Virus record (IMG/VR): IMGVR_UViG_3300009149_000001
Coordinates: 10,199 to 74,198 of that record
DNA: 64,000 nucleotides
DNA from: a virus
Direction: 5' to 3' (one strand)
In this document: positions 1-64,000 of the stretch, one piece after another
How positions within the stretch are numbered: the stretch's first letter is position 1
Layout of the letters: every line of letters begins with the position of its first letter
The notes under the pieces: generated by a model
Databases searched by the model: none
What the model saw: the letters and a program-made list of their open reading frames with translations, nothing else
What the model was told of the DNA's origin: nothing
Made by a program: the position numbers and the translations under genes

Positions 1-2
1 AT

Positions 3-506
3 GAAACACCAGCTAGAGTTACAAAGTGGTTATCTGGTTATCAATCATTAACTAAAGATGAATGTAAATCTAAATCAATTGAAGATTTAAGTAAAAGATT
101 CCCAACTAACAATACTAACATGGTTGTAGTAGGACCAACTAAATCATTTTCATTATGTCCACATCATTTACTACCAATTGAATATGATGTCTGGGTTGGT
201 TACTTACCAGGTACTGAAGTATGTGGCTTGTCAAAGATACCAAGAGTGATCCAAAACTTTAGTAGATATCCATTTATTCAAGAAGACTTTACTGAAAACA
301 TTGCACTAGCAATTGAGGAAGGTTTAAAGACTAAAGGTGTTATGGTTTGGGTATCGGGTGTACATAATTGTATGAGAATGCGAGGTGTCAAACAACCAAA
401 TGCAAAGACTACTACATCAGCTTTAAAAGGATACTTTAGAAATCCACCGCCAGGTAAGGATCCTAGAGGAGAGTTCCTTGAAGCTATACGTGGAATCAAT
501 ACTTAA
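3..506 (+). CDS. folE: GTP cyclohydrolase I (5' truncated by window)
   Basis: Frame is open from base 3 (ETPARVTKW...). Motifs SLCPHHLLP, GLSKIPR, IQE, HNCMRMRGVK are present. Confidence 0.95.
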   Translation, partial: ETPARVTKWLSGYQSLTKDECKSKSIEDLSKRFPTNNTNMVVVGPTKSFSLCPHHLLPIEYDVWVGYLPGTEVCGLSKIPRVIQNFSRYPFIQEDFTENIALAIEEGLKTKGVMVWVSGVHNCMRMRGVKQPNAKTTTSALKGYFRNPPPGKDPRGEFLEAIRGINT

Positions 507-529
507 ATACCATATAAGGAATTATAATT

Positions 530-754
530 ATGAAGAAAAATTGTGAACATATAACTCAATGTGAAAAATGCGAGAGCAATATTTGCTCATATTGTGTAGA
601 AGATTGTGATGGGTGTTCAATTGAAGCCTGTGAACCCTGCTTTGTAGAACATATGAAGAAATGTGAAACCTGTTCAGTGTTAACTTGTCCACAAAACTTT
701 GCTGGTAAAATGTGTTTATCCTGTGATGCTCAAGCTAATATGAAGGTATATTAA
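530..754 (+). CDS. Cys-rich zinc-binding protein
   Basis: Seven CxxC-type pairs in 74 aa. Confidence 0.6.
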   Translation: MKKNCEHITQCEKCESNICSYCVEDCDGCSIEACEPCFVEHMKKCETCSVLTCPQNFAGKMCLSCDAQANMKVY

Positions 755-755
755 T

Positions 756-1493
756 ATGGAAATGTGGGGCAAGAATGTTGAGTCAGTGTGGAGATCAGCA
801 AATACTTTACTAGAAGTTGGTTGTAAAAATACTTTAGTTATATTATCAGGGGGAATGGATTCCGCTACTTGTTTGGCATTGGTTAAGTATATGAAACCAA
901 AGTCAATGCATGCTATTACTTTCGATTATGGACAAAAACACAATAATGAAACACTCCAAGCTCAGGAGATTGCTAACAGGTTCGACGTCGGGTGTACTGT
1001 TATTGATCTTAATAATCTCGCTGATCATTTCAATACGGCTCTCGGGAAAAATTCAACCTTAGAGATACCTGAAAACCATGTAGAAGGTGAAGTTCCTAAT
1101 ACATATGTACCTTTCAGGAATACAATCATGTTATCAATTGCTGCAGGTTATGCAGAGAGTTGGGGATATGAACAAATTGTATATGGTGCAAATGTAATAG
1201 ACTATTCTGGCTATCCAGATTGTAGACCTGAATACATTGATGAGATGAATGATGTATTAAGAATACATGGTTCACTATCTATTCAAGCACCAATTGCATT
1301 ATTAACAAAGACTGATGTAGTAAGACTTGGTGAAAAACTACAAGTACCTTGGGAATTAACATGGAGTTGTTATAGAGGTGGAGAGAAAGCTTGTGGCAAA
1401 TGTCCAAGTTGTAAGTATAGGAAAATGGGATTTGATGGAGCACAAGTTAAAGATCCAATCACTTATGAAGGACCTAGCGACTCTCAAGAGTAG
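756..1493 (+). CDS. queC: 7-cyano-7-deazaguanine (preQ0) synthase
   Basis: Motifs SGGMDS, FDYGQ, YVPFRN, GYPDCRP and SCY..CGKCPSC..R. Confidence 0.95.
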   Translation: MEMWGKNVESVWRSANTLLEVGCKNTLVILSGGMDSATCLALVKYMKPKSMHAITFDYGQKHNNETLQAQEIANRFDVGCTVIDLNNLADHFNTALGKNSTLEIPENHVEGEVPNTYVPFRNTIMLSIAAGYAESWGYEQIVYGANVIDYSGYPDCRPEYIDEMNDVLRIHGSLSIQAPIALLTKTDVVRLGEKLQVPWELTWSCYRGGEKACGKCPSCKYRKMGFDGAQVKDPITYEGPSDSQE

Positions 1494-1705
1494 AGGGTTT
1501 GGGCGAAGAGCCTTTATGGAGAAGAAGTACTATCTATTAAAGAAGTATGGTTTAATTAAAATGGATGAAGATTTATGAATATAAAATATTGCCCTGGTTG
1601 TAGACAAGGTTGTTTCAATGAGACACCTCTAAGTAACATATGGTATTGCCAAGCCTGTAAATTAAGAATTTACATATCATCAGTTGCCAAAGTGGAAGTT
1701 AAATA

Positions 1706-2374
1706 ATGAAAAAAGAATATGAACTGATAGTAGACAGTCGAGAAAAGAGTAATGCTACTGATGTATTAGATAAAGCAGGTATTGCATATACTAAAGAGGC
1801 TTTGCCTACTGGTGATTATATGATTAGAGTCCCTGAAGGAGAGATCACAGTGGAAAGAAAACAAATGACGGACTTTATAGGATCTTTAATGAGTGGAAGA
1901 CTTGAAGAACAACTCCGTAGACTCAGTGAGCATAAAGTTCCTATCCTTGTTATCACTGGATCATTCTCTGACTACAAGCGCTTTGCTAAATTCAAACACT
2001 TTAGCCAGGAGCATGTCGAGGGTGCAATCGCAAGTTGTGTTGTCAAGTTCGGACTTAGAGCTGTTATATGGATTCAGTCAGCACAAGACAATCCGCACGC
2101 TGCAGGAATTAAGATTACGACTAAGATCTTACAAAAGATCGCTGAAGGTAAGATTGATCAAATGCCTGATAGGAAACTCAAACGATTTAAAACAGACGCT
2201 CCATCATTGGACATCGTACGAATGATGTGCGGTGTAAGTGGTGAAACTGGTAAGAGATTACTAACTAATTTTGGTTGTATTAAGGGAATTATAAATGCAA
2301 CAGATGAGGAATTACTCAAAGTTAAAGGAATGGGTAGAACTAGAATTGCCAAGTTAAGGAAGGTATCAGAATAA
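1706..2374 (+). CDS. ERCC4/XPF-family nuclease with C-terminal (HhH)2; possible resolvase
   Basis: IVDSRE, GDY, VERK..DF..S...GRL.EQ; HhH motifs GVS and GMG. Confidence 0.9.
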   Translation: MKKEYELIVDSREKSNATDVLDKAGIAYTKEALPTGDYMIRVPEGEITVERKQMTDFIGSLMSGRLEEQLRRLSEHKVPILVITGSFSDYKRFAKFKHFSQEHVEGAIASCVVKFGLRAVIWIQSAQDNPHAAGIKITTKILQKIAEGKIDQMPDRKLKRFKTDAPSLDIVRMMCGVSGETGKRLLTNFGCIKGIINATDEELLKVKGMGRTRIAKLRKVSE

Positions 2375-2478
2375 TGAAAAATTGCACAACCTGCAAAGGA
2401 CGAGGTTACATATTGAGACCATTTATCACAAGTGAAAAAATTGTTTGTGAATGCGGTGGTTGTGGGTGCGTAGACTAG
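2374..2478 (+). CDS. 34-aa CxxCxGxG zinc-finger microprotein (paralog of 59127..59231)
   Basis: MKNCTTCKGRGYILRPFITSEKIVCECGGCGCVD; coupled by TAATG to the upstream gene; near-identical protein encoded at 59127. Confidence 0.8.
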   Translation: MKNCTTCKGRGYILRPFITSEKIVCECGGCGCVD

Positions 2479-2649
2479 TGAAATGTTTAACTTGCCCGAC
2501 AAGGGGTAAACCTAGAAATTTTAAATGTTGGTTAGAATGGCAACAGTGTAATACCTGTGCTCGACGTGACCATCCTGAGTTTTATAAACAGGGGTATGAT
2601 ATGCAGAGGATCCGGGTAAGTCAAAAATCAAGGAAATTATTAATTAACA

Positions 2650-2901
2650 ATGAATCGAAATAGCACGCAAATAATGGGTGAAATATTAGAGATCTCGCAA
2701 GAGTCTGTCCCTACTAGCACTATACTTCGATCCGTTAATCTACCACATCCCAGGTTCAAGGGATTTGTAACAAAATTAATTGAATCAGGGTTGTTGGTAA
2801 AAATACAAAACAATTATGTGATTACAAATAATGGAAGAATCTACCTCAGCGAGTATAAGAAATTCTACAATCTTGCAGGCAACTTCGGATTGGAACTCTA
2901 A
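2650..2901 (+). CDS. Archaeal winged-helix protein (HTH_45/ArnR1-like)
   Basis: NRNSTQIMGEILE...ILRSVNL...L...GLL...YVIT.NG..YL pattern, typical of Thaumarchaeota. Confidence 0.8.
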   Translation: MNRNSTQIMGEILEISQESVPTSTILRSVNLPHPRFKGFVTKLIESGLLVKIQNNYVITNNGRIYLSEYKKFYNLAGNFGLEL

Positions 2902-2902
2902 G

Positions 2903-3205
2903 ATTCCAGCTTGTAGATATTGTGGTACTAAAGCTAATTCAGATACTATTTTAAAACATCAAGGACTGCCCGACAAGTGTCCTAATGGTAAATGCAGAAG
3001 GTTAACTTCATATCTTACAGACAGTGAGATAAAGTTTAATGAAATAAAACGATTAGAAGGAAGATGGAAGAATCATGTTAAGAAAGAAGCTAAGGTGATT
3101 CCCAAGTCTTATTTATGTTTAGAATGTGAATTAATATATGAAACCGAATCCCTCCTCCAAAGACACTGTGAAAGGCGTCGACACATGCAAAGGCCCAGCA
3201 GTTGA
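2903..3205 (+). CDS. Zinc-finger protein (C4 plus C2H2); start uncertain, ATT proposed
   Basis: CRYC...CPNGKC and CLEC...H....H. The ATG at 2831 would overlap the wHTH gene by 70 nt. Confidence 0.55.
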   Translation: MPACRYCGTKANSDTILKHQGLPDKCPNGKCRRLTSYLTDSEIKFNEIKRLEGRWKNHVKKEAKVIPKSYLCLECELIYETESLLQRHCERRRHMQRPSS

Positions 3206-3420
3206 TTGTTTAGATTGTCAAGATTTACATTTTAAATCTATTGCACATGAGTGCCACTGTCATTATGATAAGAAACAGTTACCTAATCTTGGTGAATTTA
3301 TTGATGCAAAACTAGAAAGCGTATTTTATGTAAGAGATCAAGAAACCAAAGACTTGGTTGGATTACGATTAATGTTTGATAATGGAAAAGTTTTAACAAT
3401 TAAAACTACAGAGGTACAGG

Positions 3421-4578
3421 TTGCCAGACGTATATAAGGAAATAATACTTGAACTCGAAAAAAGACACGTTGCTGACGCAAGAACAATTGGACCATTCTA
3501 CATCTCAAGCATGGCAACTCATATGCTCAACATTGTTAATCAGACCAAGAGAATCTATACTGAAGGAGGATTGCCTGCCAATCTTAGACAGCATATACTC
3601 TACGTTGCTCCTCCAGGATTTGGAAAGTCTTATTATGTTAAACAATTCTTAGAACATGAAGACTATTCAATTTTAAAAGGTGTAACCTCATTTCCTGCCT
3701 TCTTTGAAGGTTCAATGACTGAGGCTGGTTTAATTGGTTCTATTGACCCTGCGACACCTGGCCAACCTCCTCGTAAGATGTATGGCTTGGCTGGCGGTGA
3801 GGGTTCTAATGCTATTGTTGGCATGGAAGAATTTGCAGCAATTACTAATTCTATGGTTCAAGAGTACAATGCTGGTCTTGATACTGCTTTACTTACTATG
3901 CTTGATTCGGGTATAGTCAATAAGAGATTAAGAAATGGAGATTTAAAATATACTAGTAACATGACATGGTGGGCTGGAACACAACCAGCTAGATTTGACC
4001 TATCATCAGGGTTAGCAAGGAGGTTTATCTTTGTAACCAAGTATCCAAAGTGGGATGACTTTAAATTAATGTCACAAAGACGCAGAGCTGCTAAGGGTAT
4101 TACAAAGTCTGCGCAAAGTAGTAAGATTTTACACGATATATTAGATCAAAGGTTTGCTTTGATCAGACAAAACGTAACTGGTATCAAATTTAAGGACGAA
4201 TTTTATGAATTAATGGATAAAAAGAAGATTATCCACTATGAAGAAGCCTTGTATGAGAGATTAGCCATCGGGTATTGGGCTATGAAAGAGGTATCTTTGA
4301 ATGGGGACATCGAAGTCAGACTAGATCCTGAGTTAGAACGCATAATAGAGATCGAACATGACAATAGAAAGCAAATTAAGAAAGGTGCAGTGTCATCTAT
4401 GGTTTGGAACATAGTTAAAGACCTACAAAGTATCGGTAAGAAGGAATTAATGGATAAGTTGCTTGATTTGTCTATGGATTATGATGAAAGTCGGTCAATA
4501 TTGAACAATTTGCTGGCTTTAGGATATTTAAAATACAATTCAGAGAATGATACGCTCATTCCTAAGAGAAGAAAATGA
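3421..4578 (+). CDS. MCM-like AAA+ ATPase (putative replicative helicase) with C-terminal wHTH
   Basis: Walker A APPGFGKS, S.TEAGL.G, Walker B MEEF, LL.MLDSG, arginine finger LARRF. Confidence 0.7.
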   Translation: MPDVYKEIILELEKRHVADARTIGPFYISSMATHMLNIVNQTKRIYTEGGLPANLRQHILYVAPPGFGKSYYVKQFLEHEDYSILKGVTSFPAFFEGSMTEAGLIGSIDPATPGQPPRKMYGLAGGEGSNAIVGMEEFAAITNSMVQEYNAGLDTALLTMLDSGIVNKRLRNGDLKYTSNMTWWAGTQPARFDLSSGLARRFIFVTKYPKWDDFKLMSQRRRAAKGITKSAQSSKILHDILDQRFALIRQNVTGIKFKDEFYELMDKKKIIHYEEALYERLAIGYWAMKEVSLNGDIEVRLDPELERIIEIEHDNRKQIKKGAVSSMVWNIVKDLQSIGKKELMDKLLDLSMDYDESRSILNNLLALGYLKYNSENDTLIPKRRK

Positions 4579-4844
4579 TTGAATATGAGCCACGGGGCCA
4601 TTTGACCTTAGGCTTTAAAGATAAGTGGATATGTACATATTGCGATGTGTGGATCCCATTGATCTACTTTTTAAGACTAAGAAAATAAACAACTTGTGTA
4701 TACCATTTTTATAAGGGTAAATTTATAAAGTATTATGAAAGAGTGTGCTAATCACTATTACCAACCTAATGGATCATGTTATTGTATTCATTGTGGAAAA
4801 TTAAAAAATTAAGATTATAGTCCTTCGACTCTATGATTAAAAAG

Positions 4845-5123
4845 TTATTCGCTTTTTAATTGGCCAGCTAAGGTTACTAATTTGTTACCCAAGAAGCTTG
4901 TACCTATTACTGATACGAATACAGTAATTGCATTTGCGTCTGTGAGTTCCACATTTAGTCCTTCGATGACTACTAATGCTGCGAGTGTTGCTATTCCTAG
5001 TGAATATGCAAATTTTCTCCATACCCAAGCTTTGCTCTCATTACCGAGTGCTGTTAAGCCTGAGACAGTTAAACCTGCAATACCGGCCAGTATTAGTGTT
5101 GTTGTCATGTTTTCAAAAACCAT
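4845..5123 (-). CDS. 3-TM membrane protein, holin-like
   Basis: Three hydrophobic segments; last gene of the late operon. Confidence 0.45.
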   Translation of the reverse strand: MVFENMTTTLILAGIAGLTVSGLTALGNESKAWVWRKFAYSLGIATLAALVVIEGLNVELTDANAITVFVSVIGTSFLGNKLVTLAGQLKSE

Positions 5124-5137
5124 TTTTGTTCTCTCCT

Positions 5138-7309
5138 TTAACTTTCAATTGATTGATTTTGAATCTTTCTCAAGATTGCTTCAATCACGCCTGTTAGCGA
5201 TACAGATCTTAATCTTACGATCCCTGTATCAGTAGATTCTAAACTCAATTTAACACTTGAGGGAGATGCATTTATCTCCATTATTCGAAAATTACCTTGA
5301 ATTTGTTTATCAGGTTGGTATATGGGGAATGTGTCTCCCGTTTGTAGATTAGAACGATTAAATTGCGTTAAAGGAACCTCGCCTTTAATGGTTGGAGTTA
5401 GTTTATTAAATTCATTTAACAGAGTAGTTGCAACAGCAGTTAGTTGGGTTACATCAGTTAGTTGATTGTTGGCAACAGTTTTTTCATAATCAAATCTTAA
5501 TGTGGTGAGTGATGAAACATTATCAGTAATTTGAATACCTGAATCACCATCTCTCTTACCAATAATATTAATTTCATTACTAAAGTTATCAACTGAAATT
5601 TCAGGAGTGGATGTGATAGTGATATCAAGTGGTTCAGTTACTACTTTTCCTTTTGTACCCATATAAACTATGAAAGATCTATTATCAAACCATACATCTT
5701 TGCCTAAGATCTCGCCTAAAACATGGAGAGCATCAAAGTGATTCTTATAAGGGAAGGCTGCAGTGACAACATCAGTTGGAAAATCTACATCTAATGACCA
5801 TACTTGGGGCATAGTAGTGTCAGCGTTTGCTGAGGCTATAATATCACCGGCAATAAGGTTTGCAGCTTTTTTATATTCCTCATGATCAGTTAAGAAGATA
5901 ACATCACTGTTTGCATTCTCCATGGCATATTGGGTTTTAATAATGTGGATAATATCAGCTGGTGGGACTTTCATAAATCTAATTTCTTCTAATTCACCAT
6001 CAGTGGTGGCAGTCTGACCAGTGTTGTTACCAATGATTAGATTGTTACCAGCATCTGAATCTGCTGTAGTGCCAGGTGCTGTTGTCTCAGTTAAAGTGGT
6101 TAAATCAACAGTTCTTGCTACACCGTTGATGTAAATGGTAGGGTTATTTGCCGCAGATGAATCATCATATTCAATATCTAATCGAAAAGGTGCGAGTATT
6201 GGTATGTCAACTGCTGTATCCCATTGGGCAGTAGTAGCGGCTGCATCCCATTCATTTTCAAATCTAAGTCTTACATTACCGGCAGTGTCTTGATCTTGGG
6301 CAATAACACGCCATGATCCTTTACCAATAATCTCACCAACACTACCTTCACCATCAGATGTCAAGTCAATCCACATAGTTAACCAACCGTTAGCGGCATA
6401 TAGATCATCAATTGTTGCACCACTAGCACAGTCTATTTTAGAATTAAGGGCATCAAAGGAGGCAGCATCAGCTATCTTACCTGTTACATAACTTATAGAA
6501 GTATCAGTACCATCGTTATTATTTTCAGTAGAATCTAAAGAGGAGGAGTGAAGGTGCTGTACCATGTTGTACCCAAAAGTAGTCAAGGTAGTAGCACTGT
6601 CCACTGTATAACAATTCTTCCAAACATTAACTATATCTTGTTGATTTGATGCTGCTGCATTATCATAGTAGATATAGAATTGAAAGTTTGAGGTGTCAGA
6701 CACTTTAGGTACCTTAGCCCATATGACTAATTCACCCGTGGTTGTATCGTACTTTTCAATTTCATGCGGAATAATTGTTACTCCATCCTTCTGAGTGATG
6801 ACAAAGTCATCGCCATCAGCTTGTGCATTGTTTGCGAAACTTGTGTTTGAGGGTATATTAATTAGTAATGGGAAATCTTTTATTTCGTCGGCCACTTTGG
6901 TTTTTAACACTAAACACTTTCTCCTGTGTAACCATAAAGGGTCCATCCATTTATCATCAGTATAGTTTAATTTCTTTTCACCATCATTAGTAAAGACTTT
7001 GCGAGTTAAGTGAAATGCTTTCTCACATACATCGACAATCATCAGACTAGGCGTTTCTGCCCTGCCACAAATCACACCATAGAAAGGAGTTAGAAATGGT
7101 AAGAATATTGATCGCTCTATTTGGATGTTTGCCTGTGCAAATTCATCATTAGGAATAGTTGTTTGAAATGTTTTAATTTGATTAAGTTTATCTTTTAAAA
7201 TCCAATTAGATGTTTTATCAAATTTAGCTTTCGCTTTGAATGGCTGTTGCCCAACCACTCCAGCTGTATCAGCTGCATTGAATTTTATAATTGTAGTTAT
7301 TTGTGTCAA
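5138..7309 (-). CDS. Tail tip/hub protein with inserted DUF2341 and LamG/ConA-like domains
   Basis: DFPLLI...DGDD..IT..DG.T.IPHEIE.YD...GEL.IWAKVP..S....FYIYY.N (DUF2341), then LamG-like IYING...IGN...G.LEEIR. Confidence 0.75.
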   Translation of the reverse strand: MTQITTIIKFNAADTAGVVGQQPFKAKAKFDKTSNWILKDKLNQIKTFQTTIPNDEFAQANIQIERSIFLPFLTPFYGVICGRAETPSLMIVDVCEKAFHLTRKVFTNDGEKKLNYTDDKWMDPLWLHRRKCLVLKTKVADEIKDFPLLINIPSNTSFANNAQADGDDFVITQKDGVTIIPHEIEKYDTTTGELVIWAKVPKVSDTSNFQFYIYYDNAAASNQQDIVNVWKNCYTVDSATTLTTFGYNMVQHLHSSSLDSTENNNDGTDTSISYVTGKIADAASFDALNSKIDCASGATIDDLYAANGWLTMWIDLTSDGEGSVGEIIGKGSWRVIAQDQDTAGNVRLRFENEWDAAATTAQWDTAVDIPILAPFRLDIEYDDSSAANNPTIYINGVARTVDLTTLTETTAPGTTADSDAGNNLIIGNNTGQTATTDGELEEIRFMKVPPADIIHIIKTQYAMENANSDVIFLTDHEEYKKAANLIAGDIIASANADTTMPQVWSLDVDFPTDVVTAAFPYKNHFDALHVLGEILGKDVWFDNRSFIVYMGTKGKVVTEPLDITITSTPEISVDNFSNEINIIGKRDGDSGIQITDNVSSLTTLRFDYEKTVANNQLTDVTQLTAVATTLLNEFNKLTPTIKGEVPLTQFNRSNLQTGDTFPIYQPDKQIQGNFRIMEINASPSSVKLSLESTDTGIVRLRSVSLTGVIEAILRKIQNQSIES

Positions 7310-7504
7310 ATATTACAGTTAGGACATATGACGTTACCGTCAATTACAGGTGCATTAGTATATCGTGTGTGACACTTATTACAATACCCCGATTGGCTAA
7401 CCTCTGATTTGTTATAACTAATGACTTTAGGAAGTTCTTCTTTATCTACGAAACCTGTAACGGCTAAGTCTTCTTCTTCAAATCTATCTTCACTGGACAT
7501 AACT

Positions 7505-7621
7505 CTAATCGCTCACTATCATATATAATTGCACAGGGAACTCATAACTAAAGACTGGCCGTTCTCTAGTGTCTGAGGCTCCAATTTGATCAAATTTAAT
7601 AATAGTTGTAATTGTGGTCAT
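7505..7621 (-). CDS. 38-aa peptide sharing its N-terminus with the tail hub protein
   Basis: MTTITTIIKFDQIG versus MTQITTIIKFNAAD; ATGA overlap with the upstream stop. Confidence 0.55.
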   Translation of the reverse strand: MTTITTIIKFDQIGASDTRERPVFSYEFPVQLYMIVSD

Positions 7622-8181
7622 CGCCAAATAAACGCATAAGATATTAGAGCTGCATCACCGGAATTAAGAACTATCCCAGCTGCTAAAACACCTCGTGCAA
7701 ATAAATCACCTGTCACATCTGGGGTAAAGAATATAGCTAATTCGTTAATAGTTTGAGGTCTAGTATATTTTGTTGAACTAATAAAACCATCAATTGTTAT
7801 ATGAAATGGTGATGAAGATGATCTAGTTTGAGATGTTGCAGGTATACGATCAGCTGTGGTTAAAGGGGTTTCAGTATCAGTATCACCAATGACTGGTGTA
7901 GTAGTACCTGAACCTGGTTCAATGAAACCAATATCTAAATTAGTTACTTCTGCTCCAACTAAAATATCACCCATATGTTTAAGTCCCACATCAGTTAAAA
8001 TATTATAACCAATTTGTTTAGATTTTGACCCATCTGGATGAGTAATTATAACTTGTAATTTTCCATATCTATGAATGAGCCCTAATTTAATACCAGCTGA
8101 TACTATGAAAGTTTGAACACGTCTAGGTAATTTACCATACCAATGAGATTTAGATATTCTAAAATTGTCAGTAATATTCAT
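7618..8181 (-). CDS. Minor tail/baseplate protein
   Basis: N.LTD.G, GSGTT.P...DT, INELA.F...G.LFAR pattern; tail module context. Confidence 0.6.
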   Translation of the reverse strand: MNITDNFRISKSHWYGKLPRRVQTFIVSAGIKLGLIHRYGKLQVIITHPDGSKSKQIGYNILTDVGLKHMGDILVGAEVTNLDIGFIEPGSGTTTPVIGDTDTETPLTTADRIPATSQTRSSSSPFHITIDGFISSTKYTRPQTINELAIFFTPDVTGDLFARGVLAAGIVLNSGDAALISYAFIWR

Positions 8182-8190
8182 AATAATTAA

Positions 8191-8445
8191 CTAAGGCTTA
8201 CCAGCTTTATGATCTGAATGGCCCTTCTTACCATTATGATGATGATGATACTCATGTAAAAGGTCTATTTTAGTAAATACCAGTACGTGTATTATATATG
8301 ATGAAGCAATTCCAATAGGCCAAAACACGGGATCCCCTTCAAGAGCAATATACCAGGCAGCTAGAACTGAGGCTTCAAATATAATATGAAAGCCTACTTT
8401 GATAACATTCTTTGTAAAATGCTCTTTCCATTTCCAATTAGTCAT
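8191..8445 (-). CDS. 2-TM membrane protein with His-rich C-terminus
   Basis: Two hydrophobic helices followed by HEYHHHH..GHSDH. Confidence 0.55.
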   Translation of the reverse strand: MTNWKWKEHFTKNVIKVGFHIIFEASVLAAWYIALEGDPVFWPIGIASSYIIHVLVFTKIDLLHEYHHHHNGKKGHSDHKAGKP

Positions 8446-9212
8446 TTCTTTTTAATTATTAATGCATTCAATGCAATTGATATACCAGATATATCCTCTT
8501 TTTTAATAATAGCTGTGACTTTAGGCTTGCTAGGTGATCTGTCCACATTGCCTTCAAATGGAACATCACATATAATATTCTTGCAGGGGATAGAACCTAT
8601 TTCTTTATTATCTTTCATGTACGTACAATACCAAGTATTTTCATGAATATTGTAACGAAGTGAAATATGATCAAAATCTTCTTTAATTGATTGTACTATC
8701 TGATTTCCTATATCCCCCTTGCCAGTAAGTACAAATTCACCAGGCTTTACCTCATCCAATATCTCAATATCCTTCTTGGCTACAACAAATCTACCATGCC
8801 ACACACCATCTTCCCAAGACATTGTACTAAACGGACAGTTGACTTTGACATTATCTGCAATATAGTTGAAAAGATGTTTATTATTTACATCCATGAAATT
8901 CAACATCCATTTATGATTATTAGGATCGCCTTCGGCGTAAATAAATCCAATCTGTATGTGATCATAAACCATTTCAGAAGTTAATAAATTTGTATTTTTA
9001 TATTTCTTTGCAATCTCCTTAAGAGACATCGAGCCTTTGGGAGTTTCTACACCTTGATAATCATTATCAAAGTTTACAAAGTAAAATGGCTCTTTATCAT
9101 TCTCAATATCAATAAATACCTTCGGAATAATCTTGAACTTTATTATGTGCCCAGTTTCTGTTTTAATCTCTATAATATGTTCATTAGATTTTATAGGTTT
9201 AAATAATGTCAT
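8442..9212 (-). CDS. Hypothetical protein (start re-placed at ATG 9212)
   Basis: TATA-like TTTAAGTA about 25 nt upstream of ATG 9212; avoids overlap with the upstream gene. Confidence 0.6.
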   Translation of the reverse strand: MTLFKPIKSNEHIIEIKTETGHIIKFKIIPKVFIDIENDKEPFYFVNFDNDYQGVETPKGSMSLKEIAKKYKNTNLLTSEMVYDHIQIGFIYAEGDPNNHKWMLNFMDVNNKHLFNYIADNVKVNCPFSTMSWEDGVWHGRFVVAKKDIEILDEVKPGEFVLTGKGDIGNQIVQSIKEDFDHISLRYNIHENTWYCTYMKDNKEIGSIPCKNIICDVPFEGNVDRSPSKPKVTAIIKKEDISGISIALNALIIKKK

Positions 9213-9270
9213 ACTTTTTCTATTACTACAACCTCTGTACTTAAAGACTTGTGATCTAAACAACTTTACC

Positions 9271-9807
9271 TTATGATTTGATATTGTCAAAAATACAATC
9301 GGCATACGGGCCATCTTGGTTGACATAATGAAAAAAGCCTTGGGCTTGATACTTGACTCTTTTATCAGCTTCCTGTCTCCAGTGGGTTAATTCACATCCC
9401 ATGTAAATTAATCCGTCACCAGGTTCTAAAATAACTTCGTAATCCTTATCATCACTTCCTGTAATCCATATTGGCCAAGAATAATCTCCATCATACCCCA
9501 AATTCATAGTGACGGACACTTCACAGGCTGGTCTATCTTTATGTGGTGCTAACATGGATATGGCATTATATTTTCTAGAATAATTGTATGTTGGATATAA
9601 TTTATAATCGGTAAGTTTTTCAATTTTTGGTAATAGCCTAATATGTGTTTTATTAAGTTCTATATTGTTGTAAAATGCCGGAGCACCAGGAGTTAGTCTA
9701 TCATCTTTCCCAGTTAATTCTCTAAAATATTCTAATAAATTTGGAATGTCTTTGGTATGATTATTAACATCATATAATCCTCGGACTACAAGAAATCCAA
9801 GATTCAT
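9271..9807 (-). CDS. 2OG-Fe(II) oxygenase (cyanophage type)
   Basis: YPTY.YSR.Y, HKD, WPIWI, PGD.LIY.GC...HWR. Confidence 0.8.
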   Translation of the reverse strand: MNLGFLVVRGLYDVNNHTKDIPNLLEYFRELTGKDDRLTPGAPAFYNNIELNKTHIRLLPKIEKLTDYKLYPTYNYSRKYNAISMLAPHKDRPACEVSVTMNLGYDGDYSWPIWITGSDDKDYEVILEPGDGLIYMGCELTHWRQEADKRVKYQAQGFFHYVNQDGPYADCIFDNIKS

Positions 9808-10496
9808 TGATATTTATACGATCCTTCATTGATAGATAACCAAAAGTTAATACTAAATCGCCCATCCTCAAACTTATTGCCCAACAACTTTACCGTTTCA
9901 ACAGCATGCCATGTTGTATCAGATTGAAATATAACTGCTCTATTATGTTTAGGTTGAATTTTGAGTGTATCAGATAAATTATTTCCTGCCAATATTAATT
10001 CACCTCCTTCGAATTGTTCAGGTTCATTGTTTAAATAATAACACAAAGTTACCAGTCTACTGTTGGTACCCAGTGATCGATCTGTATGATATCCATAGAA
10101 ATCACACATTCCGTAACGTGAAAGAATAGTCTCCGAGTAGTTAGTAGAATTTAATATATGAAAGAAGCCTTTGTTCGTAATTGATTTTAGGAACATAGGA
10201 TGTAGTACTTCATCATGAAGTGCCTTTAATATCACTGATTTTTCTCTTTTATTTTCGTATAATGTATCTAAATATACGACATCATTCTGTCTGATTTTTT
10301 GTTTGTCATATTCTATTTCTTTTAGACAAGCATCACAGCCATCTTGAGCATGTGCAACACCTCGTGTTTTAGCAGGTACGTAAAATGTTTCTAATCTAGA
10401 ACATTCTTCCAAACAAGCTTGAGCCAACTTTGGGGATAAAAAATTATCAATAATGATGTGAGGTTCTGGTGAATCGTAATAGTTAAAAGTTTTCAA
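9804..10496 (-). CDS. 2OG-Fe(II) oxygenase, prolyl-hydroxylase-like
   Basis: IIIDNFLS, HTD, FEGGEL, P..NRAVIF, WHAV, RFS. Confidence 0.85.
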   Translation of the reverse strand: MKTFNYYDSPEPHIIIDNFLSPKLAQACLEECSRLETFYVPAKTRGVAHAQDGCDACLKEIEYDKQKIRQNDVVYLDTLYENKREKSVILKALHDEVLHPMFLKSITNKGFFHILNSTNYSETILSRYGMCDFYGYHTDRSLGTNSRLVTLCYYLNNEPEQFEGGELILAGNNLSDTLKIQPKHNRAVIFQSDTTWHAVETVKLLGNKFEDGRFSINFWLSINEGSYKYQ

Positions 10497-10597
10497 ATTC
10501 TTATATGTCCATTAATTGTAATTCTAGTTCCATATTTAATAGGTTTGACCCTATGAGGTATCCATTACGACAATTATAATTATTTTGTCTAATACAC

Positions 10598-11959
10598 TCA
10601 TAATTTTTGTATATATGATACTGTTAGACTTACAGGGTCATTTGTTGTACTCCCGTGATCATGGCTACCTCCTGTTCCCGTTGTATATGATGCTGAAGCA
10701 CTGGGTGTTGGTGAAGTTAATGCGTGACTGTGTGGTCTCCATGAGCCACCACCTCCACTAGAACCATTTCCACCTGAACCACCAGCAGCAGTACTACCAG
10801 AAGTTGTATGGGTGTGACTACTAGACCCCGTATGTGTGTGAGTTGTAGCTGTATGTGTGTGAGTTGCAGCACCACCTTGTGTGCCTGGGTTTGTACAAGC
10901 ATTAGGTATTGTTCTGATATATCTATCCAATAGATTAGGAGTATTACAATTTCCATCGGCAATTCTAAATCCTGCCGGAACAGAAGAATTAACACCTGTC
11001 CATAAACCAATTAACCCTGGTGAGACTCCAGGATTATGCAAACTAACACTGGTTTTTTTAATAACAGCTAACTCGTGATATTGTGGTAAATTGCAAGAAT
11101 TAGCATGTTGATGTGCACCAGTACTACATGTTAATCCGCCAATAGTGGTACCGCTAACAGCACCAGACCCAGCTCCGTGTGCGTGACCACCGGTGATAGG
11201 CATTGTGGCAGGATTATATCTCCACACACTAGTATTTGATGCGGGTCCAAAACATCCCACACTATGAGAATGGGATGAACCTGTGGCAGTGTGAGTGTGA
11301 TTACCATTAGAACTGTGTTGATGTGTAGCAGCCCCACCGGTAACTTGAGGATTAGTGCATGCATCTGGAACTCCTTTAATAATTTCATTGGATATATAAT
11401 TTGAATTAAGAGAATAAGTAATTGGTATAGCAGAGATGGCTAAATTAGTATAAGCACTAACACCTGTTGGGATATGATTCAATCTCATACTAATTGTAGT
11501 GCTGTTCTTTATGATATGTCTAATTGTAATATTAGATGGTTCAATATTTTGTGTATCGTGAGTGTGTGCACCAGTACTACATGCTGTACTTACTGTGAAT
11601 GTAGTTGATCCAGAAGTTTGATTGTGGGTATGGGCTGTACTCGAAAAGCCACTGAGCCCTGGACAACCTGTAAATGCCCCAGCGGGAGTACTTGATCCAC
11701 CAGTATTAATGGTGTGAGTATGTCCTGGTGTAGGAGATCCAGCAGCGTGAGTATGACCAGCTACTGCAGTAGGTTCACAGTGGGTATTTGCACCAAGACT
11801 AGTACCTGGATTAGTACATAAGTTGGGAATATTTTTTGGATATTTAGCAAACAGACTACTTTCGTCTATAAATTCTCCTGGTAAATCTCCTGCGTTACCA
11901 TCATGTAATAATACTAAAGATGAAGGTACACGAGCTTGTCTAAAACTTCGAGATACTAA
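10598..11959 (-). CDS. His-rich (HxH) tail fibre with three collar-type repeats; frame extends 157 codons upstream of ATG 11488
   Basis: Three repeats of P..CTNP...G..TH followed by HxH runs. The first repeat lies upstream of the first ATG, in the same open frame. Confidence 0.75.
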   Translation of the reverse strand, partial: LVSRSFRQARVPSSLVLLHDGNAGDLPGEFIDESSLFAKYPKNIPNLCTNPGTSLGANTHCEPTAVAGHTHAAGSPTPGHTHTINTGGSSTPAGAFTGCPGLSGFSSTAHTHNQTSGSTTFTVSTACSTGAHTHDTQNIEPSNITIRHIIKNSTTISMRLNHIPTGVSAYTNLAISAIPITYSLNSNYISNEIIKGVPDACTNPQVTGGAATHQHSSNGNHTHTATGSSHSHSVGCFGPASNTSVWRYNPATMPITGGHAHGAGSGAVSGTTIGGLTCSTGAHQHANSCNLPQYHELAVIKKTSVSLHNPGVSPGLIGLWTGVNSSVPAGFRIADGNCNTPNLLDRYIRTIPNACTNPGTQGGAATHTHTATTHTHTGSSSHTHTTSGSTAAGGSGGNGSSGGGGSWRPHSHALTSPTPSASASYTTGTGGSHDHGSTTNDPVSLTVSYIQKL

Positions 11960-12321
11960 TTACAGTCACCACACAAAATAATTACATCATCTTCTATCTT
12001 GGTAACATATGACAGTCTTCCTTTGAGAATACTATTGTAACCAACAATTCTTGGTTTTGTTGTTCTTGAAATTTTATGGGTAGGTTGATCTAGAGTATGA
12101 CCAAAGGCTTGATCACCTGTAGTGCCTATAAAATTACATTTATCACATTTGTATGCAGATACATCTTGTTTAATTTCTTGTTTAACTACTTTAGTTTCAA
12201 ATTTCTTTTTACATTTTTGACATGCTTTAGGTACTACACCACCGCCTATTTGTAAGACATTACCAACTTCGTCTTCCTGTGCATTACCCGATTTAATAAA
12301 TTTCCACTTCATATTCCCCAT
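11956..12321 (-). CDS. Zinc-finger protein
   Basis: CQKC, CDKC...H.....H, CGDC. Confidence 0.6.
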   Translation of the reverse strand: MGNMKWKFIKSGNAQEDEVGNVLQIGGGVVPKACQKCKKKFETKVVKQEIKQDVSAYKCDKCNFIGTTGDQAFGHTLDQPTHKISRTTKPRIVGYNSILKGRLSYVTKIEDDVIILCGDCN

Positions 12322-12863
12322 ACCTCCAACTGTTGCATGGTCGCGGTACCAGAAGTTGTATTTTCTAAAAAGAATTCTATTGTATGAACTGCATTATTAG
12401 ACCATCCTGTTGCATCAATGGTACCTGTTACTTTTACATATGATGTTGAAGCTGTAGATAAATCCAAGTCACCTGAACCTGTAAGATCATGCCCTACACG
12501 GAGGTGTGCTGTGTTTGCTGAAGCCTTTAGCATGGCAACAATTGTAATTGTATTACCTGTATATCCTTCGGCGCTTTTAATAAAATCAATATCTTTAACT
12601 TGAACCGGTGAAGTTGTAGTTCCTGTAACTATTGTAGAATCAGCCCCAATTAATACATTAAGATTTCCTCTCGTATCTGTAGCTCCACCTCCAATTTGAA
12701 CTTGGAGAAATCCAACTGTGCTATTATATGTAATATCGCCAACCTCATTATCTACAGCTGATATTCCTGCAATTTCAGCCTCGGTACCTTTTCTAATTCC
12801 CTTGTTGTTTGCAGATCTTTCTGTAATAGTATCACCGTCAGTCCATTTAAGCAAAGCCATCAT
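12309..12863 (-). CDS. Minor tail protein; C-terminal beta domain shared with 32420..35263
   Basis: GADST..T..TT....VK.IDFIK...TGTID...HT.E.F aligns with the fibre C-terminus. Confidence 0.65.
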   Translation of the reverse strand: MMALLKWTDGDTITERSANNKGIRKGTEAEIAGISAVDNEVGDITYNSTVGFLQVQIGGGATDTRGNLNVLIGADSTIVTGTTTSPVQVKDIDFIKSAEGYTGNTITIVAMLKASANTAHLRVGHDLTGSGDLDLSTASTSYVKVTGTIDATGWSNNAVHTIEFFLENTTSGTATMQQLEVWGI

Positions 12864-13120
12864 ACTTCTACCTCAAATGTTTGACCAGTCATACTCTTGT
12901 TTATTTCTTTCTCTGCGTTTTGAACTAACGGGACAGCCTCATCCTTAAATATTGCAATTATCATATCAATTGTAGTATTTAATTCAAATTGTTGTTGATA
13001 TATACGAGGAGTCTTTAGAAGCCCATTAACAATATCATTATCAGTTGTCCATTTAATTGCAACCCTACGACCTTTTTTATTAATAACGTCTGATTTAAGA
13101 TCTGATAGTATTTTAGTCAT
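12860..13120 (-). CDS. Hypothetical tail-module protein
   Basis: ORF coupled by overlaps on both sides. Confidence 0.5.
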   Translation of the reverse strand: MTKILSDLKSDVINKKGRRVAIKWTTDNDIVNGLLKTPRIYQQQFELNTTIDMIIAIFKDEAVPLVQNAEKEINKSMTGQTFEVEV

Positions 13121-13422
13121 TGTGTTATTTCCTCTAATATTTCAATTTCTTTTGAAGTTGTAAAATCCGAAAAGGACCGTTTTTTTGCATTTCCAAGCCA
13201 ATCTTTTAATATAGGCTCAGGATGCTTTTTTGCTTCATCTAAGATATTATATAGTTCAATATAATGTTTAATTAAATTATAGGGCGTCCAGCCATTAGGA
13301 ATATTAATAACATTGATCATTTTATTATGTTTTAGACAATCTTCAATATGAATCATCTGATCTATAATAGATCGTTGACGCATAAGTATATAATCTAGCC
13401 TATTAAGATGTTCCAATTTCAC
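13117..13422 (-). CDS. Hypothetical protein
   Basis: ORF within the operon. Confidence 0.5.
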   Translation of the reverse strand: MKLEHLNRLDYILMRQRSIIDQMIHIEDCLKHNKMINVINIPNGWTPYNLIKHYIELYNILDEAKKHPEPILKDWLGNAKKRSFSDFTTSKEIEILEEITQ

Positions 13423-14035
13423 TAAGTCCTATGCGTGCAGTTCCTATAAGAAATGGAGATGCTAAGATGGAAACCTTAAGCAATTCACCAAAAGCCCCAC
13501 CATCATCAACGGTTTCACCAGGTAGTGCAGTAGCATCATGATTAATTAATAAGTTAAATGTAATAGTTTGTGAAGCTCCTTGTTCTGTTTTTCTCTTTAA
13601 CCAGAAAGGTACACCTTCTCCCTGTCTTAACATTCCTATTGGAATTCTAACTGTATCCCATGCACCATCATCAGCATTCTCTTCACCAAAAAATGTTACA
13701 CCCGTTGGAGTTACATCTTCAGTTGCAATAGTGGGTGCAATACCAGTAGTTCGACCATCACCTTTACCACTAGGATCAAGTCCAATTGATACTTGAGATA
13801 GCGCTGGATTAGTTGATAATTCTAAAGTAACACCTGTATATGTTGTTGCATCTGGATTATAAATATAAGCAGCCCTATATTCTGTTTTACCAACGAGACC
13901 TTCTGATCTTGAAACATCATCAAATAAATTTTGTGAAGTATTATCAATAACAAGAGTATCTGATCTTTGTCCACCTAATGAACCTTTAGGAGCTGAATTA
14001 AGTTGTCCACCTGCTAAACTAATTCCTATAGTCAA
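13403..14035 (-). CDS. Virion structural (tail) protein
   Basis: SLGG..S...NLFDDVS..E...G.TEYR..YI.N pattern seen in phage tail proteins. Confidence 0.65.
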   Translation of the reverse strand: MTIGISLAGGQLNSAPKGSLGGQRSDTLVIDNTSQNLFDDVSRSEGLVGKTEYRAAYIYNPDATTYTGVTLELSTNPALSQVSIGLDPSGKGDGRTTGIAPTIATEDVTPTGVTFFGEENADDGAWDTVRIPIGMLRQGEGVPFWLKRKTEQGASQTITFNLLINHDATALPGETVDDGGAFGELLKVSILASPFLIGTARIGLSEIGTS

Positions 14036-14133
14036 TGTTGTTCACACCTACCACATATATCACGATTTAAGTTAATAACTCTAACACATCCACAATCACA
14101 TGGGCAAACTTTGGGAAGAGGATAATCGCTCAT
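14032..14133 (-). CDS. 33-aa Cys-rich microprotein
   Basis: MSDYPLPKVCPCDCGCVRVINLNRDICGRCEQH; ATGA and TTGA overlaps fill the gap exactly. Confidence 0.65.
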   Translation of the reverse strand: MSDYPLPKVCPCDCGCVRVINLNRDICGRCEQH

Positions 14134-15743
14134 CTTTTTCTCCTCAAAGCCATACGTTGATTGAATGCAAATATACCTTCATTGGCACGATACTTTACAT
14201 AAGTATCATCATCCCCGACTGCTAGTATTGTTAAAATTCCCCCAACATTTGTATTAGTTGCACCTGATATTACACCAACACACACGACAGCTAGATTAGT
14301 AAAAGACCAAGTGATATTATCTAAAACAGTAGAACTAGTAGCTGTAATCACACTACCAATTGGTCTTTCAACAAAGCCTATGTAACCTAGTGTATCATTT
14401 GCAGTTAAAGTATCATACCAAGCCATCCAATTATCATCTAATAATAAAATTCCAGTATCTACATCTGAATCATTAGTAAATGTAAAAGGATTAACCGTTG
14501 GAGATAGATTGAGTGGATTTCCCCTATTGGTGTCATCAGTTTTAAGTTGATTAAAATCTTGTATCTGGGTTGCTGTAGTTCCTGTAGATAAAGCAACTCT
14601 TTCTTTAACTGTATTAATTCTAAATTCTTTTGATGTTGCAGCAACTCGAACATATGGTGTACCTCGTCTAATATTAATTTCATGTTCTAATATACCATAC
14701 TTTACATTCATTACAACTTGAGAATTATTAAATCTGGTAAATATTATATCGTGTAATGTTGTTGCAAGATCACCTTGAGTTGATTTTGGAATAACCTCCC
14801 CAGTTAAGGCCCAAGCTGTTCCACTCCAACCCCACACTTGCATACCAGGAGTTGTAGGTCTAAACCATAATCTAATAATACCGTTTTCAACTATTCTATC
14901 ACCTGTAAATTCATGATCAGATGAATAGACTTCTTCCCAATTAGTTTCATCTATATCAGATGTTATTATAGTATCAAAGACTTGAACACGACCAATTAAT
15001 CTGGTTGATAAAGCGACATCATAAGTTAAGAATATCTTAGGATAAAAGATCCATATAAAATCAGACTTTACGGTCTTAGTAGTTGTTTGATCTGTTACTA
15101 ATTGTAAGAATACTTTACACTCAGCAATGTTTGCCAAGAGAGATCCTATATAAACCCGTGTCTTGGCTCCCGAAGCGGATTTATCTTTTAAATAGAATTT
15201 AGTAATACCTTCGTCAAGGAAGTCAAGTTCAAAATTGATCTCCGTTGACGCAGATGACATTGCTGTTGTAGATAATACAGTAGCAACGCCCCCCACTATT
15301 TCTCGAAAAATGACTTGTGGATTAGCTGCTCCGATTTCGAAATCAATTTGCAAAGCGTCTAGAGTTGCTAGATCTTGGAATTCATATCTTACCTTTTCAT
15401 CTCCTGATGCAAGTGTTGCATCTTGTAATTCCATATGACCTACAATTTTAAGGCCCGGATAAAAGTACATGAAAGGGTTAAAGGTTGAGGTCTTTGTTAC
15501 TTCAAATGTGTCATTACTAAAGGCAGCTATTTCTAATTTACCTGCTGTTACATTGGCTGAATCTCCTCCAATATCACCTGTACTATTAGAGGCCATCTCA
15601 GCACCAATTGCCGCATTATAATGTGAACCTATTAAAAAGTTAATGATTGGCACACTACCATCTTTAGTTAATCTATTAAATGATTTTGAAAGTGGTGAAA
15701 ATGTACCAGCCCCACTAGGGGGAGAGAGAGAGATATGTGCCAT
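14130..15743 (-). CDS. Minor tail protein
   Basis: 537-aa beta-rich ORF downstream of the tape measure gene. Confidence 0.55.
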   Translation of the reverse strand: MAHISLSPPSGAGTFSPLSKSFNRLTKDGSVPIINFLIGSHYNAAIGAEMASNSTGDIGGDSANVTAGKLEIAAFSNDTFEVTKTSTFNPFMYFYPGLKIVGHMELQDATLASGDEKVRYEFQDLATLDALQIDFEIGAANPQVIFREIVGGVATVLSTTAMSSASTEINFELDFLDEGITKFYLKDKSASGAKTRVYIGSLLANIAECKVFLQLVTDQTTTKTVKSDFIWIFYPKIFLTYDVALSTRLIGRVQVFDTIITSDIDETNWEEVYSSDHEFTGDRIVENGIIRLWFRPTTPGMQVWGWSGTAWALTGEVIPKSTQGDLATTLHDIIFTRFNNSQVVMNVKYGILEHEINIRRGTPYVRVAATSKEFRINTVKERVALSTGTTATQIQDFNQLKTDDTNRGNPLNLSPTVNPFTFTNDSDVDTGILLLDDNWMAWYDTLTANDTLGYIGFVERPIGSVITATSSTVLDNITWSFTNLAVVCVGVISGATNTNVGGILTILAVGDDDTYVKYRANEGIFAFNQRMALRRKR

Positions 15744-16288
15744 TATATACTGAAAATCTTCTCCAATACATTAATAAAACTATCAAAGTCAAATGAATCA
15801 TTGGTACCGTCTGGTATGTCTGTGCCTATACCATCTTCATCAGATGTTGGATCTACTACATCAGAATCAGATATAGCACCTTGATCACCAAATTGTACAA
15901 ATGTTATAGTGTAACTGTGAACTGGTCCTACCCCACCAACAAAACCTGAATCGGTCACTGACTGGGCAGCTACAGCTCCAATCTCGGATTTATTAACTGC
16001 ATATCGTCCGTTATAGAAAGCAAAGTTTGGTTCAGCTACCTCATCAACTGTAATCTGAATAGATGGTTCATCAGCGTTCTTTGTTAGCTCCCATAGAGCA
16101 AATGCTTTAAAAGATGGCCAAATTAATCCTGTAATTTCAAGTTCATATAAATCAGGTCCAGTATCTGTTGGCATTGGAAAGTCAAACAGAATCTGTTTTG
16201 CCTCTTGTTTTCTCATAACACGTCTCTTAATGGATGATGGGGCAATTGGTAATGTTATAGGACCAAAAGACCAAGCACTATCGGGCAT
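15743..16288 (-). CDS. Distal tail/tube-initiator-like protein
   Basis: Directly follows the tape measure gene; G.ITLP.AP N-terminus. Confidence 0.5.
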   Translation of the reverse strand: MPDSAWSFGPITLPIAPSSIKRRVMRKQEAKQILFDFPMPTDTGPDLYELEITGLIWPSFKAFALWELTKNADEPSIQITVDEVAEPNFAFYNGRYAVNKSEIGAVAAQSVTDSGFVGGVGPVHSYTITFVQFGDQGAISDSDVVDPTSDEDGIGTDIPDGTNDSFDFDSFINVLEKIFSI

Positions 16289-16289
16289 T

Positions 16290-19200
16290 TTAGACTACTC
16301 CTGAGGCAAGCAATGTATCCTTATTACCTATTTCTTTATTTAACACCTCGGAGACAGCGGCGGCAATTTGAGCTGCGGTTTCCTCAGATGCTGAGCCTTC
16401 AATTGTAATATTGATGCCTCCCACGTTAACACTCTGGGTTGCTTGAGCATTAGCAAGTGCTGCTAAGTCAATCTTTTCACCAAGGGCTTGGGCTAATAAT
16501 TTATTAACAGTTTGTTGAAGATCACCTATTTCACCAAAGGATGTACTAGTACCTCTGCCTGATATTGAAAAATTACCTTTTCTAGATACCTCTAATGTGG
16601 CTAATCTACGTGCAGCTTCAGTTCCCTCTAATGCAAGTTTAGTCAAGGCTACTGAAACATTACTAGATGCCTCTTGAGAATCAATTATGAAATTAGTTAA
16701 TCGAGCAGTCTCTAATGTTAAGTTAGTAACTTCAGTTTGTTCCAGCTGTTGAGCTGCTGATAACATTTTAGTTCTTAAAGTGTTAAAGTCAACTTGAATA
16801 GTGTTTGCATCTGAAGCACCTTTCTGAATTTTAAAGCTAGTGTGCAAGTCAGTTGTTTTCTTTGTTAAAGCATCAGCTTGACCTAGATATTCATTTGACC
16901 ATTTTATAGTTCTGTCAACCCACACTCCTTTCAATTCTTCTAATCCTTTAACCATCTCATCAATTGTATCCCTTGGAATAATTTCACCTACTCCCTCACC
17001 ATTATCTGGTGCTGGTTGGAAGTTTGTACCATCAACATTAATGCCTGGTGATCCTTCTGGGAATCTAGATTCTATCTCAGGGGCTTCATTAGCTCCTCTT
17101 GCAAGTGCAGTGTTTTCAGAAGCTTGAGATGCACCTTTTAATACACCGGCAACAAGTTGTGCAATTCCTGGTGGTAGTATACTTGTAATAGCATCAATAA
17201 GAGTGTTTCCTAAGTTTTCTGTAACCGCAGTTATAAAGGCCTCTCTAATGGCATCACCAATTGCAGCACCTATAAGAGCTGCTTTAGTTACTATATTAGC
17301 ATTTTGACCTAATTCATCTAATGTTTTACCTGTTAATGCTGTTAAACCATCACCGCCAATAATTAATCCCAGAAATCCAGCTACTAATTCAGTGGCGATC
17401 TTTTCACCAACCTCCATAGCTTTTTCAAGATTACCTGTTACAACAGCTTCCCATAATTCACCCCAATCAGTTGCGGCAAATGCATCTTGCATATCTAAGA
17501 TCCAATTAGATGCTGCCTCACCTAAAGCTAATCCCATAGCAACACCTGCGGCTTCCATACTAGCTGCAAATGCTTGGAACACTACAAGCATTGCATCAAG
17601 TCCCTCTAGATCTTCATCTTCAATTTTCTGTATAACTTGATCCCATTTTTTACTAAATTCATCCATTGCACCAACAGAGTCTGCCCACATTATAACAAGG
17701 ATTGCTGCTACAGCTGCAAGGGCTACAATCAATCCAGGTATATTGCCAGCGATTCCAGCAATTGCAAGACCTAAGGCAAGCATACCACCTGAGACTGCAA
17801 TCTCAGCTGCTTGATCAGAATTATCAATCTCATCTGTGAATAGTACAAAGAGATTCTTTGCGGCAAACACAGCTATAACAATTCCTGCTATAACGGCAAT
17901 AATAGTTAGTAATGTAAATCTTAATCCTTTAGCTGCAACTTGTGTTCCAACCATAGCTCCAGTTGCACCACTGTTACCAGCACCTAGTACTAGGGTTAAT
18001 TTAAGAAGCAATGATGTAAATGCTGCAACTACTTTACCAACGGATGCAATGATTAAAGTGGCAACAAGTAATCCTATAAAGCCAATGAAGAGTTTAATAA
18101 GCCCTGCCATAACACTCTTGTGTTCTCTGAAAAAGTCAGCTAATTTTTTAACTTGTTTTGCTAAAGTCTTTACAATAGGTAATAACTCTTTGCCTAAAAC
18201 ATCACCCAATTCCAAGGCCATTTCTTGCAAGCCACCATCTCTAACTAGGGCTTGAACAGCTTCAGATACTCCTGCAATTGCTGGTGATAAGCCTTGTGTG
18301 AATATAGTCTTTAATGCATTTAATGAATTAGTCATCTTCTTCATATTGGCTTGGGCAGTGTTACCTAAGATGCCTTCAAGGGCCGATGAATCACCTGCTC
18401 TAGCTGCTGCTACAGCCATATCAATTTCTTCCTCAGTTACTTGTGTTAATTTTGCTAATGCATCAGCTGCTCGAATCTCAAGCCCCATCTGGTCTTCTAA
18501 GAATAATTTAAATGCATCAGATGAAGTACCAGCCTTATCTAAAGCTTTCTTAGTGTCTTTAAGGAAATCAATAAATGGTACTAAGTTACCATTATTATCA
18601 AGTAGTTTAATACCCATATCTTCCAAGACTGGGTTAAGTTTTAATGCATTATTTTTAAGTCCGAAGAACAACTGTCTGAGATTTCGACCTGCTGCACCTG
18701 CCCCTTGACCAAGTCTATTACCTAGGAGACCAAGCAATGCCCCTGTTTCTTCTACATCTAATCCAAAGTCTCGTGCTTGGGAGGATGCAAATCCAAAGGA
18801 TCTAGAAAGTTCATCCAGTGTAATTGCTGAGGACTGGTTGACATTGATCATTACAGATGTTACACGGGCTGCCTCAGATAGACTAAGTCCAAAGTTGTTC
18901 ATAGTCTTAATTAAGGTCTTTGCTGATTCAGCTGAATCAACTTGCTCAATTGTCATTAATCTAAGTACTTGTTTTGTAACACCTATTAATTTATTACTCT
19001 TTTCTAATTCTGTACCAGTAAGATCTGTTGCCTTACCAATCTCTCGCATGGCATCTGATACTTCAGTGATACTAAAGATAGTACCACCTGCACCCATATC
19101 AAATATAGCATCATTAAGATGTGATACAGCCATTGCTGACTCCTCTGTTTGACCTGAAAAGTCAATACCAGATTGTGCAATAGCCCTGGTCATTGAATCT

Positions 19201-19496
19201 AATGAGTCAGCACCTTCTCTAATTATTTCACCGAAAAATCTCTTAATACTACCTAATACTCTTTGGGCAATGCCCTCCAAGAATGTAAACTGGAATGCCA
19301 TGAAACCAACACGATCTGCTGATCTACTTAAAAATTTATTATTCTCTGCTAATGCTCCGTTCTGTTTACGGATGTTTTTCAACATAGAGCTAAAGCCCTT
19401 ATTGCCTATTACTGAAATTTTCTTTAGAGATTGCTCTACCTTGATGAGGTTATTGAGCCCCTTTAATGTTGCCCGTATATCTATATTGATTGCCAT
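16290..19496 (-). CDS. Tape measure protein
   Basis: 1068 aa; TP901-type core (FGL..EET.ALLG.L...G..AG.AG..LR), central hydrophobic helices, position after the chaperones. Confidence 0.92.
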   Translation of the reverse strand: MAINIDIRATLKGLNNLIKVEQSLKKISVIGNKGFSSMLKNIRKQNGALAENNKFLSRSADRVGFMAFQFTFLEGIAQRVLGSIKRFFGEIIREGADSLDSMTRAIAQSGIDFSGQTEESAMAVSHLNDAIFDMGAGGTIFSITEVSDAMREIGKATDLTGTELEKSNKLIGVTKQVLRLMTIEQVDSAESAKTLIKTMNNFGLSLSEAARVTSVMINVNQSSAITLDELSRSFGFASSQARDFGLDVEETGALLGLLGNRLGQGAGAAGRNLRQLFFGLKNNALKLNPVLEDMGIKLLDNNGNLVPFIDFLKDTKKALDKAGTSSDAFKLFLEDQMGLEIRAADALAKLTQVTEEEIDMAVAAARAGDSSALEGILGNTAQANMKKMTNSLNALKTIFTQGLSPAIAGVSEAVQALVRDGGLQEMALELGDVLGKELLPIVKTLAKQVKKLADFFREHKSVMAGLIKLFIGFIGLLVATLIIASVGKVVAAFTSLLLKLTLVLGAGNSGATGAMVGTQVAAKGLRFTLLTIIAVIAGIVIAVFAAKNLFVLFTDEIDNSDQAAEIAVSGGMLALGLAIAGIAGNIPGLIVALAAVAAILVIMWADSVGAMDEFSKKWDQVIQKIEDEDLEGLDAMLVVFQAFAASMEAAGVAMGLALGEAASNWILDMQDAFAATDWGELWEAVVTGNLEKAMEVGEKIATELVAGFLGLIIGGDGLTALTGKTLDELGQNANIVTKAALIGAAIGDAIREAFITAVTENLGNTLIDAITSILPPGIAQLVAGVLKGASQASENTALARGANEAPEIESRFPEGSPGINVDGTNFQPAPDNGEGVGEIIPRDTIDEMVKGLEELKGVWVDRTIKWSNEYLGQADALTKKTTDLHTSFKIQKGASDANTIQVDFNTLRTKMLSAAQQLEQTEVTNLTLETARLTNFIIDSQEASSNVSVALTKLALEGTEAARRLATLEVSRKGNFSISGRGTSTSFGEIGDLQQTVNKLLAQALGEKIDLAALANAQATQSVNVGGINITIEGSASEETAAQIAAAVSEVLNKEIGNKDTLLASGVV

Positions 19497-20142
19497 CAGT
19501 CTAGGTACTTGGGATTAGTTTTGTTTTTCATTCTATCTCTCCGTGGGTTGGCCTTCGCCTTGTTTGGTGGGTTCTTCATCTCATGCTCTTGTTTCTTACT
19601 TACTGCACTAATGATCGTCAAGGATAATAAAACTCCCTCTACATCGTCAAGTTCGTAACCGAGTAATTGATGCGGCATTGCTGATTGCACTGCCATGCAA
19701 AGTGAACCTATACTTTGACCGATTGTTGAGTCTGCAATTTTTTTCGGTTTGCGTCCCCAAGACTATCAAGACCTGTTATCTCGACAATTTTGTTAAAGAT
19801 TTCTACAACTGAATTGAATGGAATATCATCAACTGATAATTCATCCTCTCCTACTGCATCACCAATAACCACTGTTGGAGAAACTATACACTTTGGTATA
19901 ATTGCTTTCATCATTGGATATATTGATTTCTGTAGTTTGGCTGCTTGATCTTGGGACATATTTTCACCGTCTATTACATCTGACTCTGAAGGTAAGCCTT
20001 GGAATTTGTCAAAATTTTCTAATAAAAGAGTGAATGGAATGGGTTTTAAAACCCATTCGTACTCTTCATCAGAATCCTTTGTTACAAATTTAACTTGGTT
20101 TTTACCCTTAAGTTTTTGTAGTGTTGGATTCATATGTTTCAC
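19496..20142 (-). CDS. Tail assembly chaperone pair G (19708..20142) and GT, via -1 frameshift
   Basis: Slippery A AAA AAA at 19738-19744. The -1 frame is open into ORF 19496..19696. Lies between tail tube and tape measure. Confidence 0.8.
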
Positions 20143-20151
20143 CTATATTGT

Positions 20152-21126
20152 TTATCCCGTGAACTGAGCGTTGGTTTCTGCGTTTTCAACAACAATGATA
20201 ATTGGATCACCATTGGAGTCGTCTTCTGCAGTATAATCAACGGTCTGCACGTACCTTTCGATATTATCAGTAGGTAATTTATTGGTATCGAGTGAAATCT
20301 TTGGCAAGTTGGTATTAACGGCACGTGCTGCAATAGTTGCAGAGTGTGCGGCGTTCATCTCAAATTGCACTTCGGTTTCATCTATCCAATCAGTATAGCG
20401 TGTTGATGCATCATATAGTAAGTCAAATGATCCAGTTACTTCCAAGCCGGCTACTATGCCTGCTGAAAGGTATGCGGATCCTAGACAATATGCGTCATCA
20501 GCTACGTTGTTCTCGACTGAGATTGAAACTGATTCGAAACAATCTGTTCCGCCACCGTCAACTTGAGTCGTTACTTCAACTCCACCAAATGTTCTTTCCG
20601 TTGTTGAATATGCTGGAAAGAAGCTGGCTTCGCTATCTGTTTTTAAAGTACCTAAAGGAGAAAGTTCTCTTCTGAATATTACATCAAATGATGCACTAAA
20701 TACTTCAGAGGGAGAATAATCTAAGGTAAAGCCATTTACAATACCGCCCACATACTGATGTTCTTTTAAATCACGACCAATGGCTGCTCTAAAGAAAGGC
20801 AATGTTTTGCCTTTGGTTACAGTGTGTTGATTGTGTGCTGTAGTTGGGGTATCGGTAACTGTTGTAGCTGTACCTAGTCCATAATAAAGTAAGGATGTTG
20901 CTCCACTAGCGAACACTGGAGTATCGATTGGGCCTCCGAATTTCTTTGGTCCTTGAATACGATTTCTCTTGGTTCTACCTGTGGAAGTCTGGGGATAAAT
21001 ATATTGATGATCGCCTGTGATGTCTTCACCTGATACATCGAGCTTATGGTCATTAACCCCAAAAGCGCCGAATGATTCACTAGTAAAGTCGGCTTTTGTT
21101 TCAAATTGGAAATATCTATCTACCAT
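20152..21126 (-). CDS. Tail tube (major tail) protein
   Basis: 324 aa, beta-rich, LYYGLG, ENN...LG...G..EVTGSF; canonical position; no sheath gene seen. Confidence 0.8.
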   Translation of the reverse strand: MVDRYFQFETKADFTSESFGAFGVNDHKLDVSGEDITGDHQYIYPQTSTGRTKRNRIQGPKKFGGPIDTPVFASGATSLLYYGLGTATTVTDTPTTAHNQHTVTKGKTLPFFRAAIGRDLKEHQYVGGIVNGFTLDYSPSEVFSASFDVIFRRELSPLGTLKTDSEASFFPAYSTTERTFGGVEVTTQVDGGGTDCFESVSISVENNVADDAYCLGSAYLSAGIVAGLEVTGSFDLLYDASTRYTDWIDETEVQFEMNAAHSATIAARAVNTNLPKISLDTNKLPTDNIERYVQTVDYTAEDDSNGDPIIIVVENAETNAQFTG

Positions 21127-21141
21127 TTTTTTGTTACACCT

Positions 21142-21585
21142 CTATCTTCTAACGTCTTTTTCACATCTGATTATAATCCGTATGGGAATAGCTAGCATGT
21201 TCTTGCTTGACAACTCTCCGTCTCCTGGGGCAATGGATACCAAAGCTTTGAAGACGAGGTCATTGATTGTAGATAGGTTAAATTTGTCATATACCTTCTC
21301 GGCCACAGTGAGGGCATTGGTAAATGCTGTCTGTTGACCTTCAGCATTAGCCCAGTATAATAAGTCACATATTACATTAAATTCCATAGTCACACTATGT
21401 TGAGTTAAACCACCAGCATTCTCTGCTGGACCTGCTTTAACTTCTACTTCAAATCTACCAGGTACTGGTAAGTGTCTACCTTGCCAAAGAAACACTCTAG
21501 TTCCTTCAGCGTCATCAGCTAAGTCTGGTAATGTTTTCAATTGCGTTACAATCTCAGCCATAAGGCCTGTGTAAGTTCCGACTAT
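21142..21585 (-). CDS. Tail terminator-like protein (ATA start proposed; ATG at 21561)
   Basis: Position between HK97 gp10-like gene and tail tube. Confidence 0.55.
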   Translation of the reverse strand: MVGTYTGLMAEIVTQLKTLPDLADDAEGTRVFLWQGRHLPVPGRFEVEVKAGPAENAGGLTQHSVTMEFNVICDLLYWANAEGQQTAFTNALTVAEKVYDKFNLSTINDLVFKALVSIAPGDGELSSKNMLAIPIRIIIRCEKDVRR

Positions 21586-22040
21586 AGGCGTAGCCCTTTC
21601 CTCCAGTCTTTTTCAAATCTTTCTAATATCATCCTAGTTCTCTCTTCTATCTTAGGAATAGCTGCTTGCACATAATTTCGAGCACGGACACCTGGATGGG
21701 TTCCAGTAGTAATCCTACGCCCCAAAACTGGTACATATCTGCCTTGTGATGAATTAGTACCTTGATCAACATAGTTTGCATAAGGTAACATTGAACCTAT
21801 TTTAATACCTGATCTTAAATCAATACCTTGACCAGCAGGAGTCTTAGATAATGATCTCATAGAATTACGAAGTTTACCTGTTGAGACAGGAGTGTACTTT
21901 TTAAGGATAGTAACGCTCTCTCTTTCGACTTTACCCATTACTTGGTTAAATCGTTGGACTGATACAATTGTACGCCACTGTTGTAATTTCTGAATATGAT
22001 TCCTAGGGTTAATTCGAACTGATAAAAACTTATTGGTCAA
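21582..22040 (-). CDS. HK97 gp10-like tail completion protein
   Basis: TPV.TGKLRNS, YANYVDQGT, HPG..A..Y...A. Confidence 0.8.
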   Translation of the reverse strand: MTNKFLSVRINPRNHIQKLQQWRTIVSVQRFNQVMGKVERESVTILKKYTPVSTGKLRNSMRSLSKTPAGQGIDLRSGIKIGSMLPYANYVDQGTNSSQGRYVPVLGRRITTGTHPGVRARNYVQAAIPKIEERTRMILERFEKDWRKGLRL

Positions 22041-22431
22041 ATTGCTCAGAGGTTGTCATTGCGGATATTGATGGATCAATACCGATTAATGTTTCTTCAC
22101 TTACATTGCCCATGTCTAAATCGACTGGTTCAAGTGATATTCTGTTTATGAAAAACTCTGCGACTTTACGAAAATGCTGAATCTTAATTTTATCGGCAAT
22201 ACTGATATTACCTAATTCTTGGGAGATACCTTCTGTGTATGCACCATATGATAACCAAGCTGCCATAGCGGCAATTGCATCATCTACTGATGCTGCGTCA
22301 GCAAGTGGATCTGCTACATCATCAATTACTCTTTTTGATCTATCGATGTTGGCTTGGAAGGTTGCTGTAGTTAAACCTGCTGATGCACTAATATCTAGTA
22401 GTGCCTTTACATCTGCGACGAGAACTGTCAT
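22030..22431 (-). CDS. Head-tail adaptor
   Basis: Helical 133 aa downstream of the MCP; DVKALL N-terminus. Confidence 0.6.
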   Translation of the reverse strand: MTVLVADVKALLDISASAGLTTATFQANIDRSKRVIDDVADPLADAASVDDAIAAMAAWLSYGAYTEGISQELGNISIADKIKIQHFRKVAEFFINRISLEPVDLDMGNVSEETLIGIDPSISAMTTSEQFDQ

Positions 22432-22438
22432 TATTTCT

Positions 22439-22513
22439 CTATCTCATCCCGTAATTCTTGATCTGGTGAGGGAAGCAAGTAATAGCACAATCTGTGCAAT
22501 AGACAAGCTTTAT
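22439..22513 (-). CDS. 24-aa CxxC...CxxH microprotein with ATA start
   Basis: (M)KLVYCTDCAITCFPHQIKNYGMR fills the intergenic gap; ATAA overlap with the upstream stop. Confidence 0.4.
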   Translation of the reverse strand: MKLVYCTDCAITCFPHQIKNYGMR

Positions 22514-22728
22514 TTTCCTTTTGTGTAACCATAATGCTGGGCCTCCTTTGATATAGCTAATCCTGTAGTGAATATAGATGCCACTAATGCTATGACAAGA
22601 GTTTGTTCAAATCCTAAACCTACATCATAAATTGATTCAGCAACCCCACCACCAAGTAGTGGTCCGAAAAAGGAAACACCAAAGTTTCCAAGGACTCTTG
22701 CTGCTGATTTCTTAGCACTAAATGCCAT
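22510..22728 (-). CDS. 2-TM membrane protein
   Basis: Two hydrophobic segments. Confidence 0.55.
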   Translation of the reverse strand: MAFSAKKSAARVLGNFGVSFFGPLLGGGVAESIYDVGLGFEQTLVIALVASIFTTGLAISKEAQHYGYTKGK

Positions 22729-22768
22729 TTCGGGAGTTGTTTTTTTTCTTTTTTTTAAAAAAAAGAAA
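22729..22768 (-). terminator. Oligo-T terminator after the MCP (bidirectional A/T tract)
   Basis: T-run and A-run at 22740-22770. Confidence 0.5.
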
Positions 22769-22783
22769 AAGATGGGTAACTTA

Positions 22784-23791
22784 CTATGCTACGCCTGTTA
22801 TCTTTGCGATTCTTGCGTTTGTAGTAGTTGATCCATCTAATGGTTCAGGAATACCTGTGTATTTAAACCACTGCTTTGTGATAATGTCCTCACCACGAGA
22901 GTTTCTAATTCTCTCTTGGGCTGGTACAATACCGCCACCATCGAAAGTTCCGAGGAATCCGATTGATGGGTCTGCGAGTGGTACAACCAAAGCATCGTTG
23001 CTAATAGGCCAAGTAGGTTCTACTCTTGGTTTACGTGTTAGAATGATTCTAACTTTGTATTCTGTTTGCAAAAAGTCTTTAATTGGTTGTGTAATATTTC
23101 TGATTAATTTGAGCTTCGTTACTCCTACAAATGATTCTGCAGGAATAATTAATCCAAATGCCTGAGGTCTATTGATCATACTGGCAGGAATATTAGAGTT
23201 CTTAATAATGTTTGCAATGGCTTGAGCTAAGTCATCTTCAGGTGTTGCTGAAGCTGATGCCCATGTACCTGTTGCGGCAACAGTATTAGATGTGTCAGCT
23301 AAGGTATTTAGTTGTGTAAGGACGTGTTTGTCTCTTACTTCTGCTAAATGCTCTGCTGCTCTTCTAATTGAATCCTGTTCTAACCATCCAGCTGCTCCTC
23401 TTAATTTAGCATCGTCAGATATGAAATATCTGGTTTCTGCCATTTGGAGGTCTACTTTCTGGAGGTTGTATGTGATAGGCTCTGATCTCTCTGTAGGTGC
23501 AATTGACTCTACGGGTACCGGATAGGTAGCTCGTACAGCATCGTCACCTGGAGCGAAAATTTGTGCTTCCAATCTATCCATTGCTCTTGTAGTGATCACA
23601 TCAGATGATGCGGCTATAAGTGCGGATTCTTGGTAAATTTTCTCTCTGATTACAGTGAGTTGAACTACTTCATCAAAAGTTGCTTCTCCGAATTTAGCTA
23701 TGTCGTCTTTGGTCCAAGACATTAACTGATCTGAGGTTGCGGCATAAGGAATGCTTTGAGGGTTACTAAATTTTGCAATTGAGTTAGTCAT
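22784..23791 (-). CDS. Major capsid protein (HK97 fold)
   Basis: 335 aa; order portal-protease-scaffold-decoration-MCP-adaptor; ISDD..L...A..L....D helix. Confidence 0.8.
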   Translation of the reverse strand: MTNSIAKFSNPQSIPYAATSDQLMSWTKDDIAKFGEATFDEVVQLTVIREKIYQESALIAASSDVITTRAMDRLEAQIFAPGDDAVRATYPVPVESIAPTERSEPITYNLQKVDLQMAETRYFISDDAKLRGAAGWLEQDSIRRAAEHLAEVRDKHVLTQLNTLADTSNTVAATGTWASASATPEDDLAQAIANIIKNSNIPASMINRPQAFGLIIPAESFVGVTKLKLIRNITQPIKDFLQTEYKVRIILTRKPRVEPTWPISNDALVVPLADPSIGFLGTFDGGGIVPAQERIRNSRGEDIITKQWFKYTGIPEPLDGSTTTNARIAKITGVA

Positions 23792-23796
23792 CTTAT

Positions 23797-24363
23797 CTAT
23801 CCTTGTCCTACCGTACCAATGTTCAATTTACATAGAATCTTTCCGGTTCCTGCAGCTGCAGCAGTTGTACCTGCTATGACTGTTTCTTCAGCTCTACCTA
23901 CAATCTGTGCTAGTTCTTTTAATCTGGCATCAACCTCATTAGATGAGTTTGAGACAGAAGAATCTGGCAAAGCTGTTTTAGTGCTGTTTGCGGTTCCGTA
24001 TTGATCAACTTTACCACTACCTGTACAGATAAGTGAATCGCCTCTTACGATGGCGACGTTATTAACTGCTAGTTGCAATTTGGCCCATCCTTCAGCAAAG
24101 ACTGGAAAGCCTTTTTCACCGATTTCTGATCCAATTAATTGCAATGTAGATGGTTCGTTAAAGTCGAAGGGATCTCTTGAAGATCTATAATTAACACAAG
24201 CTGGAATGTCTGTTGCACCACACAAGTTTACCTTGTTAGTTGAGCTTTCGACTTGGTATTTGAGTACGTAACCAGAGTCTGCGAATGAAGTTGCGTCTAT
24301 GACTTGCATATTCCAAAATTCACCGTGTTCTCTAGTTAGGCCTGCGCCTGATCCAGTTGCCAT
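23797..24363 (-). CDS. Capsid decoration/cement protein
   Basis: Immediately upstream of the MCP; V..EG...AI.RGD.L...G.G.V...IVGRAEE pattern. Confidence 0.6.
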   Translation of the reverse strand: MATGSGAGLTREHGEFWNMQVIDATSFADSGYVLKYQVESSTNKVNLCGATDIPACVNYRSSRDPFDFNEPSTLQLIGSEIGEKGFPVFAEGWAKLQLAVNNVAIVRGDSLICTGSGKVDQYGTANSTKTALPDSSVSNSSNEVDARLKELAQIVGRAEETVIAGTTAAAAGTGKILCKLNIGTVGQG

Positions 24364-24365
24364 GA

Positions 24366-25055
24366 TTAAAGAGTCTTCTCCTTTGATTCAGTTGGTTCTT
24401 GCATACCGAAGTTTGCTCTAGCTGCTCTCACTCTAGATGCACCGTCTTGCTCTTCTGGAGCAGGGGCTGCAAATTTAGCGTTAGACTCAGCTTGTTTGTT
24501 TGCACTTTCTAATGAAAGAGACAATTTTGACATTGCTTCTTTATAAGGAGTTACAACAGTTTTTACAAGTGAGGCAACAATGACTTTATCTTCTGTTTCC
24601 ATGTTAAGACTTTTGATTAATTCAACATCAAGATTTTCATCTAATGCGATTAATTCTGTACATTGTTCTGAAAATTTGGCTAATGCCATTTTCTCTTGTT
24701 TTTCAGATAGTTGTTTTTCGACTTCGGACATTTTAGTTACGATTGGTTTGTCTGTAGAAATACCTGCTTCATTTAATTTCTCAGAAGAGAATTTAATGAT
24801 TTCTTGCAGTTTTTGTACTTCTTCAGGGTCAATTGTATTCTTGCTTTCGACGACTGGAGCTTTCAAAGAAAGTCCTAGTAAGTCTGCTGCATTAATGTCT
24901 TTGCCTGCTTCGGATGCTAAGGCTTCTTTGAGTTGTGCGAGTTGAGTGCTCAATTCTTCAGAATTATTCTTTAAATAAGGGTTTTCCGTAGAGTCATTAT
25001 TATTGATCTTTGGGGTTTCATTATTCATTTTTATATCACCTTTGTTATCCAACAA
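24366..25055 (-). CDS. Scaffolding protein
   Basis: Acidic coiled-coil between protease and capsid genes; true start probably ATG 25028. Confidence 0.65.
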   Translation of the reverse strand: MLDNKGDIKMNNETPKINNNDSTENPYLKNNSEELSTQLAQLKEALASEAGKDINAADLLGLSLKAPVVESKNTIDPEEVQKLQEIIKFSSEKLNEAGISTDKPIVTKMSEVEKQLSEKQEKMALAKFSEQCTELIALDENLDVELIKSLNMETEDKVIVASLVKTVVTPYKEAMSKLSLSLESANKQAESNAKFAAPAPEEQDGASRVRAARANFGMQEPTESKEKTL

Positions 25056-25927
25056 ATTTTACATGCGGGTCGTTTTACGACCGACAACTTGTCAGTTATA
25101 CTATCGAATGGAATCCACGCTTGAAATTCCTCATTCCATACAGACCGAAATCTGAATTCATAAGAAAGACCAATGTCGCCTGCGGACAGGGATGTGGCTC
25201 CATGATATTTACCCTTAACACGAATGTGATTTATAGGTTCACGGACCAACAGGACTTCGGTGACATCGCCATCGAGTGCAAGTTCGTCGCTTGGATGTTC
25301 TGTGTTAAGTGGGATTCGTTCACCAGCTTCTAATTTTCTTTGCTGGGACTTTGCAACTTGTTCTACAAAAGATGCTGTGTATAAATAAGGTACGCCAAAC
25401 ATGTCAGTCCATGTTCCTTCTGCTGCTGCTATACCTTCGAAGGTTTGATCCTCCATGTTTAATGAAATGTCTAAATTAAATTTACCTGCTATCTCTTGTT
25501 GTTGTGTCTTATCAAGATCTGAGAATTTAGCTGTGTTAGGATTCTTACCTGGTTTCCAAAACACCCAACCATGTGTTGCTTCACCAAATAATGATTTATC
25601 AAAGACGTTTGGGATCTTTCTAATAATCCAATCACCTGTTAGTTTCTCACCATTCATTGTGACTTTAAAATGTTTATCTGTTTCTTCTAAGACAGTTAAA
25701 TCACCTTTGTCTAATATTGAATAGATACCATCTGCTGTGTCACCTTCAAAGCTCATCCACGATTCAGATCTAGTATCCTCTGACTTTAACCCAAAGAGGC
25801 GAGTTGTATTTGGATTATCACTTAAGGTGGCCATTAAGCCTGTCTTTGAAAATTCAAAGAACTGTAATTTATCATCTCCAAAAGAAAGCTGATATTTATC
25901 GTCTATTTCATGTACGACAAATTTCAT
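25031..25927 (-). CDS. Prohead protease with N-terminal LigD phosphoesterase-like domain
   Basis: C-half: FEGIA..EG, LNTEH, GLS.E, LSVV.RPAC. N-half: FVV...FEG...I.DKG...GEKL.G.W...W...K. Confidence 0.7.
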   Translation of the reverse strand: MKFVVHEIDDKYQLSFGDDKLQFFEFSKTGLMATLSDNPNTTRLFGLKSEDTRSESWMSFEGDTADGIYSILDKGDLTVLEETDKHFKVTMNGEKLTGDWIIRKIPNVFDKSLFGEATHGWVFWKPGKNPNTAKFSDLDKTQQQEIAGKFNLDISLNMEDQTFEGIAAAEGTWTDMFGVPYLYTASFVEQVAKSQQRKLEAGERIPLNTEHPSDELALDGDVTEVLLVREPINHIRVKGKYHGATSLSAGDIGLSYEFRFRSVWNEEFQAWIPFDSITDKLSVVKRPACKICWITKVI

Positions 25928-26310
25928 ACTTGCTCATACTCCGTTAAGAATTGAAGATCATGGGGTAAAGTTGGATCAATAGGTAATAGATCAGATATTA
26001 ATTCCTCAACTATTGAGTTCTTAGAAAACTTGATTTCTTTATGTAATGTAATATAATCTATGATTGGTTCAATTCGATCACCATTAAAGATAAAATCCCA
26101 ATGAACTTCATATGTACCAGCTTCATCATCTTTATTGAAGGAATGTGTTGCGGTCCAACCCTTATCAGCTGTGCCGGGTTGTAACTCACGAACGATCTTT
26201 CCTTCTTTCATAAGTGTAACTGATTTAACTTTAACTAAGTCCTTTGCCTCAATATCGGCCTCGTCTAGAGAGGCTGAGAACTTGCAGAGTTTATTAGGAT
26301 ATGTTTTCAT
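25924..26310 (-). CDS. Hypothetical Ig-like head protein
   Basis: D.AGTY.V.W motif; position in the head module. Confidence 0.4.
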   Translation of the reverse strand: MKTYPNKLCKFSASLDEADIEAKDLVKVKSVTLMKEGKIVRELQPGTADKGWTATHSFNKDDEAGTYEVHWDFIFNGDRIEPIIDYITLHKEIKFSKNSIVEELISDLLPIDPTLPHDLQFLTEYEQV

Positions 26311-26519
26311 CTTTAGTATTTAATCCGATTATGGCAACAGCCGTTCGGATCGTACTTATAAGTTGCCTGGTCTGGATATCAAAGTGATGGACCATTAGGT
26401 TAAATCCAGTAATTCGAAGCGTGAAATTAAAATCATTTTATCGCTCAGTGACCTCAAACACACCCATTGCCTTTGGTTTACGCTTACTAGGAACTTTGTT
26501 TACTAGTGGACAATTACAA

Positions 26520-28061
26520 TCAGTTTCCACCACGTCTATCTCCTCGTGTGTTATTGTTACGATCTTTTTGACCTTGAGATTGTTGGTCACTAGTTGGTGA
26601 ATCTTGTTTCTCACCTTTAAGTCCTGCTGCTATATCTTTATTAGTTTGACCACTTTGGTCGGCTACGCCTGCACCTGGGTTTTGTGTATCTTCAATCCAT
26701 GTCTTCAAGTCTTCTTCTTGTTCTTCAGTAAGTGGATCTTTACCCATTACAGCTCTAATTTCAGATGTAGTAAATGATTTAGTGACTTGCATAGTTGCTG
26801 CAATCTTTGCTAATTCTGTTCTATCTTTATCTAAGATGAGTCTAGTTTTTAATACAAGTCGTTCTACAACTTCTTCTTTAATACCTGGTTCAATCATCTG
26901 AACATGACGTCTAACTAGAGCTTCATATTCTTGTTTAATAGTATCAAGGTAAATTTCAGCACGAAGTGCTAAGAATGAGGATGCTTGGTTAAGTGATGTA
27001 AAACCACCGCCACCTGAACCAGCCCCCATTAAATTAGGAGGAGTACCAGTTGGGCCACCAATTAGTTCGTTGATTTGATTAATGATAGGTGATGGGTCGT
27101 TATAGTTAGAGCTCTTTGGTTCTACGTAGGTAATTTCGGTATTCATACCGGTAACAAAGCCTTGATCAGCTGATCTATATTGATTAACTGCAGCATATCC
27201 ATTAATGGCAGCCTCTGCTGCGGTTTTTGCGGCAGCTAGTTTTTCTGCATGAGTTCCTTGGAATTTAGATGGATCAAATGGTGTTAAGTCTAATTTATGG
27301 TGTTCTCTAGGCATTGCTCTATTTCTCCATACTTGGTCATTTTGAATCAAGATTTGTTTCCACATCAAGATACTAATCAAAGAATTAATAGGTGCTGTTG
27401 ACCAAACATTAAAAGTCCATCGTCCTAGGTTATCTCTAATCCAAGATCTTTTATTATCAAAGGATACATGGAATACTCTATCCCATCTTATAATTTGGGT
27501 TTTAACATCAATCTTACCATCTTGTTCATCTACTGCATAATATTTAGGATCACTTATAACAAAGTCTCCGCCAGTTTCACCAATTTGAGATCTCTTATCA
27601 ACTGCTGAGATAACAAACATTGGTAATGGTACAAGATCTTCAATTCCTTTACCGAATTTAATTTGATCTACGGCATCTCCGTACTTCCAGAGATCTTTTG
27701 TATATCTATAAAATAATCGAGGACCATTAAGTTTTCTATGTAGAGCGTTTGCAACTTTCATTGCTTTTCTTTCTGATGGTGTTTCTACTTTATCATCAAC
27801 ATCTTCAGGTCTTAATGTAAAGTCACCAACTGCTTTTTGAACCATGATTGCCATGAGTTCAATTGCTGAGAACAGTCTCTCGTCCCCATTTACTAGATTA
27901 TCTGCAAGTGTATATCTGTCTTTTGAATTTCGTAAATCTTTGGCTTCGTTTAATCGCCCACCAATAATAGATGCTGCTGTGATTGCAATAGGCTCTGTGG
28001 GTTTAGTTGATCGATCTATAGGGTCTGTCCTAAATGCTGCTTTAATCCAATCTAAGTTCAT
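26520..28061 (-). CDS. Portal protein
   Basis: 513 aa after TerL; L.KYGDA, G.PP.LMG, T.SEIRA.MG.DPL. Confidence 0.85.
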   Translation of the reverse strand: MNLDWIKAAFRTDPIDRSTKPTEPIAITAASIIGGRLNEAKDLRNSKDRYTLADNLVNGDERLFSAIELMAIMVQKAVGDFTLRPEDVDDKVETPSERKAMKVANALHRKLNGPRLFYRYTKDLWKYGDAVDQIKFGKGIEDLVPLPMFVISAVDKRSQIGETGGDFVISDPKYYAVDEQDGKIDVKTQIIRWDRVFHVSFDNKRSWIRDNLGRWTFNVWSTAPINSLISILMWKQILIQNDQVWRNRAMPREHHKLDLTPFDPSKFQGTHAEKLAAAKTAAEAAINGYAAVNQYRSADQGFVTGMNTEITYVEPKSSNYNDPSPIINQINELIGGPTGTPPNLMGAGSGGGGFTSLNQASSFLALRAEIYLDTIKQEYEALVRRHVQMIEPGIKEEVVERLVLKTRLILDKDRTELAKIAATMQVTKSFTTSEIRAVMGKDPLTEEQEEDLKTWIEDTQNPGAGVADQSGQTNKDIAAGLKGEKQDSPTSDQQSQGQKDRNNNTRGDRRGGN

Positions 28062-28063
28062 TT

Positions 28064-29623
28064 TTAAAATCTTCCCATATAATATGATTGCACACCATTA
28101 GTACTCAAGCGTGCTTCCTCTTGTTCTCTACGTACAAACGATATAAGCTGTGCAGCGGTGTCAGCCATGTCTTTGGACCCAGTGCGAGGGTGATCCACTT
28201 TTTGATTCTTGATAAGGAGTAATTCGTAAAATTCTTTGAAGAGATATTTGGATCTGACGACAGTTGCACGTCCAAGGTATAAGTCGTTTCTTGCGATGAT
28301 CCAATCTGACAAGTTGAGGACGTGGTGTTCTGTGCGGATTGAGTCCAATCGAACAAGATCAAGGAGGGTATTGTGCAGGTAAATGTCGTACACGTAGGAA
28401 GTGACAGGGAAGACGGCAATGAGTCGTTTGATGATGTCGGCAACGTCATTAGTATTTATTTCTTCGCCCTTGGCTGCCTTAAACACTGTGGAACCTATTA
28501 TACGGACAGAATCATCTTGAGCATGATATCCTATTGATAATCCAAAAGCATCGTTCTTAATGGCAGGATCTACTGCTATATACCAATCTGTGTAATCTGG
28601 GTAAAGTCTTAGATCTAAACGAGATTCGTCAATTAGGGGGATAAATCCTTCTCTTGATTTAGGATCTGGTTCTCCTATGAATAAGTTGGTTAAAAAGAAG
28701 TCTTTCTCGATCTCCTCAAGTATTGCAGGATTGAAGAATGCCTCCTGCTCTAATGATGGGTTCGCACCAAAATCCCTGTCGAACGAAATAGGGTCTCTCT
28801 TTCTCTCAGCTGCGAGCGTTACTTTATCCATGTTAGGATTAAGATCCCATGTTGCTTTCCAAATTGGAATGCACCAAGCCCATTTCTCTTCTACAGCTTG
28901 AGCATGCAATGTTGTGATGAAATCTCCTTTATATTGGGGGGATGAAATAGCAACTCTAACATTCTCATTCCATTTAGTAAAAGTACCTGTGGATTTGGAT
29001 AATTTGAAGTAAACCTCTTTTGGACCATTACGAGCTGAATTATCTTGAAATGATGAAACTTCGTCTGCAACAAAGGATTTAATTGTTCTTCCTACGTTAC
29101 CGCCTGTACTGCTACCTAAAGCCTTTAAGGTAATGTATTTAGGGAATTTAATGGTGTTATAGGTAGCTGTAGGGTTTAATGACATAAAGTATGGTGAATC
29201 CATGATAAGTTCCTTTCCTCTTCTAAAGACTGTATCTAAGGCCTGAGTTTCGTTAGGTGCTACATTAACACACATGATTTCAGAGTTCTTTGCAATACCA
29301 TAGTGTTCTTGAGGATTATCTAGAAATTCCAACCGTGCGATCTCATATAGACTAATACATGCCGCAATTGTTGTTTTACCTCCTCTCATCCCTGAAACGA
29401 AAACTAGTTCAGATTTAATACGTCGTCCAGTCTCATCAAACTTGTAAAATGAACGTAAAATCTCTTTTTGAGATTCCCAGAGTTCCATACCAACACCTGC
29501 TGGATCTTCAAAGAATGCTACTACATCATTTGACCATTCTAACTTCTTAATTAATTTTTCACCCAGTGACAGTTTCTCGTATAGAGAAACATCACAAGTA
29601 ATATCAAGACGGGTTGTTGTCAA
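28064..29623 (-). CDS. terL: Terminase large subunit
   Basis: WESQ, Walker A GMRGGKT, Walker B FVADE, ISSP, nuclease IAVDPA and DHP..GSKD.AD. Confidence 0.93.
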   Translation of the reverse strand: MTTTRLDITCDVSLYEKLSLGEKLIKKLEWSNDVVAFFEDPAGVGMELWESQKEILRSFYKFDETGRRIKSELVFVSGMRGGKTTIAACISLYEIARLEFLDNPQEHYGIAKNSEIMCVNVAPNETQALDTVFRRGKELIMDSPYFMSLNPTATYNTIKFPKYITLKALGSSTGGNVGRTIKSFVADEVSSFQDNSARNGPKEVYFKLSKSTGTFTKWNENVRVAISSPQYKGDFITTLHAQAVEEKWAWCIPIWKATWDLNPNMDKVTLAAERKRDPISFDRDFGANPSLEQEAFFNPAILEEIEKDFFLTNLFIGEPDPKSREGFIPLIDESRLDLRLYPDYTDWYIAVDPAIKNDAFGLSIGYHAQDDSVRIIGSTVFKAAKGEEINTNDVADIIKRLIAVFPVTSYVYDIYLHNTLLDLVRLDSIRTEHHVLNLSDWIIARNDLYLGRATVVRSKYLFKEFYELLLIKNQKVDHPRTGSKDMADTAAQLISFVRREQEEARLSTNGVQSYYMGRF

Positions 29624-30140
29624 TCTTTCTTATAACATCTTTTAATGACACTGCAAACTTGCTCTTACATAAAGGACAAGAATCTTGCATAATTGTGCCA
29701 ACTAATTGATTATACTCAACATGCATGTTTTGTACGTTAATGTTACCATTGTCTTTGAATTCATTTTGTAATTTTTGTAAAGTCTCAGTATAGTGTCTAA
29801 GTTCAGCTAATGCTGATAAATATGTTTTGAGCATGATTGGATCTGGATTAGCTAGTATTTGTTGTTTAAGTATTTTCATAACTTCTTTTAGGTCATCTAG
29901 TCCTCCTATGACTTCACCTACTTTATCTACAATGTGATCAGTGATTTCAGAACGATCAGCTAATTGAATTGCGACTTGAGGTTTAACGTGATTGTTAATA
30001 TGATTACGCCATGAGTAGAGTTTACAATCTAACAGTTCTATACATTGAGATGATGTCTTACGTTTTTCTAGATAATCTATTTCAATGCCAGTAATGTCAT
30101 CCATTATACAGAGTTCACAGTTAATCGGTTTTATTGCCAT
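29604..30140 (-). CDS. Terminase small subunit (putative)
   Basis: Directly upstream of TerL; CxxC...H...H N-terminus and coiled coil. Confidence 0.6.
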   Translation of the reverse strand: MAIKPINCELCIMDDITGIEIDYLEKRKTSSQCIELLDCKLYSWRNHINNHVKPQVAIQLADRSEITDHIVDKVGEVIGGLDDLKEVMKILKQQILANPDPIMLKTYLSALAELRHYTETLQKLQNEFKDNGNINVQNMHVEYNQLVGTIMQDSCPLCKSKFAVSLKDVIRKIDNNPS

Positions 30141-30375
30141 TTTCCTTCCTTAAAGTATTGTTCTTGTTTGCAAGTGTTACATCTACGTTTGAATGATACA
30201 GTTCCGGAGACTTCAACAAATCTGTGGTCTTCTCCTCCCCAACACTTGGTCATGATATATATGGTAGGATCCGGTTCAAGAAGGTTAAGGACCCTATACA
30301 TCAACCCAAGGGAAAGTAGAATTAATCAGACGGTCATGGAATGTTTATGAAGTATAAAATCCTTATAGTAATCTC

Positions 30376-30501
30376 ATGTCAGAATTCACGAAAATTGCAT
30401 TTCGATTAAATGATGGAACAGTAGCAGAGACAATGATGCCTATCGACAAAGTCGAAAAGATCATACTAAAAATTGGTCCTGAAAACTGTTGGATCGTATA
30501 A
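30376..30501 (+). CDS. 41-aa protein antisense to the late operon
   Basis: MSEFTKIAFRLNDGTVAETMMPIDKVEKIILKIGPENCWIV with a TATA-like element upstream. Confidence 0.5.
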   Translation: MSEFTKIAFRLNDGTVAETMMPIDKVEKIILKIGPENCWIV

Positions 30502-30540
30502 TCAAGCCCACCGCACACGTAATCTAGTGATTCTGGTATT

Positions 30541-31068
30541 TTATACTAAATCATCTACATCTACAACAGATAGGCCTCTTAGGTAAACCCATGTGAGTCC
30601 TTGTCTTGCCCAGATGTTTAATTTCTTAAATTTGCCTTCAATGTGGCGATCGTGTACTTCTGCTGTAGAGAAATTAAGCATAGTTCCTTTTTTATTACCA
30701 GTCCAGTCAGTATTACGTAATGCTACTTTGTGAGTAAGTTTTTTGTAAAGTAGTAATGAATGTGATCCTTCATGTGTTATTACTATGTAGTTTTGGCGTA
30801 ATACCCTACGGAAAATGTCGGATATGATGTTAGTCCTTTTGTCCTCTAGGTATAGTTTTACTTTACCCATACCAGTTACACCACCAACACCTTCTTTACC
30901 GTCGAAGAAAGGATCTAGAGGTGCTGCTGAGGATGGATAGATATCCCATTCCCAATTTTTCCAATATAAGTAAAAGTCACCTGATTTATCAAGCATGTCG
31001 TATATGAACATACCAATTAGGCGTTTGTATAATTCTTCGTTTAAGTTCTCAGTGTGAAATCTAATCAT
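30541..31068 (-). CDS. HExxH zincin-like protein
   Basis: VITHEGSH. Confidence 0.5.
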   Translation of the reverse strand: MIRFHTENLNEELYKRLIGMFIYDMLDKSGDFYLYWKNWEWDIYPSSAAPLDPFFDGKEGVGGVTGMGKVKLYLEDKRTNIISDIFRRVLRQNYIVITHEGSHSLLLYKKLTHKVALRNTDWTGNKKGTMLNFSTAEVHDRHIEGKFKKLNIWARQGLTWVYLRGLSVVDVDDLV

Positions 31069-31345
31069 AGTTCATCAACTTTATTATAAAATGGTCTTGT
31101 TCACCAGAAGGGTCATGTTTATATTTATCAAGCCATAACTTTGTATATTCCCCATTTAGACCTAATAATGCCCAGTCAATTAATCCATGAATCCATTCGT
31201 GAACAACAGTATCCATAACATCTTGAGTACCTTCCATCATGAAAGGTAAGTAGTAGGTGATTATTAAAGTATCTGGATTATAGTCTGCACGATGCTCTGC
31301 AGCTTCGCACAAATCTTTATCTATTACAAAATCCTCATAGAACAC
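31061..31345 (-). CDS. Minimal HExxH zincin-like protein
   Basis: TVVHEWIH. Confidence 0.55.
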   Translation of the reverse strand: MFYEDFVIDKDLCEAAEHRADYNPDTLIITYYLPFMMEGTQDVMDTVVHEWIHGLIDWALLGLNGEYTKLWLDKYKHDPSGEQDHFIIKLMNYD

Positions 31346-31349
31346 GAAA

Positions 31350-31559
31350 TTACATTGATTTAGGAGACTTTAAAGCAGCGGGGCGGATCTCATAGATCCC
31401 TCTGGATGGTTTAAATATTAACTCATCATATTGGAGCTGATATAAAATAGTTGCAATATGACCAGAAGATCCAAACTTGGTTATTATTTCTTTATATAGT
31501 CTGGGCTTGACTTTGATAAAGTCTAAAAGTTGGGATTTGCGAGAAAGATGAGCGTCCAT
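31350..31559 (-). CDS. Winged-helix protein
   Basis: IL..L....LI.K..RG.Y wing pattern. Confidence 0.55.
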   Translation of the reverse strand: MDAHLSRKSQLLDFIKVKPRLYKEIITKFGSSGHIATILYQLQYDELIFKPSRGIYEIRPAALKSPKSM

Positions 31560-32312
31560 CTAGGCTAAGCCGCCAGGAATGTTATTGAACCTTTCGATAG
31601 CAATACCATTTCTGACTGAATCCTTTACATCTTGTCTACAATGTTTAAGGATGTAGTTAATTGACTTTTGCCATTGGGGGCTGTCTTTAAATCTCACCTT
31701 ATACCAATATTCGAGTTCAACGAATGTTTTATCCGAATGACCTGCAACTATTAGGTTTAGGTTGTTTAAAGTATTACGGTTGGCCTTTAGGGTTGTTTTC
31801 ATCTTTCTCCATGTATCAGAGAATTTAAGTTTACCATAGTCAGGAATGAGCTCTGGTTGATCAGTTAATAAACATCTTGATCTAAAGAAAGGCATATCAA
31901 ATTTAGTTGAATAATGGCCTTCTATCATGTCACAGTCCTTCATGCAGAGAGAGAGATTCTGTAATAGGACTCTATCAAAGTTAAAGTTATTTTTTGCAAC
32001 AGCGGATGAAATGTCTTTTTTAGAAATGTGGTATTCAAAAGATTCTTTTTTATTGGTTACAATATCACGACGTGTAAAGCAAAAGCATATCATGAAATTT
32101 TGATATGGATTAAAGTCTGAGGTTTCAATGTCCCAATAACCAATGTATCTAATACCGCGTTCTAAATATCTGACTTGAATGTCAGTTAATTTCTTTTTAA
32201 ATTTCTTTTCTAATATTCTACGATCTGCTTCAAATTTAAGTACACGTTTCTCATATGCTGATAAAAATAATCCTTCTTTACGTTTTTGTTTTAATTCTGA
32301 TTCCAAAGACAT
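31560..32312 (-). CDS. DnaQ/RNase_H_2-like 3'-5' exonuclease
   Basis: ExoI WDIET, ExoII GHY..KFD, ExoIII HC..DV. Confidence 0.85.
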   Translation of the reverse strand: MSLESELKQKRKEGLFLSAYEKRVLKFEADRRILEKKFKKKLTDIQVRYLERGIRYIGYWDIETSDFNPYQNFMICFCFTRRDIVTNKKESFEYHISKKDISSAVAKNNFNFDRVLLQNLSLCMKDCDMIEGHYSTKFDMPFFRSRCLLTDQPELIPDYGKLKFSDTWRKMKTTLKANRNTLNNLNLIVAGHSDKTFVELEYWYKVRFKDSPQWQKSINYILKHCRQDVKDSVRNGIAIERFNNIPGGLA

Positions 32313-32419
32313 AATTTAATAATTAAATAGTACTATTAGTATTCTATGGATAGTCTAAAAAAAGGTTAAAATCCTTCTGACCATTTTGCAGTAAATGTAG
32401 ACTGTGTTGAGATATTTAA

Positions 32420-35263
32420 CTACTCAGCCCAGAATTCTGTCATATCCATAGTAATAGTATCACCTGCACCATCATCCATGAACACCTCAACTGTGTGTCT
32501 ATCTGATGATAATGCTGAAACATCAATGGTTCCAGTTTTAACTTCAAAGGCAGCACTAGTGGTGGTTAATACTAGAGAATCTGATGCTGAACCATCTAAT
32601 CTAATTCTAATATTTGCAGTTGTACCCACATTACTGGTTTTTATTCTAACTGCAACAGTTAAAGTCTGGGCATCAATTGTTGCTGCATTTTTAATAAAAT
32701 CTATATTCTTAACTTCTGTTGCTGTAGTTCCAACAACTGTAACTGGAGTTGAATCTGCACCTAATAATGCTTTACCACCACCACCATCTTGGAAGGTTGG
32801 TGCTGCTCCTGCACCATTTGAGGTTAACACTTGTGTTGCTGTACCCACAGCTACTGTTGTTGGAGATCCTGCTGCATCCCAAGTGATAAGTTCACCATCT
32901 GTTCCGTTTGCTAACATGGCTACATCTACTGCACCTGCTGCGATTGTAGTAGCATTACCAACTGAAGTTACATCTCCTGTTAAGTTTGCGTTAGTTGTAA
33001 CATTACCTGATGTTAGACCTGCTGCTGTTCCAGTAAGATTAGTTGCTACTCCAGATACTGGTGTACCTAGTGTTGGAGAAGTTAAGGTTAATCCTGCTAT
33101 TGTTGTGTTTGTTGAACCAGATGCAATAGATGTGCTACCTATTGTTGGTGCTAAATATGAAGCTACAACTGCCCATGTATCGTCACCTCTAAGGAATGTA
33201 GTTGCATCTTTAGTTCCTGTTGCTGTAAGTCCTGTAGTTGCTGGTAATCCAGTTGCATTAGTTAAAATACTTCCTGCTGCCACTGTTCCTAATACTGGTG
33301 TTACTAAAGTAGGACTTATTAATGGTGCTTTAAGATTTAATTGTGTTGTAACTATTGCTGGCACATTAGGTAAAACTACAGTTCCAGTGAATGTAGGACT
33401 TGCAAGTGGTGCTTTACTAGCAATAGTACCAACACTTGTTACAGATGCATCATCATAAGCGTTTGTATCTGCATTACTTTCATATTGAGTTTTAATGGTT
33501 GCTGGTGTTAAGTTTGCTTGTGCTATAATCCAATGTGATTCTAATGTTGCTGTATCTTGTTTTGCAATAATTGAATCTCCTACTTCGAGTGGTATTGTAA
33601 AGAATGTACCAGCGACACTTGTTACATAATGATCTCCCTTAGTAATTGCAATAGGAGTTGTATCTAAATCAGGAGAGTTTGTACTTGCATTATAATCACC
33701 TTTTAATGTAATATCACTAGTTAAAGCAGTACCAATTTCAGTATCAACATAGGCCTTTACTGATTGTTGTGTTGGAACTCTTGTATCTAAATCACTTGCC
33801 ATATTATCTTCATCAATAGCAATACCTAATCCTGCTGTAGTTGTATCTGATAACATCAATGCTCCTGCTGCATTTACATTAGTTGCATCTGTTACATCTG
33901 CGAGTGCTTCTATGCCATCTACTTTAGTTTGTAGAGCAGAGCCTGCTAATCCTGCTGGAGTAATTGTTCTAAGGGCATCAGTACCAGTATTAATTTCTGT
34001 TATTGTTGCTAATTCTGCTACACCTGAAACAGTTGAACTTGCTGCTACTTCATCACCTGTATTAGTTCCGCTGGTATTTTGTAAAATAGTTTGTTCAGCA
34101 TCAGTAATTGTATTTGTATTTGCCTCTAATTCTAAAGCGGTTTTAATTTCCGCCCCTGTTTGGTCAGCGGTTGCACTTGCTTCAATAGCATCAAGTTTAG
34201 CAGACCTTGCAGACCCCTCAATATCTGCACAAGTTACCGCCCTTGTTGTATCTGTACCCGTATCAAGTTCAGCAATGGTTGCAAGTTCTACAACGCCCTC
34301 AACGGTTGCACTTGCTGAGACTTCATCACCTGTGTTAGTTCCTGATTGATTTCCTAATGTAGTTACATTAGCATCAGTAAATGCATTTGTATCTGCATTT
34401 AATTCATATGCTGTCTTTATTTCGGCATTACTTTGATCTGCTGTAGCAGAAGCTTCAATACCATCTAATTTAATTTTATCTAATTTTGGCATTAACCCAT
34501 GAAGTAAGGTAGTTGCATCTCTAGTAGTGATATCTGTTGCTGCAGCCATTGAATCTATTGTATTAGTTTTTACTTGAGTATCAAAGTTTGAAACAGTTGA
34601 GGCTAATTGAGTACCTGTATGATTGACTCTAGCTAATGGATCTGTTGCAAGTTTACTTAAATCAATAGCTGCACCAGCTTTAATATCAGCATTTTCAATA
34701 TTTGTTATACTATTACCTGTGCCATCTGCATTAATTGTCTTATTTGTTAAAGTATGAACAGATGTATCAGTTAATACATTAGCACCAATATCTAAAGAAT
34801 CAGCATTAGCAACAATGTTACCTGTAGTACCAATAGCATTAATAGTATTAGCTGTTTTGGTTAAACCAGTACCAGCTGTTATCTGACCAGTACCTGTAAA
34901 TTGTGTAAATGTTAAAGATGTGGTATCAAGTGTAATAGGATCATTAGTTGTAATAACAAAACCTTGATCTGCATTTACAGTTCCTTCTTCAATCCATAAA
35001 TACATTGATGATGTTAATTTTTCATTATTATTTGCATCTTCTGATCTTGACCATGCCCCAGAGGAAGTGACATAAATACCATTATCTTCACCTGAAGATT
35101 GGTCTTTAACTAGTACTCTGGATTTACTTGTAAGAACACCATCAATGGTTTGTTCACCATATAATGTTAAATTACCAGTACTTGCGACTTTAACGGAATC
35201 TTTAACATCAAAAACTGTTGGGATTTTAACTTGATCTAAAGTCCGCTTGTCTAAATCAGCCAT
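32420..35263 (-). CDS. Long mosaic fibre protein (head or tail fibre)
   Basis: N-terminal V..A.T.N..L.G.QTIDG...RVLVKDQ...NGIY domain; ~90-aa internal repeats (KLD.IEASATADQ..AEIKTA...SGTNTGDE...VELAT..E..TGTD); KAPLASPTFTG. Confidence 0.8.
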   Translation of the reverse strand: MADLDKRTLDQVKIPTVFDVKDSVKVASTGNLTLYGEQTIDGVLTSKSRVLVKDQSSGEDNGIYVTSSGAWSRSEDANNNEKLTSSMYLWIEEGTVNADQGFVITTNDPITLDTTSLTFTQFTGTGQITAGTGLTKTANTINAIGTTGNIVANADSLDIGANVLTDTSVHTLTNKTINADGTGNSITNIENADIKAGAAIDLSKLATDPLARVNHTGTQLASTVSNFDTQVKTNTIDSMAAATDITTRDATTLLHGLMPKLDKIKLDGIEASATADQSNAEIKTAYELNADTNAFTDANVTTLGNQSGTNTGDEVSASATVEGVVELATIAELDTGTDTTRAVTCADIEGSARSAKLDAIEASATADQTGAEIKTALELEANTNTITDAEQTILQNTSGTNTGDEVAASSTVSGVAELATITEINTGTDALRTITPAGLAGSALQTKVDGIEALADVTDATNVNAAGALMLSDTTTAGLGIAIDEDNMASDLDTRVPTQQSVKAYVDTEIGTALTSDITLKGDYNASTNSPDLDTTPIAITKGDHYVTSVAGTFFTIPLEVGDSIIAKQDTATLESHWIIAQANLTPATIKTQYESNADTNAYDDASVTSVGTIASKAPLASPTFTGTVVLPNVPAIVTTQLNLKAPLISPTLVTPVLGTVAAGSILTNATGLPATTGLTATGTKDATTFLRGDDTWAVVASYLAPTIGSTSIASGSTNTTIAGLTLTSPTLGTPVSGVATNLTGTAAGLTSGNVTTNANLTGDVTSVGNATTIAAGAVDVAMLANGTDGELITWDAAGSPTTVAVGTATQVLTSNGAGAAPTFQDGGGGKALLGADSTPVTVVGTTATEVKNIDFIKNAATIDAQTLTVAVRIKTSNVGTTANIRIRLDGSASDSLVLTTTSAAFEVKTGTIDVSALSSDRHTVEVFMDDGAGDTITMDMTEFWAE

Positions 35264-35265
35264 GA

Positions 35266-35649
35266 TTAAGATTGGCCCTTATGCCAGATATTTACATTAG
35301 TGGTTAATGAAGTATGTTTAATTTGAACTATAACTCTTGAATAAGGATTTGATAATGTTTCCACAGCTGGGGCTGTGCCAGTTGCAACACTAGTTGAAGA
35401 TTTTAATACAACCCAGCCTTTATCATCATCATTGGTACCTGTAGGATCTACTATATTAGCATATACCCCTAGATTACCTAAAATCTGATAATCTAAATCC
35501 CCGCCTGTTTTATTATGAATTATAAAAGTAGAATCTCTAATTGAACTAGTTGATACATCTAAAGCTGTTACAAATGAAGAAGTAGTTGCTTTATCTAAAA
35601 TTTGGTCATGTTGAATGGTTACCCCATTCCCTAGTAATACTGACGTCAC
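35266..35649 (-). CDS. Small beta-sandwich virion protein
   Basis: First gene of the late block; Thr/Ser/Val-rich. Confidence 0.5.
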   Translation of the reverse strand: MTSVLLGNGVTIQHDQILDKATTSSFVTALDVSTSSIRDSTFIIHNKTGGDLDYQILGNLGVYANIVDPTGTNDDDKGWVVLKSSTSVATGTAPAVETLSNPYSRVIVQIKHTSLTTNVNIWHKGQS

Positions 35650-35685
35650 GTTTTATAATAATATTTGTTCATTAAGTAGGTTCTT

Positions 35686-36000
35686 GGCCACGACAGGGCT
35701 GGATTTAAGGCGTTGTCTATCTAAATAGCTCGGATGTTGTGAGTTCAGCGTTTCAGGGAGTTTTTCTATTTCTAGACCGAGAGTCACCTGAATCATCATC
35801 TCCAGCATAGAAATGCATTCCTATACCTTTACTATCAGGGCCGAGCCCGGTTCTTTCTCAATATCGAGGGATAATTCACGTTCACAGGTAATCACTCCCA
35901 TTACTAAACTTCTCGCCTCTGTCAGGATTTATAGGATGGCAACCCTATGAGTGTTTATGACTGATTAATTTCAACCTGATTTACTCAGATAATAGTAACT
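35686..36000 (-). ncRNA. Candidate structured ncRNA
   Basis: No ORF; hairpin ATAGG/CCTAT near 35931-35948; C-box (35793-35799) and CUGA (35753-35756) on the minus strand. Confidence 0.35.
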
Positions 36001-36060
36001 AATTAATATGCGATATAGTAGCGGGATCCTATAGAAGGACGTTAGTCTTTATATGTATGG

Positions 36061-36150
36061 GTGAGTTGATGAAACCGACTTCCACACATGCTATCTCTCT
36101 AAGTACAGGTTTTGCCTGTAAGCATTCGGCTACGGGAGTTATCAACTTCA
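36061..36150 (-). ncRNA. Candidate ~90-nt nested-stem ncRNA
   Basis: GUGA(A)GUUGAU/AUCAACUCAC closing stem enclosing AGCCGA/UCGGUU, AUGCU/AGCAU and UACAGG/CCUGUA; TATA-like element at 36181-36189. Confidence 0.55.
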
Positions 36151-36438
36151 CAACACCAAATCTAGAGGAACAACGTAACGTATAATATACTAGTAATTAA
36201 TTCAATGAATAGCTTATGGCCATTAACCATACTTCTATGGCTTTTCACCATATGGACCCTTGAGACCCTTAAATATTGAGAAAAATCGTATACAAATGTG
36301 TGCCCTCAGCGACCTACGTTCCCTACTATGGTGAGGGGGATCGAGGGCAAACCGGGGTATATAAACTTTTATTTTTAATAAGGTAATACCTTATTCTTTT
36401 AAGATTAAAATAAAAAAATAAAAAAAGATTATATTACC

Positions 36439-36708
36439 TTATTCTTTTAAGGTAAAATAATATTGTTTAGGTGAACCTACCCGAACTATAATATTTTGTT
36501 TTCTAAGTTCTGTTAACACATGGTTAATGTGTTGGGTACGTTTACCTAACTTCTCTGAAAAGTTTCTTTGTGTAAAACTTGTATTAGGGTATTCTTTGAA
36601 TACCTTAATCATAGTTTCTTTTAAACTATTTTCAGTAGTTCTAACGACCTGGTTTTCTAAATCTTTAAACTTAGAAACTAGGTCGTTGTCTTTTTGAACA
36701 TTTGTCAT
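36439..36708 (-). CDS. Winged-helix protein, paralog A (Ala-free, GpC-free gene)
   Basis: Close paralog of 39396..39674 (shared KVFKEYP.TSFTQ.NF..KL.KRTQHINHVLT.LRK.N). Confidence 0.85.
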   Translation of the reverse strand: MTNVQKDNDLVSKFKDLENQVVRTTENSLKETMIKVFKEYPNTSFTQRNFSEKLGKRTQHINHVLTELRKQNIIVRVGSPKQYYFTLKE

Positions 36709-37048
36709 TAACTATAGTAAGTAATAAGGGTAATATAAACCGGTGTATTAACCCAACCTTCTTATAGTAAGTCGCGCGGCACCCATTATCTTTTCCTAAT
36801 ATAAATGTTTCATCCATGTAGCCCCTCGCGCGTAGACACCCCCCTCAATACGACGGTCTATATAGCCCGGGGGGGTATAGAAGGTGAGGGTCTAGAGTCC
36901 CCTCCCACGGGTGCTTCTTTTTTGTCCCGGGTTTGGTTTCGGCTCCGATACTTTATCTAACCCGCGGTTCTATATGAATGGTAGTAACGGGAGCTTCGAG
37001 ACCCGGTCCAATACTACGGTATATATTAGGGAAGAGATTAGAGTAAGT

Positions 37049-37150
37049 ATGGAAGAGAAAGTTCAACTCACCGCAATGGAACAGTTCTTTGTGGGTGAGA
37101 TAATCGACATCGCGGTATTCGCGGAAGTTCAAATCGCCGAGGGCGATTAA
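37049..37150 (+). CDS. 33-aa acidic early peptide
   Basis: Own class-1 promoter and oligo-T terminator. Confidence 0.7.
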   Translation: MEEKVQLTAMEQFFVGEIIDIAVFAEVQIAEGD

Positions 37151-37217
37151 CTTTTTTTTTTTCTCTAAGTCCCCATGCAATACGACCATTCATATAACGA
37201 AACAGATAAGATAGATT

Positions 37218-37376
37218 ATGAAATATCTCAACGATGTAGTAGCTTTTTATGAAGAGCTATTAAAAGATGTAGAAAAAGAAAAACTAGTAAGAGCAGTAGT
37301 AATAGAAATGATAAATGATATTACTATTGAGAATGTTAGTTTTAAAAACTTAAGAAAAGATTTATTTAAAGAATAA
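37218..37376 (+). CDS. 52-aa early protein (gene lacks GG and CC)
   Basis: MKYLNDVVAFYEELLKDVEKEKLVRAVVIEMINDITIENVSFKNLRKDLFKE; own promoter and terminator. Confidence 0.7.
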   Translation: MKYLNDVVAFYEELLKDVEKEKLVRAVVIEMINDITIENVSFKNLRKDLFKE

Positions 37377-37780
37377 ATTTTTTTTTTATTTTTTTTAGGT
37401 GTTTGTCGGGTGAAAAACTTTTGCCTCTGATTCTAATATCTACTTTCCCTTATATGAATGTTTAATCGGGTGAGGCCTTCGAAGACATGTCTTGTCCCCT
37501 CGCGGCGGGTGACTTGGACTTTTGTGAGTTGAGTGTGAGAAGGGGTGAGTGGAAGGTGACTCCACTCGTTTTCACCTTTTCCCCTTTTCGTGGTGAGGCG
37601 GCTGCTCGGGGTGAGAATCTGTGTCTCACCACGGTCCTAGGACACTTCCGTGTCGTCGCACTCCGTTCCTCATTAGGATCTATTATCTAATCACCGTACC
37701 GTTATATGAATGGTAGTATTGGAGTTGAGTCCGGGGCCTCCTTTCCTACCAGTTATATTAGGGAAGAGATAAGTGATAAT

Positions 37781-37915
37781 ATGACACAACGAATAAGTCA
37801 AAGTCGATATGAAGTAATAATCTTCGGAAAAGTCGATGAAACGTATAATGAAAAATATTATACGATAGGTGGAGTAAAGAATAGAATTCGAGAATTAGAA
37901 AAACTCGATTTCTAA
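37781..37915 (+). CDS. 44-aa early protein (GpC-free gene)
   Basis: Own promoter and terminator. Confidence 0.7.
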   Translation: MTQRISQSRYEVIIFGKVDETYNEKYYTIGGVKNRIRELEKLDF

Positions 37916-38054
37916 TTTTTTTTTAATTTTGTGAGGTGAGTTCGTTTAGCCACTGATTCTAATATGTACGAAGGATAATATATATGTTTCATCTGAGTCG
38001 GGGGCCGGAACTCCAATACTACCAGTTATATTAGGGTAGTGTGTAGTATAAGGT

Positions 38055-38231
38055 ATGAGAGAAAGATATGAGTTGAGTAGAGAACTCCTTCACACCCTTC
38101 AGGGTGTTTGGGATGAAGAGGGTGAGAGTTTCTCCTTCGTTCTCTTCGTACTCTCTCAACTCCAGAAGGAGGATAAGTTAAGTCTCCGACACGACGAAGA
38201 GAAGAACGAGTGGATCGTAAAGATTCCTTAA
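38055..38231 (+). CDS. 58-aa early protein (GpC-free gene)
   Basis: MRERYELSRELLHTLQGVWDEEGESFSFVLFVLSQLQKEDKLSLRHDEEKNEWIVKIP; own promoter and terminator. Confidence 0.7.
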   Translation: MRERYELSRELLHTLQGVWDEEGESFSFVLFVLSQLQKEDKLSLRHDEEKNEWIVKIP

Positions 38232-38361
38232 CCTTTTTTTTTAATTTATCGGGTTGAGTTTTTTCGACTCTGATAGATAAGAAGATGAAAGGGTAATATA
38301 AATGTTTCATCAGGGGAGCCCCCAGCCTACGGTTTATATAACCCAGGCGGTTAGTGTAAGT

Positions 38362-38553
38362 ATGAGAGATGAAAGCCTCCTATGGCAACTCAAGAAGCGA
38401 AACGCAGCAAAGACACATTGTCTCCGCGGCCACGAGTTGCCAACACATCGCGATAGCCACGGCCGTCGCTTTTGTAAGAAGTGCGATTGTATCCGCGCCA
38501 AGCGAGCAAACGCAATCGTTCAAGCCAACAAGCACAAGTTGTGGTTTGAATAG
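38362..38553 (+). CDS. Stand-alone KTHCxxGH...CxxC zinc finger
   Basis: KTHCLRGHE...GRRFCKKC motif, known from C-termini of phage HNH proteins; own promoter and terminator. Confidence 0.7.
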   Translation: MRDESLLWQLKKRNAAKTHCLRGHELPTHRDSHGRRFCKKCDCIRAKRANAIVQANKHKLWFE

Positions 38554-38616
38554 TTTTTTTTTTTACCTAAGTCAGCAATTACTACCATTCATATAGAGCT
38601 AATGTGTATGTATATT

Positions 38617-38763
38617 ATGACACAAATAACAGATGGAGAAGATCTTTTGTTCCTCGCAAAACTCGCACAGCGAGATGGCTGGAGCAAAACAAAATTCGCA
38701 ACTTTCGCAGGCATCCACCCGACGGCCGCTGGATACCTCTATGACACGGAGGCTATCGCATGA
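38617..38763 (+). CDS. 48-aa HTH-like early protein
   Basis: GWSKTKFATFAGIHPTAA; follows a class-1 promoter. Confidence 0.55.
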   Translation: MTQITDGEDLLFLAKLAQRDGWSKTKFATFAGIHPTAAGYLYDTEAIA

Positions 38764-39050
38764 GCGATGCGTGTGTCTTCGGAAAGTGTCGGAGGTGCGG
38801 ACAAGTGAAGTGCTCCCACGCGGACAAGACCATGGAGGGTGACCTATGACGTGGTATCATTGGCAAGGCAAGTGGTATTCAAAGTCCACACTGGACGTGA
38901 ATGGACTTAGCACGTTTGGGTTGTCGAGGTCACGAGTGTGATACTTGGTGGTTGGCTGCTCCTGGCACTCGTGGTTGGGGTTGCCGCCTGGATGGCGATG
39001 TGAACGGGTCCAATACTACCACTTATATTAGGGAAGGTGATAGTGATAGT

Positions 39051-39194
39051 ATGGTGAGAGCAACAATCACATTCACACTCGAGTATCCCAATGACGCACC
39101 TATGTCAATTCTCGAAAGTGAAGCAGATGAAATGCAACAAGCACTCCAAGACGAGTACGAGGTTGAGGTAGACACTGAAGTCTGCTTCAACTAA
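39051..39194 (+). CDS. 47-aa strongly acidic early protein
   Basis: 13 D/E against 1 R; own promoter and terminator. Confidence 0.7.
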   Translation: MVRATITFTLEYPNDAPMSILESEADEMQQALQDEYEVEVDTEVCFN

Positions 39195-39395
39195 TTTTTT
39201 TCTATAGGCAAGCGCAACATTCATATTAGCCTTTCACCTTCTTATCTAGTTGAGTTAAATTTTTTTAAAAAAAAAAAATTCATAAAATCCTATAAGTCCC
39301 CACTGGGCTTTCCCCGCGGAAAGGGCGGTGAGTCTAGTATATAAGGGGCGCCGCAATCCTACCAGTTATATAACGGAAGCGATATATTATATTTA

Positions 39396-39674
39396 ATGAC
39401 AAATCAAAAAGCAAGCAGCGACGAAAAAATCTTAGAATCTTTTAAAGATTTAAAAGATCAAGTAGTCGCTCCTAATGCAAATAGCTTAAGCGAAGTTATT
39501 ATGAAGGTATTCAAAGAATATCCTACTACTAGCTTCACTCAAGGAAATTTTGCAGCTAAGCTTTCTAAGAGAACGCAACATATAAATCATGTGTTAACAG
39601 ATCTTAGAAAGAAGAACCTTATTATAAGGGAAGGTTCTGCAAAACAATATTATTTCAGATTAAATTCTGAATAA
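39396..39674 (+). CDS. Winged-helix protein, paralog B
   Basis: Inverted paralog of 36439..36708. Confidence 0.85.
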   Translation: MTNQKASSDEKILESFKDLKDQVVAPNANSLSEVIMKVFKEYPTTSFTQGNFAAKLSKRTQHINHVLTDLRKKNLIIREGSAKQYYFRLNSE

Positions 39675-39916
39675 TTTTTTTTTATTTTTTTTAAAGTCTC
39701 AATCCGACCATTTATATTAGCCTTTGTGATAATAAGAGTGGCGTTTAGAAGTTTGTTCCGCGTTTCCCCCCGCATAGTAGTGGGTAATACCTTTATTCCT
39801 TACTTTAATTAATTTTAATTGATAAAATCCTATAAGTCCGCCCCCGCCCGTCGCGTAGGACTTGGCGGAATGCCCGCATACGCGCTGCCCGCCGTGCCCG
39901 TGCTGCCCTTGCCCTT

Positions 39917-40136
39917 GGGGCGGGCACTACATAAGCAGTTTTGGTCGGCCCTAAAATGTATATTCTTTGGGCGGGCCCTACAATAGGGGGTTTTGGTGGA
40001 CTAAAATGGGGCGGTCACTACAATAGAACTCTTCACCGGCCCTAAGGTTCCTTTGTCGGGCCCTACAATAGCAGTTTGGACGTGGCCAAAAGTGCTTTAC
40101 CGTCCCCCTGACCGACCGGGTCACTATATAGCAAAC
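39917..40136. repeat. Degenerate ~42-bp tandem repeats (GGGCGGKCMCTACAATAG....TTTGG..GGCCCTAAA)
   Basis: Units at ~39917, 39968, 40008, 40054, 40115; further copies near 40668 and 40744. Confidence 0.75.
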
Positions 40137-40264
40137 ACAAGACATATATGAACCACAGCAGGCCTATACGCAGCTATATAGAACTATATAGTTAAGGCGG
40201 GTAAAGTGTTCCACCGATTAGTCAGAGGAAAATATTTATATAGTAGTTTTGTTAATAATATGTA

Positions 40265-40609
40265 ATGACAAATCAAGTAAAAGTTCCAATGGGTCCAGTT
40301 GAGGCAAAACCTGCAACTAAGACTATTGGGGCAAAGAAAGGCGTAGTAGAGTCATTTGAGGACTTAAAGGGACAACAAGTACCAACCGGTGCAGAAATGT
40401 CTACAGGTTCTAATGGGGCTTTAATCGTCAAAATCTTTCAGGCATATCCTGACACTGTATTCACACAGAGACAGTTCGTGGACAGATTGGACATTTCAAA
40501 TCCGTTCGTCAACCACATTCTACACGGGCTAATGAAAAAGGGCATTGTGAGCAGAGTCGGCAGTCCTAGAAAGTACTATTATTCATTAGTAGTCAAATCG
40601 GTCCAATAG
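40265..40609 (+). CDS. Winged-helix protein, paralog C
   Basis: SFEDL.GQ, YP.T.FTQ, VNHIL, RVGSP..YY. Confidence 0.8.
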   Translation: MTNQVKVPMGPVEAKPATKTIGAKKGVVESFEDLKGQQVPTGAEMSTGSNGALIVKIFQAYPDTVFTQRQFVDRLDISNPFVNHILHGLMKKGIVSRVGSPRKYYYSLVVKSVQ

Positions 40610-40883
40610 GGCCTTTTTTTTATTTACGGTAGAGGGGGCACCTAGGGCATTAGTTATTCCTACTTAGCGGACACTACATAAGGGATTTTGGTGTGGCCAG
40701 AATTCATTGTGGTTTATAGGGGCAACAGATGTCTAGTAAGGGCGAGCAATACAACAGCGATTTCATTGTGGCCAAAAATTACTATTTTTCCCCCGATTAT
40801 CAATATAATAATATTTATATATTAGTAAAAGAATATATAGTAATGACAAATAGAAATAGAAAAGTCCTAAGGAGCACCAAGGC

Positions 40884-41126
40884 ATGCTGAACGATTACGT
40901 TATAGATCAAGCAATGTTTGACTGTGGCGAGATTATCAGTTATGCAATGGTAATGCGTAGAGAGCTAATAAAGGCAATGAAAGATACTACAGATCTTGCA
41001 GATTCAGTCTGTGAGATCATGGATGACTATCTTCCGGCCATTATGAGTACGGCTATGAAAATCAATGCAGAGCACCAAGAGGACATGAAAAACCTACTAG
41101 AACACAAGTGTGAGGGCAACCTATGA
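40884..41126 (+). CDS. Hypothetical protein
   Basis: ORF in the early operon. Confidence 0.5.
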   Translation: MLNDYVIDQAMFDCGEIISYAMVMRRELIKAMKDTTDLADSVCEIMDDYLPAIMSTAMKINAEHQEDMKNLLEHKCEGNL

Positions 41127-41488
41127 TCACTGTGGACGGTATGAGTCAAGCTGACTTAATCAAGTCGTTTGCTGGCTTAGAACAAACCGAGTTACCTACT
41201 AGAGGTGAAGTTAAATCACTCAAGTCACAGGGTAAAGTCAAGTCAAAGCGTCGTATTGCGATGATTCCAAAGCACAGAAAACCATCACAGGTTTCTGGTC
41301 ACAATTTGAACAAACGAATTGAGGCAGCAGACAAGCTATGGAAGAACACATGGATGTCACAACGAGGTGTCTTATTAAGACACGTTGGAGTCCAGTTCGA
41401 CGAAGAGATGACAGCTTTAGCAAACTGTGTCGAGTGTCCCCAAATCGTGGTAGACTTTTTTATGAACCACGGAGGTCTAAAGAGATGA
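41123..41488 (+). CDS. Hypothetical protein with the same N-terminal SF..LE motif as the wHTH paralogs
   Basis: LIKSFAGLEQ. Confidence 0.5.
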   Translation: MITVDGMSQADLIKSFAGLEQTELPTRGEVKSLKSQGKVKSKRRIAMIPKHRKPSQVSGHNLNKRIEAADKLWKNTWMSQRGVLLRHVGVQFDEEMTALANCVECPQIVVDFFMNHGGLKR

Positions 41489-41576
41489 CCGATGAATATC
41501 AAGTTAGATCAGACATGGAACAAGTTAGAGCTATCATAGCAATGATAACTATTCCTTGTCTAAAGAGGAGGGAGGC

Positions 41577-41876
41577 ATGAAGAGCTTTCCTAGTAAGTAC
41601 AAAGGCAAGTGCAATACTTGCAATGGACCTATTCCAGCGGGCACCATGATCAACTGGTCCCGTGAATTAGGGGCATTCCATGTCAATTGTGAAGTCATTA
41701 TTGATGGCAAATCACAGCAAACATTGGCAGATGAATGGGATCGTGAACACGCCAACGAACCAACTTGTTTAGATCGTTTCGAGGCAATGAGAGTCGATCC
41801 AGTGTACAAAGATGTACCAGAAGATGCAATCTATACCTATGCATCCCAGGATACGAGGAGGAATCCATACCGATGA
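41577..41876 (+). CDS. Zinc-ribbon protein (KY.GKC..C...I..G..I.W...H..C)
   Basis: Recognisable phage zinc motif; GGAGG upstream. Confidence 0.6.
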   Translation: MKSFPSKYKGKCNTCNGPIPAGTMINWSRELGAFHVNCEVIIDGKSQQTLADEWDREHANEPTCLDRFEAMRVDPVYKDVPEDAIYTYASQDTRRNPYR

Positions 41877-42166
41877 CTCGTATCATGTGTGGTATTCATG
41901 GGGAGGTTGAGTCAACTACATGGGAAGGGGAACAAGTATGTCCTTGGCATCAAAGAGTGTCACAGTCCGAAGAAGGACCTGTCTTCATGTACGAAGAGTT
42001 CAATCAGGATGGGGAAGAATGGTAGCACCACCCCTTAACATAGGAGAGAGAGAGGAGGACGGAGTCGTCCTTCAATGACCTTCAAACTTTTTTCTTATCA
42101 TTTCATGCGAGTGTTCGAAGGAACATTCATTTTCACTAATGACGAGTTAGAGGAGGTGGGACTAGG

Positions 42167-42418
42167 ATAGACGAACCATCACGAGTCGAATATAGTGGAT
42201 ATGGCTACGACCACCACGGTATAGCAGTTACAGTAACACTTGAGGACATTGGCAAATATGCTGAAGAAGTCAAGAAAGAACTAAAGGAGACACATCCTGA
42301 GGGGTACACTGTAGCTACCATGATAGCTCAAACCGGGCTTTTCAAGTTACAAGATAACTTACCGTCGTGGTTAGACATAGACACGTCGGACTGTATGGAA
42401 ACATACAGTGTCGACTGA
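42167..42418 (+). CDS. 83-aa protein with ATA start (missed by the ORF track)
   Basis: Open frame (M)DEPSRVEYSGYGYDHHG...; GGAGGTG 8 nt upstream; ATAG overlap with the upstream stop. Confidence 0.65.
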   Translation: MDEPSRVEYSGYGYDHHGIAVTVTLEDIGKYAEEVKKELKETHPEGYTVATMIAQTGLFKLQDNLPSWLDIDTSDCMETYSVD

Positions 42419-42468
42419 CGGCCTACTTTATATACATAGGGCAGGTAAATCTTGCCTAAATTTCAGTA

Positions 42469-42765
42469 ATGGAAGACACAGAATTACGAGACGCATACTG
42501 CGACCTACTAAAGGCGATGTGTCACTTCAAAATCCAGGACAACAACTTAGTCATTACAATTGACTATAGTGATCCAGGGTTTGCGGAGTGGGACTATCTC
42601 AAACTCACAGACAAGGCCTACAAGGAGACCATGAAAATGCTTTCAGAAGAAGGCAAGAAGATCTCTGATTGGGTCAGTGAGAACTTTAGAGTCAAGTATG
42701 TCGTACGCAAACCATGTAACTGTCATGTACATCATGACGAAGAATGTGACTCACTATCAATGTGA
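42469..42765 (+). CDS. Hypothetical protein
   Basis: TATA TTTATATA at ~42427. Confidence 0.55.
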   Translation: MEDTELRDAYCDLLKAMCHFKIQDNNLVITIDYSDPGFAEWDYLKLTDKAYKETMKMLSEEGKKISDWVSENFRVKYVVRKPCNCHVHHDEECDSLSM

Positions 42766-43254
42766 GCTACACCTTTTTTTCCTTGTCAAATATAACAGAT
42801 CATACAAGAGAGTGTCTTTGTCAAGATTGTGATAATGCTAAGGCTACGTTCTCATACGAACAGAGTCATGATGCAGATCCAATACTAATGGCAGTAGCAC
42901 TGTTGTTAGATACACTTGATGTCAACAGCTGTACAGTTGTGGGCTATCGAGGCAATCATTGGACTATCGAGGATAGCAGAGGATGACTAGTAGTACATTA
43001 GTCAAACCAGTCTTCCCCGAAATTCCAGACAAAGACGCAAAAGAATTACTTGTCGAACTCTATGTCACTAGTGGCAGAAAGAGAGGAGCAAGACACACAG
43101 CTGACGGTACCAACTGTCCTAAGCATAGGAGAAACTGGTATCTCAAATCCAAAGGAATGCCTACGGGCTTCTAATTTCTTTTTTTCCTAAGTGTGGCAGT
43201 AGATAAATATTTAAATATAATAAAAAGAAATAATAGTATCAATAAATAATACTT

Positions 43255-43407
43255 ATGAGCGAAGCACAAACGTCATTATTCGTTAAGTTAAGTTCAGATA
43301 GGCATGTAAAACTAAAGACCTATACAGCTCTAAACGGTCAATCGATGGTACAAGTCATCGAGGACTGGATAGACACATTGAACTTTAACTTTAAGAAAAA
43401 TGACTGA
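43255..43407 (+). CDS. Ribbon-helix-helix (ParG-like) protein
   Basis: MSEAQTSLFVKLSSDRHVKLKTYTALNGQSMVQVIEDWIDTL. Confidence 0.7.
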   Translation: MSEAQTSLFVKLSSDRHVKLKTYTALNGQSMVQVIEDWIDTLNFNFKKND

Positions 43408-43792
43408 AATAATAAGGGCTAATGCGGAATATTCATTAGGTCCAGGAGATTACAGCAGGTGTGAGTATTGTAAAAACAATGCTAAACACACTCATGGCAG
43501 TGATCCTCAACCTATCAATATGAAACCATTAAGCAGATACAAAATGATCAGTGAGCTTAAGAAGTTTTGTGATGAAGGCGAACAAGCCTTCTTCAAAAAA
43601 TCAGAAGAGTTCGAAGGTCAGGAATCTGGAACAGGTATATGGACTGGCGGTGAAGGAAGTCCATCCAAAGATGAGATGGGCTTGTGGAACTACTGGGGAG
43701 AAAACCATCCAGAGATTGATCAATTCCTCGAGACGAGGGGTTGGTACCAAGAATGGTATGATGCAGGAACAGTTATGCTGTATCCCATCTAA
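43400..43792 (+). CDS. Hypothetical phage protein
   Basis: C-terminal FL..RGWY.EWYDAGT. Confidence 0.55.
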   Translation: MTEIIRANAEYSLGPGDYSRCEYCKNNAKHTHGSDPQPINMKPLSRYKMISELKKFCDEGEQAFFKKSEEFEGQESGTGIWTGGEGSPSKDEMGLWNYWGENHPEIDQFLETRGWYQEWYDAGTVMLYPI

Positions 43793-44435
43793 CCTATTTT
43801 TTCTTGCAAACATATATAGACAGTACGGGTAATGATACAGGTATCATTATCCACAAACCAGAGCCTACTATGTATACAATGGTGAATGGATATCGCATCA
43901 AAAATTGGTGTGGATTCGGTTCAAAGTGTCCAGATAGGTGTCTCTTTCTCTCACACCCAGAGGTGTTGGAGGAAATATTCGATTCAGAGCGTAACAACCT
44001 CTAATCACTTTTTTACTTATGGAAACTAAACACGCACAAGCTATCAGGGAGACACAATGGTGTCTTCAAGAGGCATATAAGGAAGCAATACGAGTCAGTG
44101 GTATAACAGATTGGTCTGATCACGAACAAGAAGACAAGGTGTTATTAAATAGACACGTTGAAGTCTTGCAAGTAGAAATTGCAAAGATGCTTCAAACAGC
44201 ACTTCACAGTTAACATAGTTCCCAAACTTGAGCAAGTTCTACGACGACAGTCGTTACTAAGAACCTCTACGATCGAGTCGGAACGGTTAAACAACGTATT
44301 AGGAACAAATCCGGTATAAACTACAAGACACTATCCCTGTATGTAATACAGATAAGGACAAAGTTATGCCTAAACTTCCGAAGAAGTTCCACTCCAGAGT
44401 TAAGCGATGAAGGAGTAGGGCCGGAGATTACAGTA

Positions 44436-44738
44436 ATGAATATATCAGACATTATAGACGAGTGCTATAAGTGTGAACCATATCGCAAGCTTGAGAGAGC
44501 TTGTCTAAATGGTCCTGTGAAATACGAATATTCGTGTTCAGAGGAAACACAAGAAGCACTCGAAGAAGCTGATCCAACAGGTAGAGCGTTGGAGGCAAAG
44601 TGTACAAACTTAGCAGAAGTACAGGCAGCAGATGCAATCAGTGAAGAAGCATTGCACAAGCATGTTCTCGTTTGTACAGAGCATGGATGTACTCTATTAA
44701 GAGAGTATAGACACGAGCTAAAAGTTCCGGGTTATTAA
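44436..44738 (+). CDS. Hypothetical Cys-rich protein
   Basis: ORF track. Confidence 0.5.
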   Translation: MNISDIIDECYKCEPYRKLERACLNGPVKYEYSCSEETQEALEEADPTGRALEAKCTNLAEVQAADAISEEALHKHVLVCTEHGCTLLREYRHELKVPGY

Positions 44739-44790
44739 CCCACATTTTTGATGAACGTATCAACGATTCATAACGGAGGATACTAACGGT

Positions 44791-45174
44791 ATGAAAGTAC
44801 CTGCAGCATTCTTCGAAGTTAGCCCTCACTGGGCTAAAGCAATTAGTGAAGCAAAGACAGTAAAAGAACTATCTGGCAATAAAGATAGTGGCGGATCAGT
44901 CCGAGAATTTGGCGATCGCTCTATTCAAAATGCACAGAGCTGTATAGTCGGCGAAGCACACCACAATACATTCAAGTGGGGTAGCTGCCAAGAATGCGAT
45001 GCATTCAGCAGTCGATTCGGTGACATTCTCACAGGAGAATTAGACACCAAAGGCAATAGAAAACAACAGTTAGTTCAAAATATCACTGACTTCACATCTC
45101 ATTGGAGAGAGGAGCACAATCCTTTAGTTCACTTAGACATTGAAACTGAAGATGAGCTTCCAGTCATACCTTGA
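44791..45174 (+). CDS. Hypothetical zinc-binding protein
   Basis: CIVGEAH..C..C..HW..EH. Confidence 0.55.
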   Translation: MKVPAAFFEVSPHWAKAISEAKTVKELSGNKDSGGSVREFGDRSIQNAQSCIVGEAHHNTFKWGSCQECDAFSSRFGDILTGELDTKGNRKQQLVQNITDFTSHWREEHNPLVHLDIETEDELPVIP

Positions 45175-45449
45175 ATAGTGTGACATCCAAACTTTTTATT
45201 AAAAGTTTCGAGACATTGCTTAAAGGTTATAACGACTCATACGGTCGAATGACAGATGACAACATGACAAAACTTGTTCCAACCGTCAAGAAAGACGGTG
45301 ACAACTATAACATATGGAATACAGATGATCGAGTAATGGGTCACGTGTTAATCGAATTAGTCATAGCTGCAACAAAACATATGTGCGGTGGCTCATACTA
45401 TGTCGATTATAACCAAACAGCCAAGAGATTGGAAATCCATATTTTTTAA

Positions 45450-46075
45450 GGCCCAGAGTACTAACACTACCTGGAATGTTTTAAAGAAAGACACAGCGAC
45501 CTCGACTTGATTTCGAGCGAGAGTTCCTGGGGAGACAGAGTAAGCTAGTCAAATGATTAGTCCTACCCCTTCCGAATATACAATGAGCGATCTAGTTCAG
45601 CCAAAAACATACCTAACTCTGATCATAAACGGATAATGCCGCATGAACAGCAGTACACACTAGTGGGATAAGTTGGTTGCTTCCCATACAGGCAGAATGA
45701 CCTCGTTTGAGTATAATAGAGAATGGTCAAGTGAGTTAAGGGCATCTATGCCACCGTCGATTAGGACCTTAAACCGACGATATTAAATAGATAGCGTGCA
45801 TACTCTTACAAAAAGGCGCGTACGGCGAATCAGTAAATACTTTTGTATGGATGTAATAGATTCAGTCAGGAGGTTGAAGGCACATCACCAACAACCTTAG
45901 GCTGGGTCGATGATTTATAGTCATTAAGATGTAGCAGTTGCAACTGTGCGAACTGAGATAACTTCTTTCGTGGCAGGTGTATTAAAGCAGAGGCCTTGTG
46001 GAGCGGGGTATGAGCAACAACAACTCATAATCCGTGTCGAAACATGGTTGCTGGGGAGATCACCTTTCACCACTT
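45450..46075. ncRNA. Candidate large (~600 nt) structured ncRNA
   Basis: No ORF of 60 aa or more across 45450-46033 in an otherwise gene-dense genome; at least 9 stems; raised GC. Confidence 0.6.
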
Positions 46076-46145
46076 CTATTAAACACCTTTAACCTATTAT
46101 GGACATTAGATAAATCTTTATATAATATAAAAATTAATAATACTT

Positions 46146-46439
46146 ATGAAAGAAAAATCCGAGAGCTCGGTAATAGCTTCTTTCAAAGAACTAGAGGGTC
46201 AAACACCTGTTGTGTCACAATCAGCAGGCCAATTGATTCTATCTATTGCAAAGAAAGCACCTAAAACAGCTTTCAACCAAAAGATGTTCAGAGAAAAAAT
46301 GCTAGAGATTGAAGGAGCTGCAACAAGCAATCCTGCAATTAATGGAGCCTTAAGAAAATTAGCCGATGGTGGTCTTATCGAAAGAGAAGTCCAAGGGAAG
46401 CATGTCTTTTACAGACATATTAAAGCAACAACAAAATAG
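46146..46439 (+). CDS. Winged-helix protein, paralog D
   Basis: SFKELEGQ, P.TAF.Q, SNP.IN..L..L...G.I.R; leaderless TATA promoter. Confidence 0.75.
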   Translation: MKEKSESSVIASFKELEGQTPVVSQSAGQLILSIAKKAPKTAFNQKMFREKMLEIEGAATSNPAINGALRKLADGGLIEREVQGKHVFYRHIKATTK

Positions 46440-46486
46440 TCAAAGTCAAGTAAAACTTAAACTTTGAATTATTTTTTTTTTTAATT

Positions 46487-46741
46487 ATGAGCGTTAAAAA
46501 TAATATTAGCATATTGGGTGTTGGATCCATTATTATTGGTCTTATATCATGGTCATTTAGTCTATGGGTAGAAGGTTTCTACTTCATACTAATTGGTCTT
46601 GCTATGGCAGTAATCCAGATGTTCTGGGGTACTTCAGGCAAATTCCAAGAAGTATTGGATAAGCACACAGGTGCATATGATCATGAACTTAGTAACAGTC
46701 CAAAGGACAAACCAACAAAGCCACAGAGGAGACAGTGGTAG
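46487..46741 (+). CDS. 2-TM membrane protein
   Basis: Two hydrophobic helices; overlaps the HerA-like gene. Confidence 0.6.
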   Translation: MSVKNNISILGVGSIIIGLISWSFSLWVEGFYFILIGLAMAVIQMFWGTSGKFQEVLDKHTGAYDHELSNSPKDKPTKPQRRQW

Positions 46742-47709
46742 GTTTTCTTAATATAGGTACAAGGTTACCTGAAGAGTATATTACAAGACGATGTGCCATA
46801 CTGGCAAAAGTCGATTCTGGTAAAACATATACTGCAGGTAAGATTCAAGAGCAGATGGCCAAGAAAGGTTTACCCTTTGTGGTCATAGATCCAATGGGAG
46901 CTCATTGGGGTATCAGGACTAAATATCCTGTGTTAATCCTAGGTGGTGCTCATGGAGATCTTGAACTTCAGCCTGGGGATGGAAGGTACATAGCCGGTTT
47001 GGTTGTGGCCCAAAATCTCACTTGCATCCTTGATATCAATGAGTTTTCAAAGGACAATCAGCAAAGATTTGCAGCTGACTTTGGAGACGAACTTTTCCTA
47101 TTGCACAAGAAGACATCTAGTCCAAGACATCTATTCTGGGAGGAAGCCGATATATTCGCACCCCAGAGAGGAACTGCTATGTCATTGCAGGTCTTGGATA
47201 CCTTAGTTAGACGGGGACGGCAATTCGGGCTGGGCAGTACACTTATCACCCAGCGTCCAGCCGTTCTCAATAAAGACGTATTAACACAAGCAGACATTTA
47301 CTTATTCCTAAACATTATCGAGGAGGGAGCAATCAAGGTAGTAAAAGATCTACTGTCAGTTGTATCCAAAGAAGAGCGTAAGATGTACATAGACAGTATG
47401 AAAGCCTTCAAAAAAGGCGAGATGTTGTTATATAGTCCAGCTTGGTTGCAGAAGATTAAGATCTTCCAAGGAGCAAAGAAGGAGACATACCACGCAGGAG
47501 CAACACCGGTATATGGGGAGACTCAAAAGATTCCCACTCTATTGAAATACGAAACAATGCATATTAAAAATGCGTTGAATAAATTAGCAGGTAATGAGGA
47601 AGAGTGTAACAGCAGGCCAATCATTGAGGAGAAAGACCTTAAAGCCTTGAAACCGGTTATATTCATTTCAGCAGCTATAATAGCAGTAACAATGGCGATG
47701 ATACTATGA
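46735..47709 (+). CDS. HerA/FtsK-family ATPase (DUF87) with C-terminal TM helix
   Basis: AKVDSGKT, VVIDPMG, Walker B WEEAD.FAP, GRQFGLG...ITQRPA. Confidence 0.85.
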   Translation: MVGFLNIGTRLPEEYITRRCAILAKVDSGKTYTAGKIQEQMAKKGLPFVVIDPMGAHWGIRTKYPVLILGGAHGDLELQPGDGRYIAGLVVAQNLTCILDINEFSKDNQQRFAADFGDELFLLHKKTSSPRHLFWEEADIFAPQRGTAMSLQVLDTLVRRGRQFGLGSTLITQRPAVLNKDVLTQADIYLFLNIIEEGAIKVVKDLLSVVSKEERKMYIDSMKAFKKGEMLLYSPAWLQKIKIFQGAKKETYHAGATPVYGETQKIPTLLKYETMHIKNALNKLAGNEEECNSRPIIEEKDLKALKPVIFISAAIIAVTMAMIL

Positions 47710-48763
47710 GAATTAATGAACTAGAAGAAGCAAGACTTCGTGAGCTATACGAACAAGCCAACGATAAAGATGATGATCCATCCTGGCAACTAATTCGTAG
47801 CTACTACGATACATTAGGTAAGAAGTATGGCTTTGATCCAAGACGTGTTATGATTAATACAAAGGGTGAGGTTACAAAGAGGTCTTACGAGACAGTGTAT
47901 GTAGTACATGACTCAGCCAAGTCAGTACCAATAGCAGTATATAGAACTAAACAACAAGCTATGGAACATAGCATGAATGAGCCAACACTTCATTGGGATG
48001 AGGTTGGTCTTTACTAACTTTAACTTGGAAAATAAAAAATTATTTGAATTGGTCGTCGTAAGACGAGTAAGAGATGGCAAACTTAAATGTGAGTTTGAAA
48101 CAGAGTTAACCTGTGATGATAATGTTGATGTATTCAATGTTATCGAGCAGCTTAACAATTCTATCACGAGATGCTTCAATGTATTACGTGAAAAGCCAAT
48201 AACAGATTTACAGTAAACGATTACAAGGCAGGATCCAGGTCTCAGACCTAACGTAGGATATACGGAAAACCCAGTGCCGAAAATATCATAAGTTTACAAA
48301 GGAGTCGGAAGAAAGCATGCATTGATAGAGTTCCACACGAGCCCCTTAGTGCGTATCCTTTCGACCCTTTATTCCAGTTAACAGACGGTAGTATTAATTA
48401 CACTACCAGTTGACAGTAGATCTGACTAGTCATGATGACGCATTTAGCTATGTAAGCCGGTACATCCCACTACTCAGACTACTATATTACAATGAACTAT
48501 TTAATACAATGCGCTTATGGTGACACAGAATGTGATCCAGAGGGCAATGAACCAAAACAGATGTGTGATGAACACAGCAGGGATTGGCATGACGCAAGAG
48601 CGGAGTCGTACAATGACCTTGATTAGAGGCCTAAAATGTTAGCCATAGGTAACGGCGAGAAGTGTCCTTGGTGTGATTTAATTGTCACTGAGGATACAGA
48701 TGTTACTACACACATGACGGAGAATCATAGGACAGAGTTTATGAAGGAGGTCTTCGGAAACTA

Positions 48764-49054
48764 ATGTTTCAAGATCCTTATCTCCCTCCTGGGTGTACAA
48801 CATCAATGTGTGAACCAGATGATGATCCATGTGCAAGATGTGGACATTTTTACAGTGCACACTATGATCCAGATAGCGGTGAGGTAATAGCATTACCTTG
48901 TCAGCGAGATCATATAGGTTATGATGCTGAAGGTCCTGAGCTTAACTCAGAGGGCGAAGTAGTACATGCATGTGATGCTGTTATTAATAATCGAACTAAA
49001 GAACAATGCGAATGCGAAGGTTACTTAGAGGGAGAGTATTGTCCTGATGAGTAA
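48764..49054 (+). CDS. Cys-rich protein
   Basis: LPPGC, C..CGH...H, C.C..Y. Confidence 0.5.
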   Translation: MFQDPYLPPGCTTSMCEPDDDPCARCGHFYSAHYDPDSGEVIALPCQRDHIGYDAEGPELNSEGEVVHACDAVINNRTKEQCECEGYLEGEYCPDE

Positions 49055-49617
49055 TTGTGCATGTGGCGCGAATCATGTGGATGAGGGGTTTAAATTATGA
49101 ACGAATATAAAAATCATATCTTTCTAATTGAGAGTAAGACCGAGTCAGTGGTTGAGGTAACCTTCAAACAAGCTTTAATCGGACTTGAGTGGTACAATCG
49201 GGATATAGATATTACTGATAGTTTAGCACTTGGTGCTGAGTATTTCACTCGATGTTTTCCAGAGCTATGTATGGATACAGAAGATACACATAGTGAGGTA
49301 ACAGGTATCATAGGACCAGTAAATCTTGTTGAGTGATCAAGAAATATTCACACATCTACGTCATGATATTAGACTTAGAGAAAAAAATCTAATTTGTTTA
49401 GATTGTAAAATAATATTATCACGCTGGGACGAGTGAGAGAGAGACACATACTAATGAACGAATCAAATGAATGTCAAGCAACTGATTGTCAGAATATAGG
49501 ACACCGAGTGAAGGCTGTAATAGCCTTTGATGACAAACCTGATGAGATACATACAATATGGTATTGTCAGATGCATCAATCCTTAACTGCAGCTCGTAAA
49601 GGGTTTAAAAATTAGAC

Positions 49618-49803
49618 TTGACCGATTTTACAGAAAAAGAAATAGAGGTCTTCGAGTTCCTAGACAATCTTAGGGAATCCGGAGTTACGAATATGTTTGG
49701 TGCAGGATCATACATTAAGGAATCATTCCCTGATGTAAATTCAACCAAATATCTGTCCAAATGGATGGAAACATTCGAAGAAAGATACCCAAATGGCGAT
49801 TAG
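49618..49803 (+). CDS. Conserved small phage protein (LRESG.TNMFG motif)
   Basis: FLDNLRESGVTNMFGA. Confidence 0.6.
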   Translation: MTDFTEKEIEVFEFLDNLRESGVTNMFGAGSYIKESFPDVNSTKYLSKWMETFEERYPNGD

Positions 49804-50300
49804 ATACATAACTATATCTAATCCCTAAACCTTTTTTTCTAATAAATTCAATATATTATCATGATAGGTATTAAAGAATCAATTCACAGCGCATTAATTA
49901 CTTTGGTACTTAACAGAGAACAAGGCAAGAATTGCTTTGCACAGTTTCAATGTGAGTATTGTATGAACAAATGTACTATACCCCGAGAGGGAGAGAGTAA
50001 GTCTATATTAGGTTGTTGTCGATGTAGTGAAACAAACTATTTGACCGAGTACGAAGTGATAATAACATGAGATTAAACAATGACAATTGTTACATATATT
50101 GTAACAAGAAAACCATGCCCGGTAGATTCTATATGCAAGTCTACTTAGGGGAAGGGGTTTCGAATACTACTGAAGCATGGAAAGCGATACAATTAATAAT
50201 ACAGAACCAGAAGTAGAGTGGACAGAAACTAAACATATGATGTTTTGTGAAAGTCAAATCAACTTAGCAGGCCGGTGTACCGGATGTAGGTGTAAGTGTC

Positions 50301-50537
50301 ATCGCTCCTAGATGTAGAGGTATATGTCACCGTACACAGGTGGGATTTAAAATGTATTCACATGCCAAGTTTTGTTCTAAATGTAAATGGTGGAGACCAA
50401 GGGAGAACACCTTCTGTGAGTGTTGCACTCAAATATTAAGAAGCAGACCGCGATCATATAATAATGGAACGAATATAACTTATGAAATCAAAAGAATCGA
50501 AAACAGCGAAAAAGGATTTGTCACTCCCCACAGGTGA
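50301..50537 (+). CDS. Thaumarchaeal-type Cys-rich small protein (CxGIC...CxxC...CxCC...LRxxP); ATC start proposed
   Basis: The CRGIC motif lies upstream of the first canonical start (GTG 50340); in-frame stop at 50265. Confidence 0.6.
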   Translation: MAPRCRGICHRTQVGFKMYSHAKFCSKCKWWRPRENTFCECCTQILRSRPRSYNNGTNITYEIKRIENSEKGFVTPHR

Positions 50538-51120
50538 GGCTCAAATTGAGACTTGTCACTTGGGTATACCTATTACAGAGTATGAGAGGGATAGCATAGA
50601 TGAATCATCCTATATCCATGAACACCTTACAACCTTAAACTTTATAGTAAAAGAGTTTAATTGTAAAAATATCCTAGAGATAGGTACAGGTCCTGGTGAA
50701 AGCTTAATGGCTATGTCAGAAAATAATCCACATGCACATATAACATCAGTTGATATTGAATATGCCCATAAAGCTTATGATAAATTGATGTTTAGGATGC
50801 ATAATATGTATAATGACTATCCTCTTAACAATGTGACCTTTATTAAAGGTGACTCGGCTAAATTAGATATGTTAGCTTGGTGGGATTTAGTATTGATAGA
50901 CGGTGGACATACATATGCTCAAGTTAAAAAAGATATAACACAAGTGCAATCATGGGTTAAAGATGGAGGATTTATGATATTTCACGATGTAACTAATCCA
51001 GCTTGGCCTGGTGTACGTAAAGCAGTTGAAGAGTATTTAGAGAAAGACCATACTTGGACTAGATACCAATGGTTTAACTGTAATGGTCTTCTAGTATTAA
51101 GGAGAGAATTAGTTGACTGA
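50482..51120 (+). CDS. Class I SAM methyltransferase (Methyltransf_24-like)
   Basis: ILEIGTG.G.S, SVDI, GDS, IDGGH.Y, GG...FHD. Confidence 0.85.
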   Translation: MKSKESKTAKKDLSLPTGEAQIETCHLGIPITEYERDSIDESSYIHEHLTTLNFIVKEFNCKNILEIGTGPGESLMAMSENNPHAHITSVDIEYAHKAYDKLMFRMHNMYNDYPLNNVTFIKGDSAKLDMLAWWDLVLIDGGHTYAQVKKDITQVQSWVKDGGFMIFHDVTNPAWPGVRKAVEEYLEKDHTWTRYQWFNCNGLLVLRRELVD

Positions 51121-51775
51121 TTGTATACACCAACCAATTGTTGATAGTGAATCAGATGCTAGAGTCTTTTGCAAATATTGTGGTGCGGAGTGGTTTCACA
51201 GATGAATGTTAATATGATAATGCAAGGACTAGCTCAGATGCAAGATGACATCTATGCCTTTTGGTTAGATGACGCTAACTCCCAACAAGATAAAGACCAA
51301 GCTATACGTGACTTTGGTAAGTGCTTGGATACTATTTTAGATTTAACCTCGCCCGCTACGATTGCAAAGGAAGTTGTTATACAGACCTTGTTAGATAAAC
51401 AGAACAAAGGTAAGTTGGCTGCCCTGAAGGAGGAGTTAGGATGAGTACTAATTGTTCTAAATGCCATGAGTCTATTTATTTTTCAGCACCTTATTACAGG
51501 ATAGTGACCGAGTATGAAGGTACTTTTAAAACCTCGACCACGAATGAATACCAACATAAGAAATGTTATGAGGACAAGACATGAGGGGACTTTGCCAATT
51601 TTGTTTTTCATCTAATGAAGAGGTCACCATACATAAGGGAATGCCATCATGCCTAAAATGTGGTAAGGATAAAATTTAATATGCCTTTATCTAGATATTT
51701 TAGATGTGAGAGATGCCAGATTAACTTTGGTAGTATGGAGCAGTTAGGTCAACATAAAAACCAGGAGCACTCAGA

Positions 51776-52465
51776 TTGGTAGATGTATTTATAGCAGCCG
51801 AGATTGGTTGTAATTGGCATGGCGATTATGAATTATTAAAACGAATGTGTCGTAAAGCACAGGAGGCTGGATGCAATGCAGTTAAGTTTCAAGCACTATC
51901 ACAGCCACTAATTGATCGTCATCCTGAATGGAATTGGTATGAATCAGCAAGTGTTAACGAAATGAACATAGACTTTATCTCTTTATTAGTTACTTCAATG
52001 GGTTTGGAAATGTTTGTTACGCCTTGTTATCCTGAAGCTGTGGAGTTTATTGATCCTTATGTTACTATGTATAAAATTAGATATGCTGATAGAAATAACA
52101 AAGAGATATTAGAAGCTTGTCTTGCTACCGGTAAAGAGGTCATACTTTCAACTGATAGGATGATTGATGATTACGAGTCTAAATACAAACATGGTCAATT
52201 AAAACAGATATATTGTATTCCAAAGTACCCAACTGAGTACGGCGAATTGAACTTCGATATGATAAAGTTATTAAGGGGGTACTCTAATCATTGTTTGAAC
52301 CCTATTGCAATACTTAACGCTGTCAGACATGGTGCAGAATATGTCGAATTTCATATCACTGATGACAGAAATGAATTTGCTATTGATAACAAAGTATCAC
52401 TCAGCTATGCAGAAATGGATGAAGTCGTTAAATGGATAAGGAGCTATGAAAGAAATCCATTTTAG
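51776..52465 (+). CDS. neuB: Nonulosonate (N-acetylneuraminate-family) synthase, no SAF domain
   Basis: IAAEIG.N..GD, G..AVKFQ, YKI, C...YP, GYS.H, GA..VE.H.T...D...SL. Confidence 0.88.
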   Translation: MVDVFIAAEIGCNWHGDYELLKRMCRKAQEAGCNAVKFQALSQPLIDRHPEWNWYESASVNEMNIDFISLLVTSMGLEMFVTPCYPEAVEFIDPYVTMYKIRYADRNNKEILEACLATGKEVILSTDRMIDDYESKYKHGQLKQIYCIPKYPTEYGELNFDMIKLLRGYSNHCLNPIAILNAVRHGAEYVEFHITDDRNEFAIDNKVSLSYAEMDEVVKWIRSYERNPF

Positions 52466-52567
52466 TATTGAAGTAGATGAACTAACTGATAGACAGAGAG
52501 AGCGTTTACATATTCTTATTCGAACTGAATTACAACGAAATACTGAACATCTGGTGATTAAAGGATT

Positions 52568-53185
52568 ATGGCCAATCCCGGAATAATTATACAAGCTCGC
52601 TTGACGAGTGACAGATTTCCAAATAAGATGCTCTGTCCTTTGTACGGTAAACCTGTTATACAATGGACTGTTGAAGCATGCCTGAAATCTGGTTTGCCTT
52701 TTGTAGTTGCAATTCCAGATAAGAGAACTGACTGGGGTCTAGCTGAATGGTTTAAGTTATATGATCCTACAATTGAAGTGTTTTCAGGTCATCCAGATGA
52801 TTTAATTTCTAGATTTAAGCATGTAAATAATGTAATGGATTTTGATCCTATTATTAGAGTTTGCGGTGACTCACCAATGATGAAGGTGTCTGATATACAT
52901 GATGCTATGTATCAATTTAATAAATATGGTACATATCAGAGAGTAAACTTGGTAGAAATCTTTTCACAAAAAGAATTAGATTATGCTGCCAACAATGATC
53001 CGTTTATGGCTCGTCGTGAGGATTGTGTTAATATATTAAATCAGACAGTTGATTATCCAGAGGATATAGATAGAATAGAGGGTGAATGGTTATTGGATAA
53101 CTCCCAAGATAATAATATGGAATTAAACAAAAATAGAATTAATAATGATTTATCAGATTATCAATCAGGAGAAACAGGACTTTAA
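52568..53185 (+). CDS. CMP-nonulosonate synthetase (SpsF/NeuA-like cytidylyltransferase)
   Basis: IIQARL.S.RFPNKML, IRVCGD.P, TVDYPED. Confidence 0.85.
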   Translation: MANPGIIIQARLTSDRFPNKMLCPLYGKPVIQWTVEACLKSGLPFVVAIPDKRTDWGLAEWFKLYDPTIEVFSGHPDDLISRFKHVNNVMDFDPIIRVCGDSPMMKVSDIHDAMYQFNKYGTYQRVNLVEIFSQKELDYAANNDPFMARREDCVNILNQTVDYPEDIDRIEGEWLLDNSQDNNMELNKNRINNDLSDYQSGETGL

Positions 53186-53632
53186 ATGAACGGATTAAAA
53201 ATAACTGATGAGTCTTTAAAAAAACATCAAGAAGAAAGACAAACAGCAGCAGCTTTAGGATTTAAATTAATCAAACAATTTGTAACAGATTATCCGAACA
53301 CTGAATATCCATCAGTTGATGATAATTTAATTGAAACATTTTGTAGAGGTGCTAGATTATTGGGTATGTATCACATGGTATTACCAGAAGATGATACATT
53401 TTGTCCGACTTGTAAATACACGACAGGTAAATTAAAGAATTGTCTATCACTTCATACAATGGAAGGTTCGGGCAAAGATTCAACACTTTGTATATATTGT
53501 AGTTATGAAGGAACTATACAAGATTTGGGAATGAGTTTATCATTTGGTGATGAAGAAGATCATGATTGGAACATACAGAAAGAACATGACTATTATAATA
53601 AAGCCATATTAAAAGCAGAGGGTTGGAATTGA
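53186..53632 (+). CDS. Hypothetical zinc-binding protein
   Basis: CPTC and CIYC. Confidence 0.5.
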   Translation: MNGLKITDESLKKHQEERQTAAALGFKLIKQFVTDYPNTEYPSVDDNLIETFCRGARLLGMYHMVLPEDDTFCPTCKYTTGKLKNCLSLHTMEGSGKDSTLCIYCSYEGTIQDLGMSLSFGDEEDHDWNIQKEHDYYNKAILKAEGWN

Positions 53633-54306
53633 CTAATAGAGTATTAATAGTTGGTGCAGGGCCTTCCCTCAAATCTAATATAGCTGATTTTAAAAGGTTA
53701 GGAGATTTCGATGGGACTGTTATTGCTACTGATGCAGCTATTCAGCATTTACTCAGAGCGGATATCGTACCAACTGTCGGTGCTTGTCTCGAAGATCTTG
53801 CGGCGTTAACTAAATACTTTGTCCCAGATGTTGTAGTTGAGAGAGGACATGAGATAGAGAAATGTTGGATTAGTGATAGAGTTCACGGTCAAGTAAGAGC
53901 AACTATGAAGACCGCTAATATACCATTCGAGGTAGCAGCAAAGACTAGATTAATTGGTACCTCTAATGTAGGGTTGTTTAGTACAGCCATTGCACATTTA
54001 ATTTATGAAAGCGACGAAATACATTACATCGGTATGGATCACTGTTACCCTGCCGATTCACCTCCTCCTGTACCTAAATCAGATCCCCTTTATGAGCTCG
54101 GGTTTTATGAGATTGTCAATCCTATCACTAATGAAACGCTCGTCTTAAACCCAGCACATGAGTTGTGGAGAGAGGAGCTACATGAGAATTTAAAACTTTG
54201 GCCTGAGGTCAAAATAATTAATCATACTGGTTATGGAGCAATATTCGGGAAACAAATTACATGGCAACCACTGAAAGATCTACAAGAGTGGAAAGAGAGT
54301 TACTAG
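53623..54306 (+). CDS. DUF115/MAF_flag10 (Maf-like) putative nonulosonate transferase
   Basis: IVGAGPSL, IATD.A...L....I.P, SNVG, I..IGMD, IIN.T..GA. Confidence 0.75.
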   Translation: MELTNRVLIVGAGPSLKSNIADFKRLGDFDGTVIATDAAIQHLLRADIVPTVGACLEDLAALTKYFVPDVVVERGHEIEKCWISDRVHGQVRATMKTANIPFEVAAKTRLIGTSNVGLFSTAIAHLIYESDEIHYIGMDHCYPADSPPPVPKSDPLYELGFYEIVNPITNETLVLNPAHELWREELHENLKLWPEVKIINHTGYGAIFGKQITWQPLKDLQEWKESY

Positions 54307-55274
54307 TAGTAAAACTCTTTGCAATTCAAGATGCGACAATTCAGATGATGTACGCCCATAGAAGTTATATGAATAGGTGCTTTATGATATTACGTGACTT
54401 TAAACAAACCGGTGAAAGCTCGACCCACCTTGGGCTTACATCCGACGAATCAGGAAATCGCTGATAAAATTGAAACTTATTACTATGAAGAACTTAAACA
54501 CTTTGATACTGTCATGTCAGTTGGCGAAGATTATTACACCTACTACCCAAAGATTAAACGAATTTTCTGTAAGCGGGTGTGGATGTTGCTTCTCGAGTAC
54601 GACAAATTAGGTAATGATAAATGGCTGAGCGCGGGAAACTAACAGATGAATTATCTAAGCAGTTGTGTGAGCAGATTAAGCGTGATGATTATTATCGTGT
54701 TCTTAAGCACAAGCATCAAGACCCTGAAGACTATAATGAGATAAAATGGAACGGATTAAGAAGAAAATGGGCAATGTTACTCCGACATGGTCTACTCTAA
54801 ATTTACTAATTACGCTATACAAAGAATATGAAAGGAATTGTGATAGACAACCACAGAAACTTGACAAGTGGACAAAATGGTTTTTAAACGAGTCCTTTGT
54901 AATAATGTTAAATCATGACAAAGACTTACCCGGATCAAAGATACTCGAACGAACACTTGGTTAAAAAATTAGAAGCTTTAAATTTAAAGTTTAAGTTACG
55001 TATGGATAAAGCACACTCTAGAGATAAATGGACAATAAGACGAGAATGGATAATTACACAGATTATATGGTTAAGGGAAGGAGGGGTAATAAGAAATGAC
55101 ATCATGCGAGATTTTGGAATTTTATAAGGACTCACTCCGTGCAATTGACTATATCTATGCATTCATCTACATACTAGATGATCCAAAGAGACACAGTATA
55201 AATAGAAAAAACCACCTCTCTGCAAAGGGGATTATATTGGAAAAGTATTTATACAAGAAAAAGAATATAATATT

Positions 55275-55547
55275 ATGAAATCACAAGAAGAAGGAGATTA
55301 TATTACAGCAGCAAGTCAAAGTGACTTTCCTGCACAATCTCCAACATCCAAAGTTAAAGTATTGGGTTTCTTAAATGATCTCGCAGTTAAAGATCCAAAT
55401 CTATGGTCAAGTATAAAGACTATTGCTGAGGAATCTAAAGTCTCACCAGTTTATACTAGAAATGTATTAGATGTTCTAGTTGAGAAATCTGAGATTGAGC
55501 GAGCATTTATTGGTAGAAAACAATACTTTAGAATGTTGAAAGAATAG
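55275..55547 (+). CDS. Winged-helix protein
   Basis: IAEE..VS..Y.R..L..L.....I.R...G....FR. Confidence 0.7.
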   Translation: MKSQEEGDYITAASQSDFPAQSPTSKVKVLGFLNDLAVKDPNLWSSIKTIAEESKVSPVYTRNVLDVLVEKSEIERAFIGRKQYFRMLKE

Positions 55548-55700
55548 GATACTACAGGGTCGGTTCTAGAGTTTTGGGAGAATCTCTAGGACAAGTTTGT
55601 CATAGTTTAAATGGTTCACATGACGCCATGATTAGACATCTCACGAAGTCTACGATATCAAAAAGTTGTGTTTTCTTTCACAGTGACCCGTATCCTATTC
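55542..55700 (+). ncRNA. Candidate multibranch structured RNA
   Basis: 11-bp perfect closing stem GAATAGGATAC/GTATCCTATTC plus GGGTC/GACCC, enclosing four hairpins. Confidence 0.6.
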
Positions 55701-57736
55701 AATTTTTATTACAATGAACGATTCACCCCTGCATACTCAAAGAGATTTAGAGTTTATCAAACGAAGACAGTATAAAGATGAGCTAAAGAGGATAAGTAAT
55801 TTATTACCAAGATGTACTTATCCAGATTGCAACAATAAGACAGATTGTTTACACACAAGATGCTTAAAGCATCCAAGATATAAAGACTTTGAAACATATA
55901 AGCATGAACGAAAATAATTACTACTATTGTGTAGTACATAAACGAGCACTTCTAGAGGAAGACATCGATTCACATCGAGATTCGACTTGTGAATTTATTT
56001 TAGAAGAATTCCAATGGAAGCATCGCTCCAAGAAGAAGATTGAACCATTGCCACGCAATGTAATCAATGCATATGGTATGAAGATTTATAGACCTGAATC
56101 TAAACCCCCTACAATAGCGGTTAATACTATGCCTAAAAATGCAAAGATATTTGAACCAGAAAGGAGACAATTAGGATGAAACAAATACGAATGTTTAAGG
56201 AGTTTAATAAATGGTGAACGCCACTAGCATTGTTGTTGATCCTGTCATAACAGTCTGCAGTACAATGTGGGATGTTTTAAACTGGGGTGTGAGTGGATTG
56301 AAGAATCCCGAAGCATTATCGCCGGATCAATTCTTAATAGTAATTAGGAAAATGGTTGAAGCATTGATGATTTACTATGTGAAGTGTGGTCCAATATGAC
56401 CATGCACTTGGAACTATCATGTATTAATTGTAGTACATTATTAGTTGAACTTGAACATTTTCCTTTAAAGTTAGATGAGGAGTTGGTCTGTAAAAAGTGT
56501 TACAATGATCTACTAAAACAATTGGGGATGGATCCGCTTTGAGAAACTATAAAAAACTGTTAGCCGATTTGAAAGAATGGCATGACTGGTGCATGGATAA
56601 TCCAAATGAAAAAAGAGGACATATTGCCTATTATATAGAACAAATATTAAACGAGGCAAACACCGCATGAGATGGATGAGGGCTAGACGCTCTAACATCT
56701 GTACTGGTTGCGGTGGAGATATTAAAGAAGGGGATGATTATTATGGTAACAGTTCTTCAGCATTTTGCAAAGAGTGTGGAGTCAAGAAACAGAAGAGAGA
56801 CTTGGTATATTCCAGTGAATCTAAATCTTATACTAATATAGAAAATCAAGTTATGTGTTTTAAATGTAAAAATCTATCCATTGGTCACTTGATGGGAAAG
56901 GCTGTGTGTCAGGAACATATAGGAGATGCAGTCCTTGATTAATGCTTTAGAGGATGATAGTTTGCAAGCTTATTATGCATTAATTGTAGAGTTGAGAACA
57001 ACTGTATTAGAGGGTATACAGCTCCATGGTTATAATGTAAATGATTTAGTTACTAAAAGAATAGAACATGAGATTGAACAAGAATATGGTAGGAGGCTTT
57101 TAAATGAACAAACCTAATAAAGAAGAAGTAGCAAAGTACAAAATAAAGAAAAGTGCTTGGACAGAAGAGGACTCAAGAGATGTTGAATCCTTGCTGAATC
57201 AGTTAGTTCATGTATCAAGGATCAGATCAAATATCGATCCAAATAAGAGATGTATCTCGATATCAAAGCACGGAAAGTCAGTTGCCTTTGACATAGAAAT
57301 GGGCCTAGTAATCAAAGAGATTATTGGTGAGCTTTGTAAGGACTATGCGAGATTATAATGGAAAGAGCTTGCATTGAGTGCAAACAAGTTCCAAAAGAGA
57401 ACGGATATTATGATATCGATATTGGTCGTGTCTGTCACGGTTGTTTCGTTTCTAATAATGAGTCAGTTGTAAGTAAACCAAAATTTACAAAGAAGGTTTG
57501 TTTAGTACATAAATGTTCTACTTACAATCCTAATCAAATGGGAGCACATGAAATGCCATGGTGTGATATAGTTTCAATTGAAACTAATGGTGTGCAAAAA
57601 CCAAAGACCAATTATGATGAAGCCTTAGGTGGTTTGAATGGTAATATTGGAAGACATTATTATAAAGATTGGACTGAGTTCTGTCAACAGAAAGATAAAA
57701 TGATTCACGCCCAGAAGAATTGGGATAAGTATAGAA

Positions 57737-58042
57737 ATGAATTTGGAAGAAGAAAAGGGAGAAGACCTGTTGCCTATTACTGAGAGAGAATATAATGAAT
57801 TGCCGGAGAAGGCTCTTAAAACCAATAGGGAGTTGCTAGAGTTTATGGATAACCACACAGCTTATACAACAACTGATTTGCAAAAGTGGTTAGATATTCA
57901 ACACCCAGCAGCATTATCCAAGCTGAAGAAACTTAAACTTGGAGGATATTTAGATTTAAAAATAAGTGGAAAGTCACATTATTGGAAGAAGATAAAGGAT
58001 TGGCCTGATGATGAATTGAAATCAGCCAGTTGGGGTCACTGA
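57737..58042 (+). CDS. Winged-helix protein
   Basis: AYTT..L...L.I......L..L...G.L.....G...YW. Confidence 0.7.
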   Translation: MNLEEEKGEDLLPITEREYNELPEKALKTNRELLEFMDNHTAYTTTDLQKWLDIQHPAALSKLKKLKLGGYLDLKISGKSHYWKKIKDWPDDELKSASWGH

Positions 58043-58337
58043 TGGTAGTTTCAGATAGAGATAAACTTTACAAAGCAACCATTGCTCAATTAAAGAGAGA
58101 TAGCACAAACTTGAGAGAAAAGATGAAGTTGTTTGAAAAGAGATTAGACTTTACCCAAGATGAGAATACTAAACTAGCTGTAGAAATGCAAGCTGTTGTT
58201 CAAGGTGTATCTCATATTGTAAATATTGGACTTAAGTTGGCAGAGAGAGAGAGGGTGAACTCCGAGATGGGTTTAGATAAGAAAGAAGAGGCCACTCCAG
58301 TTAAGCCTATTGCCAATGATACAGGAGGTATAGGATA

Positions 58338-58643
58338 ATGAAGATACCAATTGAAACTTATAGACTACTAAGAAAAATGGGAATCATGCGTGCATGGTCT
58401 ACATTGGAGATAGTAGATATAACTAAAAAACAAAGATGTGCAGTCTTAAAGAGATTACACAGACTTGAAAATGCTAAGATTGTTGAAAAACGAATGGGCA
58501 AAGATCAAAAGTTCTATTGGAAGGTATGTAATATGCCAGACAAACCAAAGGCACCGAAGATCTGGAAAGAGTCGAAGAGCTTGGTACAGATAGAAGAGGA
58601 TAGAATTGCCCAAGAATTAAAGGACTCGAAACAAGATGTATAA
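58338..58643 (+). CDS. Winged-helix protein
   Basis: ST.EI.......V..RL..LE....VEK......YW. Confidence 0.7.
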   Translation: MKIPIETYRLLRKMGIMRAWSTLEIVDITKKQRCAVLKRLHRLENAKIVEKRMGKDQKFYWKVCNMPDKPKAPKIWKESKSLVQIEEDRIAQELKDSKQDV

Positions 58644-58827
58644 TACATTGCCATCAGATCTAAGCTTGGAATTAGAGCATAACCGAGCATATCTTACCAG
58701 TGAAGTAGCCGACAAGCTAGCCATTAAAGATTCACAAGCTCGAACAATCTTAGCCAAGGAACTTAGCAATGATAAAGTCCTCAAACACAAGTTTAGAGGC
58801 AGAACCTATTGGGCGTTAAAACCTTAG
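58636..58827 (+). CDS. Winged-helix protein
   Basis: AY.TSEVA.KL.I...ART.L........G..YW. Confidence 0.65.
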   Translation: MYNTLPSDLSLELEHNRAYLTSEVADKLAIKDSQARTILAKELSNDKVLKHKFRGRTYWALKP

Positions 58828-59126
58828 GTTCTTTTCAGTAATGTTGTTTTGAAAAAAACATATTACAAAAGTGTTCGCGCACAATAAGAAAGGGTGTCAG
58901 GGGAAACTTTTGAACAGCAATGTTTTCAAGTGCCTCTCTTAACCCTTTCTTTTACAGGTTTGTCTCTAGCCTTTGAAAATAGAGTATTTCCCTTCGATTG
59001 GGTAGGTCGTGAATTACTTACCCAATCATTTACGATTATGAACATAAACGGAGAATCTTTTGCAGCAGGTATGGTACTTGGTATGGTATTTGCTATTGTG
59101 TCATTTGCATTGGGGTTTTATACCCC

Positions 59127-59231
59127 TTGAGAAATTGTACTAACTGTAAGGGTAGAGGGTATATATTAAGACCTTTTATTACTTCAGACAAGATAGTTTG
59201 TCAATGTGGTGGTAGTGGAGTTATGGACTAA
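59127..59231 (+). CDS. 34-aa zinc-finger microprotein (paralog of 2374..2478)
   Basis: MRNCTNCKGRGYILRPFITSDKIVCQCGGSGVMD; TTGA and TAATG couplings. Confidence 0.8.
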   Translation: MRNCTNCKGRGYILRPFITSDKIVCQCGGSGVMD

Positions 59232-59901
59232 TGGGTAAATATGATTATGATAATGCTCTTGATTACACTAAAGTACAACTATTAGAAGATATAGCCAATG
59301 AACTAGCAGAGGCTAACAGATTAAAGAGATTACAATTAAAACATACATTTGGGGGTATAGGATTAGATGAGTTAGAGGATAAGGCATGAAAACCCTAGGT
59401 GCTATGTTTGATGATGCCGCAAAGGTACATTGTGGTGAGGAAGGCTGTTATGTTGGTACTTGTCCAGTTAATTGTTTGGCATCCTTAGTTTCCAAACACT
59501 TGAAGGAAAATGATTTATTTATGCTATATGGTGATTATATGTTAGCAAAGAGGTTAGGTAAATAATAATGAAAGATATAAAAGATATGACATCAACTGAA
59601 ATAGTTGCAGGGGTTAGGGACGGTTCTATTACCTCAGAACATTTTGAAACCAACGAAAAATATATGGAATGGGCTAATAAAGATGATCGTGTGATACCAC
59701 GTATTAGTGATGAGTTAATAGCCCAAGTAAATAGGATATTTGCACATGGTCCGAGTAGAGCTAAGAATCATGATCAAAGATTTGGTCAATGGTTGGTGAA
59801 CAAAGTCCGAACTAAATACCAATGTGAAGATCAAGCTGCAACATCTAGGGTATTATTTAATTTAGAAAACCAAGAGATATTTGATATGATAAAGGATTAT
59901 A

Positions 59902-60713
59902 ATGACTGACCTAAACAGATTATTAACACTTCATTGGATGGAAGATGCTAGTACATGGAATGATGATTTACAGAAAGAATATCAATCCCTAAAAGCCAAG
60001 ATAGAGGGGAAGATAGAGAAAGGAGATAAGTTTGATGTATTGAATGAAGTCTTTGAAGATTACCCTAAAGGTTGGTTAGATATGAAAGATGATTTAGAAT
60101 CCCAAGTAAAAACACTTCATTCATTAAATCAAGACCTGAAATATAGCCAAGTTGATTTAATAAATAAAGTAGCCAAGTTAAAAGAGGTTAGTAAAGGTCA
60201 TGTATTTGATAGAGATTATTATATCAATTTACATAATGAAGCAACAAGAGAAATAGCCAAGTTAAAAGAGGAATTAGAATTATGGCAAGATGAAATCATA
60301 AACGAGAAAGCATACTCATACAAACTCAAATCTACATTAGATGAGATTAAGAAATGGAAGAAAGTAAGAGACAACGCAGGATATTATACACAGGCTGAAA
60401 TGTGGGAAGATTTAGAATCAATACTAGCCAAACGTGAGGATAATTATAACCCAGATATACAGAATCATTTACCATTAAATCATGAGGATAAGAAATGAAT
60501 AAAACTTTTGATGATTACAAAGCAGAAGTAGCCAAGTTAAAAGAGGAATTAGTTAGATTAAATACTGAATGTTTCAAACTAGATAGAGAAAACAAACAAT
60601 ACAAATCTACATTAGATGAGATTAAGGAATGTCGTTATTTATTTCAAGGCAGAGTAAGATATAATCCAATAGAGATTGAAAAAGCAATAGCCAAACATGA
60701 GGGGAAGGAATGA
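59902..60713 (+). repeat. Two adjacent coiled-coil genes built from shared nucleotide modules
   Basis: TAGCCAAGTTAAAAGAGG at ~60170, 60254, 60529; CAAATCTACATTAGATGAGATTAAG at 60327 and 60602. Confidence 0.75.
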
Positions 60714-60797
60714 CTGACGAGACACACTATTGCAAATTGTGCAAAAACTTTATTTCTTCTAATCAAAATAAATTACATAGAGGATTGTGTGTGAACT

Positions 60798-60980
60798 GTG
60801 CATAAGTTTCAAAAATGTGCAGCCTCAGTTAACCATAGGGGTGAACTTAAGATTCCATACCCTCACAGAAGGGCAATATGTAAAGCCGCTGGGATTGAGG
60901 ATTTGAAAGGATGTATCCTTGAAATAAATATTACAGTTATCCATTTAATAGATAACAGAAAGATTGATCTTTCTAAATAA
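60798..60980 (+). CDS. AbrB/SpoVT-like protein
   Basis: V..RG.L.IP...R......GI...G..LEI.I. Confidence 0.45.
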   Translation: MHKFQKCAASVNHRGELKIPYPHRRAICKAAGIEDLKGCILEINITVIHLIDNRKIDLSK

Positions 60981-61012
60981 AACCTACAGGTTAAGAAAAA
61001 CAATTCGGAGGA

Positions 61013-62071
61013 TTGATAACAATGAGTAATGTACAAGAATCAATAACAAAAATTGCAACTAAGACAGGGAAACCTGAAACTGAAGTGCAAACCATGTACG
61101 AAAGTCATTTAGCTAGTCTACCCCCAACAATTACAGGCGACATAACTCGTCAGAAATATGCAATCAAGTTGACTAATAGAGATTGTGGTGTAAATACCAA
61201 ATCTCCAGCAGTCGCATTTGAAGGCGTAGTAATTGGTGCAGGTGAGACCAGAGATATGATGGAAGGTATATGGACAAAGGCTATTGAAGATTATCAAAAA
61301 GACCAAGCAGGAACCGTAGCTAGAAAAGAAGTAGCCATCATTGATGGTGCAGTAACTCCACTAGAGACAAGACAAACTTGGCCTTCAGGCGACGCCAACA
61401 AAAACTTTGGTAAGCCAAAAGCAAAACATGCTTATGTTAAAGACCTCATAATGGCTGTCAGAAAACCTGGCGAAACTGCTTTCACAGCAGGTAAGATGAG
61501 ATTACGTGGTGACCAATGCTCGGTCAATGTACCATTCGGCAAAATCTGTGAGTTTAAAGCTCTCGGAGAACTTGTCAATAATGAGTTTGCATTGAAGAGT
61601 AGTGTTACAACTAACTTTAATCTTAAAGGTGAAACCACACCGGAACAATTTATGGAAATCTTAGATACAGCATTTCCAACTCACACAAAAGAGTTGGGAG
61701 AGTGTCTAGCATACCATCAATCTCTAACTGGTTCACCAGGTTTCTACGACAGATTTGTTATCACAGAAGGTACAGTGGCATTTATCAAATTCCCTGATAC
61801 AGATGACAAAAACATTATGATCGTACTTAACGATGATAGTCTAAATGACCCAATCGATGGTATTACAATTTGGTTACCAAACAAATTCCGTGAATTAGTA
61901 AACTTCGGTAGATCTTCAGTGATCACTGTTGTAGCTCAAACCCGTGAGACAACTCAATGGGATAGAGAGGCAAGAGCAAACACAGATATACCAACAGTTT
62001 CTTTGAACGGATTTAGTGTCTTTGGTAGACCAGGTCTAACTACCCTCGCAGAAGAACCAGAAATATTATAG
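61013..62071 (+). CDS. RPA-like ssDNA-binding protein (tandem OB folds)
   Basis: N-terminal helical domain, FEGVVIG, second OB-like EGTV...L.D....ITIW; next to a Sak4-like gene. Confidence 0.55.
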   Translation: MITMSNVQESITKIATKTGKPETEVQTMYESHLASLPPTITGDITRQKYAIKLTNRDCGVNTKSPAVAFEGVVIGAGETRDMMEGIWTKAIEDYQKDQAGTVARKEVAIIDGAVTPLETRQTWPSGDANKNFGKPKAKHAYVKDLIMAVRKPGETAFTAGKMRLRGDQCSVNVPFGKICEFKALGELVNNEFALKSSVTTNFNLKGETTPEQFMEILDTAFPTHTKELGECLAYHQSLTGSPGFYDRFVITEGTVAFIKFPDTDDKNIMIVLNDDSLNDPIDGITIWLPNKFRELVNFGRSSVITVVAQTRETTQWDREARANTDIPTVSLNGFSVFGRPGLTTLAEEPEIL

Positions 62072-62479
62072 ATCCCTAGATCTTAATATCTTCTTTTTCT
62101 TTTTTTTAATTATGAGAAATAAACGAAAATCACAACCAGATACACCATTTGAAGAAAATAAAGATAAAGCAATTATAGATATAATTGATACTACAACAGC
62201 ACCAACTGAGTGGACTGAAAAAGATGATGAAATAATTAAACAATATCGTCAAGATGTAAAAGATGGTAAAGTCAGTGTTAAAGAGTTAACCATTAAAGAA
62301 TCAATTAGTAAAGTAGTAGAACCAAAGAAACGTGTTCGATCAATCAACAAGATAAAATTCTGGTGTGTCACATGCACATCCAGTTATACAATTCACTTAA
62401 AAGCTGATGACGGTACATTCCAAAAACCACAAGGAATTTGTCCTCACATGACTTTACAAGATTATGAGATGTTATACTA

Positions 62480-63349
62480 ATGCCCCCAGAAGAAGTATTA
62501 GACACAGCTAAGGTAGAGGTCAAGAAACCTCTATTTGTTAGTTCAAAAGATGCGCAATCTTTAACTGGTTTCAAAATCCTCTATTGGGGAGAATTTGGAA
62601 CTGGTAAAACTTTTGACGCCTGTACATTCCCAGGTCCGATTCATATCATATCAACTGAATTTGGAACAGCACCTATTGTTGCCCAAACAGGAAGAGAAGA
62701 TATATTTAGACTTGAATGTACAGATCCATTTACTGAAAAACCTGTAAAGGCTAACGGTGATATCGATGATGAGCCATTTGCAACCGATCCGGTTGATTCC
62801 CTCAATAGAGTTGAGGAAGCAACTGAGTGGTTGTTCCAGGCTTACAAGAGTGGAGAGTTGAAAGGCGGTACAGTTATCGTTGATTCGATTTCTGATATTT
62901 GGGCTTGGTTAGCTAATTGGCTAGATTATATAGCAAAGAAGCAAGCAAGTAAGAGTTCAGGAAAAGAATACATGATGAGAACAGAGTGGCAAAAAGCCAA
63001 TGCTAAATACAAGTGGATCTTAATGAGACTACTTGCACTACCATGTAATATGGTATTGACAGCAAGATCATCTGCTGTGTATGATGGCACTGGAAATGTT
63101 ACATCTGTAACTAAACCAAAAGCACAAGGGGAGACATCCTATTATGTTGATGTGGTAGCACATTTATCTAATGAGATTAATTCTGAAGTTGTTGATGGTA
63201 AGTTAACTGGAAAAACTACATCCAAACGTCAATGTGTAATTGAAAAATGTAGACTTGGTGATATCAATAATTTGGTATTAGAAAGTGGTACATATGAAGC
63301 ATTGAAAGCAGGATTAGGTCCATTTGTACCAAAAGGAACGTTCATCTAA
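62480..63349 (+). CDS. AAA_24/Sak4-like recombinase ATPase
   Basis: KILYWGEFGTGKT, Walker B VIVDSIS, W...N, VLTAR, EKCR. Confidence 0.8.
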   Translation: MPPEEVLDTAKVEVKKPLFVSSKDAQSLTGFKILYWGEFGTGKTFDACTFPGPIHIISTEFGTAPIVAQTGREDIFRLECTDPFTEKPVKANGDIDDEPFATDPVDSLNRVEEATEWLFQAYKSGELKGGTVIVDSISDIWAWLANWLDYIAKKQASKSSGKEYMMRTEWQKANAKYKWILMRLLALPCNMVLTARSSAVYDGTGNVTSVTKPKAQGETSYYVDVVAHLSNEINSEVVDGKLTGKTTSKRQCVIEKCRLGDINNLVLESGTYEALKAGLGPFVPKGTFI

Positions 63350-63510
63350 CACTTTCTTTTTTCCTTAACATGATTTATCAGTACATCCTTTTACTTCAAA
63401 AAGAATATGAAAAAACTTTAAAACGGTATTTCGAACTAGGCGGGACAGCGGACTTCCTTGAGAAGTCTGGTATTAAAAAAACCTTTTTAAACCCCTAAAA
63501 GAATACTATT

Positions 63511-64000
63511 ATGATGAATAAATTAATATTCATGCCTTTATTATTGGTTTTAATCATACCAATAGTATTCGCAGAAGAAAATACAGTCAACGTACCTTTT
63601 ACCTCACATGGTAATAGTTGTACATTTGATGAAATAGCAATCGAATATCATTGCATCTGGCAAGGAACACCTGATAAGATGACTAGAGAAACTTTAGAGG
63701 AATTTAAAGACAATCTCACAGTTGAGGAATATATAGAAGCCTTAGATGACATTCTAGAGGAAGAAGCTAAAGCAGAATGCTTTGACAATCCTGAATGTCC
63801 TTTAGGAATATATAATCCAACACCAGAACCTGAAACACCACTATCTCCTGAGAGCGCATCAGAGAAGGCGTTGATTGAGAAAATCAACAATATCTTAGCA
63901 GCAGAAGACCCAAGATGTTATCAAGGATTTGGCACAACCACAGGTGTCCAACAAGTTAGAGACTTTTCAATCCCCGTGCATACTATAACACGAGACGGTA
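63511..64000 (+). CDS. Secreted protein (3' truncated)
   Basis: Signal peptide MMNKLIFMPLLLVLIIPIVFA/EE; frame open to the window end; TATA-like element upstream. Confidence 0.7.
   Translation, partial: MMNKLIFMPLLLVLIIPIVFAEENTVNVPFTSHGNSCTFDEIAIEYHCIWQGTPDKMTRETLEEFKDNLTVEEYIEALDDILEEEAKAECFDNPECPLGIYNPTPEPETPLSPESASEKALIEKINNILAAEDPRCYQGFGTTTGVQQVRDFSIPVHTITRDG

Follow-up and report, generated by a model that had tools for sequence, protein, structure and literature searches.

A phage tail-fibre gene with TTA at the position of its family's start codon

Where does translation of the tail fibre encoded at 10598..11959 (minus strand) begin, when the codon that occupies its family's start position is TTA? 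The gene lies in a 64,000-nucleotide stretch of DNA (the window), part of an IMG/VR record of an uncultivated phage, 74,198 bp long with terminal repeats at its ends. An initial annotation had listed this codon as one of six instances of a genome-wide habit, in which ribosomes terminating on a TAG or TAA stop would reinitiate on an overlapping NUA or AUH codon. The TTA may also be read as a substitution of an ordinary start in this one gene, as an error in the consensus, or as a sign that the frame is entered elsewhere.

The fibre frame and its N-terminus

The full-length frame comprises 453 codons followed by TGA and encodes three internal repeats with HxH motifs as well as a collar-like segment. 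Its first ATG, GTG or TTG is codon 158 (ATG 11488), and the 157 codons before it form one of the three repeats, homologous to the remaining protein; with an open leader of this length the fibre is the sole outlier, the next ORFs on the coding strand reaching at most 68 codons. Homologs of 430-485 aa span residues 1-453, and the best full-length relatives align colinearly across all of them (E = 1e-74 to 1e-40), at no more than 40% identity to any relative. Judged by the repeat homology and the full-length relatives, the 157 codons are coding, in agreement with the original description of a TTA-G at 11959 that opens 157 extra codons, including a whole repeat, with an in-frame TAA just 5′ of it. 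These codons show zero decay, an observation that speaks against a substituted start codon.

The family consists of large, stand-alone fibres of about 445-455 aa with HxH repeats and an N-terminal S-R-S-x-R...P motif, features that the protein encoded here shares. The family profile matches the tail-fibre PDB chains 9nxk (E = 8e-9) and 9qgo (E = 3e-4) and, as in collar-domain HxH phage tail fibres, Pfam PF07484 is found in some of the homologs, whereas Pfam gave no match to the fibre protein itself.

Alignment of orthologs at the TTA position, suggested with the initial annotation as a check, places the N-termini of 79 full-length relatives at offsets of -5 to +7 residues from the TTA codon (11957..11959, minus strand), 60 of them within ±1. 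The first residue is M, V or L in all 79 as called, and the homologous codon of the syntenic locus L014 is TTG, with GGTGG 5 nt before it. Many relatives begin MVSRS[LFI]R where the fibre here reads (L)VSRSFR, and many carry the same six residues after their Met. The family-invariant N-terminal residues (P12, P51, G56, H60, H69, H71, H80 and P141) are all retained, from which it follows that the region is still used or that, if there was a loss, it was recent. On this alignment, placing the N-terminus of the protein at the TTA codon is correct; the conserved N-terminus probably attaches the fibre to the virion.

The 453-aa form is absent from 5.8 billion proteins. Standard gene callers truncate the fibre, as had been predicted for such genes, and the databases hold only the 296-aa product of an internal ATG (11486..11488, minus strand) that has no Shine-Dalgarno (SD) sequence in front. 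JGI/IMG, Logan and ENA all carry this same call, accompanied by the same 118-aa upstream protein, on two contigs. There is a second 296-aa call (P0200), encoded on a 5,554-nt NCBI contig of a distant relative, which takes the same internal Met as its start; it could mean that the phenomenon recurs, which would count against a substitution confined to one gene. Close relatives at the DNA level were sought by megablast and tblastn against phage records, with nothing useful returned. Scans of IMG/VR for close relatives yielded only the distant L014 and two TerL fragments, a metagenome scan yielded an N-terminally cut relative (L006), and genome scans for relatives gave no matches.

The junction with the upstream gene

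The fibre is preceded by a zinc-finger gene (11956..12312, minus strand) that encodes 118 aa (database form P0124), starts at ATG 12312 with GGAGGT 9 nt upstream, and shares an ATGA overlap with its own upstream neighbour. Its TAG stop (11956..11958, minus strand) has two bases in common with the TTA codon, and the fibre junction is the fourth in a chain whose preceding three are ATGA overlaps. Four-nucleotide overlaps of the ATGA, TTGA or GTGA type occur at about 20 junctions in a rough gene set, which supports the coupling by ATGA and TTGA first reported for this genome. An SD-like piece, GGTGA (11966..11970, minus strand), lies 6 nt before the TTA, inside the upstream ORF; such pieces precede 20% of called genes, compared with a background frequency of 4-7%. 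That the SD has been kept, and is well placed, goes against a substitution, yet the Cys-Gly-Asp-Cys codons of the upstream gene also dictate its sequence. Directly 5′ of the TTA, an in-frame TGA-CTG-TAA (11960..11968, minus strand; TAA 11962-60, TGA 11968-66) closes the fibre frame.

The codon itself is not ATG, GTG or TTG, and UUA is not a near-cognate either, as it differs from AUG at two positions, 1 and 3. No canonical or near-cognate codon is present at fibre codons 0 to +7. Termination-reinitiation is known from overlapping gene pairs of the ATGA/TGATG type (Huber et al. 2019, Nat Commun, PMC6728339). Like those pairs, the fibre junction has a 4-nt stop/start overlap, an SD inside the upstream ORF and a position in an ATGA chain; unlike them, its 'start' is TTA rather than ATG, GTG or TTG, and any coupling at it is putative. 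When all 64 codons were assayed in E. coli, those that are not near-cognate initiated at about 0.01-1% of AUG (Hecht et al., bioRxiv 10.1101/063800). As in non-canonical E. coli initiation, the first fibre codon is not AUG, GUG or UUG and has an SD in front. The non-canonical starts known from nature are near-cognates (AUU, AUA, AUC and CUG), whereas UUA, with its two mismatches, belongs to the 0.01-1% class. The infC gene of E. coli has an AUU start.

The nearest near-cognate in the fibre frame is the ATA at 11867..11869 (minus strand), codon 31. Initiation there would give a 423-aa fibre lacking the first 30 residues, and ATA is a recognised near-cognate with an SD piece, AGGAG, at a usable spacing of 5 nt. 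However, the 30 residues skipped are conserved and include the family's best-conserved N-terminal motif, and with 11 near-cognates in the leader and an SD background of 7.5%, chance alone should produce a pair of this kind in about half of cases; we regard a start at this ATA as distinctly improbable.

An error is scarcely easier to accept. Here a sequencing or assembly mistake, or a consensus that had taken up a minority variant, would have concealed a true TTG or ATG. TTG is a single transition from TTA, and the source metagenome assemblies may all come from one sample. The same fibre call and upstream protein nevertheless recur in all three databases and on both contigs, and consensus quality appears good, because genes of 1068, 947 and 723 aa are uninterrupted; moreover, a TTG would abolish the stop of the upstream gene. 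On balance we consider an error improbable.

Inversion of the region was also considered. An invertible cassette or shufflon of the Min/Cin/Gin type is rejected: no inverted repeats that would fit a fibre cassette were found, the only pair being one of 17 nt at 82%, away from the junction, and the relatives have a complete gene with its own Met.

The proposed genome-wide rule

That termination-reinitiation tolerating NUA or AUH codons recurs through the genome was not upheld. The NTA-R geometry is automatic, because in the -1 frame an NTA codon accompanies every TAA or TAG stop, and the median open length in that frame after TAA and TAG stops is 13 codons, equal to the control frame. Canonical starts are present at four of the six sites. 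The ATA-G at 21585 exists, but an in-frame ATG (21561) lies 8 codons downstream and opens a gene at 21142..21561 (minus strand); an SD is absent at both codons, and no homolog of the gene (21142-21585) was found in three related records. The ATA-A at 22513 opens only 24 codons, and the gap it was meant to fill is occupied by a better, uncalled ORF of 33 aa (22431..22532, minus strand) that begins at ATG 22532, has AGGAGG 9 nt upstream and meets the next gene in a TAATG junction. The ATC at 50301, held to be needed, is dispensable, since a Cys-rich small protein can start at the canonical ATG 50352 (50352..50537, plus strand) with AGGTG 9 nt upstream; the 50268-50537 ORF has no homologs. The ATT at 2903, considered a likely start, is preceded in frame, by 24 codons, by the canonical ATG 2831 of a gene at 2831..3205 (plus strand) with GTGAT 8 nt upstream. 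The codons at 42167, 50301 and 2903 formally differ from AUG by one mismatch, and all three are only putative starts. The fibre is the one real anomaly among the six sites.

At the remaining site the sequence was as described, with an ATA-G at 42167 that opens an 83-aa ORF (42167..42418, plus strand) and has AGGAGGTG 8 nt upstream. Codon usage in this ORF resembles that of genes, and the gap that holds it is the largest in the early region. Its ATA overlaps the TAG (42168-70) of a 21-codon ORF from an ATG with a T-rich upstream context (42105..42170, plus strand), and insertion of a single base into the GGG run at 42158-60 would join the two. The 83 codons may thus be the 3′ portion of a longer gene, about 105 codons from ATG 42105, split by a one-base indel in the GGG run through mutation or error, a reading to which we give slightly less than even weight. 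It fits the T-rich context of the ATG, which is typical of the first genes of units here, the location of the GGG run within the very 25 nt that the two frames share, and the codon usage of the 83-codon frame (score 0.23). The strong AGGAGGTG before the ATA, an accepted start in table 11, weighs the other way, and no homolog decides between the two: the 83-aa ORF is an ORFan, its single-sequence AlphaFold model has a pLDDT of 55, and neither it nor the 50268-50537 ORF has a significant Pfam match (the best, Herpes_IE68 at E = 0.098, is below the family cut-off). An ATA start at 42167 is plausible, and would suit the known near-cognate class if the ORF is a gene; the frameshift explanation is equally good.

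At both junctions the two frames are related in the same way and an SD-like element lies 6-8 nt upstream, which would suit a programmed -1 frameshift on the sense codon just before UAG, producing a zinc-finger-fibre fusion and, likewise, a fusion of the 21-aa and 83-aa ORFs. There is, however, no slippery X-XXY-YYZ heptamer around 11962-11956 or 42161-42170, and we therefore think such a shift very unlikely; in addition, the slipped tRNA would re-pair poorly in the P site (AAU to UAA), the stops in the fibre frame leave a single codon for the shift, and the fibre family is stand-alone with a Met at this position. Fusion of the fibre with the upstream gene, whether by frameshift or by bypass, is thus discarded for want of a slippery or matching landing site and given the stand-alone relatives.

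Two further candidates concern decoding as a whole. TAA, TGA and TAG all terminate (48, 39 and 23 times, respectively, among called genes of at least 60 aa), the long genes are open under table 11, and the fibre frame is closed upstream by TGA and TAA; an alternative genetic code or readthrough is accordingly ruled out. A special phage-encoded tRNA is excluded too, as no tRNA genes were found in either the window or the entire 74-kb record. No Rfam match was found across the window.

Reading the TTA codon

The anomaly may best be taken as the substitution of a start codon, peculiar to one gene in one genome, rather than a rule of the genome, a reading in which our confidence is about even. TTA would then make the fibre gene, intact in other respects, a hypomorphic or null allele, and the GGTGA piece, the 4-nt overlap and the place at the end of three ATGA junctions would be the remaining parts of a normal coupled junction. 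We infer a lesion here, not a designed start, and the amount of protein made may be pictured in two ways: full-length fibre could be rare, made by ribosomes that are held by the SD or arrive from the upstream gene and initiate on a non-cognate codon, or there could be none, leaving at most the 296-aa product from ATG 11488. As to the ancestral codon, TTG would be one step away and is the start used at L014, and the closest relatives are likely to have an ATG embedded in Asn-Gly codons. With a TTG ancestor, the upstream TAG would be TGG and the zinc-finger protein would gain a 15-residue tail. The mutational path is not simple, because none of 15 zinc-finger homologs carries such a tail. The upstream gene has relatives at 72-85% identity. 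A TGG-to-TAG ancestor is argued against by homologs of the zinc-finger protein that end 0-4 residues past the same Cys-Asn.

A parallel for such a substitution exists in lambda PaPa, in which a frameshift in stf disabled a tail-fibre gene in an otherwise viable phage. There, as would be the case here, a small lesion blocks normal full-length expression of a conserved fibre gene and leaves the rest of the frame intact; unlike that of stf, the putative lesion is at the start codon and not a frameshift, and the genome is an environmental consensus and not a laboratory strain. A dominant natural genotype with a crippled conserved fibre gene is unexpected, and this tells against a substitution.

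UUA could instead be a genuine, selected start, at which the ribosome terminating at UAG, its small subunit held by pairing of GGUGA with the anti-SD, reinitiates at low efficiency so that few fibres are made; P0200 would then be another instance. The intact frame with its conserved invariant residues, the SD piece at 6 nt, the overlap geometry of the three ATGA junctions just upstream and the single sequence implied by three sources all accord with this, and bacteria and archaea are known to reinitiate after termination at overlapping gene pairs (PMC6728339). We nonetheless consider a selected UUA start unlikely, if worth keeping in view: the codon has two mismatches to the initiator anticodon, is not in NCBI table 11 and is unreported in the coupling literature consulted, the M, V or L of 79 of 79 relatives indicates canonical-type starts, and the genome has no second verified case.

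Had NUA and AUH restarts been tolerated throughout the genome, this would have been notable, but the proposal does not survive inspection. For the fibre itself, the cut to 296 aa made by gene callers has been inherited by every database copy, and homology-guided start checks would regain the first repeat and the conserved N-terminus. What is left over is one gene of an environmental consensus genome, conserved and intact but lacking a usable start codon. Unconfirmed, it would be an ordinary start-loss allele; if confirmed in reads and close relatives, it would offer a rare natural test of how far SD anchoring and termination can relax the choice of start codon.

The N-terminus of the fibre protein

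The fibre gene occupies a minus-strand frame of 453 codons that ends with TGA at 10598 and whose 5' edge reads TGA-CTG-TAA-TTA-GTA, making TTA (11959-57) the first open codon. The earliest ATG, GTG or TTG in this frame is codon 158 (ATG 11488), and the preceding 157 codons form by far the longest open leader of the window (those ranking next on the coding strand have 68 and 59 codons). A run of this length without such a codon has a chance of ~0.3% at their genome frequency (3.5%) and ~2% at that of the fibre gene itself (2.4%). When the leader is compared with the remainder of the protein by BLASTP (E = 5e-6 and 6e-5), it is found to be a bona fide repeat. It shows no decay and keeps all invariant residues of the fibre family, indicating either that the TTA substitution is recent or that the region is still translated.

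Searching by word index and by a full HMMER scan yielded hundreds of relatives of the fibre, of which ~60-80 have a length of 430-485 aa and are colinear with residues 1-453. When the N-terminal 120 residues of 79 colinear proteins were aligned with MAFFT, every protein proved to start between -5 and +7 residues from the TTA codon (60 of the 79 within ±1), and many open with M-V-S-R-S-[LFI]-R, identical to residues 2-7 of this fibre. The literal first residue is L in three family entries and V in three others, meaning that TTG/CTG and GTG starts occur in the family. Comparison with these sequences places the true N-terminus at 11959 or at most one or two codons away, and the initial annotation's view that the fibre begins at this TTA and that the codons upstream of ATG 11488 are coding is borne out by both the starts of the relatives and the repeat homology. 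Codons 0 to +7 include no canonical or one-mismatch start, and TAA occupies codon -1.

As had been anticipated of gene callers, this fibre is present in databases only as a 296-aa truncation (P0002), identical in JGI/IMG, Logan and ENA and found on two contigs. A distant relative with 34% identity (P0200, from an NCBI contig of 5,554 nt) is also 296 aa long and starts at a Met homologous to the internal ATG 11488; it may be a further fibre cut short where no canonical start exists, or may naturally have two repeats.

Within the fibre gene there is also an exact 19-nt direct repeat (11112-11130 and 11565-11583, 453 nt apart), the copies of which encode the Cys-Ser-Thr-Gly-Ala-His motif of fibre repeats 1 and 2. 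This hints that the repeats have recently undergone duplication or gene conversion.

The junction with the zinc-finger gene

Directly upstream on the minus strand is a zinc-finger-like gene (118 aa, ATG 12312, with GGAGGT 9 nt upstream) that ends Cys-Asn-TAG, the TAG lying at 11958-56. All 15 homologs of its product (42-85% identity) terminate 0-4 residues past the same Cys-Asn. Among them, P0125, P0126, P0130 and P0131 share 72-85% identity with this protein. A GGTGA Shine-Dalgarno (SD) element is retained 6 nt before the TTA, and the three preceding operon junctions (13120, 12863 and 12312) are ATGA overlaps. In each of eight closer zinc-finger homologs the residue following Cys-Asn is Gly, Asp, Val or Ala, i.e. 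a GNN codon, which we infer to be the constraint expected of an embedded A-ATG-G fibre start.

Collection scans for the DNA of closer relatives at this junction found none. The related locus on IMG/VR contig L014 (46% identity) is syntenic, encoding a fibre-like protein, the zinc finger, the HxH fibre and a 2OG-Fe(II) oxygenase. The beginning of its fibre gene overlaps the 3' end of the zinc-finger gene; the start is TTG, preceded at 5 nt by GGTGG, or else a GTG three or four codons before that TTG. That TTG is the codon homologous to TTA here (M-P-S-R-S-V-R versus L-V-S-R-S-F-R).

The conserved four-gene module spans 9804-12863 (minus strand) in the window and 6364-10473 in L014. Its oxygenase is of the 2OG-Fe(II) type (Pfam PF13640, E = 2e-18), and its adjacency to the fibre gene, shared by the two phages, suggests fibre modification as its role.

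Gene starts elsewhere in the genome

The virus record, of which the window takes up bases 10199-74198, is 74,198 bp long, with direct terminal repeats of 98 bp at its ends and a GC content of ~37%. The minus strand carries a siphovirus-like late module with large terminase, portal and a 1068-aa tape measure, and the plus strand numerous small early genes. Cultured phages are all distant (TerL identity ≤25%), and megablast for related phages returned no match. Use of SD elements is low: across the whole window, matches of 5 nt or longer with a spacing of 3-12 nt precede only ~20% of called genes, against a background of 7.5%. T-rich tracts lie immediately 5' of the ATG in many first genes of units.

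The broader claim, that non-canonical restarts at NTA codons overlapping stops recur across the genome, did not hold up. The geometry is automatic and not a signal, because an NTA codon precedes every TAA or TAG stop by one base. Called genes have 80 TAA/TAG stops, after which the NTA frame stays open for a median of 13 codons (12.5-13 in the other frame); the corresponding median for NTG-A after TGA stops is 48.5 codons, because those are real starts. Four of the proposed sites have canonical alternatives. The ATA at 21585 is followed 8 codons downstream by an in-frame ATG, with an SD before neither codon. The ATA at 22513 opens only 24 codons, and a canonical 33-aa ORF in another frame fills the gap (22431-22532, minus strand, ATG 22532), with AGGAGG 9 nt upstream and a TAATG junction to the next gene; this ORF overlaps the 3' end of a 72-aa gene and falls below the length of the ORF listings used. 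The ATC at 50301 was thought necessary to include a Cys motif, but ATG 50352, with AGGTG 9 nt upstream, suffices, since its product contains Cys-x2-Cys ... Cys-x-Cys-Cys and the upstream Cys pair is not required; a 44-aa ORF also overlaps the stretch at 50301. For the ATT at 2903, an in-frame ATG is available at 2831, with GTGAT 8 nt upstream.

Two plus-strand regions are recorded here in passing. Three short Cys-rich ORFs at 50067-50540 overlap one another by 40 and ~11-40 nt, and the 68-codon open leader at 44232-44435, before ATG 44436, has a non-coding-like codon-usage score (-0.05) and is probably an untranslated region.

The ATA at 42167 is the sole candidate besides the fibre site worth keeping. 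The early region's largest gap between coding sequences (42079-42468) contains its ORF, which has the SD-like element AGGAGGTG 8 nt upstream of the ATA and a gene-like codon usage, scoring 0.23 against a median of ~0.16 for small early genes, by a measure that separates genes from non-genes only weakly. Equally well, the site can be read as part of a ~105-codon gene that begins at ATG 42105 and is disrupted by a single base in the GGG run (42158-60); this ATG has a T-rich upstream context like that before other first genes. Database searches found no homologs of the ORF, and its predicted structure model was uninformative. Over all the proposed sites together, the original observation is partly confirmed and its interpretation partly supported.

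The meaning of TTA at the fibre start

A single A-to-G change at 11957 would restore TTG. With it, the TAG of the upstream gene would become TGG and the zinc-finger protein would grow by 15 residues, a tail that its homologs lack; alternative routes from ATG to TTA require two events. In E. coli, initiation at codons outside the near-cognate set is 0.01-1% of that at AUG (bioRxiv 10.1101/063800), and the coupling studies consulted (PMC6728339, PMC12548453) describe canonical starts only. Given these observations, we rank first a private start-codon substitution, hypomorphic or null, in the fibre gene. A selected UUA restart at the junction comes second, and we consider it rather improbable. 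That the TTA is a sequencing error is unlikely, as the same protein calls appear in three sources and the long genes of the record are uninterrupted.

An alternative code and readthrough were excluded as well, as were a known RNA family, a -1 frameshift fusion, an invertible cassette and a suppressor or special tRNA.

Unless the TTA proves to be real and conserved in reads and close relatives, the result as a whole is of modest interest.

Follow-up and report, generated by a model that had tools for sequence, protein, structure and literature searches.

Why should a viral genome in which the dinucleotide GpC is common (observed/expected ratio, o/e, 0.96 genome-wide) hold a cluster of mini-genes without a single GpC? 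We address this question in a 74,198-bp genome that probably belongs to an archaeal tailed virus, using a window of 64,000 nucleotides to which the coordinates below refer unless a contig is named. The 98-bp terminal overlap of the genome sits inside a gene and thus shows that the assembly is circular, and nothing more about the genome ends. GC-containing palindromes are not under-represented genome-wide (o/e AGCT 1.04, TGCA 1.01, GGCC 0.95, CGCG 1.06), the only low palindromes being GCGC (o/e 0.58) and CATG (0.77), and the genome's lowest-GpC windows concentrate at 36.3–38.0 kb. Where the late and early modules diverge, dense consensus promoters accompany tiny genes: an array at 36731–40249 comprises no fewer than 16 conserved promoters of the TATA type, distributed over both strands, and within it 16 of the 17 promoter regex matches of the whole window are located. 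Judged by its sequence, the array is putatively immediate-early, with transcription starts, terminators and early timing predicted from motifs only.

GpC is lost cassette by cassette

The original prediction placed three GpC-free units at 36348–36774, 37737–37949 and 38005–38318, each encoding a protein without Ala, and both parts are borne out, to the nucleotide and to the residue. The first run, cassette A (427 nt; 0 GpC vs 6.8–7.9 expected), begins in the spacer that precedes a plus-strand TATA box (36357) and ends in the one that precedes A's own promoter, whose class-1 TATA-like core (36731–36743, minus strand) is followed ~21 nt downstream by the ATG; gene A (36439–36708, minus strand) encodes an 89-aa winged-helix protein. 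Cassette B (213 nt; 0 GpC vs 3.8–4.5 expected) carries gene B (37781–37915, plus strand; 44 aa). Cassette C (314 nt, 40% G+C; 0 GpC vs 9.8–12.2 expected), a run that takes in its antisense class-2 promoter, carries gene C (38055–38231, plus strand; 58 aa), for whose protein a homologue search found none. By length, the runs of A, C and B rank first, second and eighth, respectively, among all GpC-free runs, both in the window and in the whole genome.

Cassettes E and D, located between A and B, do carry GpC, and the pattern is all-or-none by cassette. The interval 36348–38318 contains 32 GpC, in E, D, the 36775–37050 stretch and spacers, and these include GGCC three times, AGCT three times and CGCG eight times. 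The return of GpC at the junctions between promoters and its frequency elsewhere in the genome had also been anticipated, and the words responsible can be located: residual GpC bounds the runs, as in GGGGCC at 37733–37738 in the spacer of back-to-back promoters, similar words lie at about 38000–38006, 38314–38323 and 36773–36781, and the inter-promoter words carrying GpC are GGGGCC, GGGGGCC, GGGGAGCCCC and GCGCGGC. Of the six boundaries of the runs, four or five are located in spacers that precede TATA boxes, a count to be read with the spacers being few and G+C-rich and the starts predicted. At least one residual GpC, that at 37949, is placed ~6 nt into a predicted antisense transcript, and that at position 401 of the relative L007 (see below) lies inside the non-coding unit; both thus fall in predicted transcripts.

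Across cassettes with the same class of promoter, GpC is absent from A, B and C, normal in E, D and G and enriched in F and H, which makes GpC density a property of the individual cassette. Cassette F (38325–38570, plus strand) contains 22 GpC vs 13.9 expected, and its coding sequence 20 vs 10.2 expected with the protein fixed. The GpC-enriched cassettes, one of which holds a paralogue of A, had been overlooked in the original prediction. Partial depletion is seen in a non-coding G+C-rich unit on the minus strand (37405–37695; 8 GpC vs 18.8 expected), the counterpart of the nearly GpC-free positions 1–507 of L007, and a second, weaker GpC-poor patch lies in the downstream early operon (41800–42200, plus strand; 5 GpC vs 18.6 expected over 400 nt).

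The notion that each unit bans a different dinucleotide, aimed at a different class of factor, does not hold, as GpC is the one dinucleotide that reaches zero in any cassette with an expectation of at least 3, be it in the window or in L007. It had been based on unit D (37143–37424; gene 37218–37376, plus strand; 52 aa), which contains GpC but was said to exclude GG and CC, and its protein Gly, Pro and Trp. These absences are real (GG-free 37143–37398, CC-free 37187–37424); with 4.9 GG and 0.7 CC expected (protein-fixed P = 0.05 and 0.37, respectively) they follow from the unit's 21–23% G+C and are within chance.

How unusual are the GpC-free runs?

Local-composition block shuffles, considering GpC alone, yield P ~0.003 for a longest run of at least 427 nt and P ~0.004 for a second run of at least 314 nt. 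When the cassettes are cut at promoter/terminator landmarks, P is 1e-3 for A, 2e-2 for B and 6e-5 for C. With all 16 dinucleotides ranked together the C run is fourth and the A run about fifteenth, and a survey of 0.93 Mb from unrelated viruses gives ~13 A-like runs per Mb (~1 per genome) and ~1 C-like run per Mb (~0.08 per genome). On these comparisons cassette C clearly stands out, whereas A is a borderline case and B alone is not significant. The window by itself makes a moderate, suggestive case for GpC exclusion.

The signal in the coding sequences is mostly loss of Ala, since with the protein fixed only 0.3–2.3 GpC are expected per ORF and the Fisher combined P for the eight ORFs of the GpC-free stretches is 0.095. 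Together, these ORFs contain 0 Ala in 447 residues (P ~3e-14 at the genome's 6.7% Ala).

GpC exclusion is conserved and extends to non-coding DNA

Lack of avoidance in orthologues had been set beforehand as refuting the prediction, which survives this check: the metagenome relative L007, which shares class-1 promoters, T-run terminators and orthologues of A, E and B, keeps the GpC exclusion. L007 contains 6 GpC vs 65 expected over 1981 nt (P ~5e-21), the depletion being contiguous over the whole 2-kb contig, and its gene B orthologue (1857–1979 of L007) has 0 Ala and 0 GpC. The 58% G+C non-coding part contains 3 GpC vs 41 expected, the minimum of 5000 shuffles being 26, and GpC o/e in L007 is 0.09, as compared to 0.37 for the lowest among 1470 control windows. 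As the depletion in L007 includes G+C-rich non-coding DNA, it is the nucleotide sequence on which the exclusion operates, and the two viruses have it in common. That L007 shares the purge suggests avoidance of some enzyme reading 'GC'.

GpC-dense paralogues of gene A

Gene H (39396–39674, plus strand), situated at the opposite edge of the promoter array and pointing away from it, encodes a 92-aa paralogue of A (63% aa identity) with 6 Ala, and contains 13 GpC where 7.9 would be expected for a fixed protein (P = 0.001). Its orthologues L009 and L010, which have the same upstream region, and L008 likewise exceed the protein-fixed GpC expectation (P ≤ 0.001), and the enrichment in H and its orthologues is about two-fold; avoidance alone is therefore not enough as an explanation. 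The existence of GpC-dense paralogues of the GpC-null gene A is a new observation here.

Within the family, Ala counts are bimodal (0 in six members, 4–6 in eight), and P0003, with 0 Ala, clusters with P0004 and H, with 6 Ala each (support 99/99). The Ala positions of H-type proteins are occupied by Ser, Lys, Thr, Pro or Asn in A-type proteins, the remaining protein being conserved. The codon alignment of A against H also displays AGC to AGT twice, AAG|CTT to AAG|TTA and ACG|CAA to ACC|CAA, and these silent changes, along with the GpC-free flanks, place the constraint on nucleotides and not only on protein. The predicted winged-helix model of the A/H proteins has a pLDDT of 82 and is matched by solved chains of Z-alpha, the winged helix that binds Z-DNA/Z-RNA, with target-normalised TM of 0.81–0.85 and rmsd of 1.3–1.9 over ~60 residues; in the same structure comparison the SmtB and MarR wHTH proteins equal Z-alpha by E-value, and against Pfam z-alpha both H (19.4 bits) and A (12.4 bits) score under the gathering score of 21.

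What could have removed GpC?

Selection on the nucleotide sequence has very probably purged GpC from whole promoter-to-terminator cassettes of the putative immediate-early array: we observe the exclusion itself, find it conserved and see it at work at synonymous as well as non-coding positions, and, every Ala codon being GCN, the Ala-free proteins are a by-product. We see very little room for the reading in which small A+T-rich genes, rich in Lys, Glu and Asn, came to lack Ala by chance and cluster through ancestry and cassette recombination. Although the low protein-fixed expectation per ORF, the A-like runs in unrelated viral DNA and the similar runs elsewhere in the genome when all dinucleotides are ranked fit this reading, it is largely refuted by L007, whose non-coding part lies far below expectation and whose o/e falls under the control minimum; cassette C, with 0 GpC vs 12 expected at 40% G+C, the 447 residues without Ala, the bimodal Ala counts and the flips of state between near-identical proteins argue in the same direction. 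Erasure of GpC by context-specific mutation, for instance through a cytosine deaminase directed to GpC in heavily transcribed or single-stranded DNA, with selection only keeping the frames open, is similarly hard to credit. It would account for the richness of the L007 non-coding part in AC (o/e 1.86) and GT (1.45), the products of GC to AC and GC to GT changes, but the AT-rich GpC-free parts of L007 and of the window show no AC/GT enrichment, the 13 GpC sites of H correspond in A to four GC-to-GT, no GC-to-AC and nine other changes, Ala gives way to Ser, Lys, Pro, Glu and Arg where deamination would yield Val and Thr, and the adjoining cassettes are untouched or enriched. Least credible is that alanine itself is avoided, with tRNA-Ala or its charging attacked, or a protease at work, and GpC loss secondary: the lack of Ala in all eight ORFs agrees with this, but GpC is also missing where it would span codon positions 2-3 or 3-1, as well as from promoters, terminators and the long G+C-rich non-coding part of L007.

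Two readings at the level of DNA deserve more weight. Restriction evasion, which we hold to be unlikely, would make the array the first-transferred DNA, surviving a host nuclease with GC sites until the pre-early products disarm that nuclease, after which sites elsewhere in the genome would be harmless. This has experimental precedents in Murciavirus (PMC12455610) and T5/BF23 (PMC10644984). The anatomy fits as well, a promoter-dense array of tiny genes lying at the late/early divergence point; GpC is absent from a delimited early block and present elsewhere in the genome, the L007 depletion runs unbroken along the contig, and a self-complementary dinucleotide suits recognition of double-stranded DNA. 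However, the block is interrupted in the window by the 32 GpC (L007, with 6 in 1981 nt, is nearly continuous), the GpC-enriched cassettes are left unexplained, and bare GpC is, to our knowledge, read by no nuclease, the nearest in specificity being CviJI (RGCY). Evasion of CRISPR PAM recognition, which had also been proposed, is weak, as the remaining genome stays targetable. Escape from the virus's own 7-deazaguanine modification, likewise part of the original prediction, is rather doubtful too. A DpdA4-type transglycosylase of the virus would put 7-deazaguanine at G in GpC (or GGC) context, such that GpC-null cassettes would be modification-free islands and GpC-dense ones heavily marked, and the behaviour of a cassette would depend, or not, on whether it is read from a modified virion template or a fresh unmodified one. 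FolE, QueE, QueC, an NDT-like gene and a DUF6610 protein were found (QueC match 2.8e-66; QueE-like 2.2e-27; GTP cyclohydrolase 3e-41), although L005:1477–2274 matches PF20314 (DUF6610) only marginally, its 28.0 bits lying just above the cut-off of 27 (E = 2e-6). DUF6610 corresponds to DpdA4, which has been described as archaeal-virus-specific, and in HVTV-1 modification is found at ~30% of G (PMC10516641), which implies context specificity; DpdAs are known to read short motifs, namely GA and GGC for that of CAjan (PMC7544227) and, as reported, GA only for that of phage iggy (PMC10484667). This modification reading covers null as well as dense cassettes, and GGC is present on at least one strand at 6 of 6 residual GpC in L007 and at 5 of 7 at the run edges of the window (genome baseline 34%), although the excess reaches only P ~0.02–0.03 after allowing for G+C-rich spacers. 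Against it stand the marginal DUF6610 match, a recognition motif established for no DpdA4, the presence of GpC in same-promoter cassettes and all replication genes, and the unexplained need for unmodified mini-genes. Genes for the modification invoked in the prediction are present, the DpdA4-like one by its marginal match, but the addition that host RNAP can thereby read the cassettes does not fit, since same-promoter neighbours and all downstream early genes carry GpC.

We tentatively favour insensitivity at the level of the transcript, which we regard as possible: GpC density may set the sensitivity of a message to a GC-reading endoribonuclease or RNA sensor. The all-or-none cassettes, the enrichment in H and L008–L010, the normal genome-wide o/e and palindrome counts and, with the reservation made above, the boundaries in spacers speak for selection per transcript, whereas the RNA level, the enzyme and the early timing are inferred. 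Such an enzyme may belong to host defence, or the virus may make an RNase of its own to time early expression, in the manner of T4 RegB at GGAG; the GpC-null messages of A, B and C would outlast it, the GpC-dense messages of H and F would be short-lived, and the A/H pair would make one winged-helix regulator available in either regime. Among the virus ORFs scanned, none was identified as an RNase or RNA sensor specific for GC, and since GpC is self-reverse-complementary, strand does not separate RNA-level from DNA-level selection. The residual GpC in predicted transcripts and the prokaryotic precedents, which act on DNA, also count against this model. Cassette shuffling occurs in relatives, and the cassette-wise pattern could come from recombination of arrays under different regimes instead of from transcript-level selection. 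A bolder extension, which we consider improbable, is that GpC density is a two-state code, with A (null) and H (dense) at opposite edges of the array reading the activity of one GC-specific enzyme, be it an RNase that cuts at GC or the viral DpdA4 with its deazaguanine transglycosylase activity; the readout would switch from an incoming-genome to a replicating-genome programme. If true, the sequence itself would encode a sensor for the state of modification or of a nuclease, one that may be met again in unrelated viruses in the form of early cassettes free of a dinucleotide.

Whichever agent is involved, a dinucleotide purge that costs an amino acid implies one of very low sequence specificity and high penalty, and we know of no description in archaea or their viruses of a GC-reading defence nuclease, RNase or DNA-modification specificity of this kind. 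The locus is a natural experiment in which the same promoters come with GpC-null, normal and dense cassettes, plus a paralogous pair at both extremes, so that the hypothetical GC-reading enzyme is directly testable; it could also offer a first handle on the context of DpdA4-type deazaguanine modification.

Comparison with known systems

Murciavirus (Autographiviridae) escapes Type I R-M if the motif is absent from the first-injected region only (PMC12455610), and T5/BF23 are described as injecting a first-step-transfer region with pre-early genes (PMC10644984; Davison and Brunel 1979 therein). These prokaryotic precedents of early-region motif loss work on DNA (PMC12455610, PMC10644984). As in those phages, the word is lost here from a delimited early block with small early genes and common elsewhere, and the shared logic would be that the first-exposed DNA must stay invisible. 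Their sites are of 6–13 bp and belong to an identified bacterial host enzyme, whereas here the word is a bare dinucleotide in a probable archaeal virus, one amino acid is lost with it, the block is interrupted and its leading-end position is putative; the GpC-enriched sister cassettes have no counterpart in Murciavirus or T5/BF23. Nor does the locus resemble genome-wide palindrome avoidance in phages, since short-word selection is local here and AGCT, TGCA, GGCC and CGCG are at expectation.

CpG suppression in the immediate-early IE1 transcript of HCMV evades ZAP (PMC7498042). Here, too, a dinucleotide is suppressed in particular immediate-early transcripts and not genome-wide; in contrast, HCMV is a virus of eukaryotes, the RNA-binding sensor is known and suppression is partial, while in our case suppression is total, the dinucleotide is another one and the factor is hypothetical. 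The T4 endoribonuclease RegB cuts GGAG in early mRNAs, and mRNAs without ACA or GCU are resistant to MazF or MqsR, respectively. In these systems an RNase with a short motif sorts transcripts and the motif-free ones persist, much as in the transcript-level model proposed here; unlike for RegB and MazF, no such RNase is seen among the ORFs scanned, and the specificity would be 2 nt. We know of no DpdA that targets GpC and of no genome with modification-free gene islands. Like the DpdA systems of CAjan, iggy and the DpdA4 viruses, the virus has a preQ0 pathway and a DpdA4-like gene, and the contexts read by DpdAs are 2–3 nt long with G first.

GpC is absent from three early mini-genes

The three GpC-free runs that the original prediction placed over the early mini-genes A (36439-36708, minus strand), B (37781-37915, plus strand) and C (38055-38231, plus strand) are present exactly as claimed, with genome ranks of 1 (A), 8 (B) and 2 (C), and the encoded proteins, again as claimed, contain no alanine. 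From local base composition, 7.9, 4.5 and 12.2 GpC would be expected in A, B and C, respectively. When GpC alone is considered, shuffles in 50-200-nt blocks reach a longest run of at least 427 nt with a probability of ~0.003 and a second-longest of at least 314 nt with a probability of ~0.004; among 139 ORFs, the two lowest p values belong to the ORF over C (8e-5) and to ORF A (4e-3), and the others follow the null. When all 16 dinucleotides are considered, comparable dinucleotide-free runs are also found elsewhere in the genome, and in 0.93 Mb of unrelated viral DNA we detected A-like improbable runs at ~13 per Mb and C-like ones at ~1 per Mb. If the proteins are held fixed, few GpC would arise from synonymous choice and codon junctions (2.3 in A, 1.0 in B and 2.3 in C), and thus the effect within the ORFs is mostly the missing alanine. 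GC-containing palindromes show no genome-wide avoidance.

It had further been proposed that each pre-early unit is recoded to exclude one specific dinucleotide, hiding it from sequence-specific factors. Unit D (37143-37424; gene at 37218-37376, plus strand) is indeed free of GG and CC, and no Gly, Pro or Trp occurs in its protein; this absence is not beyond chance (4.9 GG and 0.7 CC expected; P = 0.05 and 0.37, respectively, with the protein fixed). Across landmark-delimited cassettes, no dinucleotide other than GpC drops to zero where at least 3 are expected. Overall, the observation is largely confirmed and its interpretation partly supported: the exclusion of GpC stands, and that of a separate dinucleotide per unit does not.

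Several other compositional irregularities were recorded. A second GpC-poor patch lies at 41800-42200 in a polycistronic early operon (5 versus 18.6 expected per 400 nt, ~49% G+C), a TG-free run lies downstream of gene J (40549-40689; 141 nt, 12.4 expected), and CA-free and TG-free runs overlap in the A terminator region (36333-36517). Seven of the genome's 25 most improbable dinucleotide-free runs fall within 36.3-40.7 kb. The genome as a whole is strongly short of CpG (o/e 0.57), and late genes contain CpG-free runs as long as 762 nt (e.g. 34424-35185 and 32282-32905). Within the promoter array, CpG is at or above expectation (0.9-1.5), and in cassettes B, E, F (38325-38570, plus strand) and I it exceeds the prediction from genome codon usage. 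An unrelated IMG/VR viral contig, L116, has a 508-nt GpC-free run (15 GpC expected), 6 GpC versus 26.6 expected in positions 1-1000 and a whole-locus o/e of 0.59.

The pattern follows the cassettes of a promoter array

A dense promoter array at 36.7-40.25 kb separates the late module from the rightward early genes and contains 16 of the 17 whole-window matches to the promoter regular expression. Class-1 promoters (consensus AATACnACCnnTYATATWA) end 20-22 nt ahead of the tiny-gene ATGs, a spacing that would fit the TATA box at ~-26 and the leaderless mRNA of archaeal promoters, and each tiny gene of the array is followed by a T-run. At several units, a class-2 promoter (GATGAAACATnYATATWA) faces back into the 3' end, and back-to-back promoters are separated by short G+C-rich spacers (GGGGCC, GGGGGCC, GGGGAGCCCC). 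A T7-type promoter reading was dropped and a host TATA-box promoter preferred, since no T7-like RNA polymerase was found among the ORFs scanned, the largest unassigned one being 723 aa.

In this genome the GpC pattern is all-or-none by cassette rather than one continuous block: GpC is present between A and B, namely in cassettes E and D and in the stretch 36775-37050. The run edges at 36347, 36774-79, 37736, 38004 and 38318 lie in spacers upstream of TATA boxes, and one (37949) lies ~6 nt within a predicted antisense transcript. We rejected the idea that GpC survives only in a modification-protected GGC context, as this context, seen at 11 of 13 boundary sites, is marginal after spacer composition is allowed for; other residual GpC in the window is mostly CGCG. 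The hexamer CGCGCG occurs just twice in the 64-kb window (~0.5 expected), at 36773-36778 and 36827-36832, flanking a class-2 promoter just upstream of the gene A promoter. Directly past the array, 39780-40200 is GpC-rich and carries repeats of words such as GGGCGGGC...TTTTGGT; this stretch could act as an origin or packaging site, or as an element resembling an injection stop.

Near-identical or 80-95% identical copies of the cassettes of 36300-39800 are found on soil and seawater metagenome contigs (X2, X3, X5 and X6), in differing order and with some units skipped or replaced; on a 428-nt contig (in X2 and X5), just a 15-nt linker, itself free of GpC, separates B from C. All seven substitutions listed for B are to A or T, and hence none creates a GpC. 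The array cassettes are mobile, shuffling modules.

GpC exclusion extends to non-coding DNA in a relative

Protein A has homologues, and a metagenome scan gave five loci. One of these, L007 (1981 nt), carries orthologues of A (56% aa), E and B (59% aa), and its class-1 and class-2 promoters, T-run terminators and terminator-promoter junction words are all as in the window. Avoidance holds in this relative: L007 contains 6 GpC versus 65 expected (o/e 0.09, P ~5e-21), and its longest GpC-free run is 865 nt, while the lowest GpC o/e among 1470 control windows of equal length is 0.37. The non-coding part (58% G+C) has 3 GpC versus 41 expected, the minimum over 5000 shuffles being 26; CpG is not depleted (o/e ~1.1, against 0.57 across the viral genome). 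These data show that GpC exclusion is specific, operates at the nucleotide level and is conserved over ~40% protein divergence, and the non-coding data exclude chance and protein-level causes. Taken alone, the persistence of GpC-freeness despite divergence is weak evidence (P = 0.14 for A and 0.16 for B against the L007 orthologues A7 and B7).

G+C-rich non-coding units adjoin the cassettes both in L007 (1-507, with GACAC/GTGTC 15 times) and in the window (37405-37695, rich in GGTGA/TCACC). RNA structure beyond that of shuffles was not detected in L007 1-507 (z = 0.04) or in window 37405-37685, minus strand (z = -1.7), and Rfam gave nothing significant in the array or L007; these units may be arrays of protein-binding sites. 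IMG/VR scans with protein A, protein C and the alignment query A1 yielded no relatives, DNA-pattern scans gave chance matches only, and the protein collection searched contained no homologues of B or C. Locus L011 was rejected as a relative, being an unrelated T4-like fragment.

A winged-helix family exists in two states

The virus encodes three paralogous small winged-helix proteins, A (36439-36708, minus strand), H (39396-39674, plus strand) and a third at 40265-40609 (plus strand). Alanine counts across the A/H family are bimodal: zero in A, P0002, P0003, P0007, P0008 and the L007 copy, and 4-6 in H, P0004, P0006, J and the loci L006, L008, L009 and L010, with P0002, P0003, P0004, P0007 and P0008 compared by protein alanine counts only. 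P0003 (no alanine) clusters with P0004 and H (six each) with support of 99/99, indicating near-identical proteins that differ chiefly at alanine positions. In the codon alignment of A and H, the GpC-removing synonymous differences are two AGC to AGT changes and two codon-junction changes. H-type genes are in turn GpC-enriched with the protein fixed (13 versus 7.9, 14 versus 8.1, 16 versus 8.3 and 13 versus 6.9; each P <= 0.001). As the H-like L009 and L010 have an upstream region in common with H and belong to one sample series with L007, the pair of GpC-null and GpC-dense genes is conserved.

The best small-domain match of the AlphaFold model of A (pLDDT 82) is Z-alpha (target-normalised TM 0.81-0.85), alongside SmtB and MarR. 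H scores 19.4 bits against Pfam z-alpha, under the cut-off of 21, and BLASTP of an approximate Z-alpha query segment, an unreliable query, gave no alignment with H.

The virus is likely an archaeal tailed virus

The window covers bases 10199-74198 of an IMG/VR virus record of 74,198 bp, which is closed by a 98-bp terminal overlap. It has a minus-strand late module of siphovirus type (tape measure, large terminase, portal) and also encodes a family-B DNA polymerase, an ERCC4/HhH nuclease, QueC, a QueE-like radical-SAM enzyme, GTP cyclohydrolase and an NDT-like enzyme. A 265-aa protein matches PF20314/DUF6610, a family since renamed DpdA4 and described as archaeal-virus-specific (PMC10516641), and the terminase clusters with groups bearing the MJ0330_N domain. 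Together with the promoter anatomy, this gene content makes an archaeal tailed virus likely. A TerL scan of IMG/VR returned just two short contigs at ~50% identity; TerL and A1 scans of genome contigs and an INPHARED phage search gave no match.

At 51776-54306, NeuB-family, cytidylyltransferase (CTP_transf_3) and MptE-like genes are clustered beside a class-I methyltransferase (50482-51120), an ensemble that resembles a sugar pathway of the nonulosonic-acid type carried by the virus. CTTA/TAAG is the rarest tetranucleotide relative to expectation genome-wide (614 versus 881, z = -8.5). CATG (o/e 0.77, z = -5.2) and ACATGT (4 versus 19) are low as well; a CATG-type restriction system of the host could account for this.

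Possible causes of GpC exclusion

Since GpC is self-complementary, selection on RNA and selection on DNA are inseparable by sequence alone. A model at the RNA level agrees with the cassette-by-cassette pattern, with GpC in the spacers and with the enriched cassettes, and we favour it tentatively; in this model, the GpC density of a cassette would set how readily a hypothetical GC-reading RNase or sensor acts on its transcript. T4 RegB offers a precedent. Another is HCMV IE1 versus ZAP (PMC7498042). Selection on DNA could instead stem from self-modification, the GpC-null cassettes being unmodified islands in DpdA-marked DNA: DpdA enzymes recognise short G-initial motifs (PMC7544227, PMC10484667) and DpdA4 modifies ~30% of G in HVTV-1 (PMC10516641), but such islands have no known rationale, and we regard this as rather unlikely.

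Restriction evasion by putatively first-exposed DNA, demonstrated experimentally for Murciavirus (PMC12455610) and classically known from T5 (PMC10644984), is in our view unlikely here, as the block is interrupted, GGCC and AGCT sites lie within the array, and the GpC-enriched cassettes are left unexplained. Avoidance of CRISPR PAMs was rejected on logic, the remaining genome still being targetable. No deaminase-type footprint was seen in the A/H comparison. Recombination of mobile cassettes could be an alternative source of the per-cassette pattern.

We found no published account of GpC-free early genes in a literature search. Motif loss in leading or pre-early regions is the closest known kind. 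The present case differs from leading-region motif loss in that a bare dinucleotide is excluded, one amino acid being lost with it, in that sister cassettes are GpC-dense and a pair of paralogues occupies two states, and in that the virus is likely archaeal.

Follow-up and report, generated by a model that had tools for sequence, protein, structure and literature searches.

A conserved ORF-free element of about 375 nt in a tailed virus with a probable archaeal host, a candidate non-coding RNA gene

Abundant and stable non-coding RNAs are known from eukaryotic DNA viruses, of which adenovirus VA RNA and the Epstein-Barr virus EBERs, both acting as protein decoys, are familiar examples. In archaea, stable RNAs are released from precursors at long processing stems, as in the bulge-helix-bulge processing of pre-rRNA. 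To our knowledge, almost nothing is known on non-coding RNAs of archaeal tailed viruses, and a search of the literature found no paper on an RNA such as the one considered here.

We analyzed an intergenic gap without ORFs in the genome of a tailed virus and found within it a unit of about 375 nt (positions 45688 to 46063) that recurs as stand-alone contigs in sequencing runs of two studies. We put the probability at roughly 0.45 that this gap in a tailed archaeal virus holds the gene for a new, discrete, and abundant plus-strand non-coding RNA (ncRNA), which would measure about 375 nt and be released from a longer precursor; the strand, the ends, and the function of this RNA are what we infer. 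The coordinates of all features are collected in Table 1.

Table 1. Positions, strands, and properties of the features in and around the gap (numbering of the window)
Feature	Positions	Strand	Remarks
T6 run	45441..45446	+	Overlaps the stop codon that ends the upstream ORF; the upstream unit likely terminates here, in archaeal fashion
ORF-free gap	45450..46145	.	Between a 92-aa ORF (ends 45449) and a 97-aa gene (starts 46146)
5' flank of putative closing helix	45618..45701	+	Can pair with 46036-46110; long, imperfect
Hairpin TGGGA/TCCCA, 13-nt loop	45664..45686	+	Just upstream of the core; loop hypervariable, G-C stem pairs kept
Core, putative mature RNA of ~375 nt	45688..46063	+ (inferred)	Stand-alone contigs in RNA-type libraries, two studies
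Invariant 5' block	45695..45847	+	X2 and X3 identical to the window (153 nt)
Long hairpin (predicted)	45859..45908	+	Outer stem 45859-67/45900-08, inner stem 45870-76/45892-98; in MFE and centroid structures
Small hairpin beside the long one (predicted)	45911..45923	+	A45923>G turns A-U into G-U
Invariant 3' block	45974..46063	+	X2 and X3 identical to the window (90 nt); hairpins TATGAG/CTCATA and CCGTGT/ACATGG
3' flank of putative closing helix	46036..46110	+	Contains GATCACCT (46058-46065)
TATA-type promoter of the downstream gene	46116..46125	+	PWM score 10.3; 31 nt before the ATG

The virus, its ORF-free gap, and the search for relatives

The DNA analyzed here (the window, 64,000 nt) comprises bases 10199 to 74198 of a 74,198-bp virus record that has direct terminal repeats and is rated complete. 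A terminase, a portal, a tail tube, and a tape-measure protein are present, as in a tailed virus, and the virus is very distant from any GenBank phage, with a terminase at best 23 to 25% identical and empty DNA searches. Features of the genome sequence lend good support to an archaeal host, probably within the Thermoplasmatota: a TATA motif of the TTATATAA type stands at a fixed distance of 31 nt before leaderless ATGs, genes end in T5 to T11 runs, and the named cellular proteins closest to the viral QueC come from Thermoplasmata MAGs and Aciduliprofundum (45 to 47% identity). Genes inside operons carry GGAGG.

Several other loci of this genome deserve mention in their own right. The regions 756-2374 and 50482-54306 encode QueC (7-cyano-7-deazaguanine synthase), an ERCC4-domain nuclease, a methyltransferase, a NeuB-family synthase, a cytidylyltransferase, and an MptE/DUF115-like gene, and the last four likely form a nonulosonic-acid module. 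An array of repeated promoter units of about 50 nt (TACTACCAGTTATATTAGGG..., with the ATG 31 nt after the motif start), which drive very small ORFs and include inverted copies, occupies 36900-39400. Beside the gap, at 46735-47709, lies a gene for a HerA/FtsK-type ATPase (DUF87), which the virus has besides its canonical terminase (28064-29623); this ATPase has hundreds of homologues, many of them forms of about 550 aa fused to PF05872.

The gap is 696 nt long, occurs as a single copy in the 74,198-bp virus genome, and is one of three gaps in the window that reach at least 350 nt without a 50-aa ORF. The two others are located at 35809-36438 and 48217-48677, and the former of these is the place where minus-strand structural genes give way to plus-strand early genes and where the cumulative GC skew is lowest. 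According to the ORF list and the stop map, the longest ORFs of the gap under study have 48 to 49 aa. TAA, TAG, and TGA are each found in all six frames, so that no stop-codon reassignment opens a gene, and a change of the genetic code is thereby ruled out as an explanation of the gap. Thus, the proposal of an earlier note on this DNA, made from the letters alone, that the region is non-coding was borne out, since no ORF exceeds 49 aa and stops stand in all six frames.

Searches for relatives of the gap were carried out at the DNA and protein levels. Neither a distant blastn search with the gap nor a megablast search with 12 kb gave a match among GenBank phages. Exact scans with four conserved blocks of 21 to 26 nt found nothing, three of the blocks having been run against 2.9 million viral contigs and two against 185,579 species genomes (one block in both). 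A search by the two neighboring proteins alone found no relative in viral contigs, and a search with an ATPase alignment recovered nine metagenome loci and, from viral contigs, a single distant one (L002). The close ATPase loci (L003 to L005; 70 to 77% amino acid identity) are 1.0 to 1.6 kb in length and end short of the gap, while the distant ones (33 to 46%) lack an ORF-free gap of this kind and show no similarity by blastn or nhmmer; the whole 55-kb L002 record likewise gave no match to the gap. Contigs of 69.9, 36.2, and 20.8 kb carry homologues of the ATPase at 72 to 76% identity and of QueC at 67 to 89% identity.

As regards known RNAs, the Infernal search against Rfam suggested in the earlier note returned no family: Rfam 15 had no match at gathering cut-offs in the whole window, and at E ≤ 10 with permissive filters no ROOL, GOLLD, OLE, intron, or rRNA model matched 45100-46400. 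Four matches were obtained in the latter search (three C/D snoRNAs and one plastid UTR), all at chance level and 30 to 60 bits under their cut-offs. A C/D box sRNA was rejected on these scores, the best matches having 15 to 19 bits against gathering cut-offs of 55 to 80 bits (E of 3.6 to 8.5) and one of them a guide spacer of 28 nt. ARAGORN detected no tRNA or tmRNA. A group I or II intron or a split gene was also discarded, in view of the lack of an Rfam match, the promoter that the downstream gene has of its own, and the stop codon plus T6 run in which the upstream ORF ends. The same note had pointed, as a speculation, to a resemblance of the 3' end to 16S helix 45 followed by an anti-Shine-Dalgarno sequence. 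This idea found no support, because the archaeal SSU model RF01959 matched nothing in the virus genome at E ≤ 10 (14 of 14 control genomes were matched), the window has five copies of the 8-mer GATCACCT where about two are expected, and the anti-SD core CCUCC is absent from the 3' end, which reads GAUCACCUUUCACC. The putative RNA at 45688-46063 fits no described family.

A discrete unit in public sequencing runs

31-mers from the gap were found in eleven public runs, which belong to seven studies and include five RNA-type libraries. Four runs were aligned to 44400-47200 at a likeness of at least 80%; runs with a small share were left out, and parts of the stretch without cover in RNA runs were not counted as evidence. 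Run X3, a marine RNA-Seq cDNA library, provided two contigs (45688-45922 and 45905-46054), and run X2, which belongs to another study, provided one whole contig of 373 nt over 45691-46063. The contigs of both runs are 97% identical to the window, have 12 differences in common, and carry no loose ends, and their ends agree between the runs within 3 to 9 nt. Both runs leave the flanking genes uncovered, except for two short, low-depth, and partly unlike pieces of X2 at 45055-45159. A circular RNA was considered and dropped, as the contigs include no back-joint or circular junction.

Two explanations of this pattern may be offered: either RNA of the roughly 375-nt unit greatly outnumbers that of its neighbors, or the unit is a module common to carriers whose flanks differ. 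Under both readings, 45688-46063 is a discrete conserved non-coding element. Neither transcription nor strand, true ends, or expression level can be read from contigs, and the flag 'probably DNA' on X2 leaves X3 as the one firmly RNA run; for these reasons, transcription of the core into an RNA product is likely but not proven.

The second explanation, in its fullest form, is a conserved DNA module residing in otherwise diverse viruses, for instance a mobile cassette, a unit of recombination, or a region that binds protein and has imperfect terminal inverted repeats, in which case contigs would stop where the flanks begin to differ and the RNA reads would be incidental. The contig ends could then be breaks of the assembly graph at the edges of the shared module, which tells against our preferred reading. 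Consistent with such a module, a contig of the soil DNA run X6 matches 45611-45735 and continues as sequence unlike the window, the similarity beginning at 45611 and being lost to the left of it, the flanks of the core make an inverted-repeat-like helix, and the run with a depth of 13.8 on the core against 2.7 to 3.3 on the pieces of flanking genes is X2, the one with the DNA flag. In contrast to X2 and X3, X6 covers 20 of 30 bins across the whole 2.8 kb, patchily, which favors the RNA reading, and a seawater DNA run, X8, has a 166-nt contig over 45615-45780. Against the module stands X3, in which a cDNA library of only 102 million letters holds the core at a depth of 11 and no flank at all. 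Besides, the element is single-copy in this virus, and its conserved blocks are missing from the viral contigs and species genomes that were scanned; a MITE or other repeated mobile element was rejected on these two grounds and on the imperfection of the flank helix, the only one present. Iterons and an AT-rich unwinding region are also lacking, and the cumulative GC skew turns at about 36 kb, away from the gap. A replication origin was dismissed along the same lines, the GC content of 41 to 45% being above that of the flanks and no repeat family being found. Taken together, we regard a DNA module as an unlikely explanation.

Variation, folding, and transcription signals

The preferred reading, a processed plus-strand RNA, leans in part on how the X2/X3 variant differs from the window. 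Eleven of the 12 differences lie within 45848-45973, that is, 11 in the 126 nt of the center (9% of positions) against 1 in the 250 nt of the two sides, where a uniform rate would give about 8. On the 5' side, no change in X8 (to 45780) or X6 (to 45735) is among the differences listed for these runs. Within the variable center, the long hairpin has changed in ways that keep its pairs: G45873>A together with C45895>T is a compensatory pair, and A45860>G and C45863>T retain their pairs as G-U. The outer stem already has three G-U pairs in the window, and such wobble pairs work on the plus strand only. This hairpin is the only helix with comparative support, and we estimate at about 0.05 the probability that, with 12 changes placed at random, the two partners of a predicted pair are both struck and still able to pair.

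A second kind of variation is seen just upstream of the core, in the hairpin TGGGA/TCCCA. In X8, 7 of the 14 positions of 45669-45682 (the 13-nt loop and the first base of the 3' arm) differ from the window, against a single further site in the rest of the 166-nt contig, and X6 has several differences in this hairpin, mainly in the loop. The hypervariable loop might set specificity, or it might be a patch of escape from CRISPR. Direct repeats were also inspected. A 13-nt repeat, GTT(C/G)CTGGGGAGA, is found at 45523-45535 and 46047-46059, 524 nt apart, with its second copy at the apparent 3' end of the core; about 0.2 such repeats are expected by our estimate, and we took neither this one nor the 7-nt repeat GGTTGCT, both within chance expectation, as meaningful.

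The nine stems reported in the earlier note are all present where they had been placed, two of them (CTAGTCA/TGATTAG and CCGTGT/ACATGG) with the help of a G-U pair. The region has 13 perfect stems of at least 5 bp with loops of 3 to 30 nt; dinucleotide shuffles have 12.5 ± 3.7, and other 626-nt pieces of the window average 19. The z-scores of the minimum free energy (MFE) for the plus and minus strands, respectively, were -2.14 and -0.04 in the 696-nt gap and -1.04 and -0.32 in the 376-nt core; in 150-nt sliding windows, the region ranged from +0.5 to -2.7, equal to or weaker than the flanking coding DNA. The comparative tests, which rest on one natural variant (X2/X3), gave a similar picture. 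When the variant is forced into the reference MFE structure, it loses 16.1 kcal/mol, more than the 8.8 ± 4.5 kcal/mol lost by 1000 random mutants of the same spectrum; the change of its own MFE (+2.3) is unremarkable against random mutants on both strands, and so is the two-sequence alifold energy (-96.2, with a random mean of -96.2). Tests for an overall conserved fold of the core are thus at chance level, and the support for the single hairpin is anecdotal.

These results bear on the kind of RNA that had been proposed, a structured large ncRNA of about 600 nt with the dense structure of ROOL, OLE, or GOLLD. Its non-coding character stands and an RNA product is very probable; the unit, however, measures about 375 nt, and its structure is no better than chance. 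The dense structure was not confirmed, as there is no model match and no thermodynamic excess, and the variant is no more compatible with the fold than random mutants. What we probably have is a virus-encoded ncRNA that is new, smaller, and far less demonstrably structured than the earlier proposal.

Elsewhere, the strongest local structure in 44400-47400 is a set of nested inverted repeats at 44459-44563, inside the ORF at 44436-44738, in which GAGTGCT...AGCACTC closes CAAGCTTGAGAGAGCTTG and the 12-nt palindrome ACGAATATTCGT. Their folding z-score is -5.1 (about -6 and -5 in sliding windows on the two strands), and an Rfam search by E-value over 44300-44800 gave nothing usable for them.

The flanks of the core offer a further, long-range pairing, the core of which joins 45662-45694 with 46045-46074. 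The flank-flank energy calculated by RNAduplex is -32.7 kcal/mol, against -23.0 ± 4.2 kcal/mol in 300 shuffles, 5 of which reach it (P of about 0.02). Both contig ends (45688 and 46063) fall within the core of this helix.

Transcription signals were examined with a position weight matrix (PWM) derived from the promoters of the virus itself. The best plus-strand score in 45430-45700 was only 3.5, which is background, and no promoter motif is found on that strand within 250 nt upstream; there is also no run of five or more T after 46063. The only good promoter matches near the region, apart from the promoter of the downstream gene, are mirror images of the TATA motif on the minus strand, at 46132, 46127, and 46115, with scores of 8.1 to 9.8 against a background of 0.5 per kb. 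They raise the alternative of a minus-strand RNA that would start at about 46084-46101, from the AT-rich promoter region of the downstream gene, and run leftwards, antisense to the local genes. A minus-strand T5 run (45605-45609) falls at the left edge of the conserved module (45611-45615), which would suit such a transcript. The TATA motif, however, is nearly palindromic, and minus-strand matches are therefore expected beside any plus-strand promoter. Furthermore, the minus strand folds like its own shuffles, and the G-U pairs of the long hairpin, together with its A>G and C>T changes, become A-C mismatches there. Another minus-strand T5 run, at about 45812-16, sits in the middle of the core under continuous cover, and the contigs end 21 to 45 nt short of the predicted start and about 80 nt short of the predicted stop. 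A minus-strand RNA is therefore improbable in our judgment. The plus strand is favored because G-U pairs work there only, its folding z-scores are better, and the core has no T run of five or more on that strand.

The proposed RNA, its alternatives, and its nearest parallels

The processed plus-strand RNA that we prefer might arise as follows. Transcription would proceed on the plus strand, the strand of all neighboring genes, within a precursor of at least 500 nt that comes either from read-through of the T6 run at 45441-46 or from an unrecognized promoter. The two flanks of the precursor would pair as the long imperfect helix, a double-strand-specific RNase would cleave inside it, and the stable RNA thus freed would accumulate far above the neighboring messages. 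The invariant 5' and 3' thirds may be the working surfaces; in a purely inferential picture, they would bind a host or viral protein or an RNA in trans, as a decoy or a scaffold. The central hairpins (45859-45925) would serve as a structural spacer that tolerates pair-preserving change.

A more far-reaching version is a new family of processed and highly abundant ncRNAs in tailed viruses of Thermoplasmatota-like archaea, released at the flank helix and using two invariant domains to act in trans on a host factor, with the hypervariable hairpin loop possibly setting strain specificity as in loop-loop antisense systems. We consider this generalization speculative and rather unlikely as a whole.

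It could also be that the gap is a plain spacer or a decayed gene without a function of its own, the RNA contigs being read-through of the upstream operon. This would agree with the absence of any thermodynamic or statistical sign of structure, with a plus strand that has no promoter or terminator of its own, and with frame +1, in which only 3 stops are found in 125 codons. Read-through, however, would also cover 45450-45687 and the upstream genes, which stay uncovered, and a spacer would hardly keep blocks of 153 and 90 nt invariant beside a center that differs at 9% of its positions; moreover, no protein family matches any frame. For these reasons, a spacer is quite improbable.

Finally, the gap might encode one or more micro-proteins, such as a 49-aa minus-strand ORF (45924-46073) or a 48-aa plus-strand ORF (45946-46092). 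Differences between the natural variant and the window are spread over the codon positions of the most open frame as 4, 5, and 3, with no third-position bias. Small genes are numerous in this virus and AGGTGATC on the minus strand (46065-46058) resembles a Shine-Dalgarno sequence, but micro-proteins are very improbable, given that nearly all changes of the variant are non-synonymous in every small ORF of the gap, that T45947>C abolishes the GTG start of the 48-aa ORF, that PHROG has no family at E ≤ 0.01 for the small ORFs and frames, and that no ATG in the gap has a TATA motif at the fixed distance of 31 nt. The region accordingly does not resolve into the conserved micro-ORFs that the earlier note had named as the finding that would speak against an ncRNA, and coding in the gap (45450-46145) appears excluded as far as the data go.

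A real RNA that outnumbers the neighboring viral messages in RNA data from the ocean, is 97% conserved between subsurface and marine sites, and belongs to no family would open a way to learn how such viruses handle their hosts; should the element be only a DNA module under conservation or a spacer, it would be an ordinary finding.

Among described systems, GOLLD (RF01998), ROOL (RF03087), and OLE (RF01071) are likewise ncRNAs of several hundred nucleotides, and the putative RNA described here resembles them in that it is carried by a prokaryotic virus and seems abundant in RNA data. It differs from them in that it matches no covariance model, is shorter (about 375 nt), has no dense covarying structure that we could see, and belongs to an archaeal rather than a bacterial virus. 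Archaeal C/D box sRNAs produced weak cmscan matches in and beside the region, but the spacing is unlike theirs (28 nt versus about 12 nt). With archaeal pre-rRNA, the locus shares flanks that can form a long helix with the apparent ends of the core inside it, whereas no canonical bulge-helix-bulge was recognized, no circular junction occurs in the contigs, and there is no similarity to rRNA. VA RNA and the EBERs offer the parallel of a single-copy gene among protein genes that gives rise to a highly abundant, untranslated viral RNA. Size, host domain, and transcription machinery are different, and the likeness therefore concerns a possible mode of working and not membership in a family.
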